This document shows, in pieces, positions 1 to 50,407 of a DNA stretch of 50,407 nt. The position numbers and the translations under genes were made by a program. Where the stretch lies: IMG/VR virus record IMGVR_UViG_3300012988_000008, positions 1 to 50,407 of that record; one strand, 5' to 3'. Source of the stretch: a virus (taxonomy: Duplodnaviria; Caudoviricetes). Below the pieces are notes generated by a model that worked only from the letters and a program-made list of their open reading frames with translations, was not told the origin of the DNA and searched no databases. Each line of letters starts with the position of its first letter. Within the stretch, counting starts at the first letter, position 1.

Positions 1-123
1 AATTCTTGGAGAACTTCGGGCGGAAGAACCGAATTGAGACCGCCAGCCGCAAAGATTTCATTTACAGCACCAGCGCCAAAGACTTCGACAAGCCCAGTGT
101 ACGTCTTCATCGAATCCATGGCC
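1..123. repeat. Terminal direct repeat identical to 50285-50407 (circular assembly overlap)
   Basis: Exact 123-bp match at both ends, lying inside a CDS whose frame continues across the join. Confidence 0.97.
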
Positions 124-1277
124 GACATCTTCAAGTTCAGTTGAAGACTTTCAATCGACCTTTTACGAACAGCAAACGTCGAAGCGTCCCCCGTCAACAT
201 ATTGTCAATCATCTTAATCTTGTCGTCGCGGTCCCGCTCAAGGTTTTGAATAGTGTCTTGGGGGGCCGACGCCGAACGTGCTTCTGAAATCAGATTGGCG
301 TAGATTTGATTGATTGATTGTTGTGCGACGGGGATAAGACGATCAAGACTTTGAATATTACCTTGACTGTCCGTGAAACCGGCAGAGCTAATACGAGACG
401 TAAGACCATTCCACAGCGGAGTGATAATAGTGTCCGCCTTGGCTAAGTACGTATTGTTGAACTCGCGGTCCAGTTCTTTCTGATCAAACTCCGACTGAGT
501 ACGACCTTCAGCTGTTAAGGCTTGGTTCTCAATCCTAAGGCGGGTGTTCTCAGCTATCTGTGCGTTCTTAGCCAAGATACGTTGACCGATGACAGCAGCT
601 TCGTTGGGATCAGTCCCTGGAAGAACCGCACCAGCGTCGACAGCAGCCTTGACGTTAGTCTGAAACATATCCGTCTCAGCCTTGAGCTGAGCATCGAAGA
701 CTGCTTCTCCGGCTTCAGCTTCGCGGAACAGCCAATGGTCCAATCCGGCGTCTTTAAGTGTCTTATAGATGACGTCTTGACGGTCCGGGTACTTTGCACG
801 AAGATCAGCCAGAGCGGCTTCAATTCGGATACCACTCGAGCCTTGGGGGGCCCGTCCTTGGTTTTCCGCAGACTGTGCCCGCTGTAGTTGAGTAACAGTT
901 CGAGTTACGTCCGGCGGCAGAGGTGCGCCTTCAAGTTCCGAATCGACTGGAACGGGAAGGTTGTCATCCAGAGCTACAGGAATACTGGGAAGTTCCGGTT
1001 GGGCCACACGAGGCCCTGTTTGAAAGTTTCCGCTTCTTGCGTCAAGAACAAACTTAGCTGCGTCGGATTCTGCTTGTTGGTTTGCAGCAGTCCGGGCGTC
1101 AGCAGCTTGTTGTCGACTGGCGGCCTGTGCTCGCCTAAAGTTGTCCGAACCTTGACTGACCAAGTTGGTACCGAAGTTAGCAAGACCTTCAAGGAAAGTC
1201 GGACCCTTGTTATTTTGAGGGTCAATGATACGACGGCTAGACGACGCCAGATCAAGTTGTTGAGTGAAACTAGCCAC
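1..1277 (-). CDS. N-terminal part of ~871-aa internal virion (ejection) protein; continues at 50284 down to 48946
   Basis: GTG at 1277 abuts the upstream stop; reads MASFTQQLDL... and joins in frame to MDSMKTY (119 = 50403); missed by the ORF track. Confidence 0.85.
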   Translation of the reverse strand, partial: MASFTQQLDLASSSRRIIDPQNNKGPTFLEGLANFGTNLVSQGSDNFRRAQAASRQQAADARTAANQQAESDAAKFVLDARSGNFQTGPRVAQPELPSIPVALDDNLPVPVDSELEGAPLPPDVTRTVTQLQRAQSAENQGRAPQGSSGIRIEAALADLRAKYPDRQDVIYKTLKDAGLDHWLFREAEAGEAVFDAQLKAETDMFQTNVKAAVDAGAVLPGTDPNEAAVIGQRILAKNAQIAENTRLRIENQALTAEGRTQSEFDQKELDREFNNTYLAKADTIITPLWNGLTSRISSAGFTDSQGNIQSLDRLIPVAQQSINQIYANLISEARSASAPQDTIQNLERDRDDKIKMIDNMLTGDASTFAVRKRSIESLQLNLKMSAMDSMKTYTGLVEVFGAGAVNEIFAAGGLNSVLPPEVLQE

Positions 1278-4200
1278 TTACTGAATTTTCTCCATAAAGT
1301 CTTGCTGTTGCCGTTGTTTGTTACGGCGATTGGCGTACGAGTCGTACAGAGACGGATCGACTTGATCGTGAGTTCGAGCAAGGGCTGACTTACGAATATC
1401 AGGTTCAAGCATATTGACAAAGAGACTAATCTCTTCCGACAATTCTTGAGTCCGCTCGGGATGGTTTAACATTTCTTGTCGATACTGTGTGATCACCTTA
1501 GACGCCTCTTCGACGACTTTAGTCCGATCCTTATTAAAGTCCGACATAGCCGAAAGATCATCCATAGCTCCCGGTTGAGCGCCCCATAAAAGGACGGCCC
1601 AAGCGGATGCAGGCGGGAGGTTTCCGACTTGAATGTTACCATTGCCCGATTTCAAGTAGCCGTACTGTTGAATGGTATACCACTTAAGAACATTGGACAC
1701 AGACGAAATATTCTTAGCGAGGCTTGCAAAAGCCCGTTCAGTCATCGGCTGTCCTGTGTCTGCACCTGATTCAGCAGACATGTACTTAAGCACTGGGCCA
1801 ATGTCATCCATGACGTCCTTAGAAATGGACCAAGTGGCGCCACCAAGAACGTCCATCGGGCTTACCTCCCCGTACTTATTCTTGCCGAAGAGGTTTCCGA
1901 CAGTGTCGCCCAACCAACCACCAGTACCGAGGCGATCCGAAATCATCATGTCCGAACCGTCGGTAATGTTGTACCAAAGGTTGTCCATGAAGCCACGGTC
2001 TATCCAGCCCAGTGGAGTATTAAGGTCAGGGGCTTCTCCGTTCTTTCCTTTGATGTAATCCGACACCACAGGGGCGAGAGGAATACCAGCAGAGCCGTAC
2101 ATAAAGGCTTGACCTAAGATCAGCCTCCAAGCTTCGGCACGAGTAAAGCGTCCCTTACCAGTGAAACCGCCGAGCATCGCTTCAAGCATACGTGCTTGAT
2201 ACGCAAAGAACTGCGTCGGAAGTGAAGCTAGTCCCTGCTGCCACCAAGCCTGTGAAGTACGAGACATGGAAAAGGCAAGGTCTTCTGCACGACCAGCAAC
2301 CGCATTAAGGAAAGCGTCTTCATTGATTTTATTAAAATCCGTTTCCAAAGACATCTTACGCCAAGCCGAACGATACGCCACAGCACGGTTAAACATTTCA
2401 CCTTCGTTGAAGAAGAAACGACCCGCTTGACGGAACTCGTCTAGCTTAGACCCAGTGACATTAAAGACAGACTTAGAACCCATAGCATTAATCATTGTAT
2501 GGGAATCGTTTAAGTCAAAGAAACCCGACTTAGACGCATGAGTAAAGTACGCCTTCATTTCTTCGGCGCTGTCAAATCCGTAAGCTTTAAACGACTTACT
2601 AAAGTTTTCGAGAAGCGCCGACTTGTCCCCTTTAAAAGCCATAAAAGCCCGAAGCGGAACAACTGACTGAAGGCCTCGGATTGCACCGGCACCGTCAATC
2701 GAATGAATAGCAAAGTACGTGTTAGCCTGCAAGAATAACTGTACAGGATTAAACATACCAAGTTTAAGATCGAAGGCCCATCCGCGAAGGAAGCCGACGG
2801 GGTTCTTGTCTTCCATGAAGTTTAGAACTGCACGACTTGCTCCGTGACGAAGACTGTTGGGGTCGGTACCCATCATCCATTCGGCAATACCGCGTTGGAA
2901 TTCTGCCGCCCTTAAGTCACCTTCGGTTTGCCAGCCAAGATTACGTTTAATAATTTCACGTTGATCTTCGAAAGCATTAAGAACATTGTGTTGCTTAGCC
3001 AGCGCGTTCGGCTTACCATTAAGCAGTGCTTGCATGGGGGTTCGAATACTCGGGTTTGGCTCAATATACTCTTGGAACGACTTAAACCAACGTTCTGCTG
3101 CACTAATCTTATAGTCAGAGAAACTGGCCAGATTAGCGATATTAAGGAAAGCCTTATTAGTAGAGGCCCAAGCATCCAGTGTGGGGGCTTGTTCTCCGTG
3201 CCAATCGACAAGGCCTTTAGTATTCTTTTGACTATAGTACAGACGACCGTGCGTACGTGCGTACTGGGTAAAACCGTCTTCAGTGTCGTCTCCCACAAAA
3301 GGGTTCAGACCACGATGATATGGCTCAGGCATTTCACGGTCAAAGTACGTAGCAAATGCTTCGTCAGTCCGATAGTTGCCGGTCTGGACTCCGTCTAAGA
3401 ACTGTTGACCAGTCGGATACCCCGGACGCCCTGCGACAATGTCGTCTAGCGCTTCTGCGGAAATATTGGGATTATCTCGAACAGCGACCCGCATACGGTC
3501 CATAGTCTTAGTCCATTCGTCCACTTGGGCCTTAGTGCCGACCATGTACGTATTGGGAGACTTAAGGAACTTTTTACCGTCCGGTTGAGTGCCCCAGTTG
3601 GTTTGCTTGGCAAAGTACTTATCTTGATAAATGCGGTGACCGCCGGGACGATACTGAAGCTGTTGGCGCTCAAGAGCAGACCGTTGAAGGTCTGTACGAC
3701 GAACAAAGACAGTGTTTACTTCTGATCCGTCGACCAAGAACTTATGGGCGTCGTCTAATTGAACTGAGACAAAACCATTGTTCTTAAACCAATCGACTTG
3801 TTCCGGAGTAAGAGCTTCGTCAAAGATTGTCCCGTCAGACGCATTTACACCACGTCCTTTGAGGCCCTTGGTGAACCCCTCGTCGATAAGGGCATTGGCA
3901 TTAGTAATAGTGCCACCAGGACCTAAGTCGACGGTAACAGTTTCTGTTCCGCGAAGAACTTTATCTTTCCACATAATATCGTTACGAATAACGTATTCGA
4001 CGTCATTGATCTTACGAAGACCGTTGTACGCCTTCCACTCGGCCTCAGAGACGTCACGACCGAAGGTACGTTGATAAAGCATATTAGCTTCGTCTAACGA
4101 CCACCATTTGCCTTGATTGTCTCCGGCTTGCCATAGTTGCGAAATACGTTCACGGCTTGCAGGGTCGACTTTAACGTCTTTGTATAAATCCCGAAGTACG

Positions 4201-5870
4201 GTATTAATAATCCGGTTACGAGTCATGTCCGATCTAGTGGCCTGATTAGCCAACATCGGATCAGAACGTTCACGAGCACCAGACAAGAACCGTTTAATAA
4301 TTGAGTTTGTCTGAACATTAAGAACGTTTGTGTACGTACCCGTCTCAGGCATGTTTCGTTCTAGTTTGACGAACCAACCACCGTCTTCGGCTTGAACAAC
4401 CCTCGCATCACTAAAACCTAAACCGTTAGCGTAATTCCGGGCCGAAGATTCGCGAGCGTAACCCGTTCCGTCGACTCGACCAATTGTGAATTCGACTGAA
4501 GTAGTCCGGCTGCCGTCTGCGAGTTTAGTCCGCTTTTCTGCGACGTCAGCAATACGGCTATCAAACCTAGCGGATTCGTCGTCAATAAACTTGGTCAAAG
4601 CCTTTTGATATTCAGTTTCGTCTGCGTACCGTCCCGGTTGAAGCCAGTCAGGAAGACGATCACGAAGTCCTCGGGCCTTGTCTAGAATATCGTTAGCGAT
4701 TGCTTGGGGACTAACGACGTACGGCGTTCCCGTCGAACGGATTACCGTAGTCGACAGACCATCAACAACTTCATTTGCAGAGTTCATACCCGCGCGAACG
4801 ACTGCTTCTTCAGTACCATTCTTAGCCAATTCAGCGGCGGCTTGGGCCATAGCAGCACCAGACGTACGTCGACCACCCATACGAAGCGCAAGGGCGGGGA
4901 GGGACGTAGCAATCTTAGCACCACGGGTTACTGGGGCTGCAAGGATACCTGCATTGTCAAGAAGATTGTAAAGATTAGTCTGAACAGGATCAGTCGTTTC
5001 TTTCAGATTCGTAAGAATGTCGAGTTGAGCAGAACGAGACGTGTAGCCCAGCAAGTCGGTATTCTTTTGAATATTTGGTAACAACTGTTCTCTGACGTAC
5101 ACAGCAAAATCTTCGGGGGCCATGTTCCAAAGAGACGCTGCTTCTGATCGACGGCGCGTACCCGCGAAGACTTGAGAAGTGGCGTTACTGAACCAATTTT
5201 TAAATTCACGATCCACGTCTACGTTACCTGTCATGCCCATAGAACCTTTAAGTGGAACCATAGACAAAACAAAGTCAGCCGCATGACGAACAAACCCTTG
5301 CTGTTCGACGGCGAATTGGGCACGATCAATTTCACGTTGAAGGATCATGTACTTTGTGTTCATGTCCCGGATTTGATCTATGGGGCTTCCCATTTCCATC
5401 AAGTTCAGTAAAGTGCGGGCTTGTTCAGGGTCCCGGGCCGCTACGTCGGTAACTCGATCGATAGCTTCTCGTTCAAGCGCCGCTTCAGCCCGACGTTCAA
5501 TGTCTGCTTGAATTTCTTGTTCGAGTGCAAGAGACGCTCCTCGTTGCAATTCGCCGGTAGGGTCAGTCCTGCGATCCGACGCTGCGAGTTCTTCTAGGCC
5601 TTTAATAGAACGTTGTTGACGGCGCGTGGCGGCTTCGACTCTTGCCTGATGTTCGCCGTACTGTGCAATCGACTTTTCGTAGGTCTGTTGAAGAGTTTGA
5701 AACTCGTCGAACAAGGGATCGGCATCAGGATCAACGTTTGCCATTGCAGCAACTTGAGCCTGACGGAACTGCGCTAACGAATTAGTCGGTGCTTCTGCTC
5801 GATTGACATTCTCAGGAACGTCAGAGAAGGGTCCCGGCTGACCTTCTAAGCCAGCGAATAGATTAGCCAT
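1278..5870 (-). CDS. Large internal virion / DNA ejection protein (1530 aa)
   Basis: Size and position after tail tubular and small ejection genes, as in T7-like podoviruses. Confidence 0.75.
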   Translation of the reverse strand: MANLFAGLEGQPGPFSDVPENVNRAEAPTNSLAQFRQAQVAAMANVDPDADPLFDEFQTLQQTYEKSIAQYGEHQARVEAATRRQQRSIKGLEELAASDRRTDPTGELQRGASLALEQEIQADIERRAEAALEREAIDRVTDVAARDPEQARTLLNLMEMGSPIDQIRDMNTKYMILQREIDRAQFAVEQQGFVRHAADFVLSMVPLKGSMGMTGNVDVDREFKNWFSNATSQVFAGTRRRSEAASLWNMAPEDFAVYVREQLLPNIQKNTDLLGYTSRSAQLDILTNLKETTDPVQTNLYNLLDNAGILAAPVTRGAKIATSLPALALRMGGRRTSGAAMAQAAAELAKNGTEEAVVRAGMNSANEVVDGLSTTVIRSTGTPYVVSPQAIANDILDKARGLRDRLPDWLQPGRYADETEYQKALTKFIDDESARFDSRIADVAEKRTKLADGSRTTSVEFTIGRVDGTGYARESSARNYANGLGFSDARVVQAEDGGWFVKLERNMPETGTYTNVLNVQTNSIIKRFLSGARERSDPMLANQATRSDMTRNRIINTVLRDLYKDVKVDPASRERISQLWQAGDNQGKWWSLDEANMLYQRTFGRDVSEAEWKAYNGLRKINDVEYVIRNDIMWKDKVLRGTETVTVDLGPGGTITNANALIDEGFTKGLKGRGVNASDGTIFDEALTPEQVDWFKNNGFVSVQLDDAHKFLVDGSEVNTVFVRRTDLQRSALERQQLQYRPGGHRIYQDKYFAKQTNWGTQPDGKKFLKSPNTYMVGTKAQVDEWTKTMDRMRVAVRDNPNISAEALDDIVAGRPGYPTGQQFLDGVQTGNYRTDEAFATYFDREMPEPYHRGLNPFVGDDTEDGFTQYARTHGRLYYSQKNTKGLVDWHGEQAPTLDAWASTNKAFLNIANLASFSDYKISAAERWFKSFQEYIEPNPSIRTPMQALLNGKPNALAKQHNVLNAFEDQREIIKRNLGWQTEGDLRAAEFQRGIAEWMMGTDPNSLRHGASRAVLNFMEDKNPVGFLRGWAFDLKLGMFNPVQLFLQANTYFAIHSIDGAGAIRGLQSVVPLRAFMAFKGDKSALLENFSKSFKAYGFDSAEEMKAYFTHASKSGFFDLNDSHTMINAMGSKSVFNVTGSKLDEFRQAGRFFFNEGEMFNRAVAYRSAWRKMSLETDFNKINEDAFLNAVAGRAEDLAFSMSRTSQAWWQQGLASLPTQFFAYQARMLEAMLGGFTGKGRFTRAEAWRLILGQAFMYGSAGIPLAPVVSDYIKGKNGEAPDLNTPLGWIDRGFMDNLWYNITDGSDMMISDRLGTGGWLGDTVGNLFGKNKYGEVSPMDVLGGATWSISKDVMDDIGPVLKYMSAESGADTGQPMTERAFASLAKNISSVSNVLKWYTIQQYGYLKSGNGNIQVGNLPPASAWAVLLWGAQPGAMDDLSAMSDFNKDRTKVVEEASKVITQYRQEMLNHPERTQELSEEISLFVNMLEPDIRKSALARTHDQVDPSLYDSYANRRNKQRQQQDFMEKIQ

Positions 5871-5873
5871 TAA

Positions 5874-6335
5874 TTATCCTCTAGGGGTAGACGCCATGTC
5901 TCCAAGCGTCTGTGCATTACCAAAGACTTGCCATGCAAGATTGCCGACAGCATTCCACGTCTGTGCTTTTTGTTGGAACTTATTGGCGTATCCGATTTGC
6001 TGGGACGCCTGATCCGTTAGTGTATTGAACCTGTCAAGGAACGAAAGATTAGAATTGCTTTGACTAATAATTGATCCTTGAGCCCCTTGAGCACCTGAAG
6101 TACTTCCGGCACCTTGGTTTGTAGCAGCCATCTGTGACTGTGCAAATGCCAGACGACTTGCTCGAACAGCTTCACGACGTTCACGAGCTGACTGAAGATT
6201 CATCCGTTGGCGGTCTAGGGCCGCTGCTTGTTGTGACGCCTTGGCTGCTTTATTAGAAGCATTAATATTTGCGACTGTCGAACCGGCAGCCACGCCAAGG
6301 GCTGCGCCTGCAATAATTGTACTTACGGCAGCCAT
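5874..6335 (-). CDS. Small internal virion / ejection protein
   Basis: Hydrophobic Ala/Gly N-terminus, Ala/Gln-rich body, synteny. Confidence 0.65.
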   Translation of the reverse strand: MAAVSTIIAGAALGVAAGSTVANINASNKAAKASQQAAALDRQRMNLQSARERREAVRASRLAFAQSQMAATNQGAGSTSGAQGAQGSIISQSNSNLSFLDRFNTLTDQASQQIGYANKFQQKAQTWNAVGNLAWQVFGNAQTLGDMASTPRG

Positions 6336-6751
6336 TAGGTTAGACCTTTAACATAAGAGACTTCGAGAGGTCGATATCCATCTTCGACTAGAAGATTTCC
6401 GAGGTTTTCAGCATAGTCGTTGGCAAGGGTGGCGAAGACAGAAGTAATAGCCCCCGAGTCCCGCCCCCAGTCTTCGAATGCCTTTTTCAATTCTGCGCCG
6501 TTACCGTCTGGACAGTACCAGACCAACTCAGCGGCGAGACAGACATTTTTATTGAAGACTAGGGGCGTCAACATGCCAGCGACAAAGCCTTCGTCATTGT
6601 AGAAGACCCCACCGTTGGCGATTAGTTGTTCAAGATTTTCGACTACCGTATCTACATCAAAAGGTACATGTTGATAAACAGAAGTCGAATGGAACTCGGC
6701 AGCCTTGTCTAACAGGAAACCGATGTCAGCTTGTGTGGCTTGCTTTACCAT
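6335..6751 (-). CDS. GNAT-like protein of the tail module
   Basis: QATQADI start, AAELVWY, C-terminal GY..E.SY.K; usual position after tail tubular B. Confidence 0.6.
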   Translation of the reverse strand: MVKQATQADIGFLLDKAAEFHSTSVYQHVPFDVDTVVENLEQLIANGGVFYNDEGFVAGMLTPLVFNKNVCLAAELVWYCPDGNGAELKKAFEDWGRDSGAITSVFATLANDYAENLGNLLVEDGYRPLEVSYVKGLT

Positions 6752-8949
6752 TAAATTAAAACCGTTCCTGTGTAAGAGACCGCCCAGCCAATGAGATCGA
6801 AGTCATAACCGATCTTATCATTTTCAAGACGGAACTGAATAGCTCGTCCCTGCCCACGAACTTTGTGTTTAGTCTGGACGAGGGGGAAACCAGTATCGAA
6901 GTCTAAATTACTTTCATCGAACATGGGCAAACGAGTGTGGCGATAAGCTTCAAACTTGGTAGAAAACTTACCGGACGCTTGGCTGTTGGCCCAATTCCAT
7001 TTAACTTGGAAAAGGCAACTAGACGGTTTGTCGACCGTGTAGTCTCCGTTGTCTGGTACGAATGTCTCTTCTGTCCGCCTAAAATACGTATAGACCCAAG
7101 GGGTTGCCTTCTTACGCATGGCGTCGTCTAGAAGTTCGTATCCAGTTTCAACAAACGACATGTACTTAACGCCCACGCCGTCCGACAACCTCCAGTCTGC
7201 AAAGTTATTGTTGTAGAAATAACCCCAACCTAAACGGCTAAACTCATTGGGTTCAGGCGCATTAAACGCGTACTTTGTGAACGACTCAGGAATTTGCGGG
7301 TGGTCTACTTTTTGAAGAGACGTACTAAGGACGGCCCCGCTTAAATGATAACCCCCTGTAACGTCGACCGACCAAGGATAAAAGGCCTGAAGGTTTAAAT
7401 CGAGATTAAGAATTCGATTGTAGCCGTACAACGGAAGGGTTTCGTCGTCTGCGTACAACCATTGAATAGTGTTGGTCGCAGGATCGTAGATACCCTTTGC
7501 GTACTGCTTTCGTCCTTCAGGGATATTGTTATTATAAAAAGACTGTATACTTTCTTCTGAAATATTCACCCTGTCAAAGACACCTTCGACCGGACCAAAC
7601 TGTCCAATCTTAGGAGACATCGCCATGATGCCGACTGACGACCACCAGTAGATTTGATTTTCTGCTTCTACGACGGCCCCACGGCTATTACAGCCGACAG
7701 GATTAATCTTAGAAATAGACATGTCTGACGCACTGAAACCAGACGCAGTTCCAGAGACCGACCAAATACCATTGGTTCCGAAGACTACAATAGCGTCTCC
7801 TAGGGGGACCAGCTTCAGACCCTCAGACATTTCTGGGATGGGGATATGCCCACCATCGGTCGGAAGAAGGTCGCTGATGTCTTCAGCGGTGGGATCAGCC
7901 TCTTGATAGCAGAGCCCCGCCTTTCCTTTAGCGTCTAATAGTTGGCTAAAGTAAACATTAGAGCCAGACAAATACCAGACACGACCACTAAAGAAGGCCG
8001 TAGACACGGGCCGATCAGTTGTAGCAACAACGGGAATCCCGACAATACCCGACACAGCCGATCTGTCAATGTAAAAGGCGTCTACGACATAATGGCCGCG
8101 AGGGGCCCTCATGTTACCGGAGTATACCGTTTTGAGAAGATCGGGCTTAAAGGTATTATCTGTAGCGTCTCGGGCCACCCACCACTGTTTGTTATTGGGC
8201 GGGTATCTTCCGACTTCAGTGAAGTACTGAGTAATCGGCGACGACGAAGGGCCTTTGTAGACACCGGAATTACCGAACGAATCAAAGTACTGTACTGTAG
8301 TGCCCGTACCGTCGTTTTCTGGATTTAACCAACCCTGATTCTTCAGGTTATAGTGGTGAGCATTAGAAAGAGTCGTGGGTTCTGCGTCATTTGCTAATCC
8401 GTCAGCGACACCTTGGAAGTCTCGGATTTGAATATAGATTCGTTGAACGACAATAGTGTCTGAGTCTGGAAGGTATTCAATAACCAGCGGTTCAATGTTA
8501 GCCCCGACGACAAAAAGAAATCCGTTGCCAGTAGACGCTTCGACTTCTACCCTAGACGTGTCTAATTTATTAGGTGCAAGATACGAATTTAAATCAACAC
8601 TAAACGATTTACGTCCATCAGACAGTGTTTCGAAAGACTGATCATAAAAAGATAAAGTGCTTCCGACTTGCTGTACGACGTAATTCTTGTCTGACCGCTT
8701 AGCTGCCGAGTCCCAGCGGAACTCTTTGATGGCATCACCCGCTGTCGTAATCGTCGAACGGAGAGTCGGGTGTAAAACACCAGAAGGCTCCATGTCGAAA
8801 CCTAGACGTCTTGTTCGATTACCCTTTTTAAAGATGACACAGTTGTCTTCAGCAATACTAGAATTTTCGGGGTACGTCAACTCGGAAGCCTCGGTAATAA
8901 GGCCCCGAGTGAAGTTCCGATAAATCTTGTTTGCTACTTGTCGGGCCAT
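6751..8949 (-). CDS. Tail tubular protein B (nozzle)
   Basis: 732 aa, N-terminal NFTRGLITE, beta-rich, follows tubular A. Confidence 0.75.
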   Translation of the reverse strand: MARQVANKIYRNFTRGLITEASELTYPENSSIAEDNCVIFKKGNRTRRLGFDMEPSGVLHPTLRSTITTAGDAIKEFRWDSAAKRSDKNYVVQQVGSTLSFYDQSFETLSDGRKSFSVDLNSYLAPNKLDTSRVEVEASTGNGFLFVVGANIEPLVIEYLPDSDTIVVQRIYIQIRDFQGVADGLANDAEPTTLSNAHHYNLKNQGWLNPENDGTGTTVQYFDSFGNSGVYKGPSSSPITQYFTEVGRYPPNNKQWWVARDATDNTFKPDLLKTVYSGNMRAPRGHYVVDAFYIDRSAVSGIVGIPVVATTDRPVSTAFFSGRVWYLSGSNVYFSQLLDAKGKAGLCYQEADPTAEDISDLLPTDGGHIPIPEMSEGLKLVPLGDAIVVFGTNGIWSVSGTASGFSASDMSISKINPVGCNSRGAVVEAENQIYWWSSVGIMAMSPKIGQFGPVEGVFDRVNISEESIQSFYNNNIPEGRKQYAKGIYDPATNTIQWLYADDETLPLYGYNRILNLDLNLQAFYPWSVDVTGGYHLSGAVLSTSLQKVDHPQIPESFTKYAFNAPEPNEFSRLGWGYFYNNNFADWRLSDGVGVKYMSFVETGYELLDDAMRKKATPWVYTYFRRTEETFVPDNGDYTVDKPSSCLFQVKWNWANSQASGKFSTKFEAYRHTRLPMFDESNLDFDTGFPLVQTKHKVRGQGRAIQFRLENDKIGYDFDLIGWAVSYTGTVLI

Positions 8950-9302
8950 ATCGCCTTTCCAAACTTGTCCGTAGACATAAGGTAATCAATTAAATCTAGT
9001 TCAGCAGTTCGACGAGACAGATAACGTCCTTTGAGCCGTTCTGGCATAGCGCCACCTTTATACGGTACGATAATCCAACCACCTTGTCCATCCAAACGGA
9101 GTTCGTACTCTTGTCGGCCCGCAGATACAAATTCTGCTGTGTCTCGGACTTTCTTACGGGCGTTAGGGTGGACGTGGGCCAGTTTATCAGCGACGCTTTC
9201 GGCTGTAGTCGACTTGTTCGAACGGTTGCCGCTGTCTGGCTTTCCAGAGGTGTTTTTGGAGTCGTACGCGTTGTCCGCGATTTCGACGTTCTTCGTTTGC
9301 AT
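8934..9302 (-). CDS. Hypothetical protein (start uncertain; overlaps upstream gene)
   Basis: Fills the gap between tubular A and B; the evident ATG is at 9302. Confidence 0.6.
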   Translation of the reverse strand: MQTKNVEIADNAYDSKNTSGKPDSGNRSNKSTTAESVADKLAHVHPNARKKVRDTAEFVSAGRQEYELRLDGQGGWIIVPYKGGAMPERLKGRYLSRRTAELDLIDYLMSTDKFGKAIWPDK

Positions 9303-9924
9303 TTGAGACGCCTTTATAATTTACAAAAGACATTCGTTTTGCTTCGGACAGAAGTAGCGGGAAGTGCGCCTCATCAATCGGAGCTACGAAATCATCATTA
9401 AGTTGGAATGCATTGGACTTCCGCGCCCAACACAATACTTTAGACTCTTGAAGAGTGCTGTCTAACGAGCTGTTGTAGCTGTCAAACAGAATGGTATTAT
9501 TATCGTACGTAGTCCAGTACCGAGGACCGTTGTTCGTAAACACATAAAAATTGTCGACCAACATTGACGGCTCGGACTGGGACATGTAAATCGTCGCATA
9601 TCGGAAGAACAGTTCAGGCTCTCTGAAACGTACTTCGACAAATTCAGGTGCTTCTAATGTACCGTGATTATAATGAATACTGTACACTTCGTCTACGTCT
9701 GACGGAATAGTCATTTGAGTAGGTCGATCTGGATCATTAGACGGGGCCAACGAAACTAACTTTCGTTCTGACGGCCAGTCATAATTGCTGAACAAATCTT
9801 CGTACGCTGTCCTGACTTCTTCGGCGACCTGCAAAGATTCGACAGTGTCTCCAATCGAATTAACCTCGTCGGATTCCATAGCAGCTAAGATGTTCTGTAC
9901 AATTTCAAGTAAGGTCATTTTCAT
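9187..9924 (-). CDS. Tail tubular protein A (adaptor)
   Basis: N-terminal TLLEIVQNIL..M..D.VNSI.DT.ES pattern of T7 gp11-like adaptors. Confidence 0.8.
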   Translation of the reverse strand: MKMTLLEIVQNILAAMESDEVNSIGDTVESLQVAEEVRTAYEDLFSNYDWPSERKLVSLAPSNDPDRPTQMTIPSDVDEVYSIHYNHGTLEAPEFVEVRFREPELFFRYATIYMSQSEPSMLVDNFYVFTNNGPRYWTTYDNNTILFDSYNSSLDSTLQESKVLCWARKSNAFQLNDDFVAPIDEAHFPLLLSEAKRMSFVNYKGVSNANEERRNRGQRVRLQKHLWKARQRQPFEQVDYSRKRR

Positions 9925-9925
9925 G

Positions 9926-10294
9926 TCAGAGACTCGTAGACTGTAAATCGATAGTAAATGTAGACGACGTAATGGCCGTGGCTGCGCTGTCAGTTACTTT
10001 AGACCGATAAGTAGCCGAAGTACTAAAAGGAATGCCGTCAGCAAACGCAGTAAATCGAGAGACGTTTGAAGTGGGGCTTTCAGGTAACACGGAGCTGTCC
10101 CCACTAACAAATTCCCAGGCATACGTGTAAGGAGGCACCCCGCCGACAACGGTAACACTGGACGGATTTGAAAGAACTAACCCGTACCCTGTACGACTTC
10201 CAGAAACATTGTTTGGCTGTTTAGTAAAGTAAAATGTCCCGGGAACGCCACCGCCTGAGTTTTTTGCAGAAACTGTAGAAGCAAAAGTACTCAC
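9926..10294 (-). CDS. Ig/PKD-like virion accessory protein
   Basis: GGVPPYTYAW and VTDS motifs; GTG start overlaps upstream TGA. Confidence 0.6.
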   Translation of the reverse strand: MSTFASTVSAKNSGGGVPGTFYFTKQPNNVSGSRTGYGLVLSNPSSVTVVGGVPPYTYAWEFVSGDSSVLPESPTSNVSRFTAFADGIPFSTSATYRSKVTDSAATAITSSTFTIDLQSTSL

Positions 10295-11205
10295 GAGAAG
10301 TTCGAGCCCCAGATAAACCAAGTATTAGGATTCATCTGATAAAGAGTAACCACACCCCACTGAGCAACAGTAGCATTTGCATTACCCCCCGAACCCGCCT
10401 TAGCTAATGTAACTCCAGAACCTCTCGCGATGGTCAGTGACGCGGAGCCCAGATTAATTACCGTCACAAACTGATTAGCGGGGAACCCCGGAGGAATAGT
10501 TAAAACTCTGGTTGCCGCTTCATTATAAATAATAGTACGACCCGCTTCTATATTAAGAATAGTACTATTTGCAGTCTTGGTCGTAGACGGACTTCCTCTG
10601 TACCCTACGGAAGTTGCTGTAATAGTGGTTTGTCCAGGGTTAAGAACAACGTCAGACGTAGACGTAAAATTGACTGGGCCGTCGAAGTCTGCGCCGTCGT
10701 CAAAGAATTGTGTTCCTGTGTAAGTGTTGGGCCCTTGAAGGGTCGGAATGGTTACGCCAGTGTCCTGTGTAGCCGCCGTCCCTAGGCCTAAATTAGCACG
10801 GGCGGCGACCGGATCAACTTCGTTAAGATTATTGACTGCTTTCAAATCACCGACGTTAGGGATGTCTGTGGGTGAAAGCCATTCAAGAGCGCTACCGTCG
10901 GTACTCAACAGTTTCCCGTCGTTTCCGACTTGAGACGGAATCACCGTACCGCCCAGAAGAAGTTGGGCATCTTTTACATCGGTCCAGCGGGCAGGATCAG
11001 TATCAGAAGCGGGGGCAGGTAAGTTGAGAATACGCTTAGAGTTCATGTCAAGGGGGGCGCCCATTTGATTGGGACTGGACCCGTCACGGCTAAGCGTATT
11101 CTCGAAAGCGTCTTCGATCTTTTGACTATTGTCGTTAAGAGTCTGGATCGCCGACGTCTGATTTTCTAGGGACGCCAGTGTCCCCAACTCTACGATTTTA
11201 GTCAT
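10291..11205 (-). CDS. Tail fibre protein
   Basis: N-terminal NTLSRDG..PNQM.APLDMNS anchor, NNL..V...AAR.NLGLG fibre motif, small beta C-terminal domain. Confidence 0.75.
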   Translation of the reverse strand: MTKIVELGTLASLENQTSAIQTLNDNSQKIEDAFENTLSRDGSSPNQMGAPLDMNSKRILNLPAPASDTDPARWTDVKDAQLLLGGTVIPSQVGNDGKLLSTDGSALEWLSPTDIPNVGDLKAVNNLNEVDPVAARANLGLGTAATQDTGVTIPTLQGPNTYTGTQFFDDGADFDGPVNFTSTSDVVLNPGQTTITATSVGYRGSPSTTKTANSTILNIEAGRTIIYNEAATRVLTIPPGFPANQFVTVINLGSASLTIARGSGVTLAKAGSGGNANATVAQWGVVTLYQMNPNTWFIWGSNFS

Positions 11206-11207
11206 TC

Positions 11208-11429
11208 TTATTTATCCACCTTAGACAGTAATTGGTCTTCAATTCGTTGCAGAGATTCCCGAATGAATCTAAAGTCTCTGTGCACATCTTCTTTCTTGGC
11301 GTAAGTGTGGTGCAAGTTAGAAAGTTCGGAGTCCATTTCATGTAGACGTCCGTATAAATTCTTAACAGCAAATCCCAGACCTGCGGACAGAATCCCAAGA
11401 AGAATGTTGATTAACCAAAGTTCGGTCAT
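11208..11429 (-). CDS. Small membrane protein with coiled-coil tail
   Basis: Single N-terminal hydrophobic helix. Confidence 0.65.
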   Translation of the reverse strand: MTELWLINILLGILSAGLGFAVKNLYGRLHEMDSELSNLHHTYAKKEDVHRDFRFIRESLQRIEDQLLSKVDK

Positions 11430-11438
11430 GTTCGAAAC

Positions 11439-11476
11439 AAGAAAGGGGAGGACCCCTGTTGTGGAATCCTCCCCTT
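11439..11476 (-). terminator. Intrinsic terminator after capsid genes
   Basis: AAGGGGAGGA/TCCTCCCCTT stem followed by T-rich tail on minus strand. Confidence 0.75.
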
Positions 11477-11491
11477 AGCCGCCCCTTCTAC

Positions 11492-12043
11492 TTACAGATC
11501 AGCAGGAACGGGTTGAGGATCGATATACTCGATCACCAGTCGGGCCTTACCAGCGGTGAACGTACCCACCGTAGTAATGCCAATGAATGCACGGTTTGCA
11601 CCGACACCGTTCGTACCGGCCGTAGCCGCAGTCAGGGTGCCGTCACCGTTAATTCGCTTACCGACAGCAAGGTTCGCGGTAACACCAGCAGTGGCCGTAA
11701 CAAGCGCGGTAGCCGAAATGGCCGTGCCGTTAGCTTGGAACAGACCCACTGCAATCGACGTACCACCGACAGCCGTTTCACCAGAGACGATAAAGACATC
11801 GGTAATCGAAGAGTTGGCGGGGAGCGAGACGTCGCCGTTATAGAAGCCGTCCTTAGTGCCGTCGTTATTCAGATCGGCACTGAAGTTAACACCGACCGGA
11901 AGCAGTTTCAGGTCTAAGTCAACTTCGATTTGTTTACGTGCACCGGCAACGCGAAGAGAACCCGGACGGTTCTTACGCAGGGCCGGATCGACCCAGTCTT
12001 GTCCAAAACGGACTTGGAGGCCGTCAGCGTTAGTCCATGCCAT
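11492..12043 (-). CDS. Minor capsid / decoration protein
   Basis: Directly after MCP, GGAGG RBS, N-terminal WTN.DGL.V.FG. Confidence 0.65.
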   Translation of the reverse strand: MAWTNADGLQVRFGQDWVDPALRKNRPGSLRVAGARKQIEVDLDLKLLPVGVNFSADLNNDGTKDGFYNGDVSLPANSSITDVFIVSGETAVGGTSIAVGLFQANGTAISATALVTATAGVTANLAVGKRINGDGTLTAATAGTNGVGANRAFIGITTVGTFTAGKARLVIEYIDPQPVPADL

Positions 12044-12059
12044 ATATAATTACCTCCAA

Positions 12060-13070
12060 TTATTCGTTAGGCGCGGCGGGGTTCGACAGAATCGTAACCA
12101 GGTTTTCCGGGCGGTAAATCTTGACGCCGTAACGGGCAGTCGTGACGTACTCTTCGCGTTGGAAGTCCTTGTTGTATTCGCCGTCGACTTTCGGCATTTG
12201 ACGCCATGCGCCAACCCACGGACGGACGTCCGATTCGGCCGAGAAGAAGAGGTTGCCGACTGCACCAGCGCCCGAGACAACCGTATTGATCGTTTCCGAA
12301 GCACCGCTTTGGTTGTCACCCGACTTCGGCAGGTAGTTCGACGTATAGACATCGAAGCCCATGATATTGGCAATGAAGTGATTTTCCGAGCCAATACCGG
12401 TCGAGATAATACCTTCCCAGCGCGGGTTGTACGTGATGTTCGTGGCAGCGGCCAGAGCATTCATCGCAAACTCGGTCGACGGGTCGACAATAGCAATCAA
12501 GTTACGATCAGGAACATTAGCCTTCTTAAGGGCATAACGTGCGTACGCGAAGTCTTCGTAACCCAGAACCTTCATGGTGCCCGAGCCAATGGTTTCGGTA
12601 GCGACCCGACGGTGGGCTGCGCCGTTAATCAGGTTCGGCGAGTTCGCCACTTGATAACCGGCGGGGTTACCCGTGCGAGGTTGACCTTCCTTGAGAATAT
12701 CGATTTCAAGGTGACGCTTAATAGCGCGGGCTTGCTTAGGCACGAAGGTCGACACAAGCTCAGACATATAGAACATGTCTTGCTTGTTCTTGTTCGTGAT
12801 ATACGTACCCGATTGCTTGTAGCGGTTAATGGTGAAGTTAAACTCACCGAGGTCCAGCGGGCTGTAGCTGACCGCTTGATCTTCGACGTAGTCGTAAGCG
12901 TCTAGTTCACCGATGCTGGGGATAGTCAGCATTTCGCCGTCAGGGAAATTGTCCAGCCAACGGACAAAGCCGTCAGCCATCAAGTCGTCCGTCAGGACAT
13001 CTTTCAGTTGAGCAGACCACAGCTCAGAGCGGATAAGCGCCTGGCTGTTGTTGGTAGTCATACCAGCCAA
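12060..13070 (-). CDS. Major capsid protein
   Basis: 336 aa after scaffold; LIRSELWS start, YG.K.YRPE near C-terminus; strong codon bias. Confidence 0.88.
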   Translation of the reverse strand: MAGMTTNNSQALIRSELWSAQLKDVLTDDLMADGFVRWLDNFPDGEMLTIPSIGELDAYDYVEDQAVSYSPLDLGEFNFTINRYKQSGTYITNKNKQDMFYMSELVSTFVPKQARAIKRHLEIDILKEGQPRTGNPAGYQVANSPNLINGAAHRRVATETIGSGTMKVLGYEDFAYARYALKKANVPDRNLIAIVDPSTEFAMNALAAATNITYNPRWEGIISTGIGSENHFIANIMGFDVYTSNYLPKSGDNQSGASETINTVVSGAGAVGNLFFSAESDVRPWVGAWRQMPKVDGEYNKDFQREEYVTTARYGVKIYRPENLVTILSNPAAPNE

Positions 13071-13083
13071 ATTTTAATCTCCG

Positions 13084-13776
13084 TTAATCAAAGAATCCGG
13101 GATTTCCCGCCTCTTTGTGCATTTGAAGTTGGATTCGTGGGCTGTTGTACAACTTCGGATTCGTCTTACGCAAGTCTTCGTAGTATGCATAAGTTCCGGG
13201 TTGCGTAGCCCTTTGGGGATTAATAGCCGCCAGAGCTGCCGAATTGACCGTACCCGGGGTTCCGGGCTTAGGGGCAGCCGCCGTGTTGAGACCCATCTGA
13301 GCATAAAATGCCTTCGGGCTTTGCGCTGCCGAGTCCATCAAGAAGCTAAGACTGACACCAAGTTCAGTCGCTTTTTGTTGTACGGCGGCGTTAGCCTTTG
13401 CAGCGTCACCAAAGACTTCAACCAGTTTTTGTGAAACTTCGTTGACATTCTTGGACAGTTTTTGTTCAGTGTTGGCCTTTTCAAGGGTCTGGCGGATACG
13501 AGTTTCCAAATCAACTTCATCAATGCGTTGCTCGGGACTGGCCGGGGGTGGCGCAATGGGAGTTTGTTGACGTTGGGCCTCGACGTCAGCCGCAAGGGCT
13601 TGACGATATTGGGCAGTTTCGGCTTCCAGTGCCTCAATGTGTCGTTGAGCGAAGTCCACGGATTTAGCCATGTCTTCTACGGTTGCGTACTTCTTGCCTT
13701 CGCCTACGAGGGCGTCAAAAGCGCTTTGCGGAGGGGTCTGCTCAGTAAAGACGTTAAGGTCGGACATATTGGTCAA
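13084..13776 (-). CDS. Scaffolding protein
   Basis: LVGEGKKY motif, coiled-coil, between portal and MCP. Confidence 0.75.
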   Translation of the reverse strand: MTNMSDLNVFTEQTPPQSAFDALVGEGKKYATVEDMAKSVDFAQRHIEALEAETAQYRQALAADVEAQRQQTPIAPPPASPEQRIDEVDLETRIRQTLEKANTEQKLSKNVNEVSQKLVEVFGDAAKANAAVQQKATELGVSLSFLMDSAAQSPKAFYAQMGLNTAAAPKPGTPGTVNSAALAAINPQRATQPGTYAYYEDLRKTNPKLYNSPRIQLQMHKEAGNPGFFD

Positions 13777-14027
13777 TATTCCTCAATTTTTAAAAGTTCT
13801 ATGATTTCGCGGTACGCTTGTCGCTTACCGTTCAGGTGCGCCTGTTTATGCGACCACGAAGGAGAGTCATAGTCTTGGTCTTTAATGACTTCTCCATCAT
13901 TACACCTATTATACACTATTTTACTTAATTTGTCAAGTACTTTTTTCGATCCGAGAACTAAAGCCTTAAAAGACTCTTGTTCATCCTTGGGGAGGTCCTG
14001 GAACCATACCGTTTTGACTTTGGCCAT
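13773..14027 (-). CDS. Small conserved protein after portal (84 aa)
   Basis: ATG at 14027; DYDSPSW.HKQAH.NG motif. Confidence 0.7.
   Translation of the reverse strand: MAKVKTVWFQDLPKDEQESFKALVLGSKKVLDKLSKIVYNRCNDGEVIKDQDYDSPSWSHKQAHLNGKRQAYREIIELLKIEEY
13908..13936 (-). promoter_or_regulatory. sigma70 promoter upstream of scaffold/capsid
   Basis: TTGACA-17-TATAAT on minus strand, inside the small gene. Confidence 0.85.
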
Positions 14028-15765
14028 CTGGTGCCATACCTTCCATATTAATTTGTGCAGCAGCCCCAGCAATTTTCTGGGATTCTGCTTGTTCAAGGAG
14101 ACGAATATTTTCAGACACAAGGTCGAACCGTTCCAGACCCAACAGCTCTTCGACGACTTCTGCCAATTTGAGTCCCGAAATGTGGTTTGTAACCGATGGG
14201 TCTTGGCCGATAGTCTGGACCATTTGGGTAAGATTCTGGACAATGTTGGCGTTTCGTGCAAAATGACGTGCGCCGATAGGACGAATCTTGCCGCGAGCAG
14301 TAATGTCTTCTTTGGTAACCTTCATAAACTCTACGGCACCGAACTGATCATCAGTAACACGAATAAGCTCTGAAGGCTCCATATTACGCCTAGCGACTTC
14401 CAGCATGCAGTTAATAGCCGGCTCCATGAATACTTCTTCAAAATACGAAGACTTGTTCAAGAAAATTCGGTTAGTCCCGTTTTCTAAGACTTGTACTTCG
14501 TACGCGGTCTTTTCACCCGGGGTACGGAAACCCATAGCCTGTTTGGGGGCACCCGCCATTTCTTCCATTTTAGATTCGTAGATTTGAATCTGCGTGTCTG
14601 CCGAAAGCATTGTAGTGTCCGGCGGCATAAACGATACGTCCCCGTCGTCGCCACAATAAATCCGTTCGCCGGGACCGTATTCGAAGTCTTGGACGGTACC
14701 AATAACTTTCATGACAGGATGAACGATAAGGTCGTACGCGTCAGACTTAGCGTTTTCTAAGTGGTCAATACGATATTGCATCCCGACCAAATTGTCCAAC
14801 GGGCCCATGGCGTACAAATTATCTGGACGTAATCGCCAGCCGACATGGAAGATCGGAGCCGTTCCTAGCCAAGACGGATTGGTCTCTTGACGAATAATGT
14901 GAGACCTATCGACTACTGTGATGATTTGGTTCTTAAACAGTTCGTCTTTTTCAGGATCGTAGATGTCGCCGTAGAACGTCAACAGTTCGACGTAGTTCGA
15001 CTCCATATAATGTTCCCAAGAACTAAACCCGTCCATTTGATACGTGGCGTCTTTAGTGTAGTCCCCCGGGGTCGAGCCCTTAAACTGATGACGACAGTCC
15101 CGCATCTTCTTAAGAGTTTTTTCAAGAAACGCTAAGTCGGGGTGCGATTCCATCTTAGAGCGAAGAGACGCCATAGTCTCAATAGTACGGATAATTTTTG
15201 ACGTATCTTCGAACCTCGCAGCGGTGGGGTCAAAGACAATGTCCAGAGGGCTAATGCGATTAAGTCGAGGACCGACGTAGCCGCTGATCGTTTCTTGAGT
15301 GATCGGATCAGTCGTCGTTTCGTTGACAAAATCGACAATAGCAAAACAGTTCCCCCAGTCAATAAAATCGTTCAGACACTTAGCAATCTCAGTGCGGAAC
15401 TTCGACTGGCGGAGCTTATTCTCCATGTACGCTTCAATAACACGGCGCTTTTCTACAGCGTCTGCGTCTTCGTCGTCACCTTCCCATTGAATCGGCCTGT
15501 CATTGGGGAACATCGCGGCCATATAGTTAGCCTGAAGGTTGTCCCGGATTTGGCAGAGTTTAGGGATGTGAACAGAGTTTTTCCACGGAAGGGTGGTATT
15601 AGTCGTGGTTCGAGTATCTGTCGCAAAAATGTATTCGCGAATTTCTTTCTTTTGAGACGCCCAGATTTGCCGATACATTTCCCATTCAGTGAACGTATTC
15701 GCGATCTGATGGGCAAGTCCGTCTGGCTTCATGACGTCTCGAATTTCAAGTGCCTTTTCGGCCAT
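13981..15765 (-). CDS. Portal protein
   Basis: 594 aa after TerL; LPWKN..HIPKL.QIRDNL and RTPGEKTA.EV motifs. Confidence 0.9.
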   Translation of the reverse strand: MAEKALEIRDVMKPDGLAHQIANTFTEWEMYRQIWASQKKEIREYIFATDTRTTTNTTLPWKNSVHIPKLCQIRDNLQANYMAAMFPNDRPIQWEGDDEDADAVEKRRVIEAYMENKLRQSKFRTEIAKCLNDFIDWGNCFAIVDFVNETTTDPITQETISGYVGPRLNRISPLDIVFDPTAARFEDTSKIIRTIETMASLRSKMESHPDLAFLEKTLKKMRDCRHQFKGSTPGDYTKDATYQMDGFSSWEHYMESNYVELLTFYGDIYDPEKDELFKNQIITVVDRSHIIRQETNPSWLGTAPIFHVGWRLRPDNLYAMGPLDNLVGMQYRIDHLENAKSDAYDLIVHPVMKVIGTVQDFEYGPGERIYCGDDGDVSFMPPDTTMLSADTQIQIYESKMEEMAGAPKQAMGFRTPGEKTAYEVQVLENGTNRIFLNKSSYFEEVFMEPAINCMLEVARRNMEPSELIRVTDDQFGAVEFMKVTKEDITARGKIRPIGARHFARNANIVQNLTQMVQTIGQDPSVTNHISGLKLAEVVEELLGLERFDLVSENIRLLEQAESQKIAGAAAQINMEGMAPDGQSQNGMVPGPPQG

Positions 15766-17309
15766 TAACGGATTCCTCCGAAGCGGGGGTGATAAACAAT
15801 ATTATTTCCGGCAGCTGACCTGTCTCGAGCCAACATTCCGGTGGGAGCGACGGAAATAGAAATGGCGGTCGCAAGGGCGTCCATACAGTCGTCGTGAGGC
15901 GGATGCTCGAGTACCAACTCGTCTTCAAGAGTTTGACAGTGACCGCCCTTGTAATGCCACACAGAACGATTGTCGTATCTTGGTTCAAGGATGGCTGCCA
16001 TACGTTCTTGTTTAGACCCTTGGTGGCGGGTAGGCGCAATTTCTACGACAGACAAGAACAAGCCTTGGGGGACAAAGTAGTTGTCCTTAAGGTCACGAAC
16101 AATAGTCTTCTGTGCGGCAGTAACTTCGGCGCCTAGCTTCCTGAAGCCCCATTTAGAATGAAGGTCTAAGATGTGCTTAAAGTACTCAGGAATTCGGTCC
16201 GTCTTGAACCGATCAATGTCGAGCACGTACGTCTGGTTGCCGCTGTCAGTGCCGATAACAACGATGGCCGTGTAGTCAGCCCTGTCACGGAGGCTGTAAG
16301 CGAAGTCAACGGACGCAGTGAGATTGAGCTTTCTGTTTTGGTAGTACCAATTACCGCCGCTCTGGGTGAGGAACTTCTTGTCGTAGTACTGGAAGACTCC
16401 GCGATCAATTCGAAGCTCTCCGGGGTCATTGGGGTCGTTGTAGTACTGTGCACGAAATTGAGTTCTGTCGACGTATTGGGCTCGTTTGCGTGCCAAGATT
16501 TGGGCGTCGAAGCCGAATCTACGGCCATCGGATCGAACTTGAACTGGCCAGAGAAACTGTCCGGTACCGTCCCCGACATCTTCGACGGCTCGTTCAAAGA
16601 CTTCGTAAACGTTTTCTGATCCGACGACTTCGTTTTGGTTGTCATAAACATCTTCTTTCATGTCGACTAAGGTAGCGTATAAATCTTTAGGATGATACCG
16701 AGTACCACAGACCCAGACTTGTGCATCCGAGCCTTGAATAGACGCCAGCAGGCTGTACTGAGATTCTACTTTACGACGACCTTCGTCGGTGTACGCATTT
16801 TCGTAGACGACAATATCGTCCATGACAGCAATGTCGCAGTGGAGGCCGGTGAGAGACGTCGTAAGACCGCCGGTGAATACCGTAGGGTCGCGGATAGCCT
16901 CGTCTTTGCGTTTGGGGTGGTCGACAGAAATTTCTGTATTGGTCCACTTTTCACGCTTGCCTTCGTCGGGGTGTACCATTTCCGGCCAATAACGTCTGTA
17001 CTGATTAGACGTAAGAATATCTTTGATAAACTTAAGCTGCTTTTCGGCAAGGTTTGCGGTGGCCGAAATGTACAGGATGCGGCAGTCTGGATTTCGTGTA
17101 ATGTGCCAAGCACACCTGTAAGCAATCAGGCGGGACTTACCGTGGTCTCGTGGCATTAATAGTACCTGGTGAGACTTAGAGTCTGCCCTGTTCCACCAAG
17201 AACAGATGTCTTCGTGGACCGACCCAAGAACCTGCTTAGGGGCAATCAGTTTAATGAAGGACGCTAAGTCTGCTTCGGCCGCTTCACGGATTTCTGCTAT
17301 GGTAGCCAT
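15765..17309 (-). CDS. terL: Terminase large subunit
   Basis: PRDHGKS Walker A, MDD Walker B, GTRY, nuclease DFA and HDD..DA. Confidence 0.93.
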   Translation of the reverse strand: MATIAEIREAAEADLASFIKLIAPKQVLGSVHEDICSWWNRADSKSHQVLLMPRDHGKSRLIAYRCAWHITRNPDCRILYISATANLAEKQLKFIKDILTSNQYRRYWPEMVHPDEGKREKWTNTEISVDHPKRKDEAIRDPTVFTGGLTTSLTGLHCDIAVMDDIVVYENAYTDEGRRKVESQYSLLASIQGSDAQVWVCGTRYHPKDLYATLVDMKEDVYDNQNEVVGSENVYEVFERAVEDVGDGTGQFLWPVQVRSDGRRFGFDAQILARKRAQYVDRTQFRAQYYNDPNDPGELRIDRGVFQYYDKKFLTQSGGNWYYQNRKLNLTASVDFAYSLRDRADYTAIVVIGTDSGNQTYVLDIDRFKTDRIPEYFKHILDLHSKWGFRKLGAEVTAAQKTIVRDLKDNYFVPQGLFLSVVEIAPTRHQGSKQERMAAILEPRYDNRSVWHYKGGHCQTLEDELVLEHPPHDDCMDALATAISISVAPTGMLARDRSAAGNNIVYHPRFGGIR

Positions 17310-17312
17310 GTG

Positions 17313-17567
17313 TTACTTTCTAGCGCGCCTAGCCTTGCTGTCACGCTTAAAGGAGCGGTTCTTGGCTTTAGACTGCATCTGTAAATTTGAAGATTTATTA
17401 TTGGCGGTATTATTATCTTTGTGGGCTACGTCTTTTCCGTCACCCTTACGTGCTTTACCCGCCTTGATCATTTTTCGACGGGCCGCATTTCGCTGAGCAC
17501 GCCTCTTCTTTTGTTCAGGCTTCGAATTGTACTTAGCCTGTGCTCGCTGTCTTGCTTCTGTAGCCAT
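17313..17567 (-). CDS. Small basic HNH-family protein
   Basis: GDGKDVAH....N...NL......NRS; between TerS and TerL. Confidence 0.7.
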   Translation of the reverse strand: MATEARQRAQAKYNSKPEQKKRRAQRNAARRKMIKAGKARKGDGKDVAHKDNNTANNKSSNLQMQSKAKNRSFKRDSKARRARK

Positions 17568-17569
17568 CG

Positions 17570-18094
17570 TTATTTTACCAGTCTCAAGCCAATACGATCT
17601 GCGTCGTCTAACAACTCTTGTTGCACTTTTGTTTCTTTTTTCAATTCAGCAGCCACTTGTTCTTTAGTCGGACGGCCTTTGGTTGCTTTGGGAAGCCATC
17701 CTTGTTCTGCTAAGTATTTTGCGGCAGCTAGTGCTTGTGGACCACTAGTTTCTGAGATAGCCCTGATCTTTGCGATAGCTTCTGATTGTTGTTTAATTGC
17801 CAAGCGGCGACGCCATTCTTCAAACACTTCGGGGAACCAAGGGGTTCGCATTAAACGTTCCCAATGGTTATAATCCCCTAAGTACGTCATAGCCCATAAA
17901 TAACCTGTAGGGTCTTCTAAGGCAATAAAATCATCACAAGCACACCTATAACCGTCACGTCGGTCGAACAGGGTGAAGAGGGGCTTGACAGGCCATTGGT
18001 CTTGGGGTTTAGGTGCCATCCTGTCGAAGAACAAAGCTTCGGTCAGCCATGCGCCGCTAGCCCCTTTGTATGGTTGTTTGTCTAAAGTTCTCAT
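17570..18094 (-). CDS. Terminase small subunit (putative)
   Basis: Position before TerL; DPT.Y, AAKYL..GW, GRP.K pattern. Confidence 0.65.
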   Translation of the reverse strand: MRTLDKQPYKGASGAWLTEALFFDRMAPKPQDQWPVKPLFTLFDRRDGYRCACDDFIALEDPTGYLWAMTYLGDYNHWERLMRTPWFPEVFEEWRRRLAIKQQSEAIAKIRAISETSGPQALAAAKYLAEQGWLPKATKGRPTKEQVAAELKKETKVQQELLDDADRIGLRLVK

Positions 18095-18100
18095 GTGTAA

Positions 18101-20221
18101 TTATGTATTAGCGATTAGACCGTGGCCTAAAGTGCCAAGACGGTCAATGAGAGTGTTTAAAGCTGTACGACATTCAGCGTCAATGGTGGTGCCGCCTGTG
18201 GGTTTGGTGACAGCAGCTTGGCGAGCCCCAAGGACTTTGTTTGCGCCGATGAGGAACGAACTGTCCGAAGTACGCCAAGTGGCTTGAGTGGTCGTAGCAT
18301 GCCCAAAGAAGATGTCACGAGACGTCGAGTGGGCCGACAGGCGAAGGTTTCCGGCGTCTCCGTTGACTATAGCAGTAGTCGCACCGTCGACCAGAAGGAG
18401 ACGAGGAACTGCGTCCGCTACGGTTAGTGCGCCTGTCGTCAAAGACGTTAAGTTCATTGACAAGGCGGCTGCTGTATCAGTGATCCAAATACCATTGGCT
18501 GACAGAACGTTTCCGGTGTCTTGGGCGTCTAAGGTGTTACTGGCGAACGTCGGAACACCGATAATCTTAGCGCCGTTCTTCCAAGCGAGACCCAGCGCAG
18601 AGTTTTGAACTGTTAAGACGTTACCTCCTGACGCGACAATGACACTCGCCCCTTGGTCCAGGGACAGGGCCCCTGTGCTCGGGCCGTACGACAGAATGTT
18701 GGGGTACGCACGAACCGCAGAGCCCAGAAGTTCTACGACGTAGAATTGACCCCCCGAGAACATATTACTGTTCAGAGCGCCCACTGTTCCTTGGCCAATC
18801 GATATAACTCCTGTTCTTGCACCACCGCCAGAGCAACGAACCAGATTCAATTCACCACCGTCTTGGGTAGTCACTGGCGTAAAGGACGGTGCGTAGTCGT
18901 TACCACCAAATGCACAACGGTTCGCGTAGAAGCTACCGCCATTGGCAGTACGAACAGATTTAGTGGGCCCGCCGACAAAGACGTCGTTGTCCATACAGTA
19001 CCAGTAAGACCCGTTGCGGGCCATACCTAAGACAGTACCGTCGGTAGTTGCGTCCGTCCCCGTCCAAGACCAACCAAGGTAGCGGGAATACGCAGTTGCA
19101 TTTTCACTGAGGTTAAAGAAGCCTTCGACGGCCGCTGTGCCCCCAGACCACGCTAAGGTGGCAAAAGGAATTGCAATCTGGCTTTGCGTACGTCCCTGAA
19201 GAACCGTTCGAATGAACGTTGTCGGGGCGACAGGGGCAGTTTGATAACGGGCACGGTACGTGTACGACAGCCGATTTGGTGCTACTGTTCGGACTTGGTG
19301 TCCACCACAGAAGGCCCTCGCGTCGTTGTCCCCCGCCACAAAGATGGCCCCGATAGCTGAGTTCGTCGTAACGTGGTTCGGGAGGGGTGTTCCGACGCCG
19401 ACTGTAACTTCGTACAAAGTCCCGGAAACGGGAGACACAGAAATACTTGTGATATCCATGTACGTGGGGAAAGCGGACGCTTCAAGCCACAGTGACGGTT
19501 GATCAGACCTTCGAATAATTGCTTCGGTTCCAAAGTCGGTCACGCCGTCGGGAAGAATAATCTTGATACGACCGTATCCCGTCAGGATAGTTTTTGACTG
19601 CCAGTCACAAGCGGCTTTGAGGATTGCAAAGCGCTGGGCATTGGTCGTTGCCCCAGAGAAATTGGGGGTGATCGTCAGGTCCGTATCACCGTTGTACACA
19701 AATGGAAGATTACTGGTGTACGCGTACGTAGCTGCCAATTGAGCCGTAGCTTCTTGGTTGATGTCCACGACCTTGGGGGCCACAAGGGTTTTCCTGAAGG
19801 CCTCTGCGTTCGGTGCAGTAAGGTTACCCCCAGTGACGTCTGCCTTAAAGGCGGTCGCTGCAATGGCGTCAATAGCCGCTTGACTGGCTTCTGCTGCGTC
19901 GGCGGCTGCCTGTGCGGCTGCGTTTTGTGCATCTTGTGCGGCGTCCGTAGCGGTGTTTACGGCAGCTTCAAGATTATCTACGGCGACTAAAACTTCTTGA
20001 ACTTCTTGGAGTCGGGCAGGCTCAGTCGGAGTCGTGGGTTCCGGCAGATTAATGATTCGTTCACTGTTCATGTCCAACGGGGCCTGCATCTCGTTGGGGC
20101 CGGTACCGTCACGGCTTAAGGTATTGTCAAAGGCGACAACAATTTTGTCGAAGTCGTCATTGAGACCATTAACAGAGCGATACCCCGAGGCGATGGGACG
20201 CAGATCAATTTTGTCAGACAA
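18101..20221 (-). CDS. Tail spike / receptor-binding protein with probable beta-helix
   Basis: Same N-terminal anchor as 10291-11205, Ala-rich coil, Gly/Asn-rich beta repeats. Confidence 0.72.
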   Translation of the reverse strand: MSDKIDLRPIASGYRSVNGLNDDFDKIVVAFDNTLSRDGTGPNEMQAPLDMNSERIINLPEPTTPTEPARLQEVQEVLVAVDNLEAAVNTATDAAQDAQNAAAQAAADAAEASQAAIDAIAATAFKADVTGGNLTAPNAEAFRKTLVAPKVVDINQEATAQLAATYAYTSNLPFVYNGDTDLTITPNFSGATTNAQRFAILKAACDWQSKTILTGYGRIKIILPDGVTDFGTEAIIRRSDQPSLWLEASAFPTYMDITSISVSPVSGTLYEVTVGVGTPLPNHVTTNSAIGAIFVAGDNDARAFCGGHQVRTVAPNRLSYTYRARYQTAPVAPTTFIRTVLQGRTQSQIAIPFATLAWSGGTAAVEGFFNLSENATAYSRYLGWSWTGTDATTDGTVLGMARNGSYWYCMDNDVFVGGPTKSVRTANGGSFYANRCAFGGNDYAPSFTPVTTQDGGELNLVRCSGGGARTGVISIGQGTVGALNSNMFSGGQFYVVELLGSAVRAYPNILSYGPSTGALSLDQGASVIVASGGNVLTVQNSALGLAWKNGAKIIGVPTFASNTLDAQDTGNVLSANGIWITDTAAALSMNLTSLTTGALTVADAVPRLLLVDGATTAIVNGDAGNLRLSAHSTSRDIFFGHATTTQATWRTSDSSFLIGANKVLGARQAAVTKPTGGTTIDAECRTALNTLIDRLGTLGHGLIANT

Positions 20222-20430
20222 AGTAAATTATGAACCTCTTAAAATAAGAAAACCCTTGTCCCCTTTCCCCTCTAAGTGTATACACCGTGGGTGTGACAAA
20301 GACGGAAAGGTAAGATAAAGGATAAATAAATAAACTGACAAGATTTAAGAATTAATTATATTAGATAATCAAAATAACTAATATCAACTAACCGTGGACA
20401 CTTATAGTAGTGTCTGTCGTTTACTCTACT

Positions 20431-20459
20431 ATTATAACATATTTTAAAGCCTAAGTCAA
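20431..20459 (-). promoter_or_regulatory. sigma70 promoter of the structural arm
   Basis: TTGACT-17-TATAAT with TG extension on minus strand. Confidence 0.8.
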
Positions 20460-20575
20460 CCCCTAAAGACTAAAATAGTTATGGTATCCCCCACTAAGGG
20501 TAATCCACCGAGGTGTAATATCGCTAAGGGTCGTACAGTCCCGTGTATTCCCGACCACCACTTCCTAACATTTAT

Positions 20576-20875
20576 TGTAATACAACCCCGCTTAAAGATA
20601 ATTGAAAGGCGGAAGCCTTGACTTATGGGGATTTTCTCTGAGAAATTCTTTAGGTGTGATATGCATAAAGCGGAACACCCCCAGCCCCCTGCCCCGGGGG
20701 TAAGCATTCGGGGGCTCAGCGGGGGCCATAACATGTATTCATTGGCGGGATTGGTGTATTACAGCGACATGGGTTCAGTAAGTGTATTACACTCCCCATG
20801 TATTCATCACCAAGCTAACCTTATTGATTACATTAACATTAGTCATAGCCCACCAGCCCTTGACTATGTATTACA
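20576..20875. repeat. Cluster of TGTATT(A)CA repeats in the inter-arm region
   Basis: Copies at 20734, 20755, 20783, 20799, 20867; inverted copy at 20576. Confidence 0.6.
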
Positions 20876-20934
20876 CATGAATGACCACATTGGACTATAG
20901 TATAGGCCCCAAAGCTGCACCATTACAAGGGCTC

Positions 20935-21010
20935 TTGACACCGCTCCGCATAAGTTTATGCTGCACCCCATCGTTAAGTTCTTTGACATCGTGAAGCACA
21001 CACCTAGACG
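20935..21010 (+). promoter_or_regulatory. Tandem early promoters (putative)
   Basis: TTGACA-16-TATGCT at 20935; second TTGACA at 20983 with TAGACG. Confidence 0.55.
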
Positions 21011-21060
21011 TTCCCACGTGAGGGCGGACCTATGTCCAAATCTTGTAACGGGAAGCACCA

Positions 21061-21207
21061 ATGCAACAACCAACTGAACAACAGACGGCTGAAGAGCTGA
21101 AAACAGAGTTGGCTCAACTGTCAGCTGACTTCGATAACATCATCAGCCGTATGCGTGACTTACTCGACAACCGCGCTTACTTCACGACGAAGGTGGACCA
21201 TGTTTAA
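21061..21207 (+). CDS. First early protein, 48 aa (MQQPTEQQ...)
   Basis: ATG with upstream GGGAAG; overlaps next gene. Confidence 0.6.
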   Translation: MQQPTEQQTAEELKTELAQLSADFDNIISRMRDLLDNRAYFTTKVDHV

Positions 21208-21436
21208 ATCTATCATCGCCATCTTAGTCGCTAACCTACTGGCTCTGTCAGTAGTTTATGTCGTTCTTGACCTTCAAAGCCCTAGTCCGACGTTTGACTT
21301 AGTCGAATACACATTGGACGGCTCTGTTTATGTCCAAGACTATAGTTTGACTAAAGAAGACTGTATAGACGAAGCGCTTAAGGCCAACACATCAACTAAC
21401 GACTCATCTTATCTGTGTGAGGTGTCAGAAGAATGA
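21200..21436 (+). CDS. Early membrane-anchored hypothetical protein
   Basis: AAGGTGG RBS; N-terminal TM helix. Confidence 0.65.
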   Translation: MFKSIIAILVANLLALSVVYVVLDLQSPSPTFDLVEYTLDGSVYVQDYSLTKEDCIDEALKANTSTNDSSYLCEVSEE

Positions 21437-21627
21437 TGACCTATCAACAATGGCTCAAAAAGTTCCCCCTGCCCCAAAACTACAGGGCAGAAACAATGGC
21501 CGTAACAACAGACGTAATAAACCGTTGTCGGGTAGTAATGGCTGACAACAGAACTACTAAACGACGATTTGATTACGTCGAAGAAATAGCCCGCATTGAA
21601 TGGGCTCTAAGACAATCAGTTATCTAA
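21433..21627 (+). CDS. Hypothetical protein
   Basis: ATGA coupling to previous gene. Confidence 0.6.
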   Translation: MMTYQQWLKKFPLPQNYRAETMAVTTDVINRCRVVMADNRTTKRRFDYVEEIARIEWALRQSVI

Positions 21628-21708
21628 CCATCAACATCCCCGCCCTTACTTGCGAGCGTCTAGCTCAACTGCGCCAACCAGTTTGTTGGTATGATCGGAA
21701 CTAATAAC

Positions 21709-21816
21709 ATGCGTAAATCCACGGTTCTTGAAGAGGCCGTTATCGGTATGCTTGCCGGTTTCATGGTGGCCATTGCTTACGCCGCCTTTGTGTTGGTCTT
21801 TGGCGGGGGCTTCTAA
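21709..21816 (+). CDS. 35-aa single-TM peptide (MRKSTVLEEAVIGML...)
   Basis: Short hydrophobic ORF ending 2 nt before the next ATG. Confidence 0.55.
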   Translation: MRKSTVLEEAVIGMLAGFMVAIAYAAFVLVFGGGF

Positions 21817-21818
21817 AC

Positions 21819-22247
21819 ATGGCCCGCAAAGGTAAGCGCGAACGTATCATTGCAGCGCGTCAATCTATCATGACTGCCAACTGTAATGAACAAAAAGACC
21901 AGCCCCTGTTGACTAAAGGTATCGGCCCCGCCGGTTACAAATCACGGTCAACAGACAATAGAACAGGGCTCAAGGGACGTAACAGCGGTGTCGGTTTCCA
22001 CGGCCCACGGGGCTTTAACAGTCCCGTCTATGCTGTGTCTAAGCGGGAACAGACTAAGGGCCTCATTGGGCCTGTAGCGGGGCCTGACAAGGCAAGGCCA
22101 GCCTTTGGGGTCAATGGGTCACAGCGGTTCGCAGGAGATGAGAAGTGGGCGGCGGAGGAATTCGGTTACGACTACGCCGTGCCGGAACCGTCAGATACGA
22201 TCCTCATGAAGCACCCGCCTAAGCGCCCACGTTGGCGCAAGGTCTAA
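21819..22247 (+). CDS. Basic Gly/Arg/Lys-rich hypothetical protein
   Basis: 142-aa ORF followed by terminator. Confidence 0.6.
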   Translation: MARKGKRERIIAARQSIMTANCNEQKDQPLLTKGIGPAGYKSRSTDNRTGLKGRNSGVGFHGPRGFNSPVYAVSKREQTKGLIGPVAGPDKARPAFGVNGSQRFAGDEKWAAEEFGYDYAVPEPSDTILMKHPPKRPRWRKV

Positions 22248-22257
22248 CACCACTTTG

Positions 22258-22293
22258 GAACCCCCTGGGCGAAAGCCTCGGGGGTTTCTTTTT
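22258..22293 (+). terminator. Intrinsic terminator
   Basis: AACCCCC..GGC-GAAA-GCC..GGGGGTT followed by TCTTTTT. Confidence 0.88.
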
Positions 22294-22380
22294 GTCCCCT
22301 ATTATCAATGGGTTTTGATCTATCATCATTTTTATTCGTCACCCCCTGCAACCAATCCCCCCCTGTGTCATTTATCTCCC

Positions 22381-22842
22381 GTCAGACGGCAAGCGGGCCA
22401 AAGCGAAGGCCACCCCGTCGAACCTGCCCCCGCGAAAGCTGTCGGGGCCCTGACTACGGCGGAAGGCGTAAGCTGACTGCATGGAAAGGGGCCTACGCTT
22501 GGGGGACGTGGTGAAGTCCCGGTGACGACGGGGCTCCGTGGTCCGAAACGCCACCCCGCTTTGCGCCTAGCAAGCGCTGTCCGGGGGCATGTCATGGCGG
22601 AGTATTGGACACGTAAGCAAAACCCCCGCGCATGGTCATGTGTGACCCGCTGTGTGTAGCGTCCAGCGGGGGACAACACCTAGTGGGGTGCTCGCTGGCG
22701 TTAGGCCGGGGCACCCCTCGTGTTGTTAGCATTGAGACGGCAATCTATCATCGCCTGCTTTACACCCCGCTTTGAAGGGTCGTCAGGTTCCACCCGAACC
22801 TTGCCGTTTCTATCCTGACAACAATCCTGTTGTCGGGCTTTT
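22381..22842 (+). ncRNA. Putative large structured ncRNA or 5' leader (~460 nt), family unknown
   Basis: GC-rich, no credible CDS, about 10 nested helices with GNRA loops, bounded by terminators. Confidence 0.65.
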
Positions 22843-22844
22843 CT
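22814..22844 (+). terminator. Terminator/attenuator hairpin before the 211-aa gene
   Basis: CCTGACAACA-ATCC-TGTTGTCGGG then CTTTTCT. Confidence 0.6.
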
Positions 22845-22868
22845 ATCTTATGTGAAAGAGACACTAAC

Positions 22869-23504
22869 ATGGCTCCCCGTAAACCTAAAGCCGCTGCACC
22901 CGTTGACGCTGGCACGACTTCCATCGTTGCCCCGTTGACCTTGGAACAACGCATCGACCGGGCGATTACGCTCGACGGTACGTTTGACACTCAAACGCAT
23001 CTGCTTGCCGTCGAAACCCTTCAACACGCAGCGACTACTGGCGACTTCACCCTGTTCGCCAAGCTGATCGGTGACGTGACCACCAAGGGCGGACAGACCT
23101 TCGGTCGCGGCGTCCGGTCCCGTCGTCTGGCCCTCATCGAATGGGCCGCAGCTTTTAGCCCCATTCGCATCAACGGTGACGGTGTCATTGGCGCCCTCGC
23201 CGAAAGCGCCAAGGGTTATAAGCCGTACAACGTCGAAGGTGCGGAAGCTGTTCCGTTCTTTGATATGCCGTCCGAAAAGCGCCGTCGTGAGACGCACGCA
23301 CCTTTTGACGTCGCTGTCATCATGGGCCGCATCGGCTCCTTCAACAAGGCGATTGATAAGGCCGTCGAAAATGGCTCGCTGAACGATAATGAGGAGGCGC
23401 TCCGTCGCTTCACCGCTGACGTTCAAGCATTCGCCATCGCCAAGGCCGCCGAACTTGGCCTTTCGTCGGACGCAGCTAAGGCTCGCCGCGCCCAAGCGGC
23501 TTAA
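22869..23504 (+). CDS. Conserved early phage protein, probably highly expressed (211 aa)
   Basis: GAAAGAG RBS, strong C-ending codon bias, H....GD.T, W..F.P and PFF motifs. Confidence 0.8.
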   Translation: MAPRKPKAAAPVDAGTTSIVAPLTLEQRIDRAITLDGTFDTQTHLLAVETLQHAATTGDFTLFAKLIGDVTTKGGQTFGRGVRSRRLALIEWAAAFSPIRINGDGVIGALAESAKGYKPYNVEGAEAVPFFDMPSEKRRRETHAPFDVAVIMGRIGSFNKAIDKAVENGSLNDNEEALRRFTADVQAFAIAKAAELGLSSDAAKARRAQAA

Positions 23505-23649
23505 GAGTATATGACCGAACTTAAACGGGGTTAACGTCATTAAACTATGACCCTACTTAAAGACGTGGTGATATTTATTAAACTGGATGACAGGAGGGTC
23601 GTCATGTATCCGCCCCGCTAAATCGGGGCAACCTTTGTGCATATCATTT

Positions 23650-23684
23650 AACCCCCGTCGGTTCACACTGGCGGGGGTTATTTG
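23650..23684 (+). terminator. Intrinsic terminator
   Basis: AACCCCCGTCGG/CTGGCGGGGGTT stem plus ATTTG. Confidence 0.65.
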
Positions 23685-23806
23685 TGCTTATCAATGGATG
23701 CACGCCTTCGGCCTAAAACCGTGGGACGTGTCGCGACCGTGCATCCTTTCATACGCACAGCCGACGTGTTGGTAAGACGTATGAAGTCCATTAGGGACAA
23801 TCTATC

Positions 23807-23974
23807 ATGGACAAATATCAATATACCGTGGACCGCCCCGGCTCAAACGTGGTTGCCGGTGTCATCGCCTGGAACGATACGCACGTTCTCATTGACGTTT
23901 TTATTAACGGTAAACTGAAGACGAACCGCCTGCGTCGGCCTATCGAACGCTTCATGATCGACTACGCGCTGTGA
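23807..23974 (+). CDS. 55-aa hypothetical protein (MDKYQYTV...)
   Basis: AGGGA RBS; GTGA overlap with next gene. Confidence 0.6.
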   Translation: MDKYQYTVDRPGSNVVAGVIAWNDTHVLIDVFINGKLKTNRLRRPIERFMIDYAL

Positions 23975-24210
23975 GTGACACGACGGAGCCGTGCGGCGGA
24001 TGCGGCGAAGCTGATCCTATGAAGCGGTGCGTCGGATGCATGCACGACTTCCGCGCCCAGACGAAAGCCCGCGAGGACGCGCAGCCGGTGTGCCCGACTT
24101 GCAAAGGAACGGGCGCACTATGGGGCGGCGCAACAGGTCACATGATTTGTGAAAAGTGCGGCGGGTCTAGCAACAACCCCGCCCCCGACGCGCTGCGGGT
24201 AGCGGTGTAA
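23971..24210 (+). CDS. Cys-rich Zn-finger protein, GC-rich
   Basis: Four CxxC pairs including DnaJ-like CPTCKGTG. Confidence 0.6.
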   Translation: MSDTTEPCGGCGEADPMKRCVGCMHDFRAQTKAREDAQPVCPTCKGTGALWGGATGHMICEKCGGSSNNPAPDALRVAV

Positions 24211-24256
24211 GAAGTAATCTATCATCAGCTGTCTTACGCTTCGCATTTACAAGGAA

Positions 24257-24454
24257 ATGTTGATGTCCATTCGTTTTACACTGACTAATCGTAATAATGG
24301 TATTATCACGACTGTCGATGCCCCCCGTCGTGGTGAACACATCAAAGATGGCTCGGTAAAGGTCCTACAACCGACCGCTCGCGACTGTAACACCCTCATG
24401 CAAGACATTAAACACATCACCAAGTTGGGTGAAAAAGGAGGAATTTTGGCATGA
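24257..24454 (+). CDS. Hypothetical protein
   Basis: AAGGA RBS; ATGA overlap. Confidence 0.55.
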   Translation: MLMSIRFTLTNRNNGIITTVDAPRRGEHIKDGSVKVLQPTARDCNTLMQDIKHITKLGEKGGILA

Positions 24455-24780
24455 TCGACGCCAACGCAGAAATCCGAGCGAGGCGGGACGAACTCCAAAC
24501 AGAACTGGCAACAGTTCAAACACAGGTTGCATCCCTCAATCGAAAGGCTAAGTCAATCAGAGGGGAGCTTGAACCCCTTAATCGTAAGCTTAAGACTGAA
24601 AACCTGATCGTAGGTTCGCGTTGGTATCTGCCTAGTATGAGGTACTATTCGACAACCCGCAAGGACGTTCTCGTGATTCATAAGACCGAGACATACGTCA
24701 TCTATATTCACGGAGGACAGCCTGAACGTATGGGGATGCAAGACTTTTTGAGCAAAGCCGCCTTTAGGTCCTTGACATAA
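24451..24780 (+). CDS. Hypothetical protein with N-terminal coiled coil
   Basis: AGGAGG RBS. Confidence 0.7.
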   Translation: MIDANAEIRARRDELQTELATVQTQVASLNRKAKSIRGELEPLNRKLKTENLIVGSRWYLPSMRYYSTTRKDVLVIHKTETYVIYIHGGQPERMGMQDFLSKAAFRSLT

Positions 24781-24800
24781 TCATAGGCTCGTGTTATAAT
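24772..24800 (+). promoter_or_regulatory. sigma70 promoter
   Basis: TTGACA-17-TATAAT with TG extension. Confidence 0.88.
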
Positions 24801-24820
24801 CTTCTTGCAAGGAAGGGTAA

Positions 24821-25180
24821 ATGGACCTAACATCTTGGTTACTTCTTATATGGTTTGTAGGGGCCATCTGTTCCGCCCTTTTGGGGACCTACCTCGGCGC
24901 TAAATATCCTGAAGTTTCAGGAGAGGGTATCGTAATCGTCGGAATTTTTTGGCCCATCGCCCTCGCTGGGGGCATAATTGCACTACCATTTATCGGAATC
25001 GCCCTTTTAGGAGAGGCTTCAGGTAGACGCCTTAAGGCTAAGAAACTCGCTGCGTACGAGCGAGAAGAGGCCGGACGTAAGGCGCTGGCCGACAAATGGG
25101 CCGAAGAAAATAAAGACTGGTACTGGCACTACAATCCTTACAGTCGTCAGAACTACACCTTCAAAACCCCGCGACCTTAA
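24821..25180 (+). CDS. Membrane protein (2 TM)
   Basis: AAGGAAGG RBS; hydrophobic helices with FWP motif. Confidence 0.75.
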   Translation: MDLTSWLLLIWFVGAICSALLGTYLGAKYPEVSGEGIVIVGIFWPIALAGGIIALPFIGIALLGEASGRRLKAKKLAAYEREEAGRKALADKWAEENKDWYWHYNPYSRQNYTFKTPRP

Positions 25181-25200
25181 GTGAAAAGGAATCTATCATC

Positions 25201-25626
25201 ATGAACAGTCTTTCTTGGCTTCTGTACTTCGCTGGCATTGCTGGCCCCCTTTCTTCTGCCCTCAATCAACTTGCTGTAATTATGTTGTTAGGTTTTGCAG
25301 CTGCGGTTGTCGCGGGCCTTATTACATATGCTAGCACCTCGACGTCGTCTTATGACGATGAGGACGACAGGAAGACGAAGGCCCAAATTCGGGGCGTTGT
25401 CAACAAGTACGCAAAGATTTTGCCCAAGTGGTTGGCCCTGCCGCTGATTTGTATGGTTGTCTCTTCTGTTATTCCTCCCAAGGAAACTCTGTACCTCATC
25501 GCAGCTTCGGAAGTCGGCGAACAAGTCGTGACCAGCCCGACGATGACTAAGGCTATTGACGCCCTTAACCGTCTTCTGGACGGAGTCGCAGTTAAGAAGC
25601 CGGCCCAGAATACTCCCGCCACTTAA
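25201..25626 (+). CDS. Membrane protein
   Basis: AAGGA RBS; TM helices; IP.KET.Y.IAASE.GE motif. Confidence 0.75.
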   Translation: MNSLSWLLYFAGIAGPLSSALNQLAVIMLLGFAAAVVAGLITYASTSTSSYDDEDDRKTKAQIRGVVNKYAKILPKWLALPLICMVVSSVIPPKETLYLIAASEVGEQVVTSPTMTKAIDALNRLLDGVAVKKPAQNTPAT

Positions 25627-25639
25627 GAAGGGACCCACA

Positions 25640-25831
25640 ATGAAGGGGCCAGCCGTTCCTAAGTCCCCGGTTAAAGGTACTCGATACGATCCGCCAGAAG
25701 ATTGGTTGTTCGGTAAAGGGTACTATGGGCCGCCCGATTTAAGGCCGCACCCGTCTGGATATACGTACGACCAAATTCGAATGTGGTTTGACTACAAAAT
25801 CAATCGAAAAACCGGTTTGATATATCCCTAA
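25640..25831 (+). CDS. Hypothetical protein
   Basis: GAAGGG RBS, ATG at 25640. Confidence 0.55.
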   Translation: MKGPAVPKSPVKGTRYDPPEDWLFGKGYYGPPDLRPHPSGYTYDQIRMWFDYKINRKTGLIYP

Positions 25832-25838
25832 CATTTTT

Positions 25839-25923
25839 GTCCGCGTGGTGGAATTGGTAGACACGACAGACTTAAAATCTGTTGCTAATTGGCGTACGAG
25901 TTCGAGTCTCGTCGCGGACACCA
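25839..25923 (+). tRNA. tRNA-Leu (anticodon UAA) with encoded CCA
   Basis: Acceptor GTCCGCG/CGCGGAC, D loop GG, ACAGA-CTTAAAA-TCTGT, long variable arm, TTCGAG T loop, ACCA end. Confidence 0.95.
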
Positions 25924-25934
25924 AGGAGGTTTAA

Positions 25935-26216
25935 GTGTGGGGGAGCCCTGTTGAAGTAGAGACCAGAAGACGAGTCTTATTAACGTATTATGCGTATGCG
26001 TACGAATATTTAGACTTGTCACTGGTTTCAGACGAAGAATTCGATAGGATGTCGTTTGAAGTGGATTTATCCATAGATACGACTAGACCAGACTTAGACA
26101 GTTTCTTTCGGACACATTTTAATCCGTACACAGGAATGTGGATACGAAATCACCCCGATTTGAGACGAGTACATAAAAGAATTCATCAGGTGTTTAAGGA
26201 TAAAATAAATGCGTGA
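25935..26216 (+). CDS. Stand-alone protein resembling NAD-dependent ligase subdomain Ia
   Basis: AGGAGG RBS; AYAYEYLDLSLVSDEEFD resembles YY..D.P.ISD.EYD. Confidence 0.6.
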   Translation: MWGSPVEVETRRRVLLTYYAYAYEYLDLSLVSDEEFDRMSFEVDLSIDTTRPDLDSFFRTHFNPYTGMWIRNHPDLRRVHKRIHQVFKDKINA

Positions 26217-26661
26217 ATTTAAAGCAGGCGACAAAGTTCGTGTACTTCCACACGAGGAAGTAGTAGTCAATGGTACCATGTATTATTCTATTTCTCTTTC
26301 CGTAGGTCGGGTTTTTACATTGAAGGAAAGAGCATTAGATCAGGGCCGTCCTGAAGCATGGCTCGTAGAAGAAGGTCCTATTTATCTCCATCCGACGTGG
26401 ATTGAACTGGTGCCGGAACCCACCATCGAAGAGCAAATCGAAGCCAAGAAAGCTGAACTGAAGGAACTCGAAGACCGGCGGGTAGCCGAAGGCGTCAAGG
26501 TCGGTGATAAGTTTAAGGCGTCACAAACGGTTTTTGAAATTGTTGCGATCTCAGGTAGATATTGTTGGTGGAAAACCAAAAACAATAATAGGGGTGGGAC
26601 GGAATGTTGTGAGACCTTCCTTAGAACTTCCGCTTATACAAAGGTGAATGACAGCAAATGA
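26209..26661 (+). CDS. Hypothetical protein with two SH3/KOW-like halves
   Basis: FKAGDKVRV and VKVGDKFK. Confidence 0.65.
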   Translation: MREFKAGDKVRVLPHEEVVVNGTMYYSISLSVGRVFTLKERALDQGRPEAWLVEEGPIYLHPTWIELVPEPTIEEQIEAKKAELKELEDRRVAEGVKVGDKFKASQTVFEIVAISGRYCWWKTKNNNRGGTECCETFLRTSAYTKVNDSK

Positions 26662-27050
26662 CACTTCGCATTCAACCCTTCCCGCTTTGCTGCGGTATCG
26701 CAGTCGTAACGGGCTTTGGTAACGATCCGCGTCATGCCCATCGTGACCGTCGAGACGGTGCCCCCACAATGGCCGAGATCGAACAGTATCTTACGAACGC
26801 GGCTGCTGGTGGTTTGACCGGGGGAGGTCCCTTCCAAGGTACTGGTCTGGGTCGTGTGGGTATGCTGTTGGCAGCCGTAAACGCCGAACAGCGTGTGTTT
26901 ATGCAGCCCATCTTCCGGCGTCTTGGTTGGCGCCGTGCGGGGCGGGCACACAATATTCACAATCACCCTAACTCACGTCCCGGTGACGACAATTACTCTG
27001 AAATTTTCTTGTATAGGAAGGTGTTGGCGAATGCCCAAGACGATGACTAA
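26658..27050 (+). CDS. CCG-motif protein, GNAT-like (paralogue 1)
   Basis: FPLCCG...VNAEQ...FRRLGW...HNH; first gene of amidoligase cluster. Confidence 0.6.
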   Translation: MTLRIQPFPLCCGIAVVTGFGNDPRHAHRDRRDGAPTMAEIEQYLTNAAAGGLTGGGPFQGTGLGRVGMLLAAVNAEQRVFMQPIFRRLGWRRAGRAHNIHNHPNSRPGDDNYSEIFLYRKVLANAQDDD

Positions 27051-27417
27051 TACCCCTAAGCCCCAACACCTTTTCGTCTACGGTACGCTTCGTGACGCGC
27101 ACCCCAACTCTAAGCGATTCGGGCTGACTAGTGTCGCTAAACACAACGCCAAGTTGATGGGCTTCAATGTCCACAACCTTGGTTGGTTCCCCGGGATCGT
27201 ACCGGGCGAAGGCTTCGTAGTGGGGGACGTCTTCCACATCACAGACGATTTGATCCCGGGTCTGGATGCATACGAAGGTGTGCCCAGCCTGTACCGCCGG
27301 GAAGTTCATAAGGTCGGCTCGACTAACTGTTACGTGTACGTGTACAACGGCACACCGCCGCCGGGCTCCCAGATCACCGACGGTGACTGGCTCAAAACAA
27401 CTCAAGCGAAGGGTTAA
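27031..27417 (+). CDS. Gamma-glutamylcyclotransferase (GGCT/AIG2-like)
   Basis: LFVYGTLR, FPGI, V.G.V, LDAYEG..Y.R. Confidence 0.9.
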   Translation: MPKTMTNTPKPQHLFVYGTLRDAHPNSKRFGLTSVAKHNAKLMGFNVHNLGWFPGIVPGEGFVVGDVFHITDDLIPGLDAYEGVPSLYRREVHKVGSTNCYVYVYNGTPPPGSQITDGDWLKTTQAKG

Positions 27418-27426
27418 TCTATCATC

Positions 27427-28524
27427 ATGGCTAAACAACCCCAACAAGTCGGTCCGGGCTTGGTCCGCCGGTACATTCGACTAAGGTCGGGTAACCGTGC
27501 TTGGCGCATGGTTCGGCCGGATAATCCGAATATCGTTTATCCTCAGCCCAACGATGCCCCGGCCCAACGTCAAATACCGGCTGCCCCCGTGCCAGTAGCA
27601 GAGTCTCTAAACCCCGTGCCAGTAGCAGAGTCTCTAAACCCCGTGCCAGTGGCCGAACCCCTAACCCCCACGACAAAGCCCGATAAACCTCGTAAGTTTA
27701 AAGACGTTGGTTATCCTGCTTGTTGCGGTGCGTCGTTTCTTCTAATCGAGCCGCCGGCTTCTAAAAAGAAAACCCCTGAAGAAGAGGCTCGTTCGTATTA
27801 CGAAGCCAAGAACTTTGTCGCAACCCGTGATAACTACTTAGGGTACGTTAAAGTATACGAAGACGACCTTAAAGGTTGGGAAGCCGGCGGTAAAAAGGTT
27901 CGAACCCCTCGGGGGAACCACCCAAATACTACAAGACAATACATAAAAGATTACCAAAATGCTGCTGATTCGTATGAATTTGAGTATATGTTCAAGAAGG
28001 GTTTGTTGAACGGCAAAGCAGGCCAATATGACCGGGACATGGCGACCTACAAGTCCCCGGGGATCGCTTTGTCTATGGACCAATTTCATGGGGCGCATCA
28101 AACTCCGGCGGGTCTGTGGGTCCGTAATGACTACGAAATCCGGGAAAATTATTCGGGCAAACCCTTCACGGTTCCAGAGCCTTTTGAAACTCCTGACGTA
28201 AAACGGGACAAGGCCGTTGCGCTGACTCTTACGTCGCACACACACGACAACGGGTATAAAGTCCACTTAATTCAGGGCATGTCCCGAGACGATCTGGCTA
28301 ACGACATCGCCAGTTTCATTGCAAGGAATAAGAAATTTGCGGTCGGAGACGTCGTTACCTTTATCCTTAATAAGGGCCAAGGGACTCAACAAAAGCTGAA
28401 TAAGTTGGCCGCAGCGGGATATCGTCACGTTTTAACGACGTCAAACGCTAACCATAACGGGTCGTCTATTCTGTACTTGTTTGAACGGACTCTTACAGAC
28501 GTGGACAAACCGAATGGACAGTAA
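27427..28524 (+). CDS. CCG-motif protein (paralogue 2) with large insertion and Pro-rich repeats
   Basis: YPACCG...LNKGQ...AAAGY...NANH...LYLF. Confidence 0.7.
   Translation: MAKQPQQVGPGLVRRYIRLRSGNRAWRMVRPDNPNIVYPQPNDAPAQRQIPAAPVPVAESLNPVPVAESLNPVPVAEPLTPTTKPDKPRKFKDVGYPACCGASFLLIEPPASKKKTPEEEARSYYEAKNFVATRDNYLGYVKVYEDDLKGWEAGGKKVRTPRGNHPNTTRQYIKDYQNAADSYEFEYMFKKGLLNGKAGQYDRDMATYKSPGIALSMDQFHGAHQTPAGLWVRNDYEIRENYSGKPFTVPEPFETPDVKRDKAVALTLTSHTHDNGYKVHLIQGMSRDDLANDIASFIARNKKFAVGDVVTFILNKGQGTQQKLNKLAAAGYRHVLTTSNANHNGSSILYLFERTLTDVDKPNGQ
27585..27665 (+). repeat. In-frame 27-bp tandem repeat x3 (PVPVAESLN)
   Basis: CCCCGTGCCAGTAGCAGAGTCTCTAAA twice exact, third copy degenerate. Confidence 0.92.
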
Positions 28525-29203
28525 GTTTCCACTGGTATTTATCGCCAGCCGTCTTGATCCAAATGTGATGGGCCTTTTCTACGATATGGGTTTTCGTGGC
28601 ACAAACGATTTGATGCTGGCGGACGTCTGTGTCTTCACTGGTGGAGAAGACATTCATCCTCAACGCTACGGTGAACCTCTTATTCCAGAGTGTGGTCGTC
28701 CTAATGAAAAGCGGGACGCGCACGAAGCTGACACCTTTAGGAACTGTGTCGAATTTAAAGTCCCTATGATCGGTATTTGTAGGGGCGCACAATTTCTGAA
28801 TGTAATGAACGGCGGACGTCTGTGGCAACACGTCGACAATCACGGCGAGTCTCACAACGTCCGTTGTTTGTTGTCCGAGCAAGTTTTTAAAGCAACTTCT
28901 ACCCACCACCAAATGATGCGTCCGACAGAAGACGCCGAGGTGATTGCAGTCGCAGAAAAATCTCGCCCGGATGTCACCTTTAAGACTCCGTCTCTGTGTA
29001 CCGCACGGATGGCTGCGGGAATTACCCAACTGCCTAACACCGAAGACTACGACCCCGAAGTCGTGTGGTACGAAAAGACTAAGTCTCTGTGCGTACAATT
29101 CCATCCCGAGTACAACAAGGCGTCCGACAGTTGTCGTCCGTACTTCGTCAAACTCGTCGAAACCCTTTACCCCGAACTGTTTAAGCCGAGAGAGGCAGCA
29201 TAA
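28514..29203 (+). CDS. Class I glutamine amidotransferase / peptidase C26 (PuuD-like)
   Basis: TGGEDI.P..YG, GICRGAQ, S.HHQ, QFHPE. Confidence 0.9.
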   Translation: MDSKFPLVFIASRLDPNVMGLFYDMGFRGTNDLMLADVCVFTGGEDIHPQRYGEPLIPECGRPNEKRDAHEADTFRNCVEFKVPMIGICRGAQFLNVMNGGRLWQHVDNHGESHNVRCLLSEQVFKATSTHHQMMRPTEDAEVIAVAEKSRPDVTFKTPSLCTARMAAGITQLPNTEDYDPEVVWYEKTKSLCVQFHPEYNKASDSCRPYFVKLVETLYPELFKPREAA

Positions 29204-30537
29204 TGTGTGGACTCGTAGGAGTTGCAGGTGATCTATCAGGGCCTGACATTAAAGTCTTCAACAACCTTCTTTACTTCGACTACGTCCGGGGCTCCCACAG
29301 CACCGGTATTGCCAGTGTTCCCATGCACGGTGCAGCCGAGCCGACGCTCCTCAAGGCGGCGACCGATCCTCTTGGTCTGATGGGCTTCAAGGCGTACGAC
29401 ACTGCGGTCACGCCGTACAAACGTATTATTATGGGCCACAATCGGCACGCCACGAAGGGTGCTGTAAATCGGGTTAACTCACATCCGTTCCACGTGGGTA
29501 ATATTTTGGGAGCGCACAATGGTACCTTGGATTACTCGTGTCTCCGAGACCTTGAAAATGCACCGGAAGGTGAAACGGACTCCGAACAGTTGGTGGCTAC
29601 CATTAACGCCCTTGGGGGCGACATCGCGGGCGCTCTTGCACTGACTTCTGGTGCTTGGGCCTTGACAATCTATAAGGCCGAAGACAATTCGATTAACTTC
29701 GTCCGAAATAGTCAACGTCCGCTGTACTACGCCTTCAATGAATCTCGGAAGGCTCTTTATTGGGCGTCCGAAGCATGGATGCTTAGTGTCGCTCTTACAC
29801 GGAATGACATTAAGTTCTCTAAGATTATGGAAGTTCCGGTCGACACCATTCTGTCTTGGGGTATTCCGAAACTGAACCAGACCTTTGCTGATAAGCCCAC
29901 CCGTGAAAAAGCGGAGGGTAAGAAGGCAGCAAATTTTCGAACGCACGGACAAGGCGCACCGTGGATGGACTGGGGGCGGGAAGACGACAACAGCCGCCAG
30001 TTCGACCGAAGAACTGCTCAAACAAGCGGTGGAAACGAATCCAAAAAGCTTACCAGCGACAACAAGGAAGTTGTTGATGTCAACGACGACGATGAAGGCT
30101 GGGGGGCATACTACGAAGGCTTTATGGCCGGAGAGACGGGCCGTCCCCGAGCAGACAACCCGTACGACCACGCCAAACAAGGGCTCCACTGGGAACAGTG
30201 GCGAGACGGCTGGGTCGCAGGAGACGCCGCTGACGTCAAGGCAAAAAATTCCAAGAATAAGGACAAAGAAAAGAAAGACATTGTCAAGCCTTCTGATAAC
30301 AATGTTGTTCTCTTTTCCGAAAAAAAAGAAGCCCCTTCGTCTAGCGTCCGTAGAGGGCCCGGCGGAAACTACATCAACGCTGGAAAATTCCGAGAGCTGA
30401 CGGGCAACGAATGTGGTTGGTGTAATAATCCGATCACTTTCGCCGACAAGGGCTTCTTTATGCAACACGCAGCTAAGACAATCTTTATCTGCGAAACCCA
30501 CGGTTGCGCTACCGACAAAACCCTCCAACAAATGTAA
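29203..30537 (+). CDS. Class II (Ntn) glutamine amidotransferase with C-terminal extensions
   Basis: MCG N-terminal nucleophile, RG..STG, H.R.AT, HPF, HNGT, TDSE, RN..RPL, ASE; C-terminal Cys cluster. Confidence 0.92.
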   Translation: MCGLVGVAGDLSGPDIKVFNNLLYFDYVRGSHSTGIASVPMHGAAEPTLLKAATDPLGLMGFKAYDTAVTPYKRIIMGHNRHATKGAVNRVNSHPFHVGNILGAHNGTLDYSCLRDLENAPEGETDSEQLVATINALGGDIAGALALTSGAWALTIYKAEDNSINFVRNSQRPLYYAFNESRKALYWASEAWMLSVALTRNDIKFSKIMEVPVDTILSWGIPKLNQTFADKPTREKAEGKKAANFRTHGQGAPWMDWGREDDNSRQFDRRTAQTSGGNESKKLTSDNKEVVDVNDDDEGWGAYYEGFMAGETGRPRADNPYDHAKQGLHWEQWRDGWVAGDAADVKAKNSKNKDKEKKDIVKPSDNNVVLFSEKKEAPSSSVRRGPGGNYINAGKFRELTGNECGWCNNPITFADKGFFMQHAAKTIFICETHGCATDKTLQQM

Positions 30538-31395
30538 GTGAACATGAAAAACAATCGTTTTACTAATCGTTTTACTATTGGTGCTGACCCTGAAATGTTT
30601 GTCCAACAGGCTATGCCGGGACAAGAGCCGAGTATTATTTCTATCCATGGTTTGATCCCGGGTGACAAGCGTAATCCCTTTGCCGTCCGGGGTGGTGCCA
30701 TTCAAGTCGACGGTATGGCCGCTGAGATTAACGTCAATCCGGCACGAAACCGGCAAGAGTTCATGGACAATATTCGGTCGGTCATGGACGAACTTCAAGG
30801 ACATCTTCCGCCGTTTACTAGCATTGTTCACGGTCTTCCGGTCGCCGACTTTACGGCTGACTACATGGCAACCCAACCCCCTGAAGCAGTAGAGTTGGGC
30901 TGTGAGCCGGATTACAATGCTTGGACGGGCAACATTAACCCCCGTCCCAATGGTTCAGCTTTGTTCCGTACGGCGTCGGGGCACATCCACCTTGGCTGGG
31001 ACACGAACGTTAGTGACCCTTATGGTGACAAAGAGCACTTCGAACTGTGCTGCCGTATTGCCAAGCAAATGGATTACTATGTCGGTATCTACAGCTTGCT
31101 TTGGGACCCCGATAATCGCCGTCGCGATCTTTACGGTAAGGCGGGTGCATTCCGTGCTAAGTCGTACGGCTTGGAGTATCGCACACCGTCGACAGCGTGG
31201 CTTGCTAAGCCGGAACTTCAAGCGTGGGTCTTCGACGCGTCTGTCAAGGCACTGACTGACTACTTCAACGGTGACGTTGCCGAAGACCTGTTCGGGGACA
31301 TGGCACGATCTATCATCGACACCAACGACATTGACTGGCAGAAAAAGGTTGACTTTGACCTTGACCTCGTTCTGCCGTATCAACAGGCGGCTTAA
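30538..31395 (+). CDS. phiEco32-like COOH-NH2 ligase type 2
   Basis: IGADPE, GCEPD.NAW, RTA.GHIH.G, RR.LYGKAG.FR.K.YG.EYR. Confidence 0.9.
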   Translation: MNMKNNRFTNRFTIGADPEMFVQQAMPGQEPSIISIHGLIPGDKRNPFAVRGGAIQVDGMAAEINVNPARNRQEFMDNIRSVMDELQGHLPPFTSIVHGLPVADFTADYMATQPPEAVELGCEPDYNAWTGNINPRPNGSALFRTASGHIHLGWDTNVSDPYGDKEHFELCCRIAKQMDYYVGIYSLLWDPDNRRRDLYGKAGAFRAKSYGLEYRTPSTAWLAKPELQAWVFDASVKALTDYFNGDVAEDLFGDMARSIIDTNDIDWQKKVDFDLDLVLPYQQAA

Positions 31396-31408
31396 CAGGA
31401 GGGCTTAG

Positions 31409-32059
31409 GTGCTTAAATACGATACTTTGGAGCAAGCACAATTTCGGCTCCGACAGTCTGTCATTATGTACAAGGGTGAACCCTATTACTGTGACGCAGT
31501 TAATAAGCGCGGTAATGGGCCCATTCGTCTGTCCCTTATGGGACTTCCGATTTCTGGCACGGTGCCGACTGGGAAAGAAGGTCGAATCATTACCGTCGAT
31601 CAAGACGACGAAGACTTGGATTTCCGAATCTTCCGGCTTGGTTACATGAATGACCCTCAAAGACGGTCTGCGACGTTCTTGACTCGGACATCGTCCCGGC
31701 AGCAGCATCAAGGCCTAACCCGAGCGACGATTTTCCCGCAACCTTCCGGGTCTGCCATGTCGGGTCCAGCTATGCGTGATACTTTGATGGGTATCTATCC
31801 ATCCGTCGAAGAAGCTTTTAGTCGGATTAACGACGAAGGTTGGGCGTCTTGTGCCATCAGTCGAGACTTTGCTGTCGGTAGGTCTAAGGAAACCCCGCAA
31901 GTTCGCACCCTTATGTACAGGGGACGACCTGTAGGTGTAGCTTTAGGCTTAAAGTTCCAACATTTTCTGATTAACAAAGAAGACGAGTACTTGTCGGAGG
32001 CATTGCAAGAGGCAGGCTTCCCTTTCGAAGTGGACGAAACAGATGCAAAAACCTCTTAA
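31409..32059 (+). CDS. Conserved hypothetical protein of the amidoligase cluster
   Basis: AGGAGG RBS; LGY.N, R...RQ..QGL, A.SR.FA, L.YRG..VG. Confidence 0.75.
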   Translation: MLKYDTLEQAQFRLRQSVIMYKGEPYYCDAVNKRGNGPIRLSLMGLPISGTVPTGKEGRIITVDQDDEDLDFRIFRLGYMNDPQRRSATFLTRTSSRQQHQGLTRATIFPQPSGSAMSGPAMRDTLMGIYPSVEEAFSRINDEGWASCAISRDFAVGRSKETPQVRTLMYRGRPVGVALGLKFQHFLINKEDEYLSEALQEAGFPFEVDETDAKTS

Positions 32060-33164
32060 GGAACTTGGAACTCAAATTCACGCTTTCTACCGAGGCAATT
32101 TCGGGCAAAATCCTCCGGCCGACAGTGATTCCTTTGGTTTGGAAATCGAGCTCGAAGGACTTGGTGGAGAACATTGGACGGAATTCTCTGAAAAGCTTCC
32201 TAAGTTGGAAGGTTGGCGGACTGTCGAAGATGGATCGCTTCGAGACGGCGTTGAATTTGTCTCTAATGGCCCTCGGCCTTATAGTGTTCTGCGTGACGAT
32301 CTTCAACATCTTTCTGGGACATTCACCAAACTAGGGTTTACCCCTGTATTTAGTTTCCGTACCAGTCTTCATGTCCACATGAATGCTATGCATTTGTCGT
32401 GGAGAGACGTACTCAAGATTTATATTCTGTATATTATCTTTGAACGTCATCTTATGGAAATGGGCGGAGCAGAGCGACAGGGGAACGTTCACTGTTTGGG
32501 TGCAGAATTGGCTCAACGAACTATCGACGACCTTCGTGAAGCCCTTCAAGCAGACATTAAGGTGGGGGGCTTCAATCGGTACGGAGACCCTATCAATACG
32601 TCATTTGCACACGAAGTCGCAGCAGTGACTGACCGGGGCCGTCGATACGCGGCATTTAACTTTGCTAGCCTTCCGACTCACGGAACCATCGAGTTTCGTA
32701 ACCACAGAGGCACGGCAGACACTGACACAGTAATGGCATGGGTGGACACCCTCCGTGCTATGCGAGACTACGCAACGTCGGCGGTCCAAACGCCGATTGA
32801 ATTGCTTAAACGCTTTAGCACCCTTGGTGAACAAGCTTTTGCCGTAGAGGTCTTCGGACAAGGGTCTCCTATTGCCGTCGCTGTGACTCAAAAACCTGGA
32901 GAAACCCACACGGGTATGCGTCTGGCACAAGAAATTGCATTCGCACGTACTAATTGGGACACTAAGGCGGCACCTAAACCCAAGGTTAAAAAAGAAATTG
33001 TGGACTCTTATTCGGAGGCTGTCGCCAATTTCAATGATATAGATTGGGCAGCATTTGAACAAAGAGAAGAGGTCCGACGAGTGAGACAGAATGTTCAACG
33101 TTTCGAATTTAACCAATGGGCTTTACGCCCTGCGCAAGTAGGACCGATTAATAATGGCAACTAA
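32043..33164 (+). CDS. Putative amidoligase (COOH-NH2 ligase, glutamine synthetase fold)
   Basis: GLEIELE, DGSLR.G.EFV, RTS.HVH.N, RY.A.N, GTIEFR. Confidence 0.88.
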   Translation: MQKPLKELGTQIHAFYRGNFGQNPPADSDSFGLEIELEGLGGEHWTEFSEKLPKLEGWRTVEDGSLRDGVEFVSNGPRPYSVLRDDLQHLSGTFTKLGFTPVFSFRTSLHVHMNAMHLSWRDVLKIYILYIIFERHLMEMGGAERQGNVHCLGAELAQRTIDDLREALQADIKVGGFNRYGDPINTSFAHEVAAVTDRGRRYAAFNFASLPTHGTIEFRNHRGTADTDTVMAWVDTLRAMRDYATSAVQTPIELLKRFSTLGEQAFAVEVFGQGSPIAVAVTQKPGETHTGMRLAQEIAFARTNWDTKAAPKPKVKKEIVDSYSEAVANFNDIDWAAFEQREEVRRVRQNVQRFEFNQWALRPAQVGPINNGN

Positions 33165-33915
33165 AATCTTTAGTCATAATCCCGGTAGTCGGGGAGCAGG
33201 AGAGCTCGCAAATGCCCTTGGAATTGCCCGGGTCCGACACGTGGGAAGCCGAGTTCGGTGCGGCCGACAAGACACCGTTATCAATTGGGGAAGTGGCCGT
33301 GCTCTCCCTGATCATGTTGCTGGGGCTGGTCGTATTCTTAATGCCCCGGCTGCTGTCGCAGTGGCTTCGAACAAACTCCGATGCTTTGAGCGTATCGGCG
33401 CTAGGGCTCGTTGTGTTCCTTACACTACCCAAGCTGGCGTAGCTCGTGATTGGGGCACCAAGGTTGTAGTCCGACATACGCTTAACGGACATTCTGGTGA
33501 AGGCATTGAAATTGTCGAGCCGGGGGTTGACATCCCGGCCGCGCCATGCTATACTAAGTACATTGTCAAGGAGTCCGAATGGAGAATTCATGTCCTCAAC
33601 GGTCAAGTCATCGATGCAACCCGTAAGATTCGAGACCCTGACTTCGTAGGCGAACCGAACTGGGCGGTACGAAATCACGCGGGTGGGTTTATCTTTGCAC
33701 GTAACTCGGGTGAACCGTCTGAAGACGTCGTGCGACAAGCAGTCGCCGCAGTGGAAGCTGTTGGACTCGATTTCGGTGCTGTAGACGTCATGGTCTCAAA
33801 ACCGACTCGTGGTCATCCGGAACGCTTAGCGTACGTACTTGAAATTAACACTGCACCCGGTTTGGTGGGCACTACGGTCGAAAGGTATCGCGATGCGTTC
33901 CGAACCATCCTTTGA
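33154..33915 (+). CDS. ATP-grasp ligase (RimK/GshB-like)
   Basis: INWG, ASNK, GHSG.GI, E.R.HV, LDFGAVD, LEINTAPG. Confidence 0.9.
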   Translation: MATKIFSHNPGSRGAGELANALGIARVRHVGSRVRCGRQDTVINWGSGRALPDHVAGAGRILNAPAAVAVASNKLRCFERIGARARCVPYTTQAGVARDWGTKVVVRHTLNGHSGEGIEIVEPGVDIPAAPCYTKYIVKESEWRIHVLNGQVIDATRKIRDPDFVGEPNWAVRNHAGGFIFARNSGEPSEDVVRQAVAAVEAVGLDFGAVDVMVSKPTRGHPERLAYVLEINTAPGLVGTTVERYRDAFRTIL

Positions 33916-34171
33916 ATGTGAAGTTCATAAGACAGTAGACGGTTACGCCATTTGTTGTCCTGGCAAGCAAACAAAAAGGCTTACTGATAACCATTGGTGG
34001 TCTAATTACTCTTCTTGGGGTTATAGAGGTAGGCGTAAGTACTACAAAATTAAATTGTTTGCGATCTGGAAGGCGCGCAGGCTTGAAAATGAAATGATCA
34101 ATGAAATGATCAAGGCTTATCGTGAAGAACAGTACCGTAAGAATTTTGTTGAGCGGAAGGTGTGGCGTTAA
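33893..34171 (+). CDS. Hypothetical basic protein
   Basis: AAAGG RBS; TAATG coupling to next gene. Confidence 0.6.
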   Translation: MRSEPSFECEVHKTVDGYAICCPGKQTKRLTDNHWWSNYSSWGYRGRRKYYKIKLFAIWKARRLENEMINEMIKAYREEQYRKNFVERKVWR

Positions 34172-34398
34172 TGACCAGCCCCTGTTATATTTGTGGCAAG
34201 GGCATGGAAGAGTTGCGACTCGACGGTCGTGACATGAAGCCCCGCCCGTGCACCACATGTGAAGACATCATCGCGGAAACTGTCGGCGGCCGTGGTGACC
34301 CAGACGAAGTAATCACTTGGGGCGAGTTTGCCCTCTCACTTATGGACAGTGTAGAGGAAACAGAACTTGTCAGCGAAACTAGTGTGGGCGACCCCTAA
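34171..34398 (+). CDS. Small Zn-finger protein
   Basis: CYIC...CTTC. Confidence 0.65.
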   Translation: MTSPCYICGKGMEELRLDGRDMKPRPCTTCEDIIAETVGGRGDPDEVITWGEFALSLMDSVEETELVSETSVGDP

Positions 34399-35002
34399 AG
34401 GGGAAGAACTTATCGGGTACATGGCCCGGGTGTCCAACCCCGATGCACAGTTGGGGGAAGACGCATCAAAGTTAATTCGTTACCTTATTAAACATAAACA
34501 TTGGTCACCATTTGAAATGGTGTCCGTCTGTCTTGAGTTGGAGACAACCCGTGACGTGTCACGACAAATACTTAGGCATCGTTCGTTTCACTTTCAGGAA
34601 TTTAGTGGTCGGTACGCCGCTTACCAAGAACTGCACACCGTTCGTGAAGTCCGTATGCAGGACGCTGAAAACCGACAAAATTCTTTGGAAAGCTCGGACG
34701 AATCGTTGGCCCTTTGGTGGAACGACGCAATTAAAGATGTCTCAGCACACGCCGGGGCGCTTTATTCTGAAGCATTGGAACGAGGAGTCGCTAAAGAAGT
34801 TGCCCGCTCCGTTCTCCCAGAAGGTCTCGTTCCTACGCGAATGTACATGGTCGGGACCTTGCGCGACTGGATTCATTACTTCGCCGTGAGGTGTGGTCCG
34901 GAAACACAAAAGGAACACCGAACGTTGGCCCGAGAAATGCGATCTATCATCATGTCACAGTTCCCTAACGTGGAGAAAGCACTTGAAGAAGCAGGGGTTT
35001 GA
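34367..35002 (+). CDS. thyX: Flavin-dependent thymidylate synthase
   Basis: H.SPFE, RHRSFHFQEFSGRY, KE.AR..LP, Q.EH. Confidence 0.95.
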   Translation: MSAKLVWATPKGEELIGYMARVSNPDAQLGEDASKLIRYLIKHKHWSPFEMVSVCLELETTRDVSRQILRHRSFHFQEFSGRYAAYQELHTVREVRMQDAENRQNSLESSDESLALWWNDAIKDVSAHAGALYSEALERGVAKEVARSVLPEGLVPTRMYMVGTLRDWIHYFAVRCGPETQKEHRTLAREMRSIIMSQFPNVEKALEEAGV

Positions 35003-35171
35003 CGACTACCAAATATACAATGTTCCCAAACACCCAGACAACCCTGAGTACATGAATGGCTGGACCGAAGGAGAACAACAGCATTGGGACGATATGGCCC
35101 GACTAGAACAAGAAGTTGACGAATACGAGGCAGAAGCCGAACACAGAGATTACGACGACGATTACGATTGA
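34983..35171 (+). CDS. Small acidic hypothetical protein
   Basis: GGAG plus TTG start; Asp/Glu-rich C-terminus. Confidence 0.5.
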   Translation: MKKQGFDDYQIYNVPKHPDNPEYMNGWTEGEQQHWDDMARLEQEVDEYEAEAEHRDYDDDYD

Positions 35172-36814
35172 TGGCAAACACGACGGTACGGCATGAGCCG
35201 TGTCCCGAGTGTGGGTCAAATAATAATTTAGCCGTCTATCCGGACGGTCACAGCTACTGCTTTACGCCCGGGTGCGGGCACTACATTCCCTCGGAAACAC
35301 ATAATCAAGAGCGAGAGGAGCGTGTGCCCTTAGTGAAGCACGGAAAACTGACACCCCTCACCACAGAATTTAAACCCATCGCTGACCGTAAAATTAGTGC
35401 GGCCACAGCGAAAAAGTACGGAGTTGCGTACGGAGGCGAGTCCCAACACAGGTACCCGTACTACGACGCAGAAAAACACCATGTAGCAAACAAACAACGC
35501 CAACCCGGAAAAGCCTTCGCCATCGAAGGAGAGTGGGGACGTGCGACGCTATTCGGACAACAATTGTTTGAGCCGGGCGAGGCTAAGTACATCACCATTG
35601 TCGAAGGTGAATGTGACGCCATGGCTGCGTACGAAATGTTGGGGTCCCGTTTTCCCGTCGTTTCTGTCCATTCTGCCGCTACGGCAGCCAAGAATGTCGC
35701 CGATAACTTTGAGTACCTAAACTCCTTCGAAAATGTCGTCGTCTGTTTCGACAGGGACGAAGCCAGAGAAGCGCCGAACGGTACCAAAATTCGTCCCGGA
35801 CAAGACGCAGCTGAACTAGTGGCTGGCATGTTTGAGCCGGGGAAGGTAAAAGTCTTTACGCCCCGAGACTTTAAAGACGCCAACGACTATCTTCTAAACG
35901 GTAAGTCAGATGCTTTTTCTAAGCAGTGGTGGCAGGCCCCTACGTACACACCCAGCGGTATTAAGTTGGGCAAAAATATGTGGGAAGAAATCTCCACACC
36001 CAAAAACTTCGAAACCGTCTCGTATCCTTGGGCCGGCTTGGACAAGATGACATATGGAATTAGGCTATCTGAATTCGTTGTCGTTACTGCCGAAACAGGT
36101 ATCGGTAAAACTTCCATTCTTAAAGAGATCGAGTATCATCTTCTTAAGAACACAACGAGAGGTATCGGGCTTCTACATCTCGAGGAGCCGAACTCCGATA
36201 CGGCCCTTGGTCTCATGTCGATTTCGGCGAACAAGCCTTTACATCTTCCAGATGTCCGAAAGTCCGTCGACTCCGAAGAACTCCGTAAATACTACGACGA
36301 CACCGTAAATACTGACCGTGTTGTCATTTGGGATCACTTTGGTTCCAACAGTATTTACGAAATCCTTAACAAAGTACGACATATGCACAACCTCGGTTGT
36401 AAGTACATCGTTCTTGATCACTTATCCATTGTCGTGTCGGACCAGTCCGGCGACGAACGAAAGCAGCTAGATGAGATTAGCACCAAACTTAAGACACTTT
36501 GTATGGAACTTAATATCGCCGTCATCGCGGTTATCCATCAAAACAGACAAGGTCAAATCCGTGGGACTGCTGGTGTCGAGCAGCTTGCAAATATGGTATT
36601 TAAGCTCCACAGAGACAAGACGGAAGCCGACCCGTGGCGCCGCAACGTTACCAAAGTTGTCGTGGAAAAGAATCGATTTTGCGGGAAGACGGGTCCATGT
36701 GCTTGGCTTTGGTACAACGAGGTCACTGGTCGTCTCGTGGAACTTGACGAAGCCGACAGCAAAGCATACGAAGAGGGTCGTGCCCCCGGGTTAGACGGAG
36801 AGGAGCCGTGGTAA
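35171..36814 (+). CDS. T7-type primase-helicase
   Basis: Zn finger CPECG, TOPRIM EGECDA and D.D, Walker A AETGIGKT, LDHL, KNRF.G. Confidence 0.95.
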   Translation: MANTTVRHEPCPECGSNNNLAVYPDGHSYCFTPGCGHYIPSETHNQEREERVPLVKHGKLTPLTTEFKPIADRKISAATAKKYGVAYGGESQHRYPYYDAEKHHVANKQRQPGKAFAIEGEWGRATLFGQQLFEPGEAKYITIVEGECDAMAAYEMLGSRFPVVSVHSAATAAKNVADNFEYLNSFENVVVCFDRDEAREAPNGTKIRPGQDAAELVAGMFEPGKVKVFTPRDFKDANDYLLNGKSDAFSKQWWQAPTYTPSGIKLGKNMWEEISTPKNFETVSYPWAGLDKMTYGIRLSEFVVVTAETGIGKTSILKEIEYHLLKNTTRGIGLLHLEEPNSDTALGLMSISANKPLHLPDVRKSVDSEELRKYYDDTVNTDRVVIWDHFGSNSIYEILNKVRHMHNLGCKYIVLDHLSIVVSDQSGDERKQLDEISTKLKTLCMELNIAVIAVIHQNRQGQIRGTAGVEQLANMVFKLHRDKTEADPWRRNVTKVVVEKNRFCGKTGPCAWLWYNEVTGRLVELDEADSKAYEEGRAPGLDGEEPW

Positions 36815-38608
36815 TTGTATCTTCCCACACAAGAGAACTTCAATAAATATTGGGTCATCGATACCGAAGGCGACAGTCTTTGGCCCACAGTCTTCTGGTG
36901 CATGTGTGTCACCAACGTCGGCACAGGTGTATCGGAGGACTTAATCGGTCATGAACAAATCCGGAAGTGGTTCAGTCAGCGTAGCGCCGACGAGTTCTTC
37001 GTAGCGCACAATGGCATTTCTTTTGACATTTTTCAGCTCAATCGTGTGTTGGGTCTTAATATTAGTTACGACCGTGTTGTCGATACCCTTGTGCTGTCTT
37101 ACCTTTATCATCCGCACATTCCAGGGGGACACAGCCTAGGAGCTTGGGGCGAACGCTTCAAATTCCCTAAAGGAGACTTCGATGACTTCAGCAAGTTCAC
37201 TAAGGACATGCTGCATTACTGCCAACAAGACGTCCGAATCACCGTCCGAGTCTTCAAAGCACTCGTCGAGCGAATGCGAGGACGTGGATTTAGTGAACTA
37301 TCTTGTTGGATTGAACATAAGGCCCGAGCTGTTATTGACAAGCAAGAGCGTGCAGGCTTTTGCTTCGACGTGCAAAAAGCTCAAAACCTATACAAAGAAC
37401 TCCGCCAGCGTGAACAAGACCTAGAAGGGCCAATTCATAAACTTTTCCCGCCTCGTCTTGTTCCCATTAAGTCTTATAACTATCGTGTTAAAGACAATGG
37501 CGAACCTTATGCGTCGTACGAAAAACATCTTTGTAAATACCCAAAGGTAGAATTTAACGGAGACGGTACTTATACTTGCTACGACTGGCAAGTGTTCAAT
37601 ATTGGCAGCCCGACGCAACGGGCAGAAAGGTTACTCAGTCTTGGTTGGAAACCTACTAAGTTTACGCCCACCGGACAACCAAAAGTCGACGAAGATTCCT
37701 TGGTCGATTTCGCTAGGACCTCCAAGCGACCCGAAGTACAGGCAATCGCTGACTGGCTTGTTGCTAATGGACGGGCCAACATGGTCAACACGTGGCTTAA
37801 TGCTGTTCATAGCGACGGACGAATCCACGGCAAGGTCTTTAGCTGTGGCGCGCTTACTCGTCGAATGCGACATACAACACCTAATACAGCTAACATCCCA
37901 GGAAACGAAGCCGCATATGGACAAGAGTGCCGTGCTCTTTGGCGTGCCACTCCGGGTCGAGTACTTGTGGGGTACGACGCCTCTGCCCTCGAAATGCGGA
38001 TGTTCGGACATTATCTGGGAAACAAAGAGGCTGCCGACCTATACATCTATGGCGACCCACATACTGCAAACGCTGAGGCCCTCACTGAGTCCCTCGATTT
38101 TGTCTTCAGTAGAAAACCTGTCAAAACGGATTTCTACGCCTTCTTATACGGAGCTTCAAATAAGAAATTAGGGTCTCACTACGGTAAGTCTGCCCAGTTC
38201 GGCAAGCGTATCCGCGAGACACTTCTGAATAATACCCCCGGTCTCGAAAAGCTCGCCAAGCGGATTGAACGGGAAGCAGAGACAGGTTGGATCAAAACCA
38301 TCGACGGAGGGTACGTCCGTGTTAATAGTACCCATGCGGCGCTCAACTCAAAGCTGCAATCTGCCGGTGCAATCGCTATGAAACTAGCAGCAGTTCTGTT
38401 GGACATGAAGATTGTTGAACTAAACCTCGACGCTTTCAAGGTGGGTGACATTCACGACGAAGCACAATGGGATTGCCACCCCGACGTCGCTGAACGTGTC
38501 GGTCAACTTGCACTTGAATGCCTTGCCCAAGCGGGCGAAATGTTACAACTAACTGTACCCCTTGCAGGTGAATACAAAATGGGGTCAGATTGGAGCAAGA
38601 CGCACTAA
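36815..38608 (+). CDS. Family A DNA polymerase with 3'-5' exonuclease; Tyr at the 762-equivalent position as in T7
   Basis: DTE, HNG..FD, YC.QD; YDASALEMR, RKPVKTDFYAFLYG, HDE. Confidence 0.95.
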   Translation: MYLPTQENFNKYWVIDTEGDSLWPTVFWCMCVTNVGTGVSEDLIGHEQIRKWFSQRSADEFFVAHNGISFDIFQLNRVLGLNISYDRVVDTLVLSYLYHPHIPGGHSLGAWGERFKFPKGDFDDFSKFTKDMLHYCQQDVRITVRVFKALVERMRGRGFSELSCWIEHKARAVIDKQERAGFCFDVQKAQNLYKELRQREQDLEGPIHKLFPPRLVPIKSYNYRVKDNGEPYASYEKHLCKYPKVEFNGDGTYTCYDWQVFNIGSPTQRAERLLSLGWKPTKFTPTGQPKVDEDSLVDFARTSKRPEVQAIADWLVANGRANMVNTWLNAVHSDGRIHGKVFSCGALTRRMRHTTPNTANIPGNEAAYGQECRALWRATPGRVLVGYDASALEMRMFGHYLGNKEAADLYIYGDPHTANAEALTESLDFVFSRKPVKTDFYAFLYGASNKKLGSHYGKSAQFGKRIRETLLNNTPGLEKLAKRIEREAETGWIKTIDGGYVRVNSTHAALNSKLQSAGAIAMKLAAVLLDMKIVELNLDAFKVGDIHDEAQWDCHPDVAERVGQLALECLAQAGEMLQLTVPLAGEYKMGSDWSKTH

Positions 38609-38609
38609 A

Positions 38610-39227
38610 ATGAATGGTCCAATGTTTTGGAATGCATTACTAAGAGGATTGGCTAACGTCGGTCATAACGAAGAAAATATGATGATCGCCGGTGGCTGTA
38701 TTCGAGATTGGCTCTTAGGTCTTGAACCTAAAGATATCGACATTTTCATCGGTAGTGGTAACACACATTTCAACGCCCCTGAAACTTGGGAAGCCGGAGA
38801 ACAGAACCGAGACGAAGAGTACTTCGGTCGTGGTGGCCCGCAAAATATTACTGCGATCCATAATTATCGTGTAGCAAACACGGACGTCCAAGTTATTTAT
38901 TGTAATAGATCAATTTACGCGCATCTTGCTTCATTTGATCTGAAACTTTCAAATGCGTTCTTTACGTTAACTGGGGGATTGACTGTCCCACAGCCTGTTA
39001 TCGATAGTCTCGAAAGCAAAACTATTTTAGCTAATCTGCACAGGACTGCGGCTAATACAATGGAACGTGCAGAACGTTTCTTAGCCAAAGTTTCCGAAGT
39101 CGAAGAAGGTTGGCGAATTGATCGTGAGCAAATTAGACATGAAATGCCCATGGCTGCACCGCAAAATTTAGTATTTAATAGGCTCCCCCCTCCTGCCTTT
39201 GCCGGACTTGGGGGTGATTGGGCCTGA
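38610..39227 (+). CDS. Nucleotidyltransferase, CCA-adding/poly(A) polymerase head-like
   Basis: IAGGCIRD.LLG..PKDIDIF. Confidence 0.8.
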   Translation: MNGPMFWNALLRGLANVGHNEENMMIAGGCIRDWLLGLEPKDIDIFIGSGNTHFNAPETWEAGEQNRDEEYFGRGGPQNITAIHNYRVANTDVQVIYCNRSIYAHLASFDLKLSNAFFTLTGGLTVPQPVIDSLESKTILANLHRTAANTMERAERFLAKVSEVEEGWRIDREQIRHEMPMAAPQNLVFNRLPPPAFAGLGGDWA

Positions 39228-39397
39228 TGAACTATAAAAACCATATTACCCATTGGCGGGGTAAACCTCTTCGAGAACTCAGCCGGGACGAAGCTCTAGA
39301 AGGAATGCAAGAACTTAATCGTCTTTATCAAGGTGCATTGGACAATATACAACGTACTTTGGTCAACTCGAAGCGTGCTGATTATTTTAATAATTAA
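39227..39397 (+). CDS. 56-aa hypothetical protein (MNYKNHITHWRGKPL...)
   Basis: TGATG coupling. Confidence 0.55.
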   Translation: MNYKNHITHWRGKPLRELSRDEALEGMQELNRLYQGALDNIQRTLVNSKRADYFNN

Positions 39398-39423
39398 TGT
39401 AGTATTACCCCCGCTGCAAGAAT

Positions 39424-39452
39424 ATTATAACACAGGAATGCAATCTTGTCAA
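39424..39452 (-). promoter_or_regulatory. Consensus sigma70 promoter antisense to the replication arm
   Basis: TTGACA-17-TATAAT with TG extension on minus strand. Confidence 0.75.
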
Positions 39453-39685
39453 GTCCTTTATTTTATACTCACGTAAATCGTGGTATTATTGACAGTAATC
39501 GAAAGAATGGGACAAACGATCCACCCGTAGTAGTTAAAAGGGGTAAGACGGGAAAGGGTTGGTACGCCAACGAAGTAGAATTGCCTCCGGGCAGCCGAAT
39601 GGTTTACAGTGCCCATAATCCAATACTGTCTTGCGGGGCCCGTCTTGTGATTATTTCTGAGCAAGAACCTCGAAAGATCGCTTGA
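39446..39685 (+). CDS. Conserved small phage protein
   Basis: AGGA RBS, TTG start; HVN..I..N.K.G...P and LSCGAR. Confidence 0.7.
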   Translation: MSSPLFYTHVNRGIIDSNRKNGTNDPPVVVKRGKTGKGWYANEVELPPGSRMVYSAHNPILSCGARLVIISEQEPRKIA

Positions 39686-39710
39686 CAAAACGTCTCTGAC
39701 GTGCTATAAT
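39682..39710 (+). promoter_or_regulatory. sigma70 promoter for the SSB-to-RNR block
   Basis: TTGACA-17-TATAAT with TG extension. Confidence 0.9.
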
Positions 39711-39776
39711 ACTGATACTAAGAAAACGAGCAGACGTGTTGCTCCAATAAAAATAAAAACAAGGAAGAGTTACAGA

Positions 39777-40238
39777 ATGATTTTACGTGGACGTGTTGCC
39801 TGGGCAAAGGTTCTGGGGAAAGCCTCTAAGGGCTACGACGAAAACGAGCGGGAATGGTCGATTGACTTCGAGCCGACCGCTGAAGGTGTAGAAAAGTATC
39901 TGGCCGAAGGCGGTTCAGACTTCTACATCAAGTCTAAAGAAAACCACCCGCTGGATCGTTATATCGCATTCAAGCGCCGTGAAACCAAACGAGACGGCAC
40001 CCCCGCCCAACCCATCAAGGTGTTGGACTCCAAGGGACAACCGTGGGACCCCGATACTAAGATTGGTAATCTGTCGGTCGTAGACGCCAAGTTTGCACTG
40101 AATGAAATTACTGTCGGTCGGGTTAAGCGTCTGAAGCCGTCGCTGATTGCACTGAAGATTGTCGAGCACGTGCCGTACGAAGGCAAGGGCAATGACTCGG
40201 ACTTTGAAGACTTCACGTTTGACGACGAGGCTTGGTAA
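39777..40238 (+). CDS. Single-stranded DNA-binding protein (T7 gp2.5-like)
   Basis: G...WAK, IGN.S, acidic tail ending in an aromatic residue. Confidence 0.8.
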   Translation: MILRGRVAWAKVLGKASKGYDENEREWSIDFEPTAEGVEKYLAEGGSDFYIKSKENHPLDRYIAFKRRETKRDGTPAQPIKVLDSKGQPWDPDTKIGNLSVVDAKFALNEITVGRVKRLKPSLIALKIVEHVPYEGKGNDSDFEDFTFDDEAW

Positions 40239-40423
40239 TGGTTGACGTTGCAGACCTTGTAGTCGTAGAAGTCGGCGGTTCAGCCACAGTTCGAGACTAC
40301 TTTAAACAACTTTGGGCGTCTCTGACGAACCAAACTATTACACATACATTTGATAATCTAACTATCGACAAACCTACGGCTCGTAAGATTTATAAGCGGG
40401 CTTATCCTAAGGCAAAGGTTTGA
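40238..40423 (+). CDS. Hypothetical protein
   Basis: TAATG coupling. Confidence 0.55.
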   Translation: MVDVADLVVVEVGGSATVRDYFKQLWASLTNQTITHTFDNLTIDKPTARKIYKRAYPKAKV

Positions 40424-40602
40424 AGTTTACGGCAACTTTTCAACAAGCTGTCGAAGGTATTGAAACTGTCGAAGTTGTCGTCGAAGCTGAAACGTGGGAC
40501 GAAGCCTACACTAAGATCAGCAGTGGTGAGTACGAACGCTACAAAGTCGTCGACAATAAATTCGTCCGTACTAAGCAACTAGGGACCATCAATGTCTATT
40601 GA
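40420..40602 (+). CDS. Hypothetical protein
   Basis: TTGA coupling; V.VEAE..DEA. Confidence 0.55.
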   Translation: MKFTATFQQAVEGIETVEVVVEAETWDEAYTKISSGEYERYKVVDNKFVRTKQLGTINVY

Positions 40603-41437
40603 CACATTAGTCGAAGATATTCTTGGCCTCTTCAGTACGGAACCCCACGAGGCGGACGCAGCTAATGTGTCCGCCTTAGGGGAACAGATCGCGCAGACAG
40701 TGGCTGCCCGCCTCGCAGAAGCCCCCCGCCCCGGTACGTTACGCATGTCGAATCTTGGTAAGGGTGACAGGCAAATCTGGTACGAAGTTAAGGGCGGGGC
40801 CGACAAAGAAGAAATCGGGCCAGAGACCAAGATTAAGTTCCTGTTTGGGGATATCTGGGAATCTATCATGCTCTTCCTCGCCAAAGAGGCGGGACACGAC
40901 GTAAGTCACGAACAAGCGGAGGTAGAAATTGATGGGGTTGTTGGCCACATGGATGCCGTTATTGACGGTGTTGTCGTCGACGTTAAGACTGCATCCAAGT
41001 TTGCTTTCCAAAAGTTCGCTAAGGGTACACTTAAAGAAGACGACGCCTTTGGCTACTATGAGCAACTAGGGGCGTACAGCCACGCCCTTGGTGGTATCGA
41101 CGGTGCTTGGCTTGCTGTCGAAAAAGAACAAGGCAAGCTTACGCTACTTAAAGCGGATAAATCCGAATTCGACGAACTAAACATCCCTGCGCGGGTGACA
41201 CACCTTAAGGAAGTTCTGGACGACACTGAGCCTCCCGAACGTTGTTATGAACCTGTCGAACATGGCAAGTCTGGTAACATGGCCTTAGGTGTTAACTGCT
41301 CTTATTGTCCCTTCAAGGCGACGTGCTGGGCAGACGCCAATGATGGCATTGGTCTGCGGACCTTTATTTATTCCAAAGGGCCTGTGCATTTAACGCACGT
41401 AGTCAAAGAGCCCGACGTATACGAGGTTACATTTTGA
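40592..41437 (+). CDS. PD-(D/E)xK (Cas4-like) exonuclease
   Basis: GHMD, DVKTAS, Y..QL..Y, C.YC..K..C. Confidence 0.85.
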   Translation: MSIDTLVEDILGLFSTEPHEADAANVSALGEQIAQTVAARLAEAPRPGTLRMSNLGKGDRQIWYEVKGGADKEEIGPETKIKFLFGDIWESIMLFLAKEAGHDVSHEQAEVEIDGVVGHMDAVIDGVVVDVKTASKFAFQKFAKGTLKEDDAFGYYEQLGAYSHALGGIDGAWLAVEKEQGKLTLLKADKSEFDELNIPARVTHLKEVLDDTEPPERCYEPVEHGKSGNMALGVNCSYCPFKATCWADANDGIGLRTFIYSKGPVHLTHVVKEPDVYEVTF

Positions 41438-41691
41438 GCGACGAAAACATTACTAAACTGTTTCCCGGCGACGGCCCCCGTGCAGCGGCTCCCGTTCAAC
41501 TAGAACAGCCCAAAACTTTTGACATTGTTCTTGAAACGGGCGACATTATCACGGAGTCTGGTTATCTGGCCCTAGGCGGCTACGTAGCTATTCTAGCCAA
41601 TCCTAACGATAGTCTGAACATCAAGTTTGCAGCAGAGGCCGGTAAGGTCCGGTTCGTTCGACAGACCGACGAGGTCATCGAAGATGAATAA
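41434..41691 (+). CDS. Hypothetical protein
   Basis: GAGG RBS; TTGA coupling. Confidence 0.6.
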   Translation: MSDENITKLFPGDGPRAAAPVQLEQPKTFDIVLETGDIITESGYLALGGYVAILANPNDSLNIKFAAEAGKVRFVRQTDEVIEDE

Positions 41692-41740
41692 GGGCGATGG
41701 CGGCACTACTTGTGTTGAAGGCTTTGGTGGCTTAAAGTAA

Positions 41741-42082
41741 ATGCGTAGTGGGTTCGAGCGCACACTCGCTGCTTCCCTCAAGAGGCGCAAGTGTGCGTTC
41801 ACCTACGAGTCCCTTAAAGTTCCGTACGTCTCCAAGCACATCTACAGTCCTGATTTCATTCTTGACAACGGCGTCATAGTCGAAGCCAAAGGGTACTTCA
41901 GGCGCGGAGACACGGCTAAGATGAAACTCGTAAAGCAGCAACACCCCGACTTGGACATTAGGTTCGTCTTCGGGGACGCACATAAAAAGGTCCCCGGGCT
42001 CAAAACGACCCACGCACAGTGGGCAGACAAACATGGTTTCCCGTGGGCCGACAAAGAAATTCCCGAGGATTGGATTAAATGA
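41741..42082 (+). CDS. T7 endonuclease I-like Holliday junction resolvase
   Basis: RSGFE, Y.PDF.L.NG..VEAKG.F, DIRFVF, W....GF. Confidence 0.9.
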   Translation: MRSGFERTLAASLKRRKCAFTYESLKVPYVSKHIYSPDFILDNGVIVEAKGYFRRGDTAKMKLVKQQHPDLDIRFVFGDAHKKVPGLKTTHAQWADKHGFPWADKEIPEDWIK

Positions 42083-42432
42083 ATCAAGCACAGTTAAAGT
42101 ATTTAAGGGCGCGCTGTGAACGCCTGTACGCTGATAAAATTAAACAAGTAACTCTTGAATTTACAGACATTGGTTACAGCCTCAGCGCACCTGAAAGGGT
42201 TAAGGCCTTAAAAGAAGGTCGTTGGAAATACGTGGGACCTGAAGATGCTCCGGCACATCAGTTCTTTTATAATATTCGATTTACAGATGATCGGCCCCGC
42301 GTAGTCAATCATAAAGATTTAACTCCGGCACTAGCAGAACTTAAAACTATCTACGAAACTCTGATGGACGAATTAATTCTTGGGGACAACGAAAAAGCCC
42401 TCGAACTAATTAAAGAGTTTGAAGCTTTATGA
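42079..42432 (+). CDS. Hypothetical protein
   Basis: ATGA coupling at both ends. Confidence 0.7.
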   Translation: MNQAQLKYLRARCERLYADKIKQVTLEFTDIGYSLSAPERVKALKEGRWKYVGPEDAPAHQFFYNIRFTDDRPRVVNHKDLTPALAELKTIYETLMDELILGDNEKALELIKEFEAL

Positions 42433-43172
42433 GTGGTAAAACACATATCTTAATCCCAGACAGCCATGCCCATCCCGGATTTAATAATGTCCGCTATGAC
42501 TGGCTTGGGCATCTTATCAATGACGTAAAACCCGACACCGTCATCGACATCGGTGATTGGTGGGACATGCCGAGTCTTTGTTCTTACGACAAAGGTACTA
42601 AAGGCTTCGAAGGACGCCGGTACAAGCTAGACATTGCGGCTGGCGTCGAAGCTCAAGACAGGATGATGTCTATTGTCAAACGACAGAAAAAGAAACTTCC
42701 CCGCTTCGTTCGGACGCTGGGGAATCACGAAGATCGCATCAGCCGCGCCATTGATCGCGATCCTGTTCTTGAAGGCACTATTGGCCTGTCGGACTTACAA
42801 AGTCGTGAGTACGGTTGGGAAGAGTATCCGTTCAAGGACATTGTGGAAGTGGACGGTATTCACTATAGCCATTACTTTGTATCTGGGGTTATGGGTCGTC
42901 CTGTACCTAACGCTAATCAACTCCTGATCAAGAAGATGGCGTCGTGTTCTATGGGTCACCAGCACATCTTAGACCACAAAGTAGCAAATACTGTATCTGG
43001 TAAAACTCTCCACGGCCTTATCTGCGGTGTCTACCAAGATTACGAAGCAGATTTTGCAGGCCAAGGGAACCAAGTCTGGAATGCAGGCGTCGTCATCAAG
43101 CGTGGTGTCGAAAACGGTTCTTATGACATGGAGTGGGTCAGCTTAAAACGACTCAAGGAAGCGTATGGATGA
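42429..43172 (+). CDS. Calcineurin-like metallophosphoesterase
   Basis: DSH, GD..D, GNHE, GH.H. Confidence 0.9.
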   Translation: MSGKTHILIPDSHAHPGFNNVRYDWLGHLINDVKPDTVIDIGDWWDMPSLCSYDKGTKGFEGRRYKLDIAAGVEAQDRMMSIVKRQKKKLPRFVRTLGNHEDRISRAIDRDPVLEGTIGLSDLQSREYGWEEYPFKDIVEVDGIHYSHYFVSGVMGRPVPNANQLLIKKMASCSMGHQHILDHKVANTVSGKTLHGLICGVYQDYEADFAGQGNQVWNAGVVIKRGVENGSYDMEWVSLKRLKEAYG

Positions 43173-43338
43173 GGATGAATTGTACCAACACGTAATTCAA
43201 CGGTTCAGTCCAGATGAGCTTTGTGAAATCTTAGACATCACGACTGAACAATTTGCCGATAAGTTTTATGACGAAATCATGGAGTCAGCGAGTGTCCGAA
43301 GTGCCCTCGGTCTTGACGGATACGAATCCGAAGACTAA
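43165..43338 (+). CDS. 57-aa acidic hypothetical protein (MDEDELYQH...)
   Basis: AAGGA RBS; fills the gap. Confidence 0.6.
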   Translation: MDEDELYQHVIQRFSPDELCEILDITTEQFADKFYDEIMESASVRSALGLDGYESED

Positions 43339-43678
43339 GTATGGAAAATCAAAACCAGCAATCGGACTTATTCCCGGACCAGCTCTTCTCTATATCGCCG
43401 ACGCCTTTGGAGACGGAGCCAAAAAGTACGGACCAGCTAATTGGCGAGTGGACCCAGTATCTGCTTCTACGTATATCAATGCAGCTCTCCGACACATCCA
43501 CTCTTGGTTTGACGGGGAAGAACGGGCAGAAGACTCTGGTGTCCATCACCTCGGCCACGCAGCAGCTTGCCTTGCTATCGTCCTTGATTCGCAAACTCAG
43601 GGAACGTTAGTAGACGATAGACCTCCGGCGGGTCGAACAGCGGAACTCATTAAGGCACTGACAAAGAGTATTGATTAA
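43313..43678 (+). CDS. dATP/dGTP diphosphohydrolase-like protein (DUF5664 family); start uncertain
   Basis: NPK, GAKKYG..NW, A..RH, DSG..HL.HA. Confidence 0.8.
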   Translation: MTDTNPKTKYGKSKPAIGLIPGPALLYIADAFGDGAKKYGPANWRVDPVSASTYINAALRHIHSWFDGEERAEDSGVHHLGHAAACLAIVLDSQTQGTLVDDRPPAGRTAELIKALTKSID

Positions 43679-43881
43679 TGGCACCTATGGACGACAAAAT
43701 TAAACACAGTCGACGCCGAAAAGATCATATCGCCAAAGATTTGAGGTCTCCAAAGTACCGTGAGCGAACGGTCGACCCCAAACGCCTTGAAGACGAAGCA
43801 GAGAAACGCTTTCGACGATACCATAACTTTGACGAGTACTTTGATACAGAATGGCATCCGTATGACCAAGATAAAGACTAA
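43678..43881 (+). CDS. Small charged hypothetical protein
   Basis: TAATG coupling; IAKDL.SPKYR. Confidence 0.6.
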   Translation: MAPMDDKIKHSRRRKDHIAKDLRSPKYRERTVDPKRLEDEAEKRFRRYHNFDEYFDTEWHPYDQDKD

Positions 43882-44026
43882 TAAGATGTATCGGGTCTGG
43901 TTCCCAATGGGAGATCATCCGACTAAAATGAGTGGGGCGGCTTTACGAGACCTTCTCGACAAACCAGAAAATCGACTTAGTCGTCCAGTAGACTACGAAG
44001 AAGTATTAGGGAAATTTGGATATTGA
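43862..44026 (+). CDS. Hypothetical protein
   Basis: Fills gap; TTGA overlap with RNR. Confidence 0.5.
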   Translation: MTKIKTNKMYRVWFPMGDHPTKMSGAALRDLLDKPENRLSRPVDYEEVLGKFGY

Positions 44027-45882
44027 ACGACTATCAGAAATTTATTGCCACGTCTCGGTACTGTCGTTGGGACGAAACTAAAGGTCGACGCGAGACTTGG
44101 GAAGAGGTTGTCAACCGTTATCTCGATTTCTTTGACGACAAGTTAGACGGCCAGCGTGATTTCCTTTTCGACATGATTTACAACCTCAAGGTTATGCCGT
44201 CGATGCGCGCCCTTATGACAGCGGGCCCGGCGCTTGAGCGTAATAATGTGGCGGGCTTTAACTGTGCGTACATGCCGGTCGATAGCCCTCGTGCCTTTGA
44301 CGAGGCCATGTTTGTTCTTATGTGCGGCACTGGCGTCGGTTTTTCTGTGGAACAAAAGAATGTCGACAAACTTCCAATCGTTAACGAACACTTCGAAGAT
44401 ACTAACAGTACGCTTCAGATTGCTGACTCTAAAGAAGGTTGGGCCAGAGGTCTCCGAGAACTCATCGCCCTCTTATATATGGGTCAAGTACCGAAATGGG
44501 ACGTCAGTAATGTTCGACCGGCGGGTGCTCGACTCAAAACGTTTGGCGGTCGTGCATCAGGACCTGCTCCGCTTGTCGACCTCTTCCGGTTTACCGTCGA
44601 TCTCTTTAAGAAGGCGGCAGGTCGTCGACTTACAACTCTGGAATGCCACGACATTATGTGCAAGATTGGCGAAGTGGTGGTGGTCGGTGGTGTACGCCGC
44701 TCGGCGATGATCAGCCTGTCTGACGTCAATGACGACCGTATGCGGTCTGCTAAAACAGGTAATTGGTGGGAAAACAATGTCCAACGCGCCCTCGCTAACA
44801 ACTCAGCTTCGTACACTGAAAAGCCAAGCACGTCAGTCTTTATGGCTGAGTGGAAATCTCTATATGATAGTCAGTCCGGTGAACGAGGAATGTTCAGCCG
44901 AGACGCAAGTCAACGTCAAGCTGCTCGATTTGGACGACGTGATACGGACTGGGACTTCGGGACAAATCCTTGTTCGGAAATCATCCTCCGACCGTACCAA
45001 TTCTGCAATCTGTCCGAAATTGTTGTACGACATGATGACGATGCGGACTCTCTTCGCCTAAAAGCAGAAGCCGCAGCTATTCTCGGGACGTTGCAGTCGA
45101 CACTGACGAACTTCAAGTATCTTCGTAAAGTATGGCAGACCAACACTGAAGAAGAGCGCTTACTGGGTGTATCCATGACGGGCATCCTTGATCATCCTAG
45201 TCTTTACAAAGACGTGGAACTTCTGAATGAACTTCGTGACCTTGTTGTTGAGACGAACCGAGAATGGGCTAACGAACTGGGTGTTCCGCAGTCTGCCGCA
45301 ACCACCTGTGTCAAGCCCTCTGGCACCGTTAGTCAGCTTGTTGACAGTGCCAGCGGTATTCATACTCGCCACAGTCCTTTTTATATTAGAACTGTTCGTG
45401 GTGACGTTAAGGACCCTCTCACGCAGTTCCTGATCAGCCAAGGTGTCCCCAATGAACCAGATGTCACCAAGCCTAACGACACCGTCGTCTTTTCGTTTCC
45501 GCAACGGAGTCCGGCTGGGGCGATCACACGGGAAGACCTCACTGCCGTCGAACACCTTGAAATCTGGAAGACTTTCCAGTTGGAGTGGTGTGAACACAAA
45601 CCGTCCGTGACGATCAGCGTCAAAGAACACGAATGGATGGACGTACAGGCGTGGGTCTGGAACAATTGGGACGTCATCAGTGGCGTATCATTCTTGCCGT
45701 ACTCTGAGCATACGTATCAACAAGCGCCGTACCAAGAGTGCGACGAAGAGACATATAACGCTTTTGTCGAAAAATCACCCAAGGAAATCGATTGGTCGAA
45801 ATTGTTAGACTATGAATTAGAAGACACCACCACAGGAACACAGGAGTTAGCTTGTGCAGCAGGTTTTTGTGAGATTGTTTAA
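44023..45882 (+). CDS. nrdJ: Class II (B12-dependent) ribonucleotide reductase
   Basis: PSMR, NC, GGVRRSA, TNPCSEI, CVKPSGT, C-terminal C....C; no NrdB gene seen. Confidence 0.9.
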   Translation: MNDYQKFIATSRYCRWDETKGRRETWEEVVNRYLDFFDDKLDGQRDFLFDMIYNLKVMPSMRALMTAGPALERNNVAGFNCAYMPVDSPRAFDEAMFVLMCGTGVGFSVEQKNVDKLPIVNEHFEDTNSTLQIADSKEGWARGLRELIALLYMGQVPKWDVSNVRPAGARLKTFGGRASGPAPLVDLFRFTVDLFKKAAGRRLTTLECHDIMCKIGEVVVVGGVRRSAMISLSDVNDDRMRSAKTGNWWENNVQRALANNSASYTEKPSTSVFMAEWKSLYDSQSGERGMFSRDASQRQAARFGRRDTDWDFGTNPCSEIILRPYQFCNLSEIVVRHDDDADSLRLKAEAAAILGTLQSTLTNFKYLRKVWQTNTEEERLLGVSMTGILDHPSLYKDVELLNELRDLVVETNREWANELGVPQSAATTCVKPSGTVSQLVDSASGIHTRHSPFYIRTVRGDVKDPLTQFLISQGVPNEPDVTKPNDTVVFSFPQRSPAGAITREDLTAVEHLEIWKTFQLEWCEHKPSVTISVKEHEWMDVQAWVWNNWDVISGVSFLPYSEHTYQQAPYQECDEETYNAFVEKSPKEIDWSKLLDYELEDTTTGTQELACAAGFCEIV

Positions 45883-46357
45883 TGGACTTACTAAGTATCG
45901 TGCTTATCTTGTCGTGGGTGCCATTGGCCTTTGTACTGTTGGCGCTGCTTACGGTACTGGCTATTTGGTGGGGCAACGGAACGAAGCACGAATCGAAACT
46001 CGTGAGGTCACTAAGACCGTCAAAGAAATCCAATACGTCCAAGTAAGGAACATTGAATATGAACGTGAACTTCAACAGGAGCTTGATCGAAGCCGAACTC
46101 AAGCGGCCGACATCAAAAAGCGTCTCAGTGAGCGCCCTGTCAACAATTGCCCTGTTGATGCTGGCGTTGTCGGGGTGCTCAACGAAGCCATCAACCCTAC
46201 GACCAATCCCACCAGCGTCCCTGATGGTTCGACCACAACCGTTACCCAGCTTACCGACTGGTCCTTCGACGCCATCCAACAGTACAACGAAACAGCCCTC
46301 CGGTACAATAAGCTGATTGATTGGGTAGAAGAGAATTTAGTTGATGCCAGTAATTAA
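45854..46357 (+). CDS. Rz-like inner-membrane spanin (start may lie a few codons downstream)
   Basis: N-terminal TM plus coiled coil; contains a nested lipoprotein gene. Confidence 0.75.
   Translation: MQQVFVRLFNGLTKYRAYLVVGAIGLCTVGAAYGTGYLVGQRNEARIETREVTKTVKEIQYVQVRNIEYERELQQELDRSRTQAADIKKRLSERPVNNCPVDAGVVGVLNEAINPTTNPTSVPDGSTTTVTQLTDWSFDAIQQYNETALRYNKLIDWVEENLVDASN
46059..46316 (+). CDS. Rz1-like outer-membrane spanin nested in the +1 frame (alternative start GTG 46128)
   Basis: Hydrophobic stretch, lipobox LSGC, Pro-rich PIPPASLM.RPQPLP. Confidence 0.75.
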   Translation: MNVNFNRSLIEAELKRPTSKSVSVSALSTIALLMLALSGCSTKPSTLRPIPPASLMVRPQPLPSLPTGPSTPSNSTTKQPSGTIS

Positions 46358-46511
46358 AAAACTCCCTTTTAATATTGAAGACGTAACGGACCCCAAACTT
46401 CCAGTAGTAGATAATGTCGGACACTTGCTCGAAAGTATATTTGAGACTACTGAAATTGACTATTATTCTGCTGCCCACCATGTTTGTAATTATATTATGA
46501 ACAAATATTGA
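46344..46511 (+). CDS. 55-aa AT-rich hypothetical protein (MPVIKKLPF...)
   Basis: ORF overlapping the Rz stop, ending before the terminator. Confidence 0.5.
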   Translation: MPVIKKLPFNIEDVTDPKLPVVDNVGHLLESIFETTEIDYYSAAHHVCNYIMNKY

Positions 46512-46530
46512 TTGAAAAGTATTAAATACT

Positions 46531-46573
46531 AAAAAACCCCCGCCGGGAGCAATCCTGACGGGGGTTTCTTTTT
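46531..46573. terminator. Bidirectional terminator between the converging arms
   Basis: A-run, CCCCCG..GGGA-GCAA-TCCT..CGGGGG stem, TTTCTTTTT. Confidence 0.9.
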
Positions 46574-46626
46574 ATGTCAATCTGAGGTGACGGACTGACG
46601 ACGCCAGATTTGGATCACCGCCTTCC

Positions 46627-47058
46627 TTAAGCAGCGATTACGGCAGCAGTCCCAGCGGACGTAGCTACAGTAGCGCCCCTGTTGTTGGTCGCAGTTACGC
46701 GAACCGTGATTACCTTACCGACGTCACCGACGACCGGCACATATGTGGTTCCAGTAGCGCCGCTAATAGCGACACCAGCTGCGTACCACTGTTGGGTAAA
46801 CGTTCCTGTCGGAACCCAGGTGCCCGTAGTTCGGGTAAGGGTCTGTCCGACTTGGGCCGTTCCAGTAATCGTAGGAAGTACTGTATTTCTAGGACTGATA
46901 AAAGGATCACGTCCAGTAATTTCTGGTACGTACGTTCCGGCAAAACTAAAGTAAGTACTGCCGCCGTAATATCGTACCAAATCTTCGAGAATCTCAATCC
47001 ACTCATTAATCGGTTTAGCGCCAACAAAACGCTGACTATTAAAAGGTGTTTCGGCCAT
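46627..47058 (-). CDS. Ig-like domain virion protein
   Basis: P.ITGTA.VGQTLT...GTW...QW...GATG.TY...D.GK.ITV.VTA.N. Confidence 0.8.
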   Translation of the reverse strand: MAETPFNSQRFVGAKPINEWIEILEDLVRYYGGSTYFSFAGTYVPEITGRDPFISPRNTVLPTITGTAQVGQTLTRTTGTWVPTGTFTQQWYAAGVAISGATGTTYVPVVGDVGKVITVRVTATNNRGATVATSAGTAAVIAA

Positions 47059-47060
47059 TC

Positions 47061-47675
47061 TTAAACTTTCTCAGTTGTATAAAGGATTGTCGCAGACCCT
47101 GTCCAAGCACTGCCAGACGTGTGCTCAAAGAGCATGACGATATCGCCAAGGGCTGGTGTAACAGTCGCAGCGCCTCGTGGGCTTTCAAGAGGGGTGGCCG
47201 TATTAATGGCCGTGACGTTTAAAAACTTAGACGACGAAATAATAAATGGTGTATTACCAGATACGACGTCTGTTCGAATAATAGCTTGACTAAAGTTTTC
47301 AGATCGAATAAAGTGGTCGTCAGTCGACTGCGTAAACGTAAGCCCACGGACAGTAGTTACATCTGCGGACGTTCCGTCGATACGTGTAATTACACCAATA
47401 CCCATACGACCTTGAGTTGCTGACGCCTTGTCCACTTGCAGTGCTACGTAAGCAATATTTACTGGGGCATCCACCTTATGAGGCCAATTTACTATGTCGG
47501 ACTTATCGATAAGAACGGCCCACTTTGTAGCTGCTACGCCGGCAGCCGAATGAGTAGCTAACGCACAAGACTCTTGAGCCACTGTGGTGACATAAGACTC
47601 ACCGTCGGTAGTCCGCTTAAGCCCAATGAACTTTAGCGCAGCTTCTTTAAGAATTGAGTTAAAAGCTTTAGCCAA
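47061..47675 (-). CDS. Hypothetical protein, probably virion-associated
   Basis: TTG start at 47675 overlapping the endolysin stop; beta-rich. Confidence 0.6.
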   Translation of the reverse strand: MAKAFNSILKEAALKFIGLKRTTDGESYVTTVAQESCALATHSAAGVAATKWAVLIDKSDIVNWPHKVDAPVNIAYVALQVDKASATQGRMGIGVITRIDGTSADVTTVRGLTFTQSTDDHFIRSENFSQAIIRTDVVSGNTPFIISSSKFLNVTAINTATPLESPRGAATVTPALGDIVMLFEHTSGSAWTGSATILYTTEKV

Positions 47676-48099
47676 CGTGAAGCTCGAAATGAGGGCTGTC
47701 CGTCTCACCACGTTCGCGGGGCTTACCGTCCCGATCCCAGTCAGCACCCCAACGGAGTTCTACGCCGAGTTCTTTAGCGGCTTCAAACATAGCACGACTA
47801 ATCTCGTCAAACTTCTTTAGGTCGGACCAGTCGACGGGCCAAGGAACAAGGTCTACAGCATGACCAAAACCAGTCTTGGGGTTGACAAAATGGTTAGACG
47901 TCAACGTCCAAGTTACTTTGGACCCCGGTTTAGTTCGCCCCTGCGCGTACAACTCACGCTGTCGCTCAGGGGTACGAACACCTTCGAGGACCATAAAGTC
48001 CTGTTTAGTCTTTTGTATCGCCAGCTTCACTACGGACTGTAACTTTGGATGTACTCCCGTTAGGTTCGTTAGTGACCGTTGTGACAGTCTGTACGTCAT
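47668..48099 (-). CDS. Endolysin, M15 (L-Ala-D-Glu-type) peptidase
   Basis: EG.RT..RQ..LY.QGRT, S.H, AVD, WG.DW, D.PHFEL. Confidence 0.9.
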   Translation of the reverse strand: MTYRLSQRSLTNLTGVHPKLQSVVKLAIQKTKQDFMVLEGVRTPERQRELYAQGRTKPGSKVTWTLTSNHFVNPKTGFGHAVDLVPWPVDWSDLKKFDEISRAMFEAAKELGVELRWGADWDRDGKPRERGETDSPHFELHVG

Positions 48100-48403
48100 G
48101 GGTTGTAACCTCTAGTTCGACCCCACTGGGGCCTTTAAGTTCAAGTGACTTCATTGAAATACGATGAAGATAAAAAATTCCAAACAACACTTCAGCATGA
48201 GTAAGAACAAGAGCCACCAACAAAAACGAGATACGTAAAATTTCTGTTTCAGCTGACCAAGACCCGTAGTACATGAGAAGTGTGATGAACATAGCGAATA
48301 ACGACGCACACACCGCCGTTAAGTTTGCTGCCCAAGATCGGAAGGCGTCTATCACCACAGGGTTCAAGACGGCCGACCAAATATGTTTAATAAAGTTTTT
48401 CAT
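48005..48403 (-). CDS. Putative holin (2 TM)
   Basis: Two hydrophobic helices; directly upstream of and overlapping the endolysin. Confidence 0.55.
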
Positions 48404-48939
48404 GCTGTAGCCGTAGCGGTTATATGAAGAGGCACTGCCCCGACTGAAGCAGGAAGACGTAGAATAGTTAGGCCAAGAAGTGTCACGGCTTCGAAGCCGC
48501 CACGAACAACTTGAATAGTCACCTGAGTCGTACTAACAGAAGTTATATGACAACTAAATACTTCATTAGTTGCCGTGACAACAGGACTAATGCTGATAGC
48601 AGGAATTGCCGTAAAGGCGCTTGGGAAGGTCCAAGTTACCGAACCAGACGCATTAGTCGTAAGACGTGTTCCAAACTTTTTGGGGGCGTCTATACCAGCG
48701 GGACCAACGTTTCCAGTATCCCCCTTAGGGCCTGTTGCTCCCGTAGCGCCCGTGTCTCCTTTGGCCCCTTGTGGTCCAGTCGAACCTGTATCCCCTTTGG
48801 GGCCGACGGCTCCGGTGTCTCCTTTAGGTCCTGCTATACCAATAAGGCCTTGAACCCCCGGAGGCCCCGGAATAGGGAAATCAACAAGGACCCTCCCACG
48901 GGCCAGCCTTCTTGCTGTTAGCAAGGACGATAATCTCAT
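48400..48939 (-). CDS. Collagen-like (Gly-X-Y) fibre protein with small C-terminal domain
   Basis: GPKGDTG repeats; TFPSAFTA.P. Confidence 0.8.
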
Positions 48940-48945
48940 CGGTTA

Positions 48946-50407
48946 TTATCCCCCCGCGATCCTTCGTGCATTAGCTCGACGACCGCTAATGTTATGGATA
49001 TTTTCGGGGTTTCCTGACTCCGATCCCCGAGGTCTTAAGAAGTACTGTGCAAAGATGTCAGCAGCTTGTGCCGCATCAGTCGCAGAACGAAGACGTCGGC
49101 CAGCGTTCGACTCAGTATTATTCAATTCCCAGTCAATAAAGGCAAAGGCCTGATTAATATCTGTTAAGTCGAACCCTTGTCGAGCTGCGGTAGCCCGACG
49201 GTCGGGATGCCACTGAGCTAAGCCAATAGCCTGTCCGCCGTCCCCTGCAACAGTCGTGCTAAAGTTAGATTCAGCTTGTAAATTCCCCAAGATACCAGCA
49301 ATAGCCGGAGTAGACCAGCCACGACGGCTTAGGATATTAGAACCGATCTGAATAGCTTGTTGAGCTTCAGGTGCGGGTTGTCGAGCGGTCTGAGAACGTT
49401 CTGCCGACTGACTTGCAGCAGACGTAAACGCATCAATCAGTTGATTGTCCAGTTGCTCTTGGTTTACGCGTTGACTGGTCACTTCGGAAGCCCTAGTACG
49501 CATCACTTCGGGGACTTCGCCTAACGCAAACAACCTACGAGCATCGGCAGGGCTAACACCGGCCATCGTTTCGTCAAATTTTGTAGTTTCAACTAAATAT
49601 CCTAAAGTATAGTTCATGCCGCCCACTTGTTGACGTAAGTCGTTAGGGGGGTTGGCAAGGGCACGCTCGTACGTAGGAATTGTGCCTTGAATGATACCAA
49701 TCCCACCACCAGCAGCAGACATAGAGTTTGCAGCACCAAGGGCGCGATCTCGATAGTTATTGTACGCACGACGATCTAAAGTGATTTGATACGTACCGGC
49801 ACGGGGCCCCGCCTGCTGATAAACGTACGACCAACCTTGCTCAATCTGTGAAGCGGACAGCGGAGTCCGTTTAGAAATATCGAGAAGGTGTGTAGCCGCA
49901 GCTCGTTTACCAAGGATAAGCGTGGGGTCTCCGACTTGCAAGTCTGCATTCTTTTGATCAAGACCAAATAACAGAACTTGAGCCGTCGGCACGTTACGAA
50001 TAAAGGTATTTCGATCTGCCCCCGGTTGGATTTCCAAGGCAGCGTTAGACAGCGCAAAGCCGGAATTGACGTATGCAGTCTGATTGGCTTGACTAGGATT
50101 AGTTCCGAGAGACCTAGCGTTGGCTTGGTGAGTAGCACCCATACTAGGAATCGCCTTACGAGCCTCAGTCTCAGTCATGTTTTGAATTTCAAGTTCACCA
50201 CGAAGCAAGCCAGAAATCTTAGCCATCGTCATTCGTTCACCGGGGGTGTCGATTACCCCAGAGACGTTGCGAAGATCACCAGACAATTCTTGGAGAACTT
50301 CGGGCGGAAGAACCGAATTGAGACCGCCAGCCGCAAAGATTTCATTTACAGCACCAGCGCCAAAGACTTCGACAAGCCCAGTGTACGTCTTCATCGAATC
50401 CATGGCC
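48946..50407 (-). CDS. C-terminal part of the ~871-aa ejection protein with a phage tail lysozyme domain
   Basis: AGILGNLQAES, GLAQW, Q..FI..EL; joins 1-1277 across the junction. Confidence 0.85.
   Translation of the reverse strand, partial: AMDSMKTYTGLVEVFGAGAVNEIFAAGGLNSVLPPEVLQELSGDLRNVSGVIDTPGERMTMAKISGLLRGELEIQNMTETEARKAIPSMGATHQANARSLGTNPSQANQTAYVNSGFALSNAALEIQPGADRNTFIRNVPTAQVLLFGLDQKNADLQVGDPTLILGKRAAATHLLDISKRTPLSASQIEQGWSYVYQQAGPRAGTYQITLDRRAYNNYRDRALGAANSMSAAGGGIGIIQGTIPTYERALANPPNDLRQQVGGMNYTLGYLVETTKFDETMAGVSPADARRLFALGEVPEVMRTRASEVTSQRVNQEQLDNQLIDAFTSAASQSAERSQTARQPAPEAQQAIQIGSNILSRRGWSTPAIAGILGNLQAESNFSTTVAGDGGQAIGLAQWHPDRRATAARQGFDLTDINQAFAFIDWELNNTESNAGRRLRSATDAAQAADIFAQYFLRPRGSESGNPENIHNISGRRANARRIAGG
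50285..50407. repeat. Second copy of the terminal overlap
   Basis: Identical to 1-123. Confidence 0.97.

Follow-up and report, generated by a model that had tools for sequence, protein, structure and literature searches.

A strand-polarised word in the early arm of a Zobellviridae-like podovirus, probably a nick-site variant akin to those of tf and LUZ24-like phages

Nicks have been reported at TACTRTGMC, GTACTATGAC and WACTRTGAC in the phages tf, P1-14Or01, Ab22 and Rembedalsseter, those of tf having been mapped through drops in the Sanger signal (PMC3517423). Dougherty et al. describe their motifs as frequently located at CDS starts and give the study's own word as not enriched outside its cluster of 61 phages, which places the variant described here outside the survey. 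Counting from the annotation of tf, we found three of its 14 mapped nicks directly at start codons (sci1, sci4 and sci11) and nine of the 12 nicks of its + arm in one codon phase.

The stretch analyzed here (the window; 50,407 nucleotides, labeled G000 in the comparison across genomes) is a Zobellviridae-like podovirus and is complete. The arm with its early and replication genes shares homology with the corresponding arm of LUZ24-like phages: by profile search, 13 of 71 scanned proteins have a relative in tf, among them the amidoligase cluster, a primase/helicase, PolA, endonuclease I and a metallophosphoesterase. An initial annotation had listed eleven exact copies of the word ATCTATCAT on the + strand, against about 0.2 expected by chance, and our recount agrees, giving 11 copies on the + and none on the − strand (Table 1). 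Dinucleotide shuffles put the expectation at 0.16, the largest count among 100 being 2 and none reaching 11, and an order-3 Markov model predicts 0.105 copies on the + and 0.060 on the − strand. Allowing one mismatch adds a single site (12 matches vs. 6.1 expected), so the word is kept exact.

Table 1. Positions of the word copies and of the candidate nickase gene in the window
Feature	Position	Strand	Context
Copy 1	21208–21216	+	8 nt after ATG 21200; gene junction; stop of upstream small ORF at 21205–21207
Copy 2	21863–21871	+	codon 15 of ORF 21819–22247; last two bases open an in-frame ATG
Copy 3	22318–22326	+	intergenic; ~34 nt past the stem of a terminator-like hairpin (22262–22284)
Copy 4	22743–22751	+	87 nt upstream of ORF 22830–23504
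Copy 5	23800–23808	+	final two bases supply A and T of start codon 23807
Copy 6	24217–24225	+	40 nt upstream of start 24257
Copy 7	25191–25199	+	between Shine-Dalgarno-like AAGGA and start codon 25201
Copy 8	27417–27425	+	opens on the last base of the GGACT gene's stop codon (26893–27417); next gene from 27427
Copy 9	31308–31316	+	codon 257 of COOH-NH2 ligase gene
Copy 10	34942–34950	+	codon 192 of ThyX
Copy 11	40861–40869	+	codon 90 of PD-(D/E)XK exonuclease gene; same site in G006
One-mismatch copy ATCTATCAG	29231–29239	+	sole such copy
Candidate nickase	17313–17567	−	84 aa, basic; I-HmuI-like HNH_3 motif (D46, H49, N57, N61, N70)

The copies are also unevenly distributed along the genome. 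As had been noted by eye, the structural arm (1–21000 and 46400–50407) contains no copy on either strand, and density is highest at the early end, with 8 of the 11 copies within the first 26% of the + arm (P = 0.0016, binomial test; P = 0.0085, KS test vs. uniform). Five copies lie within CDS interiors. In a codon-preserving shuffle, a check named in the initial annotation, synonymous codons gave a mean of 0.34 copies (maximum 3; none of 1,000 reaching five) and a mean of 0 on the other strand. At three in-CDS sites the residues of the bearers are altered to spell the word. Window and G006 have E-S-I-M at copy 11, as opposed to E-A-V-L or E-A-L-L (over the other relatives, E-A/E/S/D-V/L/A/M-L/I), and at copy 10 the window has R-S-I-I-M, where relatives have R-S/N/A-L-V/I-L; copy 9 shares its column of the codon alignment with the copy of G007 (GTCTATCAT). 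Selection thus acts on the nucleotides of the word, at the expense of the encoded protein. The annotation had also placed copies inside a structured RNA, a description that we do not retain: the noncoding stretch 22296–22830 folds no better than its shuffles (z = −0.69), and tRNA was the only Rfam match over the window.

Related genomes carry lineage-specific variants on the same strand and with the same gradient (ATCTATCAT, GCTATCATC, TGCTATCA, TACTATCA and ATCAGTCAT), closely packed where the early arm begins and with spacing that widens away from that point. With words chosen per genome after the k-mer tables, the strand counts were 13:0 in G007, 9:0 in G006 (CTATCAT 13:1), 10:1 for GCTATCATC in G001, 6:0 for ATCAGTCAT in G010, 8:0 for TGCTATCA in CVT22, 6:1 in Klyazma, 6:0 for TACTATCA in ICP2, 14:0 in tf and 9:0 in LUZ24. 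An unbiased k-mer screen has among its top strand-specific words TACTGTGAC of tf (11:0) and GTACTATGAC of LUZ24 (7:0), both mapped nick words, and the same screen on the window returns ATCTATCAT. Positions are also shared: a copy stands at the place of copy 4 in G006 (+85), G007 (+150) and G002 (+111), and the G006 orthologue of copy 6 provides the ATG itself. At the level of sequence, the variants grade into GTACTATGAC and TACTRTGMC, the experimentally mapped nick words of tf and the LUZ24-like phages. ICP2 GTACTATCAT and LUZ24 GTACTATGAC are identical at 8 of 10 bases; the word of the window matches TACTATGAC at only 5 of 9, and its link to the proven consensus therefore rests on the intermediate variants and the shared context. 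With a probability of about two in three, we consider the eleven copies to be recognition sites of a phage-encoded, site- and strand-specific nicking endonuclease. The initial annotation had suggested a new nick consensus; these sequence hallmarks, the shared early module and a small HNH-like gene in common with tf favor nicking, and the word is better regarded as one more variant in a motif family already known than as wholly new.

A polar DNA signal can also be read without cutting, as a binding or pause site in packaging or ejection, a Chi-like hotspot or a priming or replication signal. We regard this as unlikely, although the word's strict polarity, its grading from one genome end and its conservation in relatives of differing hosts would agree with such a signal. 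Klyazma, a relative available in culture, has a perfect copy, TGCTATCAT, on its early strand and across the inner boundary of the right 711-bp repeat, and this coincidence with a terminal-repeat boundary would suit an uncut signal. The copy also coincides exactly with the Sanger signal drop described by the authors of that genome, the kind of signal through which the tf nicks were mapped, and in this respect it speaks for nicking. Counting against nicking, the nick word is absent from the terminal-repeat boundaries of tf and LUZ24. Against an uncut signal, homologous words are physically nicked in tf and LUZ24-like phages, the gene that co-occurs with the word encodes a nuclease motif and not merely a DNA-binding one, and the word changes between close relatives (the window vs. 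G010), a change easier to reconcile with a co-evolving phage enzyme than with a host machine.

The placement of the copies relative to genes bears on two further explanations. Seven of the 11 are at gene junctions or at most about 40 nt from a start codon, and in six an ATG overlaps the word or follows after 0–1 nt; the start codons 23807, 25201 and 27427, pointed out in the initial annotation, are indeed each run into by a copy. The seven placements near junctions or starts, together with copy 3 after its terminator, would also fit a role in expression. The word could be the core of a phage-specific promoter or transcription start, with a phage factor redirecting host RNA polymerase; single-element promoters are known from the late genes of T4. 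In the early arm it reads along the sense strand, its copies standing upstream of genes at variable distances (7, 10, 10, 40 and 87 nt) and, in both copy 3 and a copy of G001, after a terminator or terminator-like hairpin. TATCAT resembles a −10 hexamer, and a promoter scan flags one of 11 copies (22723–22751, TTGTTA-17-TATCAT). Against a promoter, sigma-70 sites at or close to consensus occur apart from the word at 20935, 24772 (12/12) and 33527, and upstream of the word nothing is conserved beyond one purine. For the six copies at an ATG, transcription beginning 6–8 nt downstream would already be within the gene, and the five copies in CDS interiors fit a promoter no better. We found no RNA polymerase or sigma gene in the window. 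Some copies of relatives and two mapped nicks of tf, all on the same DNA strand, are antisense to late genes, and for LUZ24, MEME gave no second motif at the start sites determined by cappable-seq (PMC10914365). Taken together, these observations make a promoter very unlikely.

The second explanation has the word act in mRNA, as the operator of a translational repressor or the site of a phage endoribonuclease shutting off early genes, in the manner of RegA and RegB of T4. Confinement to the sense strand, the high density in the earliest genes, the six copies at an ATG (three of them at the start codons just named) and the single codon phase of all in-ORF copies of the window, G001 and G003 would agree with it. 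The proven DNA nicks of tf, however, show the same overlap with start codons and the same phase bias, and the phase is explained by which residues can accommodate the word, hydrophobic pairs giving way to Ile-Ile or Ile-Met. Placement relative to the Shine-Dalgarno sequence varies, the word preceding it in G002 and G001 and standing between it and the ATG in the window; the antisense copies of relatives are as awkward for an mRNA site as for a promoter, and our search for an RNA-binding protein or RNase found no candidate. We therefore hold action in mRNA to be the most improbable of the explanations considered, and the operator and RNA binding or processing alternatives of the initial annotation are disfavored.

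If the word is a nick site, the likeliest enzyme cutting at it would be an 84-aa HNH-type protein. Its gene immediately precedes that of the large terminase. Among 71 profiles run against 11 more distant genomes, this protein's was the only one to match exactly G001, ICP2, CVT22 and CW02; the protein is also present in G002, G006–G010, G012–G015, G018, Klyazma and MEP402. It was undetected in PA11, SIO1, P12053L, VpV262, Vib1.264, G004, G005 and G011, where the best E values among the matches listed were at least 1.2 (P12053L had no match at E ≤ 50), and we saw no extended strand-exclusive word in the genomes where the protein went undetected. The co-occurrence of the small HNH gene with the motif across genomes is not blind, since the words were picked per genome after looking, and is also confounded by shared ancestry. 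In several genomes with the HNH gene the copies are few or degenerate (three in CW02; mixed CTATCA[CT]G in G002; no clear pattern in G015 or G018), and the copies of G013 are on the terminase strand. With a richer profile, unannotated ORFs of tf and LUZ24 rank first among the ORFs of 13 genomes; the tf ORF is 38% identical to ICP2 gp12 over 92 aa (E = 3e-10; hhalign probability 90%), the tf and LUZ24 homologues have a TTG start, and once it is read, the N termini agree.

Pfam HNH_3 is matched by 11 of 13 family members, the window's own protein scoring 21.8 bits against a cut-off of 24.8, and the best PDB profile match is I-HmuI (E = 0.039). The structure model has two strands and a helix at residues 45–71. 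VIA-align against 48,161 chains ranked GVE2 HNH, I-HmuI and Gme HNH nicking endonuclease highest (Z = 4.2, 4.0 and 3.9); the modeled likeness to HNH enzymes is weak, all Z being below 5, and Foldseek returned nothing at E ≤ 0.001. Small HNH proteins adjoining terminase genes are described in published abstracts as packaging components, so the 84-aa protein could serve end formation and not internal nicking.

Nicking at this variant word, the position of the cut and its assignment to the HNH protein are all inferred. Late in infection, the enzyme, most plausibly this protein, would cut the + (top) strand within each copy, at or beside ATCT/ATCAT by homology with TACT/RTGMC of tf, and packaged DNA would then have about 11 single-strand interruptions, ligatable and most frequent near the early end. 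As to why a single strand is used, we would guess that, were the early end packaged last, the packaging motor would not track the nicked strand; the early genes do not use this strand as their template either, so that incoming nicked DNA could still be packaged and transcribed.

Among known systems, the phage interruptions at R/GCGCRGG and CGACNNNNNCCTA/CTCCGG (PMC3517423) are likewise localized, strand-specific and marked by a consensus sequence, but both consensus and phage lineages are unrelated to those of the window. The three top structural matches of the candidate enzyme are I-HmuI (1u3e), GVE2 HNH (5h0o) and Gme HNH (4h9d). Residues 70–99 of I-HmuI align with the D-H...N...N-L...N motif of the 84-aa protein, which is without the extra DNA-binding domains of I-HmuI and has a basic two-helix N terminus instead. 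The closest likeness is to the interruptions of tf and the LUZ24-like (Bruynoghevirus-type) phages. The word itself differs, ATCTATCAT in place of TACTRTGAC, as does the structural module, which in the window is Zobellviridae-like, and the HNH gene is beside the terminase gene in the window but in the early arm in tf and LUZ24-like phages; nicks are proven in those phages and predicted in the window. Both have an asymmetric, exact word of 9–10 bp in 8–14 copies, all or nearly all of them on a single strand and most crowded near the early (left) end, variant words at similar positions in relatives, some copies that double as start codons, a homologous early and replication module and the same small HNH-like ORF.

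The initial annotation placed eleven copies of ATCTATCAT on the + strand between 21208 and 40861, and we found the word at every one of these positions and not once on the - strand. Few copies are indeed expected by chance: dinucleotide shuffles gave an expectation of 0.16 and none of 100 shuffles reached 11, while an order-3 Markov model predicted 0.105 copies for the + and 0.060 for the - strand. Five copies fall in CDS interiors, compared with a mean of 0.34 and a maximum of 3 among 1000 synonymous-codon shuffles (0/1000 reached 5). The crowding toward the early end is also real: 8 of the 11 copies occupy the opening 26% of the + arm (binomial test, p 0.0016). A search allowing one mismatch added a single site, ATCTATCAG at 29231, and as this was the only one the word is kept exact, which is untypical of sigma-70 promoters. 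The window thus carries an asymmetric short word that is repeated far beyond chance and confined to one strand (11:0, the one-mismatch copy likewise on +), as looked for in nick sites. Since T5, phage DNA has been known to carry site-specific nicks. The proposal that the copies are sequence-specific nick sites holds as the most likely reading: judged from sequence, they would be the recognition sites of a nickase, showing, as a variant and in another phage lineage for which an enzyme can plausibly be named, the word pattern seen in tf and LUZ24.

The window comprises the entire IMG/VR virus record. Its 123-bp end repeat (1-123 and 50285-50407) falls inside a minus-strand ORF of 871 aa spanning the junction, and the 'direct terminal repeat' is therefore an assembly overlap, not a physical end. 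In the minus-strand arm (1-21000 and 46600-50407) lie the genes for terminase, portal, capsid, tail and internal virion proteins; these proteins are ~50% identical to their counterparts in Zobellviridae such as ICP2, CW02, P12053L and SIO1. The plus-strand arm (21000-46400) contains genes for small early proteins, a tRNA-Leu gene and a cluster running from GGACT to ATP-grasp; this whole cluster is also present in tf/LUZ24, PA11, CVT22 and CW02 and absent from ICP2 and SIO1. Further genes of this arm are those for ThyX, primase/helicase, PolA, nucleotidyltransferase, a PD-(D/E)XK exonuclease, endonuclease I, metallophosphoesterase and ribonucleotide reductase. A nucleotide search of the phage collection returned tRNA matches only, or none. 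It is curious to meet a stand-alone ligase domain in a phage whose DNA should, on our prediction, carry nicks that a ligase can seal; no homologue of this domain was found among the relatives examined. The third and fourth copies of the word lie in a G+C-rich stretch of 535 nt (22296-22830, +) that separates a terminator from the next gene and contains no convincing ORF; its fold scores no better than those of its shuffles (z -0.69), and it matches no Rfam family.

Features of the window outside the word copies
Feature	Position	Strand	Remark
84-aa HNH protein	17313-17567	-	candidate nickase
Sigma-70 site	20459	-	at or near consensus
Sigma-70 site	20935	+	at or near consensus
Terminator-like hairpin	22262		
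Terminator-like hairpin	23649		
Sigma-70 site	24772	+	at or near consensus (12/12)
tRNA-Leu, anticodon TAA	25839-25923	+	early arm; ARAGORN and Rfam
93-aa protein, Pfam Nlig-Ia (N-terminal NAD+-binding domain of DNA ligases)	25935-26216	+	E 9e-10, above cut-off
GGACT, two glutamine amidotransferases, COOH-NH2 ligase, amidoligase, ATP-grasp cluster	26893-33915	+	
Sigma-70 site	33527	+	at or near consensus

The word could act as a promoter, a reading that we disfavour. Sigma-70 sites are present separately (see the table), no RNA polymerase or sigma factor gene was found in the window, and a conserved upstream element is absent. A consensus scan for the sigma-70 layout of -35 and -10 hexamers spaced by 16-18 nt flags 1 of the 11 copies, and as a set the copies do not fit this layout, in which the start site lies upstream of the ribosome site. 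At six copies an ATG overlaps the word or lies 0-1 nt after it, and five copies are in CDS interiors. In the passage on LUZ24 start sites in PMC10914365, MEME gave no second motif.

Nicks have been mapped in phages of the tf/LUZ24 kind. In tf, 14 nicks fall within 5'-TACT/RTGMC-3', all on the top strand and 11 of them in the left half, with just three more sites one substitution away from the consensus, and TACTATGAC occurs at similar positions in LUZ24, PaP3 and MR299-2, as described in PMC3517423. An excess of read ends at GTACTATGAC is described for P1-14Or01 and Ab22 (PMC3634792, PMC4482731), and nanopore coverage of Rembedalsseter drops at 13 WACTRTGAC sites, a word for which the same source gives enrichment across 61 Pseudomonas phages, a frequent location where CDSs begin, and no known function (PMC11780129). 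Our k-mer screen recovered the mapped nick words as top hits (tf 11:0, LUZ24 7:0). According to the tf annotation, the cuts sci1, sci4 and sci11 fall immediately before start codons, and by our count 9 of the 12 plus-arm sites have the codon phase of the window, in which the first base of the word occupies the third codon position. The same phase is kept by every copy inside a long ORF in the window (G000) and in the related genomes G001 and G003.

A translational role, with the word serving as an operator in RNA, was first suggested by its overlap with start codons and its fixed phase. As both recur at the tf nicks, they are also properties of proven DNA nick sites, and we disfavour this reading too: the word has no constant place with respect to the ribosome site, and in relatives some copies run antisense to late genes, two of the mapped tf nicks among them.

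The unbiased, strand-specific k-mer screen covered relatives fetched via two proteins or taken from the phage collection. It returned ATCTATCAT as the top word of the window and lineage-specific variants in the relatives.

Strand-specific words in related phage genomes (G numbers are relatives' genomes and L081 a sequence record; words were picked per genome after the k-mer tables, so that the counts are descriptive and carry no test)
Genome	Word	Early strand : other strand
G007	[AG]TCTATCAT	13:0
G006	ATCTATCAT	9:0 (CTATCAT 13:1)
G008	ATCTATCAT	6:1
G001	GCTATCATC	10:1
G010	ATCAGTCAT	6:0
G009	ACTATCAT	6:0
G012	ACTATCAT	5:0
L081	CCTATCAT	8:0
CVT22	TGCTATCA	8:0
Klyazma	TGCTATCA	6:1
ICP2	TACTATCA	6:0

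In every well-populated genome the copies begin where the early arm begins and their spacing then widens, as for the CTATCAT core of G007 (9355, 9930, 10252, 10885, 11361, 12248, 13375, 13954, 14876, 16575, 19221, 22615, 33310 and 37554). In relatives, too, the word or one of its variants recurs at comparable places: a copy lies upstream of the 22830 gene or its orthologue in four genomes (G000, G006, G007 and G002), and the word occupies the identical codon of the exonuclease gene in G000 and G006 and of the ligase gene in G000 and G007. In G010 (records L130-L132), whose terminase is 73% identical, CTATCAT is absent from the early strand and ATCAGTCAT, which departs from the word of the window at its two central bases, where the cut is predicted (within 1 nt of CT/AT), shows a likewise early-dense layout. 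ACTATGA, at first taken in this genome for a look-alike of the LUZ24 word (11:0), was rejected in favour of ATCAGTCAT, as it has variable flanks, is not early-dense and reads GAC-TAT-GAx codons. In VpV262, CTATCA[CT] has 21 copies on the terminase strand and was rejected as a motif for want of an extended consensus. The G003 record (L028-L029), a 49% fragment, carries GCTATCATGC four times opposite the replication-gene strand and once on the other, and encodes an ordinary 167-aa HNH_3 protein instead of a member of the small HNH family. A less likely alternative is that the word acts as a polar signal in the DNA, read but not cut.

Codon alignments at three sites within genes indicate what the word costs its bearers. 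In the exonuclease, G000 and G006 read E-S-I-M where relatives read E-A-V-L, E-A-L-L or E-S-V-L; in ThyX, G000 reads R-S-I-I-M, relatives R-S-L-V-L or R-A-L-I-L; and in the ligase, G000 and G007 read S-I-I, relatives Q-I-I, D-I-I or E-I-I. As the bearers altered residues to spell the word, these alignments argue that it is selected as a nucleotide sequence at some cost to the protein. Its fixed phase arises because the word settles where a hydrophobic pair can turn into Ile-Ile or Ile-Met.

For the nick-site reading, a candidate enzyme came from profiles of all 71 G000 proteins, which we built from six close relatives and searched against eleven more distant genomes. The 84-aa protein encoded directly upstream of the large terminase gene was the only one whose profile matched exactly G001, ICP2, CVT22 and CW02. 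Its absence from PA11 and SIO1 sets it apart from the other structural-arm proteins common to these four, and it was missing from G004 and G005 too. With more genomes it was also found in G012-G015, G018, Klyazma and MEP402, and neither the protein nor an extended strand-exclusive word was detected in P12053L, VpV262, Vib1.264 or G011. In several of the genomes with the HNH gene the copies are few or degenerate, and the association of gene and word, confounded as it is by ancestry, is suggestive. A tblastn search of the phage collection with the protein gave no match; as profile searches of the fetched genomes do find it, this probably reflects the short query and low-complexity filtering.

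With a richer profile, the first-ranked hits among the ORFs of 13 genomes were tf 16126-16413 (+) and LUZ24 15622-15930 (+). Over 92 aa the tf ORF (record L117) shares 38% of its residues with ICP2 gp12 (E 3e-10), and it matches the HNH family profile with an hhalign probability of 90%; from a TTG start, both ORFs begin M-A-K, as does ICP2 gp12. Neither is annotated: the records give tf_29 and gp26 ('transmembrane') in another frame of the same DNA, which may be why the gene was overlooked. Comparison of the annotated tf_29 frame with the family gave nothing, the homologue being the other frame.

Among 13 sequences of the family, H49, N61 and N70 are invariant and D46 and N57 nearly so, giving the D-H, N, N catalytic and metal-binding motif, which aligns with that of I-HmuI; this HNH homing endonuclease gave the best profile match in the PDB (E 0.039). 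Pfam HNH_3 scores the window protein at 21.8 bits against a curated cut-off of 24.8, and at E <= 1 it recognises 11 of the 13 members (best 2.8e-8). In the structure model (pLDDT 83) two helices come first, and after them strands at residues 45-49 and 62-66 and a further helix at 67-71. Foldseek found no PDB match to it at E <= 0.001, and the top three of 48,161 chains in VIA-align, at Z scores of only 4.2-3.9, were GVE2 HNH, I-HmuI and the Gme HNH nicking endonuclease. Metagenomes hold at least 7,994 clusters of homologues, named, where named at all, 'hypothetical protein'. In the family alignment, the N-terminus MATxxRQRAQAKYNSKP pairs with words starting ATCT-, KGxxKxGAxxDSxRQRxYNSSP with those starting TGCT- and GCT-, and RNYxxEYxxYxxxP with those starting (T)ACT-; the grouping may reflect specificity or only shared ancestry.

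For the cultured Klebsiella phage Klyazma, the authors relied on PhageTerm and Sanger reads to determine the repeats. On its early strand (49580-49590) a perfect TGCTATCAT straddles the inner edge of the right-hand 711-bp terminal repeat, and the other boundary lies inside an inverted near-copy, GCTATCCAT, on the opposite strand (705-720; records L184 and L182). Both annotated boundaries fall at GC|TATC, and the authors' Sanger signal drop falls at a motif copy. The strand copied by rightward sequencing at this place is the one that bears the motif, and a nick in that template at the motif would produce just such a drop, which is an indirect hint of cutting. The repeat call may partly reflect nick pile-ups, which phage annotators and terminus-calling programs may mistake for genome ends. 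An inverted near-copy was sought near the divergent region of G000, as a possible mark of a terminal repeat like that of Klyazma, and was not found. The nick word is absent from the terminal-repeat boundaries of tf and LUZ24, so that a general role in end formation is not established. In VpV262, which has neither the small HNH gene nor the motif, the two boundaries of the 138-bp terminal repeat (records L179 and L181) both carry GGAG|ACACA, one inverted relative to the other, which points to site-specific cutting of opposite strands.

A bolder and more tentative idea, which we think rather less probable than its opposite, is that word and HNH protein form a portable nicking module that LUZ24-like and Zobellviridae-like phages, podovirus groups distinct in other respects, have in common. 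The two components would evolve together to give TACTRTGAC, TACTATCAT, TGCTATCAT, ATCTATCAT and ATCAGTCAT, and the same cut would also help to form or mark the boundary of the terminal repeat, something at which the coincidence in Klyazma hints. This would put a name to the long-sought LUZ24-like nickase, hidden in an unannotated TTG-start frame, and link a 50-year-old puzzle of phage nicks to genome-end processing and also to polar packaging or entry.

The passages on nicks in PMC3517423 and PMC11780129 describe the function of the nicks, and the enzyme of the LUZ24-like group, as not known, and our literature search for a named nickase found none. If the copies are nick sites, the system would extend well past the 61 surveyed Pseudomonas phages to Zobellviridae-like phages of soil, marine and enteric hosts, whose variant words a search with the published consensus misses. 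One small gene would then be a testable nickase candidate, making nick-less mutants and in-vitro assays possible and the function directly testable, and small nickases with sequence-specific sites of 9-10 bp would be of practical interest as tools.

In comparison with the known systems, the word of the window does not match the tf/LUZ24-like consensus TACTRTGMC or WACTRTGAC, sharing 5 of 9 bases with TACTATGAC, whereas the ICP2-type GTACTATCAT and the LUZ24-like GTACTATGAC agree at 8 of 10. As it is through such intermediates that the word is tied to the published consensus, we class it as a variant of the tf/LUZ24 nick site and not as the same site.

Follow-up and report, generated by a model that had tools for sequence, protein, structure and literature searches.

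A conserved RNA element with mutually exclusive helices, possibly a two-state leader, directly upstream of an early gene of a T7-supergroup phage

Introduction

How are early genes controlled in T7-like podoviruses that depend on the RNA polymerase of their host? Such control is almost unknown in the SIO1-like phages, the pelagiphages and the soil lineage to which the present phage belongs, and a G+C-rich block in front of one early gene raises the question in a concrete form. The block, at 22381-22842, is the most G+C-rich 400-nt bin (0.632) of the window, by which we mean the whole 50,407-nt stretch of viral DNA that was analysed (IMG/VR record IMGVR_UViG_3300012988_000008). The phage falls into the T7 supergroup, its DNA polymerase being nearest to those of SIO1-like and pelagiphage podoviruses, and it has no RNA polymerase of its own. 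A sequence-only reading had described the block as a single multi-domain RNA of ~460 nt with a promoter of its own, perhaps a decoy, a scaffold or a ribozyme. Is the block an RNA of this kind, or does it act on the gene that follows it?

The window provides the reference numbering and was compared with two relatives for which DNA is available, L002 and L003; all pair counts rest on these three sequences, with the 19 other homologues of the downstream 211-aa protein left out. Caulobacter phage Cd1 and its near-identical relative Babayka are further genomes with DNA.

The locus and its flanks

The block is bounded by two hairpins on the + strand, the strand of every feature described here. Upstream, an intrinsic-terminator-like hairpin with a T-tract (T1, 22262-22293; 8 pairs, 6 of them G-C, tail TTTCTTTTTG) ends a 142-aa gene (21819-22247), and L002 and L003 have an equivalent hairpin behind the orthologous gene. 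Downstream lies T2 (22814-22848), a hairpin formed by strands b (22814-22823) and b' (22828-22837) and followed by CTTTTCTATCT, which is terminator-like in the window (10 pairs, tail CTTTTCTATC) and in L002. L003 retains a hairpin here whose stem differs in sequence and whose tail is only TTCT, and it is not listed by the terminator scan. Both flanking hairpins had been noticed in the sequence beforehand, and both were found again, the upstream terminator at 22262-22293 and the downstream hairpin with its T-tract at 22814-22842. The end of T2 is separated from the start codon by 31, 31 and 26 nt in the window, L002 and L003, respectively, and a 26-nt block at 22836-22861, including an AAAGAGA ribosome-binding site, is identical in L002. 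The gene that follows (22869-23504, ATG at 22869) encodes a 211-aa protein of phrog_1448. This protein belongs to no Pfam family, its phrog is without known function, its best match among PDB profiles (Hjc, E 0.077) is not significant, and in the Atlas it matches viral hypothetical clusters only.

The block had been taken to lack a credible coding sequence, and this holds: the 54 stop-to-stop frames of at least 25 aa in the three genomes include no conserved ORF, and frame matches between genomes are all 28 aa or shorter and sit on conserved DNA motifs. A leader peptide was considered and dropped, the window ORF at 22632-22775 not being conserved.

Database comparisons

The block had not been matched to tmRNA, RNase P, group I/II introns or known riboswitches in the sequence-only reading. 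None of the 4227 models of Rfam 15 gave a family match for it in the three genomes. The sole match in the window at the gathering threshold is a tRNA at 25839-25920, and ARAGORN finds a tRNA-Leu only. With E values up to 10, the stretch 22200-22900 yields four matches of 7.5-15.6 bits against thresholds of 45-114; in L002 and L003 all matches fall far below threshold, and most of them lie at the T1 hairpin. RNase P, tmRNA, SRP, group I and II introns, T-box and the known riboswitches were rejected as candidates on the same grounds, having no Rfam match, and a retron or omega-RNA was set aside because the annotated ORFs include no reverse transcriptase, TnpB or IscB.

At the nucleotide level, blastn of the region against 50,697 phage records gave no match, megablast of 20000-26000 returned only the tRNA, and an exact 29-mer of the window has 0 occurrences elsewhere. 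A search for the locus with the single 211-aa protein found none in viral contigs; with an alignment of 22 proteins, two loci were found in viral contigs and one in metagenome contigs, the latter being the L002 contig, and none in genome contigs. No variants were seen among the contigs of a single DNA run, which probably represents the source sample. Among the papers listed for surveys of structured phage RNAs, all deal, as far as their abstracts show, with families that Rfam already contains.

The 5' and 3' parts of the block

Folding of the whole 462 nt gives a z-score of −1.85 on the + strand (3/100 shuffles as good) and −1.83 on the − strand. Division of the block separates two very different parts. 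The 5' part, 22376-22618, has a z-score of −0.22, with 80/200 shuffles folding as well, whereas 22619-22845 reaches −3.66 in the window, and its equivalents −5.19 and −5.40 in the relatives, with 0/200 shuffles as good in each case. The idea of one ~460-nt multi-domain RNA is not supported, its 5' part folding no better than shuffles and being unconserved; the structure holds for the 3' part, 22619-22845.

The 5' part is a G+C-rich non-coding spacer that contains helices P1-P5 of the sequence-only reading. The helices are literally present: all seven for which both ranges had been listed, over the block as a whole, pair fully (6/6, 7/7, 8/8, 5/5, 5/5, 7/7 and 8/8), and the GTAA loop and the TGGACA/TGTCCG complementarity are there as well. 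Nested helices found by eye are abundant in a G+C-rich spacer, and P1-P5 are not supported as conserved structure. The only word common to the 5' spacers of all three genomes is the 9-mer GCGAAGGCC (22403-22411), and MAFFT alignments of the three spacers are unreliable. A covariance model of these 5' helices, R2, found nothing at the syntenic places of L002 and L003, where its best scores are 3.7 and 4.5 bits (E 1.9 and 1.3), its better-scoring matches lying inside coding sequence. These 5' 240 nt are indistinguishable from random G+C-rich sequence and are not conserved, so that half of the apparent 460-nt large RNA consists of chance helices.

The proposal of a promoter for the block, CTGCAA-17-CATTTA, fares no better. 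It is missed by the sigma-70 scan, and L002 has no room for it, since the structure begins there ~10 nt after T1. Between T1 and the structure no sigma-70-like promoter is found in any of the three genomes, which speaks against a free-standing gene with its own promoter. The expectation that the structure is under selection on the + strand was borne out for the 3' part, which folds more stably as the + strand than as the − strand in each of the three genomes. Covariation upstream of the 211-aa gene likewise appears in the 3' part across the three genomes; the 5' helices do not recur in the two relatives.

A three-way junction and a long hairpin

The 3' part opens with a three-way junction (22623-22672), in which a closing helix J (22623-22629/22666-22672) holds two hairpins, Ha (22634-22638/22643-22647, loop UGUG) and Hb (22648-22651/22658-22661, loop GUGUGU). 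In these helices 1-3, 11/16 pairs are changed on both sides. The evidence is clear for the window against L002; L003 keeps Ha and may fold J and Hb differently, and model R1 scores only 11.9 bits there (E 0.84), so that the junction is ambiguous in that genome. A helix listed earlier at 22646-22652/22664-22670 pairs in 7/7 positions, yet it is an alternative to the better-supported arrangement of J, Ha and Hb.

The junction is followed by a long hairpin, Hc (22673-22726). Its base, Hc1, pairs strand a (22673-22679) with strand a' (22720-22726), and above it lie Hc2 (22685-22691/22711-22717) and Hc3 (22695-22699/22705-22709), which keeps a U-G pair in all three genomes. Nine of the 14 pairs in helices 4-5 are compensatory, and here the sequence-only reading was right, covariation backing both its 22672-22679/22720-22727 helix and the inner GGGGTGC/GCACCCC helix. 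The apical 16 nt, GCTGGCGTTAGGCCGG (22694-22709), are conserved and identical in L002. A 14-mer of the Hc loop occurs in at least 119 stretches; model R1 applied to 118 of them gave one chance match, seen twice, of 21.3 bits and not at the 14-mer. The alignment of junction and Hc together was fitted by a model that derives from the fold of the window itself. Of its 98 cells, 94.9% are paired, and 20/35 pairs are compensatory, values that 0/500 shuffles reach; in slid registers 39-46% of cells are paired and 1-2 pairs are compensatory.

A long-range helix that excludes its neighbours

Between Hc and T2, strand X (22721-22743) is complementary to strand Y (22801-22823), closing a loop of 45-57 nt. 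The helix has 21 pairs in the window (two mismatches over 23 positions), 27 in L002 and 30 in L003, with duplex energies of −27.7, −43.9 and −51.8 kcal/mol against shuffled means of −11.3, −16.3 and −22.3, and 0/1000 shuffles equal the observed energy in any of the three genomes. The alignment of X:Y is ungapped, anchored on the motif described below and fitted to no structure. In it, 64/69 cells are paired, 18/23 columns are paired in all three genomes and 17/23 are changed on both sides, while shifted registers give 23-31/69 paired cells and 1-5 columns with two-sided changes. Eight of the pairs are G-U, and 0/5 unpaired cells are A/C juxtapositions; the helix thus reads as + strand RNA only. 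X:Y does not appear in the helix list of the sequence-only reading.

The strands of X:Y are shared with both neighbouring hairpins. The first 6 nt of X are also the 3' strand of Hc1, and 22814-22823 of Y are also the 5' strand of T2, so that the outer 8-9 bp of X:Y use the Hc1 3' strand and the T2 5' strand and cannot coexist with either hairpin. The X:Y helix covers the whole 5' strand of T2 in all three genomes, as an antiterminator would, and the outer part of X doubles as the 3' strand of Hc1, as expected of an anti-antiterminator. The hairpin at 22814-22842, earlier taken for a terminator, is consequently not simply one, since its 5' strand also takes part in a conserved helix of 21-30 bp. 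Within each genome, strands a and b have a common 6-nt core, which differs between genomes (ACAACA, CTGACA and CCTAGC), a relation expected only if all three pairings, a:a', b:b' and a':b, have been kept. The two resulting states, A with Hc1 and T2 closed and B with X:Y at full length, have nearly equal energies: −95.4 (A) versus −92.3 (B) kcal/mol in the window, −85.6 versus −87.1 in L002 and −92.6 versus −101.1 in L003.

A strand-specific motif in the loop

The 5' edge of the X:Y loop carries a copy of the motif ATCTATCATC with the extension (N)CCTGCYTTAC (22743-22768). This region is 88% identical to L002 over 26 nt and 90% identical to L003 over 21 nt, and L002 and L003 are 92% identical to each other over 48 nt. 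Another copy lies in the A+T-rich spacer after T1 (22318-22327); in L002 and L003 the nearest upstream copy sits before T1. The window has 11 copies of ATCTATCATC at no more than 1 mismatch, all on the + strand, where 1.87 are expected, and TCTATC has 19 occurrences on the + strand and a single one on the other. A pattern search with the motif returned the two known relatives only, and a wider pattern gave 25 stretches, chance occurrences except for the known ones. Among the papers listed for the motif, it turns up in unrelated primers only.

TATCAT within the motif is −10-like, and the scan lists TTGTTA-17-TATCAT at 22723-22751. As a sigma-70 promoter the motif was rejected, there being no −35 enrichment over 25 copies (mean best score 2.52 versus 2.43 for background). 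Should ATCTATCATC act as a promoter after all, RNAs initiated within the X:Y loop would be made without strand X, which would leave the switch to read-through transcripts alone. A flanking helix of the X:Y type is found at only one place among 23 ATCTATCAT copies examined across the three genomes, namely the copy before the 211-aa gene, where the flanking-helix z-scores are −2.6, −6.2 and −6.0; the other 20 copies range from −1.4 to +1.8. Two ATCTATCAT copies, 415-550 nt apart, bracket the element in all three genomes.

The leader in Caulobacter phage Cd1

In Cd1, a distant phage, the orthologue of the 211-aa protein (34% identity) is encoded by the first gene after the annotated early promoters. 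The 163 nt upstream of it (GU393987, 1350-1512) fold with a z-score of −3.38 (0/200 shuffles); the whole 600-nt leader has a z-score of −0.90. Two folds are open to the leader, one with three hairpins (−59.1) and one in which strands of the flanking hairpins are absorbed into a single extended helix (−64.5). It resembles the present element in ending 24 nt before the start codon, in this choice between hairpins and an extended helix and in its shared UAGC/GCUA cores. It differs in having no detectable sequence homology and no ATCTATCATC in the loop, and in its position, within a true 5' leader downstream of the annotated early promoters. With model R3, the + strand of Cd1 scores 8.0 bits (E 0.06) and the − strand 11.1 bits. 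The leader of Brevundimonas phage Babayka is nearly identical to that of Cd1, and the Cd1 record has nothing annotated at this place. Upstream of the orthologues in RSB1 and phiNV3 there is no significant fold (z −0.05 and −0.21), and the BMB50 leader folds weakly (z −1.87). Cd1 is a culturable system with the same topology.

A proposed two-state leader and its alternatives

Helices, covariation, mutual exclusion of pairings and near-equal energies of the two states characterise the element, and they are best explained by a leader or processing element that acts in cis and has two states; it would be a new family within a known kind of RNA. A cis-acting leader fits better than a decoy, scaffold or ribozyme: the conserved part borders directly on the ribosome-binding site of the 211-aa gene, and it has alternative pairings. 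In its specific form, to which we give an even chance, the ~230 nt at 22619-22848 would be a two-state leader of the early 211-aa gene whose state decides between a stop or cap and read-through.

Such a leader would be carried on the early transcript, directly upstream of the ribosome-binding site, with the three-way junction, Hc, the X:Y hairpin with its ~50-nt ATCTATCATC-CCTGCYTTAC loop, and T2 with its U-rich tail following one another from 5' to 3'. In state A, a:a' would close Hc and b:b' would form T2; in state B, a':b would lengthen X:Y to 21-30 bp, a could pair with b', and T2 would be blocked. This corresponds to the 1:2/2:3/3:4 logic of attenuators, in which Hc would serve as anti-antiterminator, X:Y as antiterminator and T2 as terminator, and the state would set whether transcription stops or is capped by a hairpin at T2, just before the gene, or reads through. 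The balance may be set by a putative factor on one of the two conserved loops, as with PyrR. The state-B helix would also be long enough for an RNase III site of the sort found between T7 early cistrons, and processing may replace or add to termination. T1 lies between the early promoters and the element, so transcription through T1 has to be assumed. L003 lacks the U-tract (UUCU) and favours state B by 8.5 kcal/mol, which suggests that termination at T2 may not be the conserved output.

As to a sensor, no ORF is conserved, no riboswitch or T-box model matches, and neither a ligand-binding fold nor a known protein site was recognised. A bolder version, which we consider unlikely, is that the element represents a new class of factor-sensing phage RNA switch, in which the junction and Hc with its invariant GCUGGCGUUAGGCCGG loop would bind a small molecule or a protein of host or phage, the AUCUAUCAUC-CCUGCCUUAC loop would be a second recognition site, and the switch would time the first conserved early gene. 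If so, the AUCUAUCAUC-CCUGCCUUAC recognition site would be common to about ten other places on early transcripts, both sites would time expression in T7-like phages without an RNA polymerase of their own, and the freed upstream RNA might also act in trans.

The most serious competitor of the attenuator-like reading, though one we think probably wrong, is an RNase III-type site with refolding. State B would then be the native form in the early polycistronic transcript and would be cut by the RNase III of the host, releasing the loop piece and involving no termination decision; the upstream product would refold to Hc at its 3' end and the downstream mRNA to T2 at its 5' end, both being protected. 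This would explain the relation between a and b, since both products would need terminal hairpins, and it agrees with the length of the helix (21, 27 and 30 pairs, few mismatches), with state B as the free minimum in L002, L003 and Cd1, and with the missing U-tract of L003. The phage belongs to the supergroup of T7, whose early precursor is processed at five intercistronic RNase III signals, the cuts creating stabilising 3' ends, and the idealised E. coli RNase III substrate is 22 bp long (PMC3867540). That length of about two turns is attained in L002 and L003; the window is borderline, with 21 pairs and two mismatches over 23 positions, and has state A as its minimum. Moreover, sites of the T7 type usually have an internal loop and are cut once.

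Three other explanations are less probable. Non-coding sequence in three genomes, the lack of an Rfam match, hairpins with T-tracts on both sides in the window and two loops conserved in sequence amid variable stems would suit a stand-alone, trans-acting structured RNA of ~230-550 nt between T1 and T2, one that works as a decoy, scaffold or ribozyme and that the bracketing ATCTATCAT copies could delimit if they were promoters or cleavage sites. We hold this to be quite improbable: no sigma-70-like promoter follows T1 (other promoter types are possible), the L002 structure starts ~10 nt after T1, the 5' half lacks conservation and any fold beyond chance, a conserved helix competes with T2, which has no U-tract in L003, and the element always adjoins the ribosome-binding site of the same gene, Cd1 included. 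It is very improbable that the hairpins are by-products of a DNA-level element, an operator, cruciform or invertible segment made of inverted repeats around a motif resembling a promoter or nick site. The strict strand-specificity and over-representation of ATCTATCATC, its −10-like TATCAT and the 21-30-bp inverted repeat that the X and Y arms form around it would agree with such an element, but eight G-U pairs with no A/C in X:Y confine the complementarity to + strand RNA, the Hc3 U-G pair is kept and the + strand folds better in all three genomes, no −35 enrichment is seen upstream of 25 motif copies, and a 45-57-bp spacer is very short for an invertible segment, with no recombinase among the annotated ORFs. 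Absence of function, that is, chance helices in a G+C-rich spacer or a decayed gene, describes 22376-22618 well (z −0.22) and is in keeping with the z-score of only −1.85, alike on both strands, for the whole 462 nt; for 22619-22845 it is refuted by covariation, and as an account of the locus it is scarcely credible.

Should the two-state leader be right, a large and mostly uncultured group of podoviruses would gain an RNA switch that is compact and testable, shows covariation across four strands and precedes phrog_1448, an early gene that is widespread and without known function.

Comparison with known systems

Like GOLLD, ROOL, OLE, HEARO, raiA, HK022 put and EAR, the element is non-coding and structured, and GOLLD, ROOL and put are also phage-associated. 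Its conserved part is ~230 nt long, not 400-800 as in large RNAs of this sort, and it has no Rfam match; put RNAs lie directly after a promoter and consist of two simple stem-loops.

With the RNase III signals of T7, one of which lies before gene 0.3, the element shares a long imperfect hairpin of about two turns between early cistrons, which immediately precedes the first conserved early gene in a phage of the T7 supergroup. There is no similarity in sequence or by model, and cleavage of the phage element is putative. The helix of the phage element shares its outer turn with the hairpins on either side; we know of no T7 RNase III site with this property.

A close parallel in logic would be with attenuators that switch between a terminator and an antiterminator and also have an anti-antiterminator hairpin, such as the trp leader (segments 1-4) and the Bacillus pyr leaders, in which binding of PyrR sets the balance. 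As in these, four segments are arranged so that 2 pairs with 1 or 3 and 3 pairs with 2 or 4, the 3:4 pairing gives a G+C-rich hairpin that immediately precedes the regulated gene and, in two of the three genomes, carries a U-rich tail, and the loop of the upstream hairpin is conserved in sequence and could hold a protein. In contrast with them, the phage element has no conserved leader peptide and no recognisable PyrR, TRAP or T-box site, and in one of three genomes it has no U-tract. It is encoded by a phage, and its antiterminator is unusually long, 21-30 bp, closing a conserved loop of ~50 nt.

A folded 3' half in a G+C-rich block

The most G+C-rich block of the window (0.632, the highest of its 400-nt bins) lies between T1, a terminator-like hairpin (22262-22293) that ends the 142-aa gene, and T2, a hairpin with a T-tract (22814-22842) 5' of a 211-aa gene. 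The sequence-only reading had taken the ~460 nt at 22381-22842 for a large, possibly new non-coding RNA. Its sequence strings and coordinates were all correct, its helices pair as described, and comparison with Rfam gave zero family matches, whether at the gathering threshold or at E values up to 10. A large new RNA nevertheless does not hold. The full 462 nt fold only modestly better than shuffled sequence (z −1.85 on the + strand, −1.83 on the − strand), and the proposal of a structured RNA stands for the 3' half (22619-22845, z −3.66) while failing for the 5' half (22376-22618, z −0.22), which is neither conserved nor better folded than shuffles.

The DNA-level comparison comprised the window and two related loci, L002 (same contig as L004, genome G001) and L003 (within L005, genome G002), whose proteins are 57% and 44% identical to the 211-aa protein; the remaining sequence searches revealed no further relatives. 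Both loci have the same layout: the 142-aa-gene orthologue, a terminator, a 450-530-nt stretch with no conserved ORF, and the 211-aa-gene orthologue. Folded alone, the 5' half is matched by 80/200 dinucleotide shuffles, and the equivalent stretches give z −1.49 (L002) and −2.09 (L003). A covariance model (R2) of its helices P1-P5 found no match at the syntenic sites, where the best scores (3.7 and 4.5 bits) are exceeded by chance matches inside genes; by eye, P1- and P2-like helices are present in L002 and absent in L003. The only word of this half common to all three genomes is GCGAAGGCC (22403-22411). We take 22376-22618 to be a G+C-rich spacer; nested helices of this kind are expected by chance from such a composition, a view that closer relatives could overturn. 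Five nucleotides of GCGAAGGCC, AAGGC, are complementary to GCCTT in a conserved loop, CCTGCCTTAC (22755-22763 in the window, where the site reads GCTTT and pairing is kept through G-U); the match may reflect a long-range contact but, at 5 nt, could be due to chance. The 5' spacer of L003 has two hairpins of its own (2469-2484 and 2688-2703, ~220 nt apart) with identical stem and loop, GTCA-TGCG-TGAC, which are not found in the window or L002.

The 3' half is a real structure. Its equivalents give z −5.19 (L002) and −5.40 (L003), 0/200 shuffles fold as well in any of the three genomes, and the + strand is the more stable in each. A three-way junction, with closing helix J (22623-29/22666-72) and hairpins Ha (loop UGUG) and Hb (loop GUGUGU), carries a long hairpin stacked on it, Hc (Hc1-Hc3; Hc1 22673-79/22720-26). 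Applied to the relatives, a single-sequence model of 22619-22730 (R1) scores 59.7 bits in L002 (E 2e-11) and 11.9 bits (E 0.84) at the syntenic site of L003. The three sequences aligned on this model show pairing in 94.9% of 98 cells and changes on both sides in 20/35 pairs; since the fit was to the model itself, these counts are biased towards structure. 0/500 shuffles reach them, and slid registers of the same alignment give 39-46% pairing and 1-2 such pairs. At the apex of Hc, 16 nt are the same in the window and L002; L003 keeps Ha and Hc, while its J and Hb can fold otherwise.

L002 has a second non-coding stretch (4587-4876, ~290 nt) ahead of the next small gene; that gene (MSIRF...) starts inside a copy, at 4870, of the motif described below. 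Within the stretch, one hairpin loop (CTGGCTGTAATGGCTGG) is similar to the Hc apex, and GAGGGCCT/AGGCCCTC form a long-range helix of 8 bp; R1 matches it at 9.5 bits (E 2.8) and a third model, R3, at 20.2 bits (E 1.5e-4). The stretch may be a paralogous leader.

A long-range helix and two exclusive folds

Next after Hc comes a 23-nt stretch (22721-22743) complementary to 22801-22823; the helix that the two make, X:Y, was missed by the earlier reading. It forms 21 pairs in the window (−27.7 kcal/mol, shuffled mean −11.3), 27 in L002 (2852-2880 with 2933-2961; −43.9, shuffled mean −16.3) and 30 in L003 (2825-2856 with 2904-2934; −51.8, shuffled mean −22.3), with 0/1000 shuffles as good in each case. 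The X:Y alignment is gapless, collinear, anchored at the first base of a motif, ATCTATCATC, and independent of the structure models. In it 64/69 cells are paired, 18/23 columns are paired in all three genomes and 17/23 show changes on both sides; shifted registers pair 23-31 cells, with 1-5 such columns. Eight pairs are G-U and none of the five unpaired cells is A/C, so the pairing is confined to + strand RNA. The 45-57-nt loop of X:Y holds the best-conserved sequence of the spacer (92% identity over 48 nt between L002 and L003).

The outer 8-9 bp of X:Y are made from strands that also serve elsewhere, namely a', the 3' strand of Hc1, and b, the 5' strand of T2. Within each genome the same 6-nt core occurs in b and in a, the 5' strand of Hc1, and this core differs between genomes (ACAACA, CTGACA, CCTAGC). 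Only the upkeep of all three pairings, a:a', b:b' and a':b, would be expected to leave this pattern, meaning selection for mutually exclusive folds. Constrained folding of state A (Hc, the inner X:Y hairpin and T2) versus state B (full X:Y with a:b') gave −95.4 versus −92.3 kcal/mol in the window, −85.6 versus −87.1 in L002 and −92.6 versus −101.1 in L003.

A strand-specific motif

At up to one mismatch, ATCTATCATC occurs 11 times in the window (1.87 expected; 0/100 shuffles reach 11), always on the + strand and within the early/middle region (21208-40870). Exact copies lie at 21208, 22318, 22743, 24217, 25191, 27417, 31308 and 34942, one-mismatch copies at 21863, 23800 and 40861; the core TCTATC is found 19 times on the + strand versus once on the − strand. 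G001 and G002 have five exact copies each, all on the early-gene strand. Copies 25191 and 27417 immediately precede the first ATG of an ORF, 23800 includes such an ATG, and 34942 immediately precedes an internal ATG of ORF 34367-35002; further copies lie within genes. The copies show no −35 enrichment. The motif could be a single-element promoter dependent on a phage factor, a translational operator, a cleavage site or a strand-specific nick site. Among 23 copies tested across the three genomes, long-helix flanks were found only at the copy before the 211-aa gene. An extended motif (ATCTATCAT-N3-CYGNCTWMC) recurs in each genome between the 211-aa gene and the gene block that comes after it (window 24217-24240, L002 3750-3775, L005 12246-12270), there lacking a flanking long helix; R3 matches weakly at window 24178-24310 (14 bits) and L002 3749-3807 (9.5 bits).

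Gene and genome context

The 211-aa gene (22869-23504) belongs to phrog_1448, a family with no assigned function, and its product has 21 other homologues, of which those of L002 and L003 are the two compared here at the DNA level. The gene is followed by a terminator-like hairpin of 14 pairs, a very strong one (23649-23680, +), and with T2 before it the gene is thus hairpin-flanked on both sides. A perfect σ70 consensus promoter (TTGACA-17-TATAAT with TG) lies at 24772-24800 (+), inside the end of ORF 24451-24780, and the same promoter is found at L002 4329-4356.

The IMG/VR record is that of a complete virus, 50,407 bp long and bounded by direct terminal repeats. Structural genes (terminase, portal/adaptor, major head protein, tail and a 1530-aa internal virion protein) occupy the − strand at 3-20221 and 46627-50403. 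The + strand carries early and replication genes from ~21061 to 46357, including a primase-helicase, family A DNA polymerase, Cas4-like exonuclease, ThyX-like enzyme, ribonucleotide reductase and an amidoligase/glutamine amidotransferase cluster; a promoter scan found a cluster of σ70-like promoters in the divergent region (20300-20960). The window's + strand has no ORF of RNA-polymerase size, and the identity of its DNA polymerase to those of SIO1-like roseophages, pelagiphages and a Mesorhizobium podovirus does not exceed 40%; these features mark the phage as a new T7-supergroup lineage, predicted to rely on the host polymerase. A block of peptide-modification-type genes (26893-33915, +) encodes a gamma-glutamyl cyclotransferase, two glutamine amidotransferases, one with a ribosome-modulation-factor-like stretch (Pfam RMF, E 1.5e-6), a COOH-NH2 ligase, an amidoligase and a RimK-like S6 glutaminyl transferase. 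The sole tRNA, tRNA-Leu (anticodon TAA, 25839-25923, +), is 87% identical over ~67 nt to a tRNA-Leu of uncultured crAss-like phage cr271_1.

A proposed two-state leader and its alternatives

We read 22619-22848 as a putative cis-acting, two-state leader of the 211-aa gene. Its output would most likely be a decision at T2, termination or a hairpin cap versus read-through, and a factor stabilising either Hc or the X:Y loop would set it. The main rival has the same anatomy: the 21-30-bp helix would be an RNase III site like those which, according to PMC3867540, separate the T7 early cistrons, and Hc and T2 would end up as protective terminal hairpins of two products. L003, with no U-tract and a strong preference for state B, favours such processing. 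Attenuation is favoured by the window and L002, which have U-tracts and two states of almost equal energy, and the two readings could both be right. Less likely is a stand-alone non-coding RNA, because no σ70-like promoter was found between T1 and the structure, the 5' half is unconserved and the element always adjoins the same ribosome-binding site. Action at the DNA level is disfavoured by the G-U asymmetry of X:Y.

No described family matches, so the leader is a new RNA family, with three members seen and a look-alike in Caulobacter phage Cd1. The 211-aa protein family is the first gene after the annotated early promoters in Cd1 and ORF2 of Ralstonia phage RSB1. The 163 nt 5' of the Cd1 gene fold with z −3.38 (0/200 shuffles), either as three hairpins (−59.1) or as one extended helix that takes in flanking hairpin strands (−64.5), with shared UAGC/GCUA cores. 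From the last annotated early promoter to this gene, Cd1 (L151) has ~600 nt lacking annotation (913-1509); a significant fold is confined to the final ~160 nt (z −0.90 for the leader as a whole). The Babayka leader is nearly identical to that of Cd1 and is not an independent case; the leaders of the RSB1 and phiNV3 orthologues gave no folding signal and that of BMB50 a weak one. R3 scores 8.0 bits on the Cd1 + strand, an unconvincing detection, and the likeness is therefore one of design, with homology not shown.

Linking a widespread early gene of unassigned function to a putative switch adds some value. The element shows the 1:2 / 2:3 / 3:4 topology of attenuators. Its logic is well known, its location is of a well-known kind, and covariation across its four strands suits it to clean testing.
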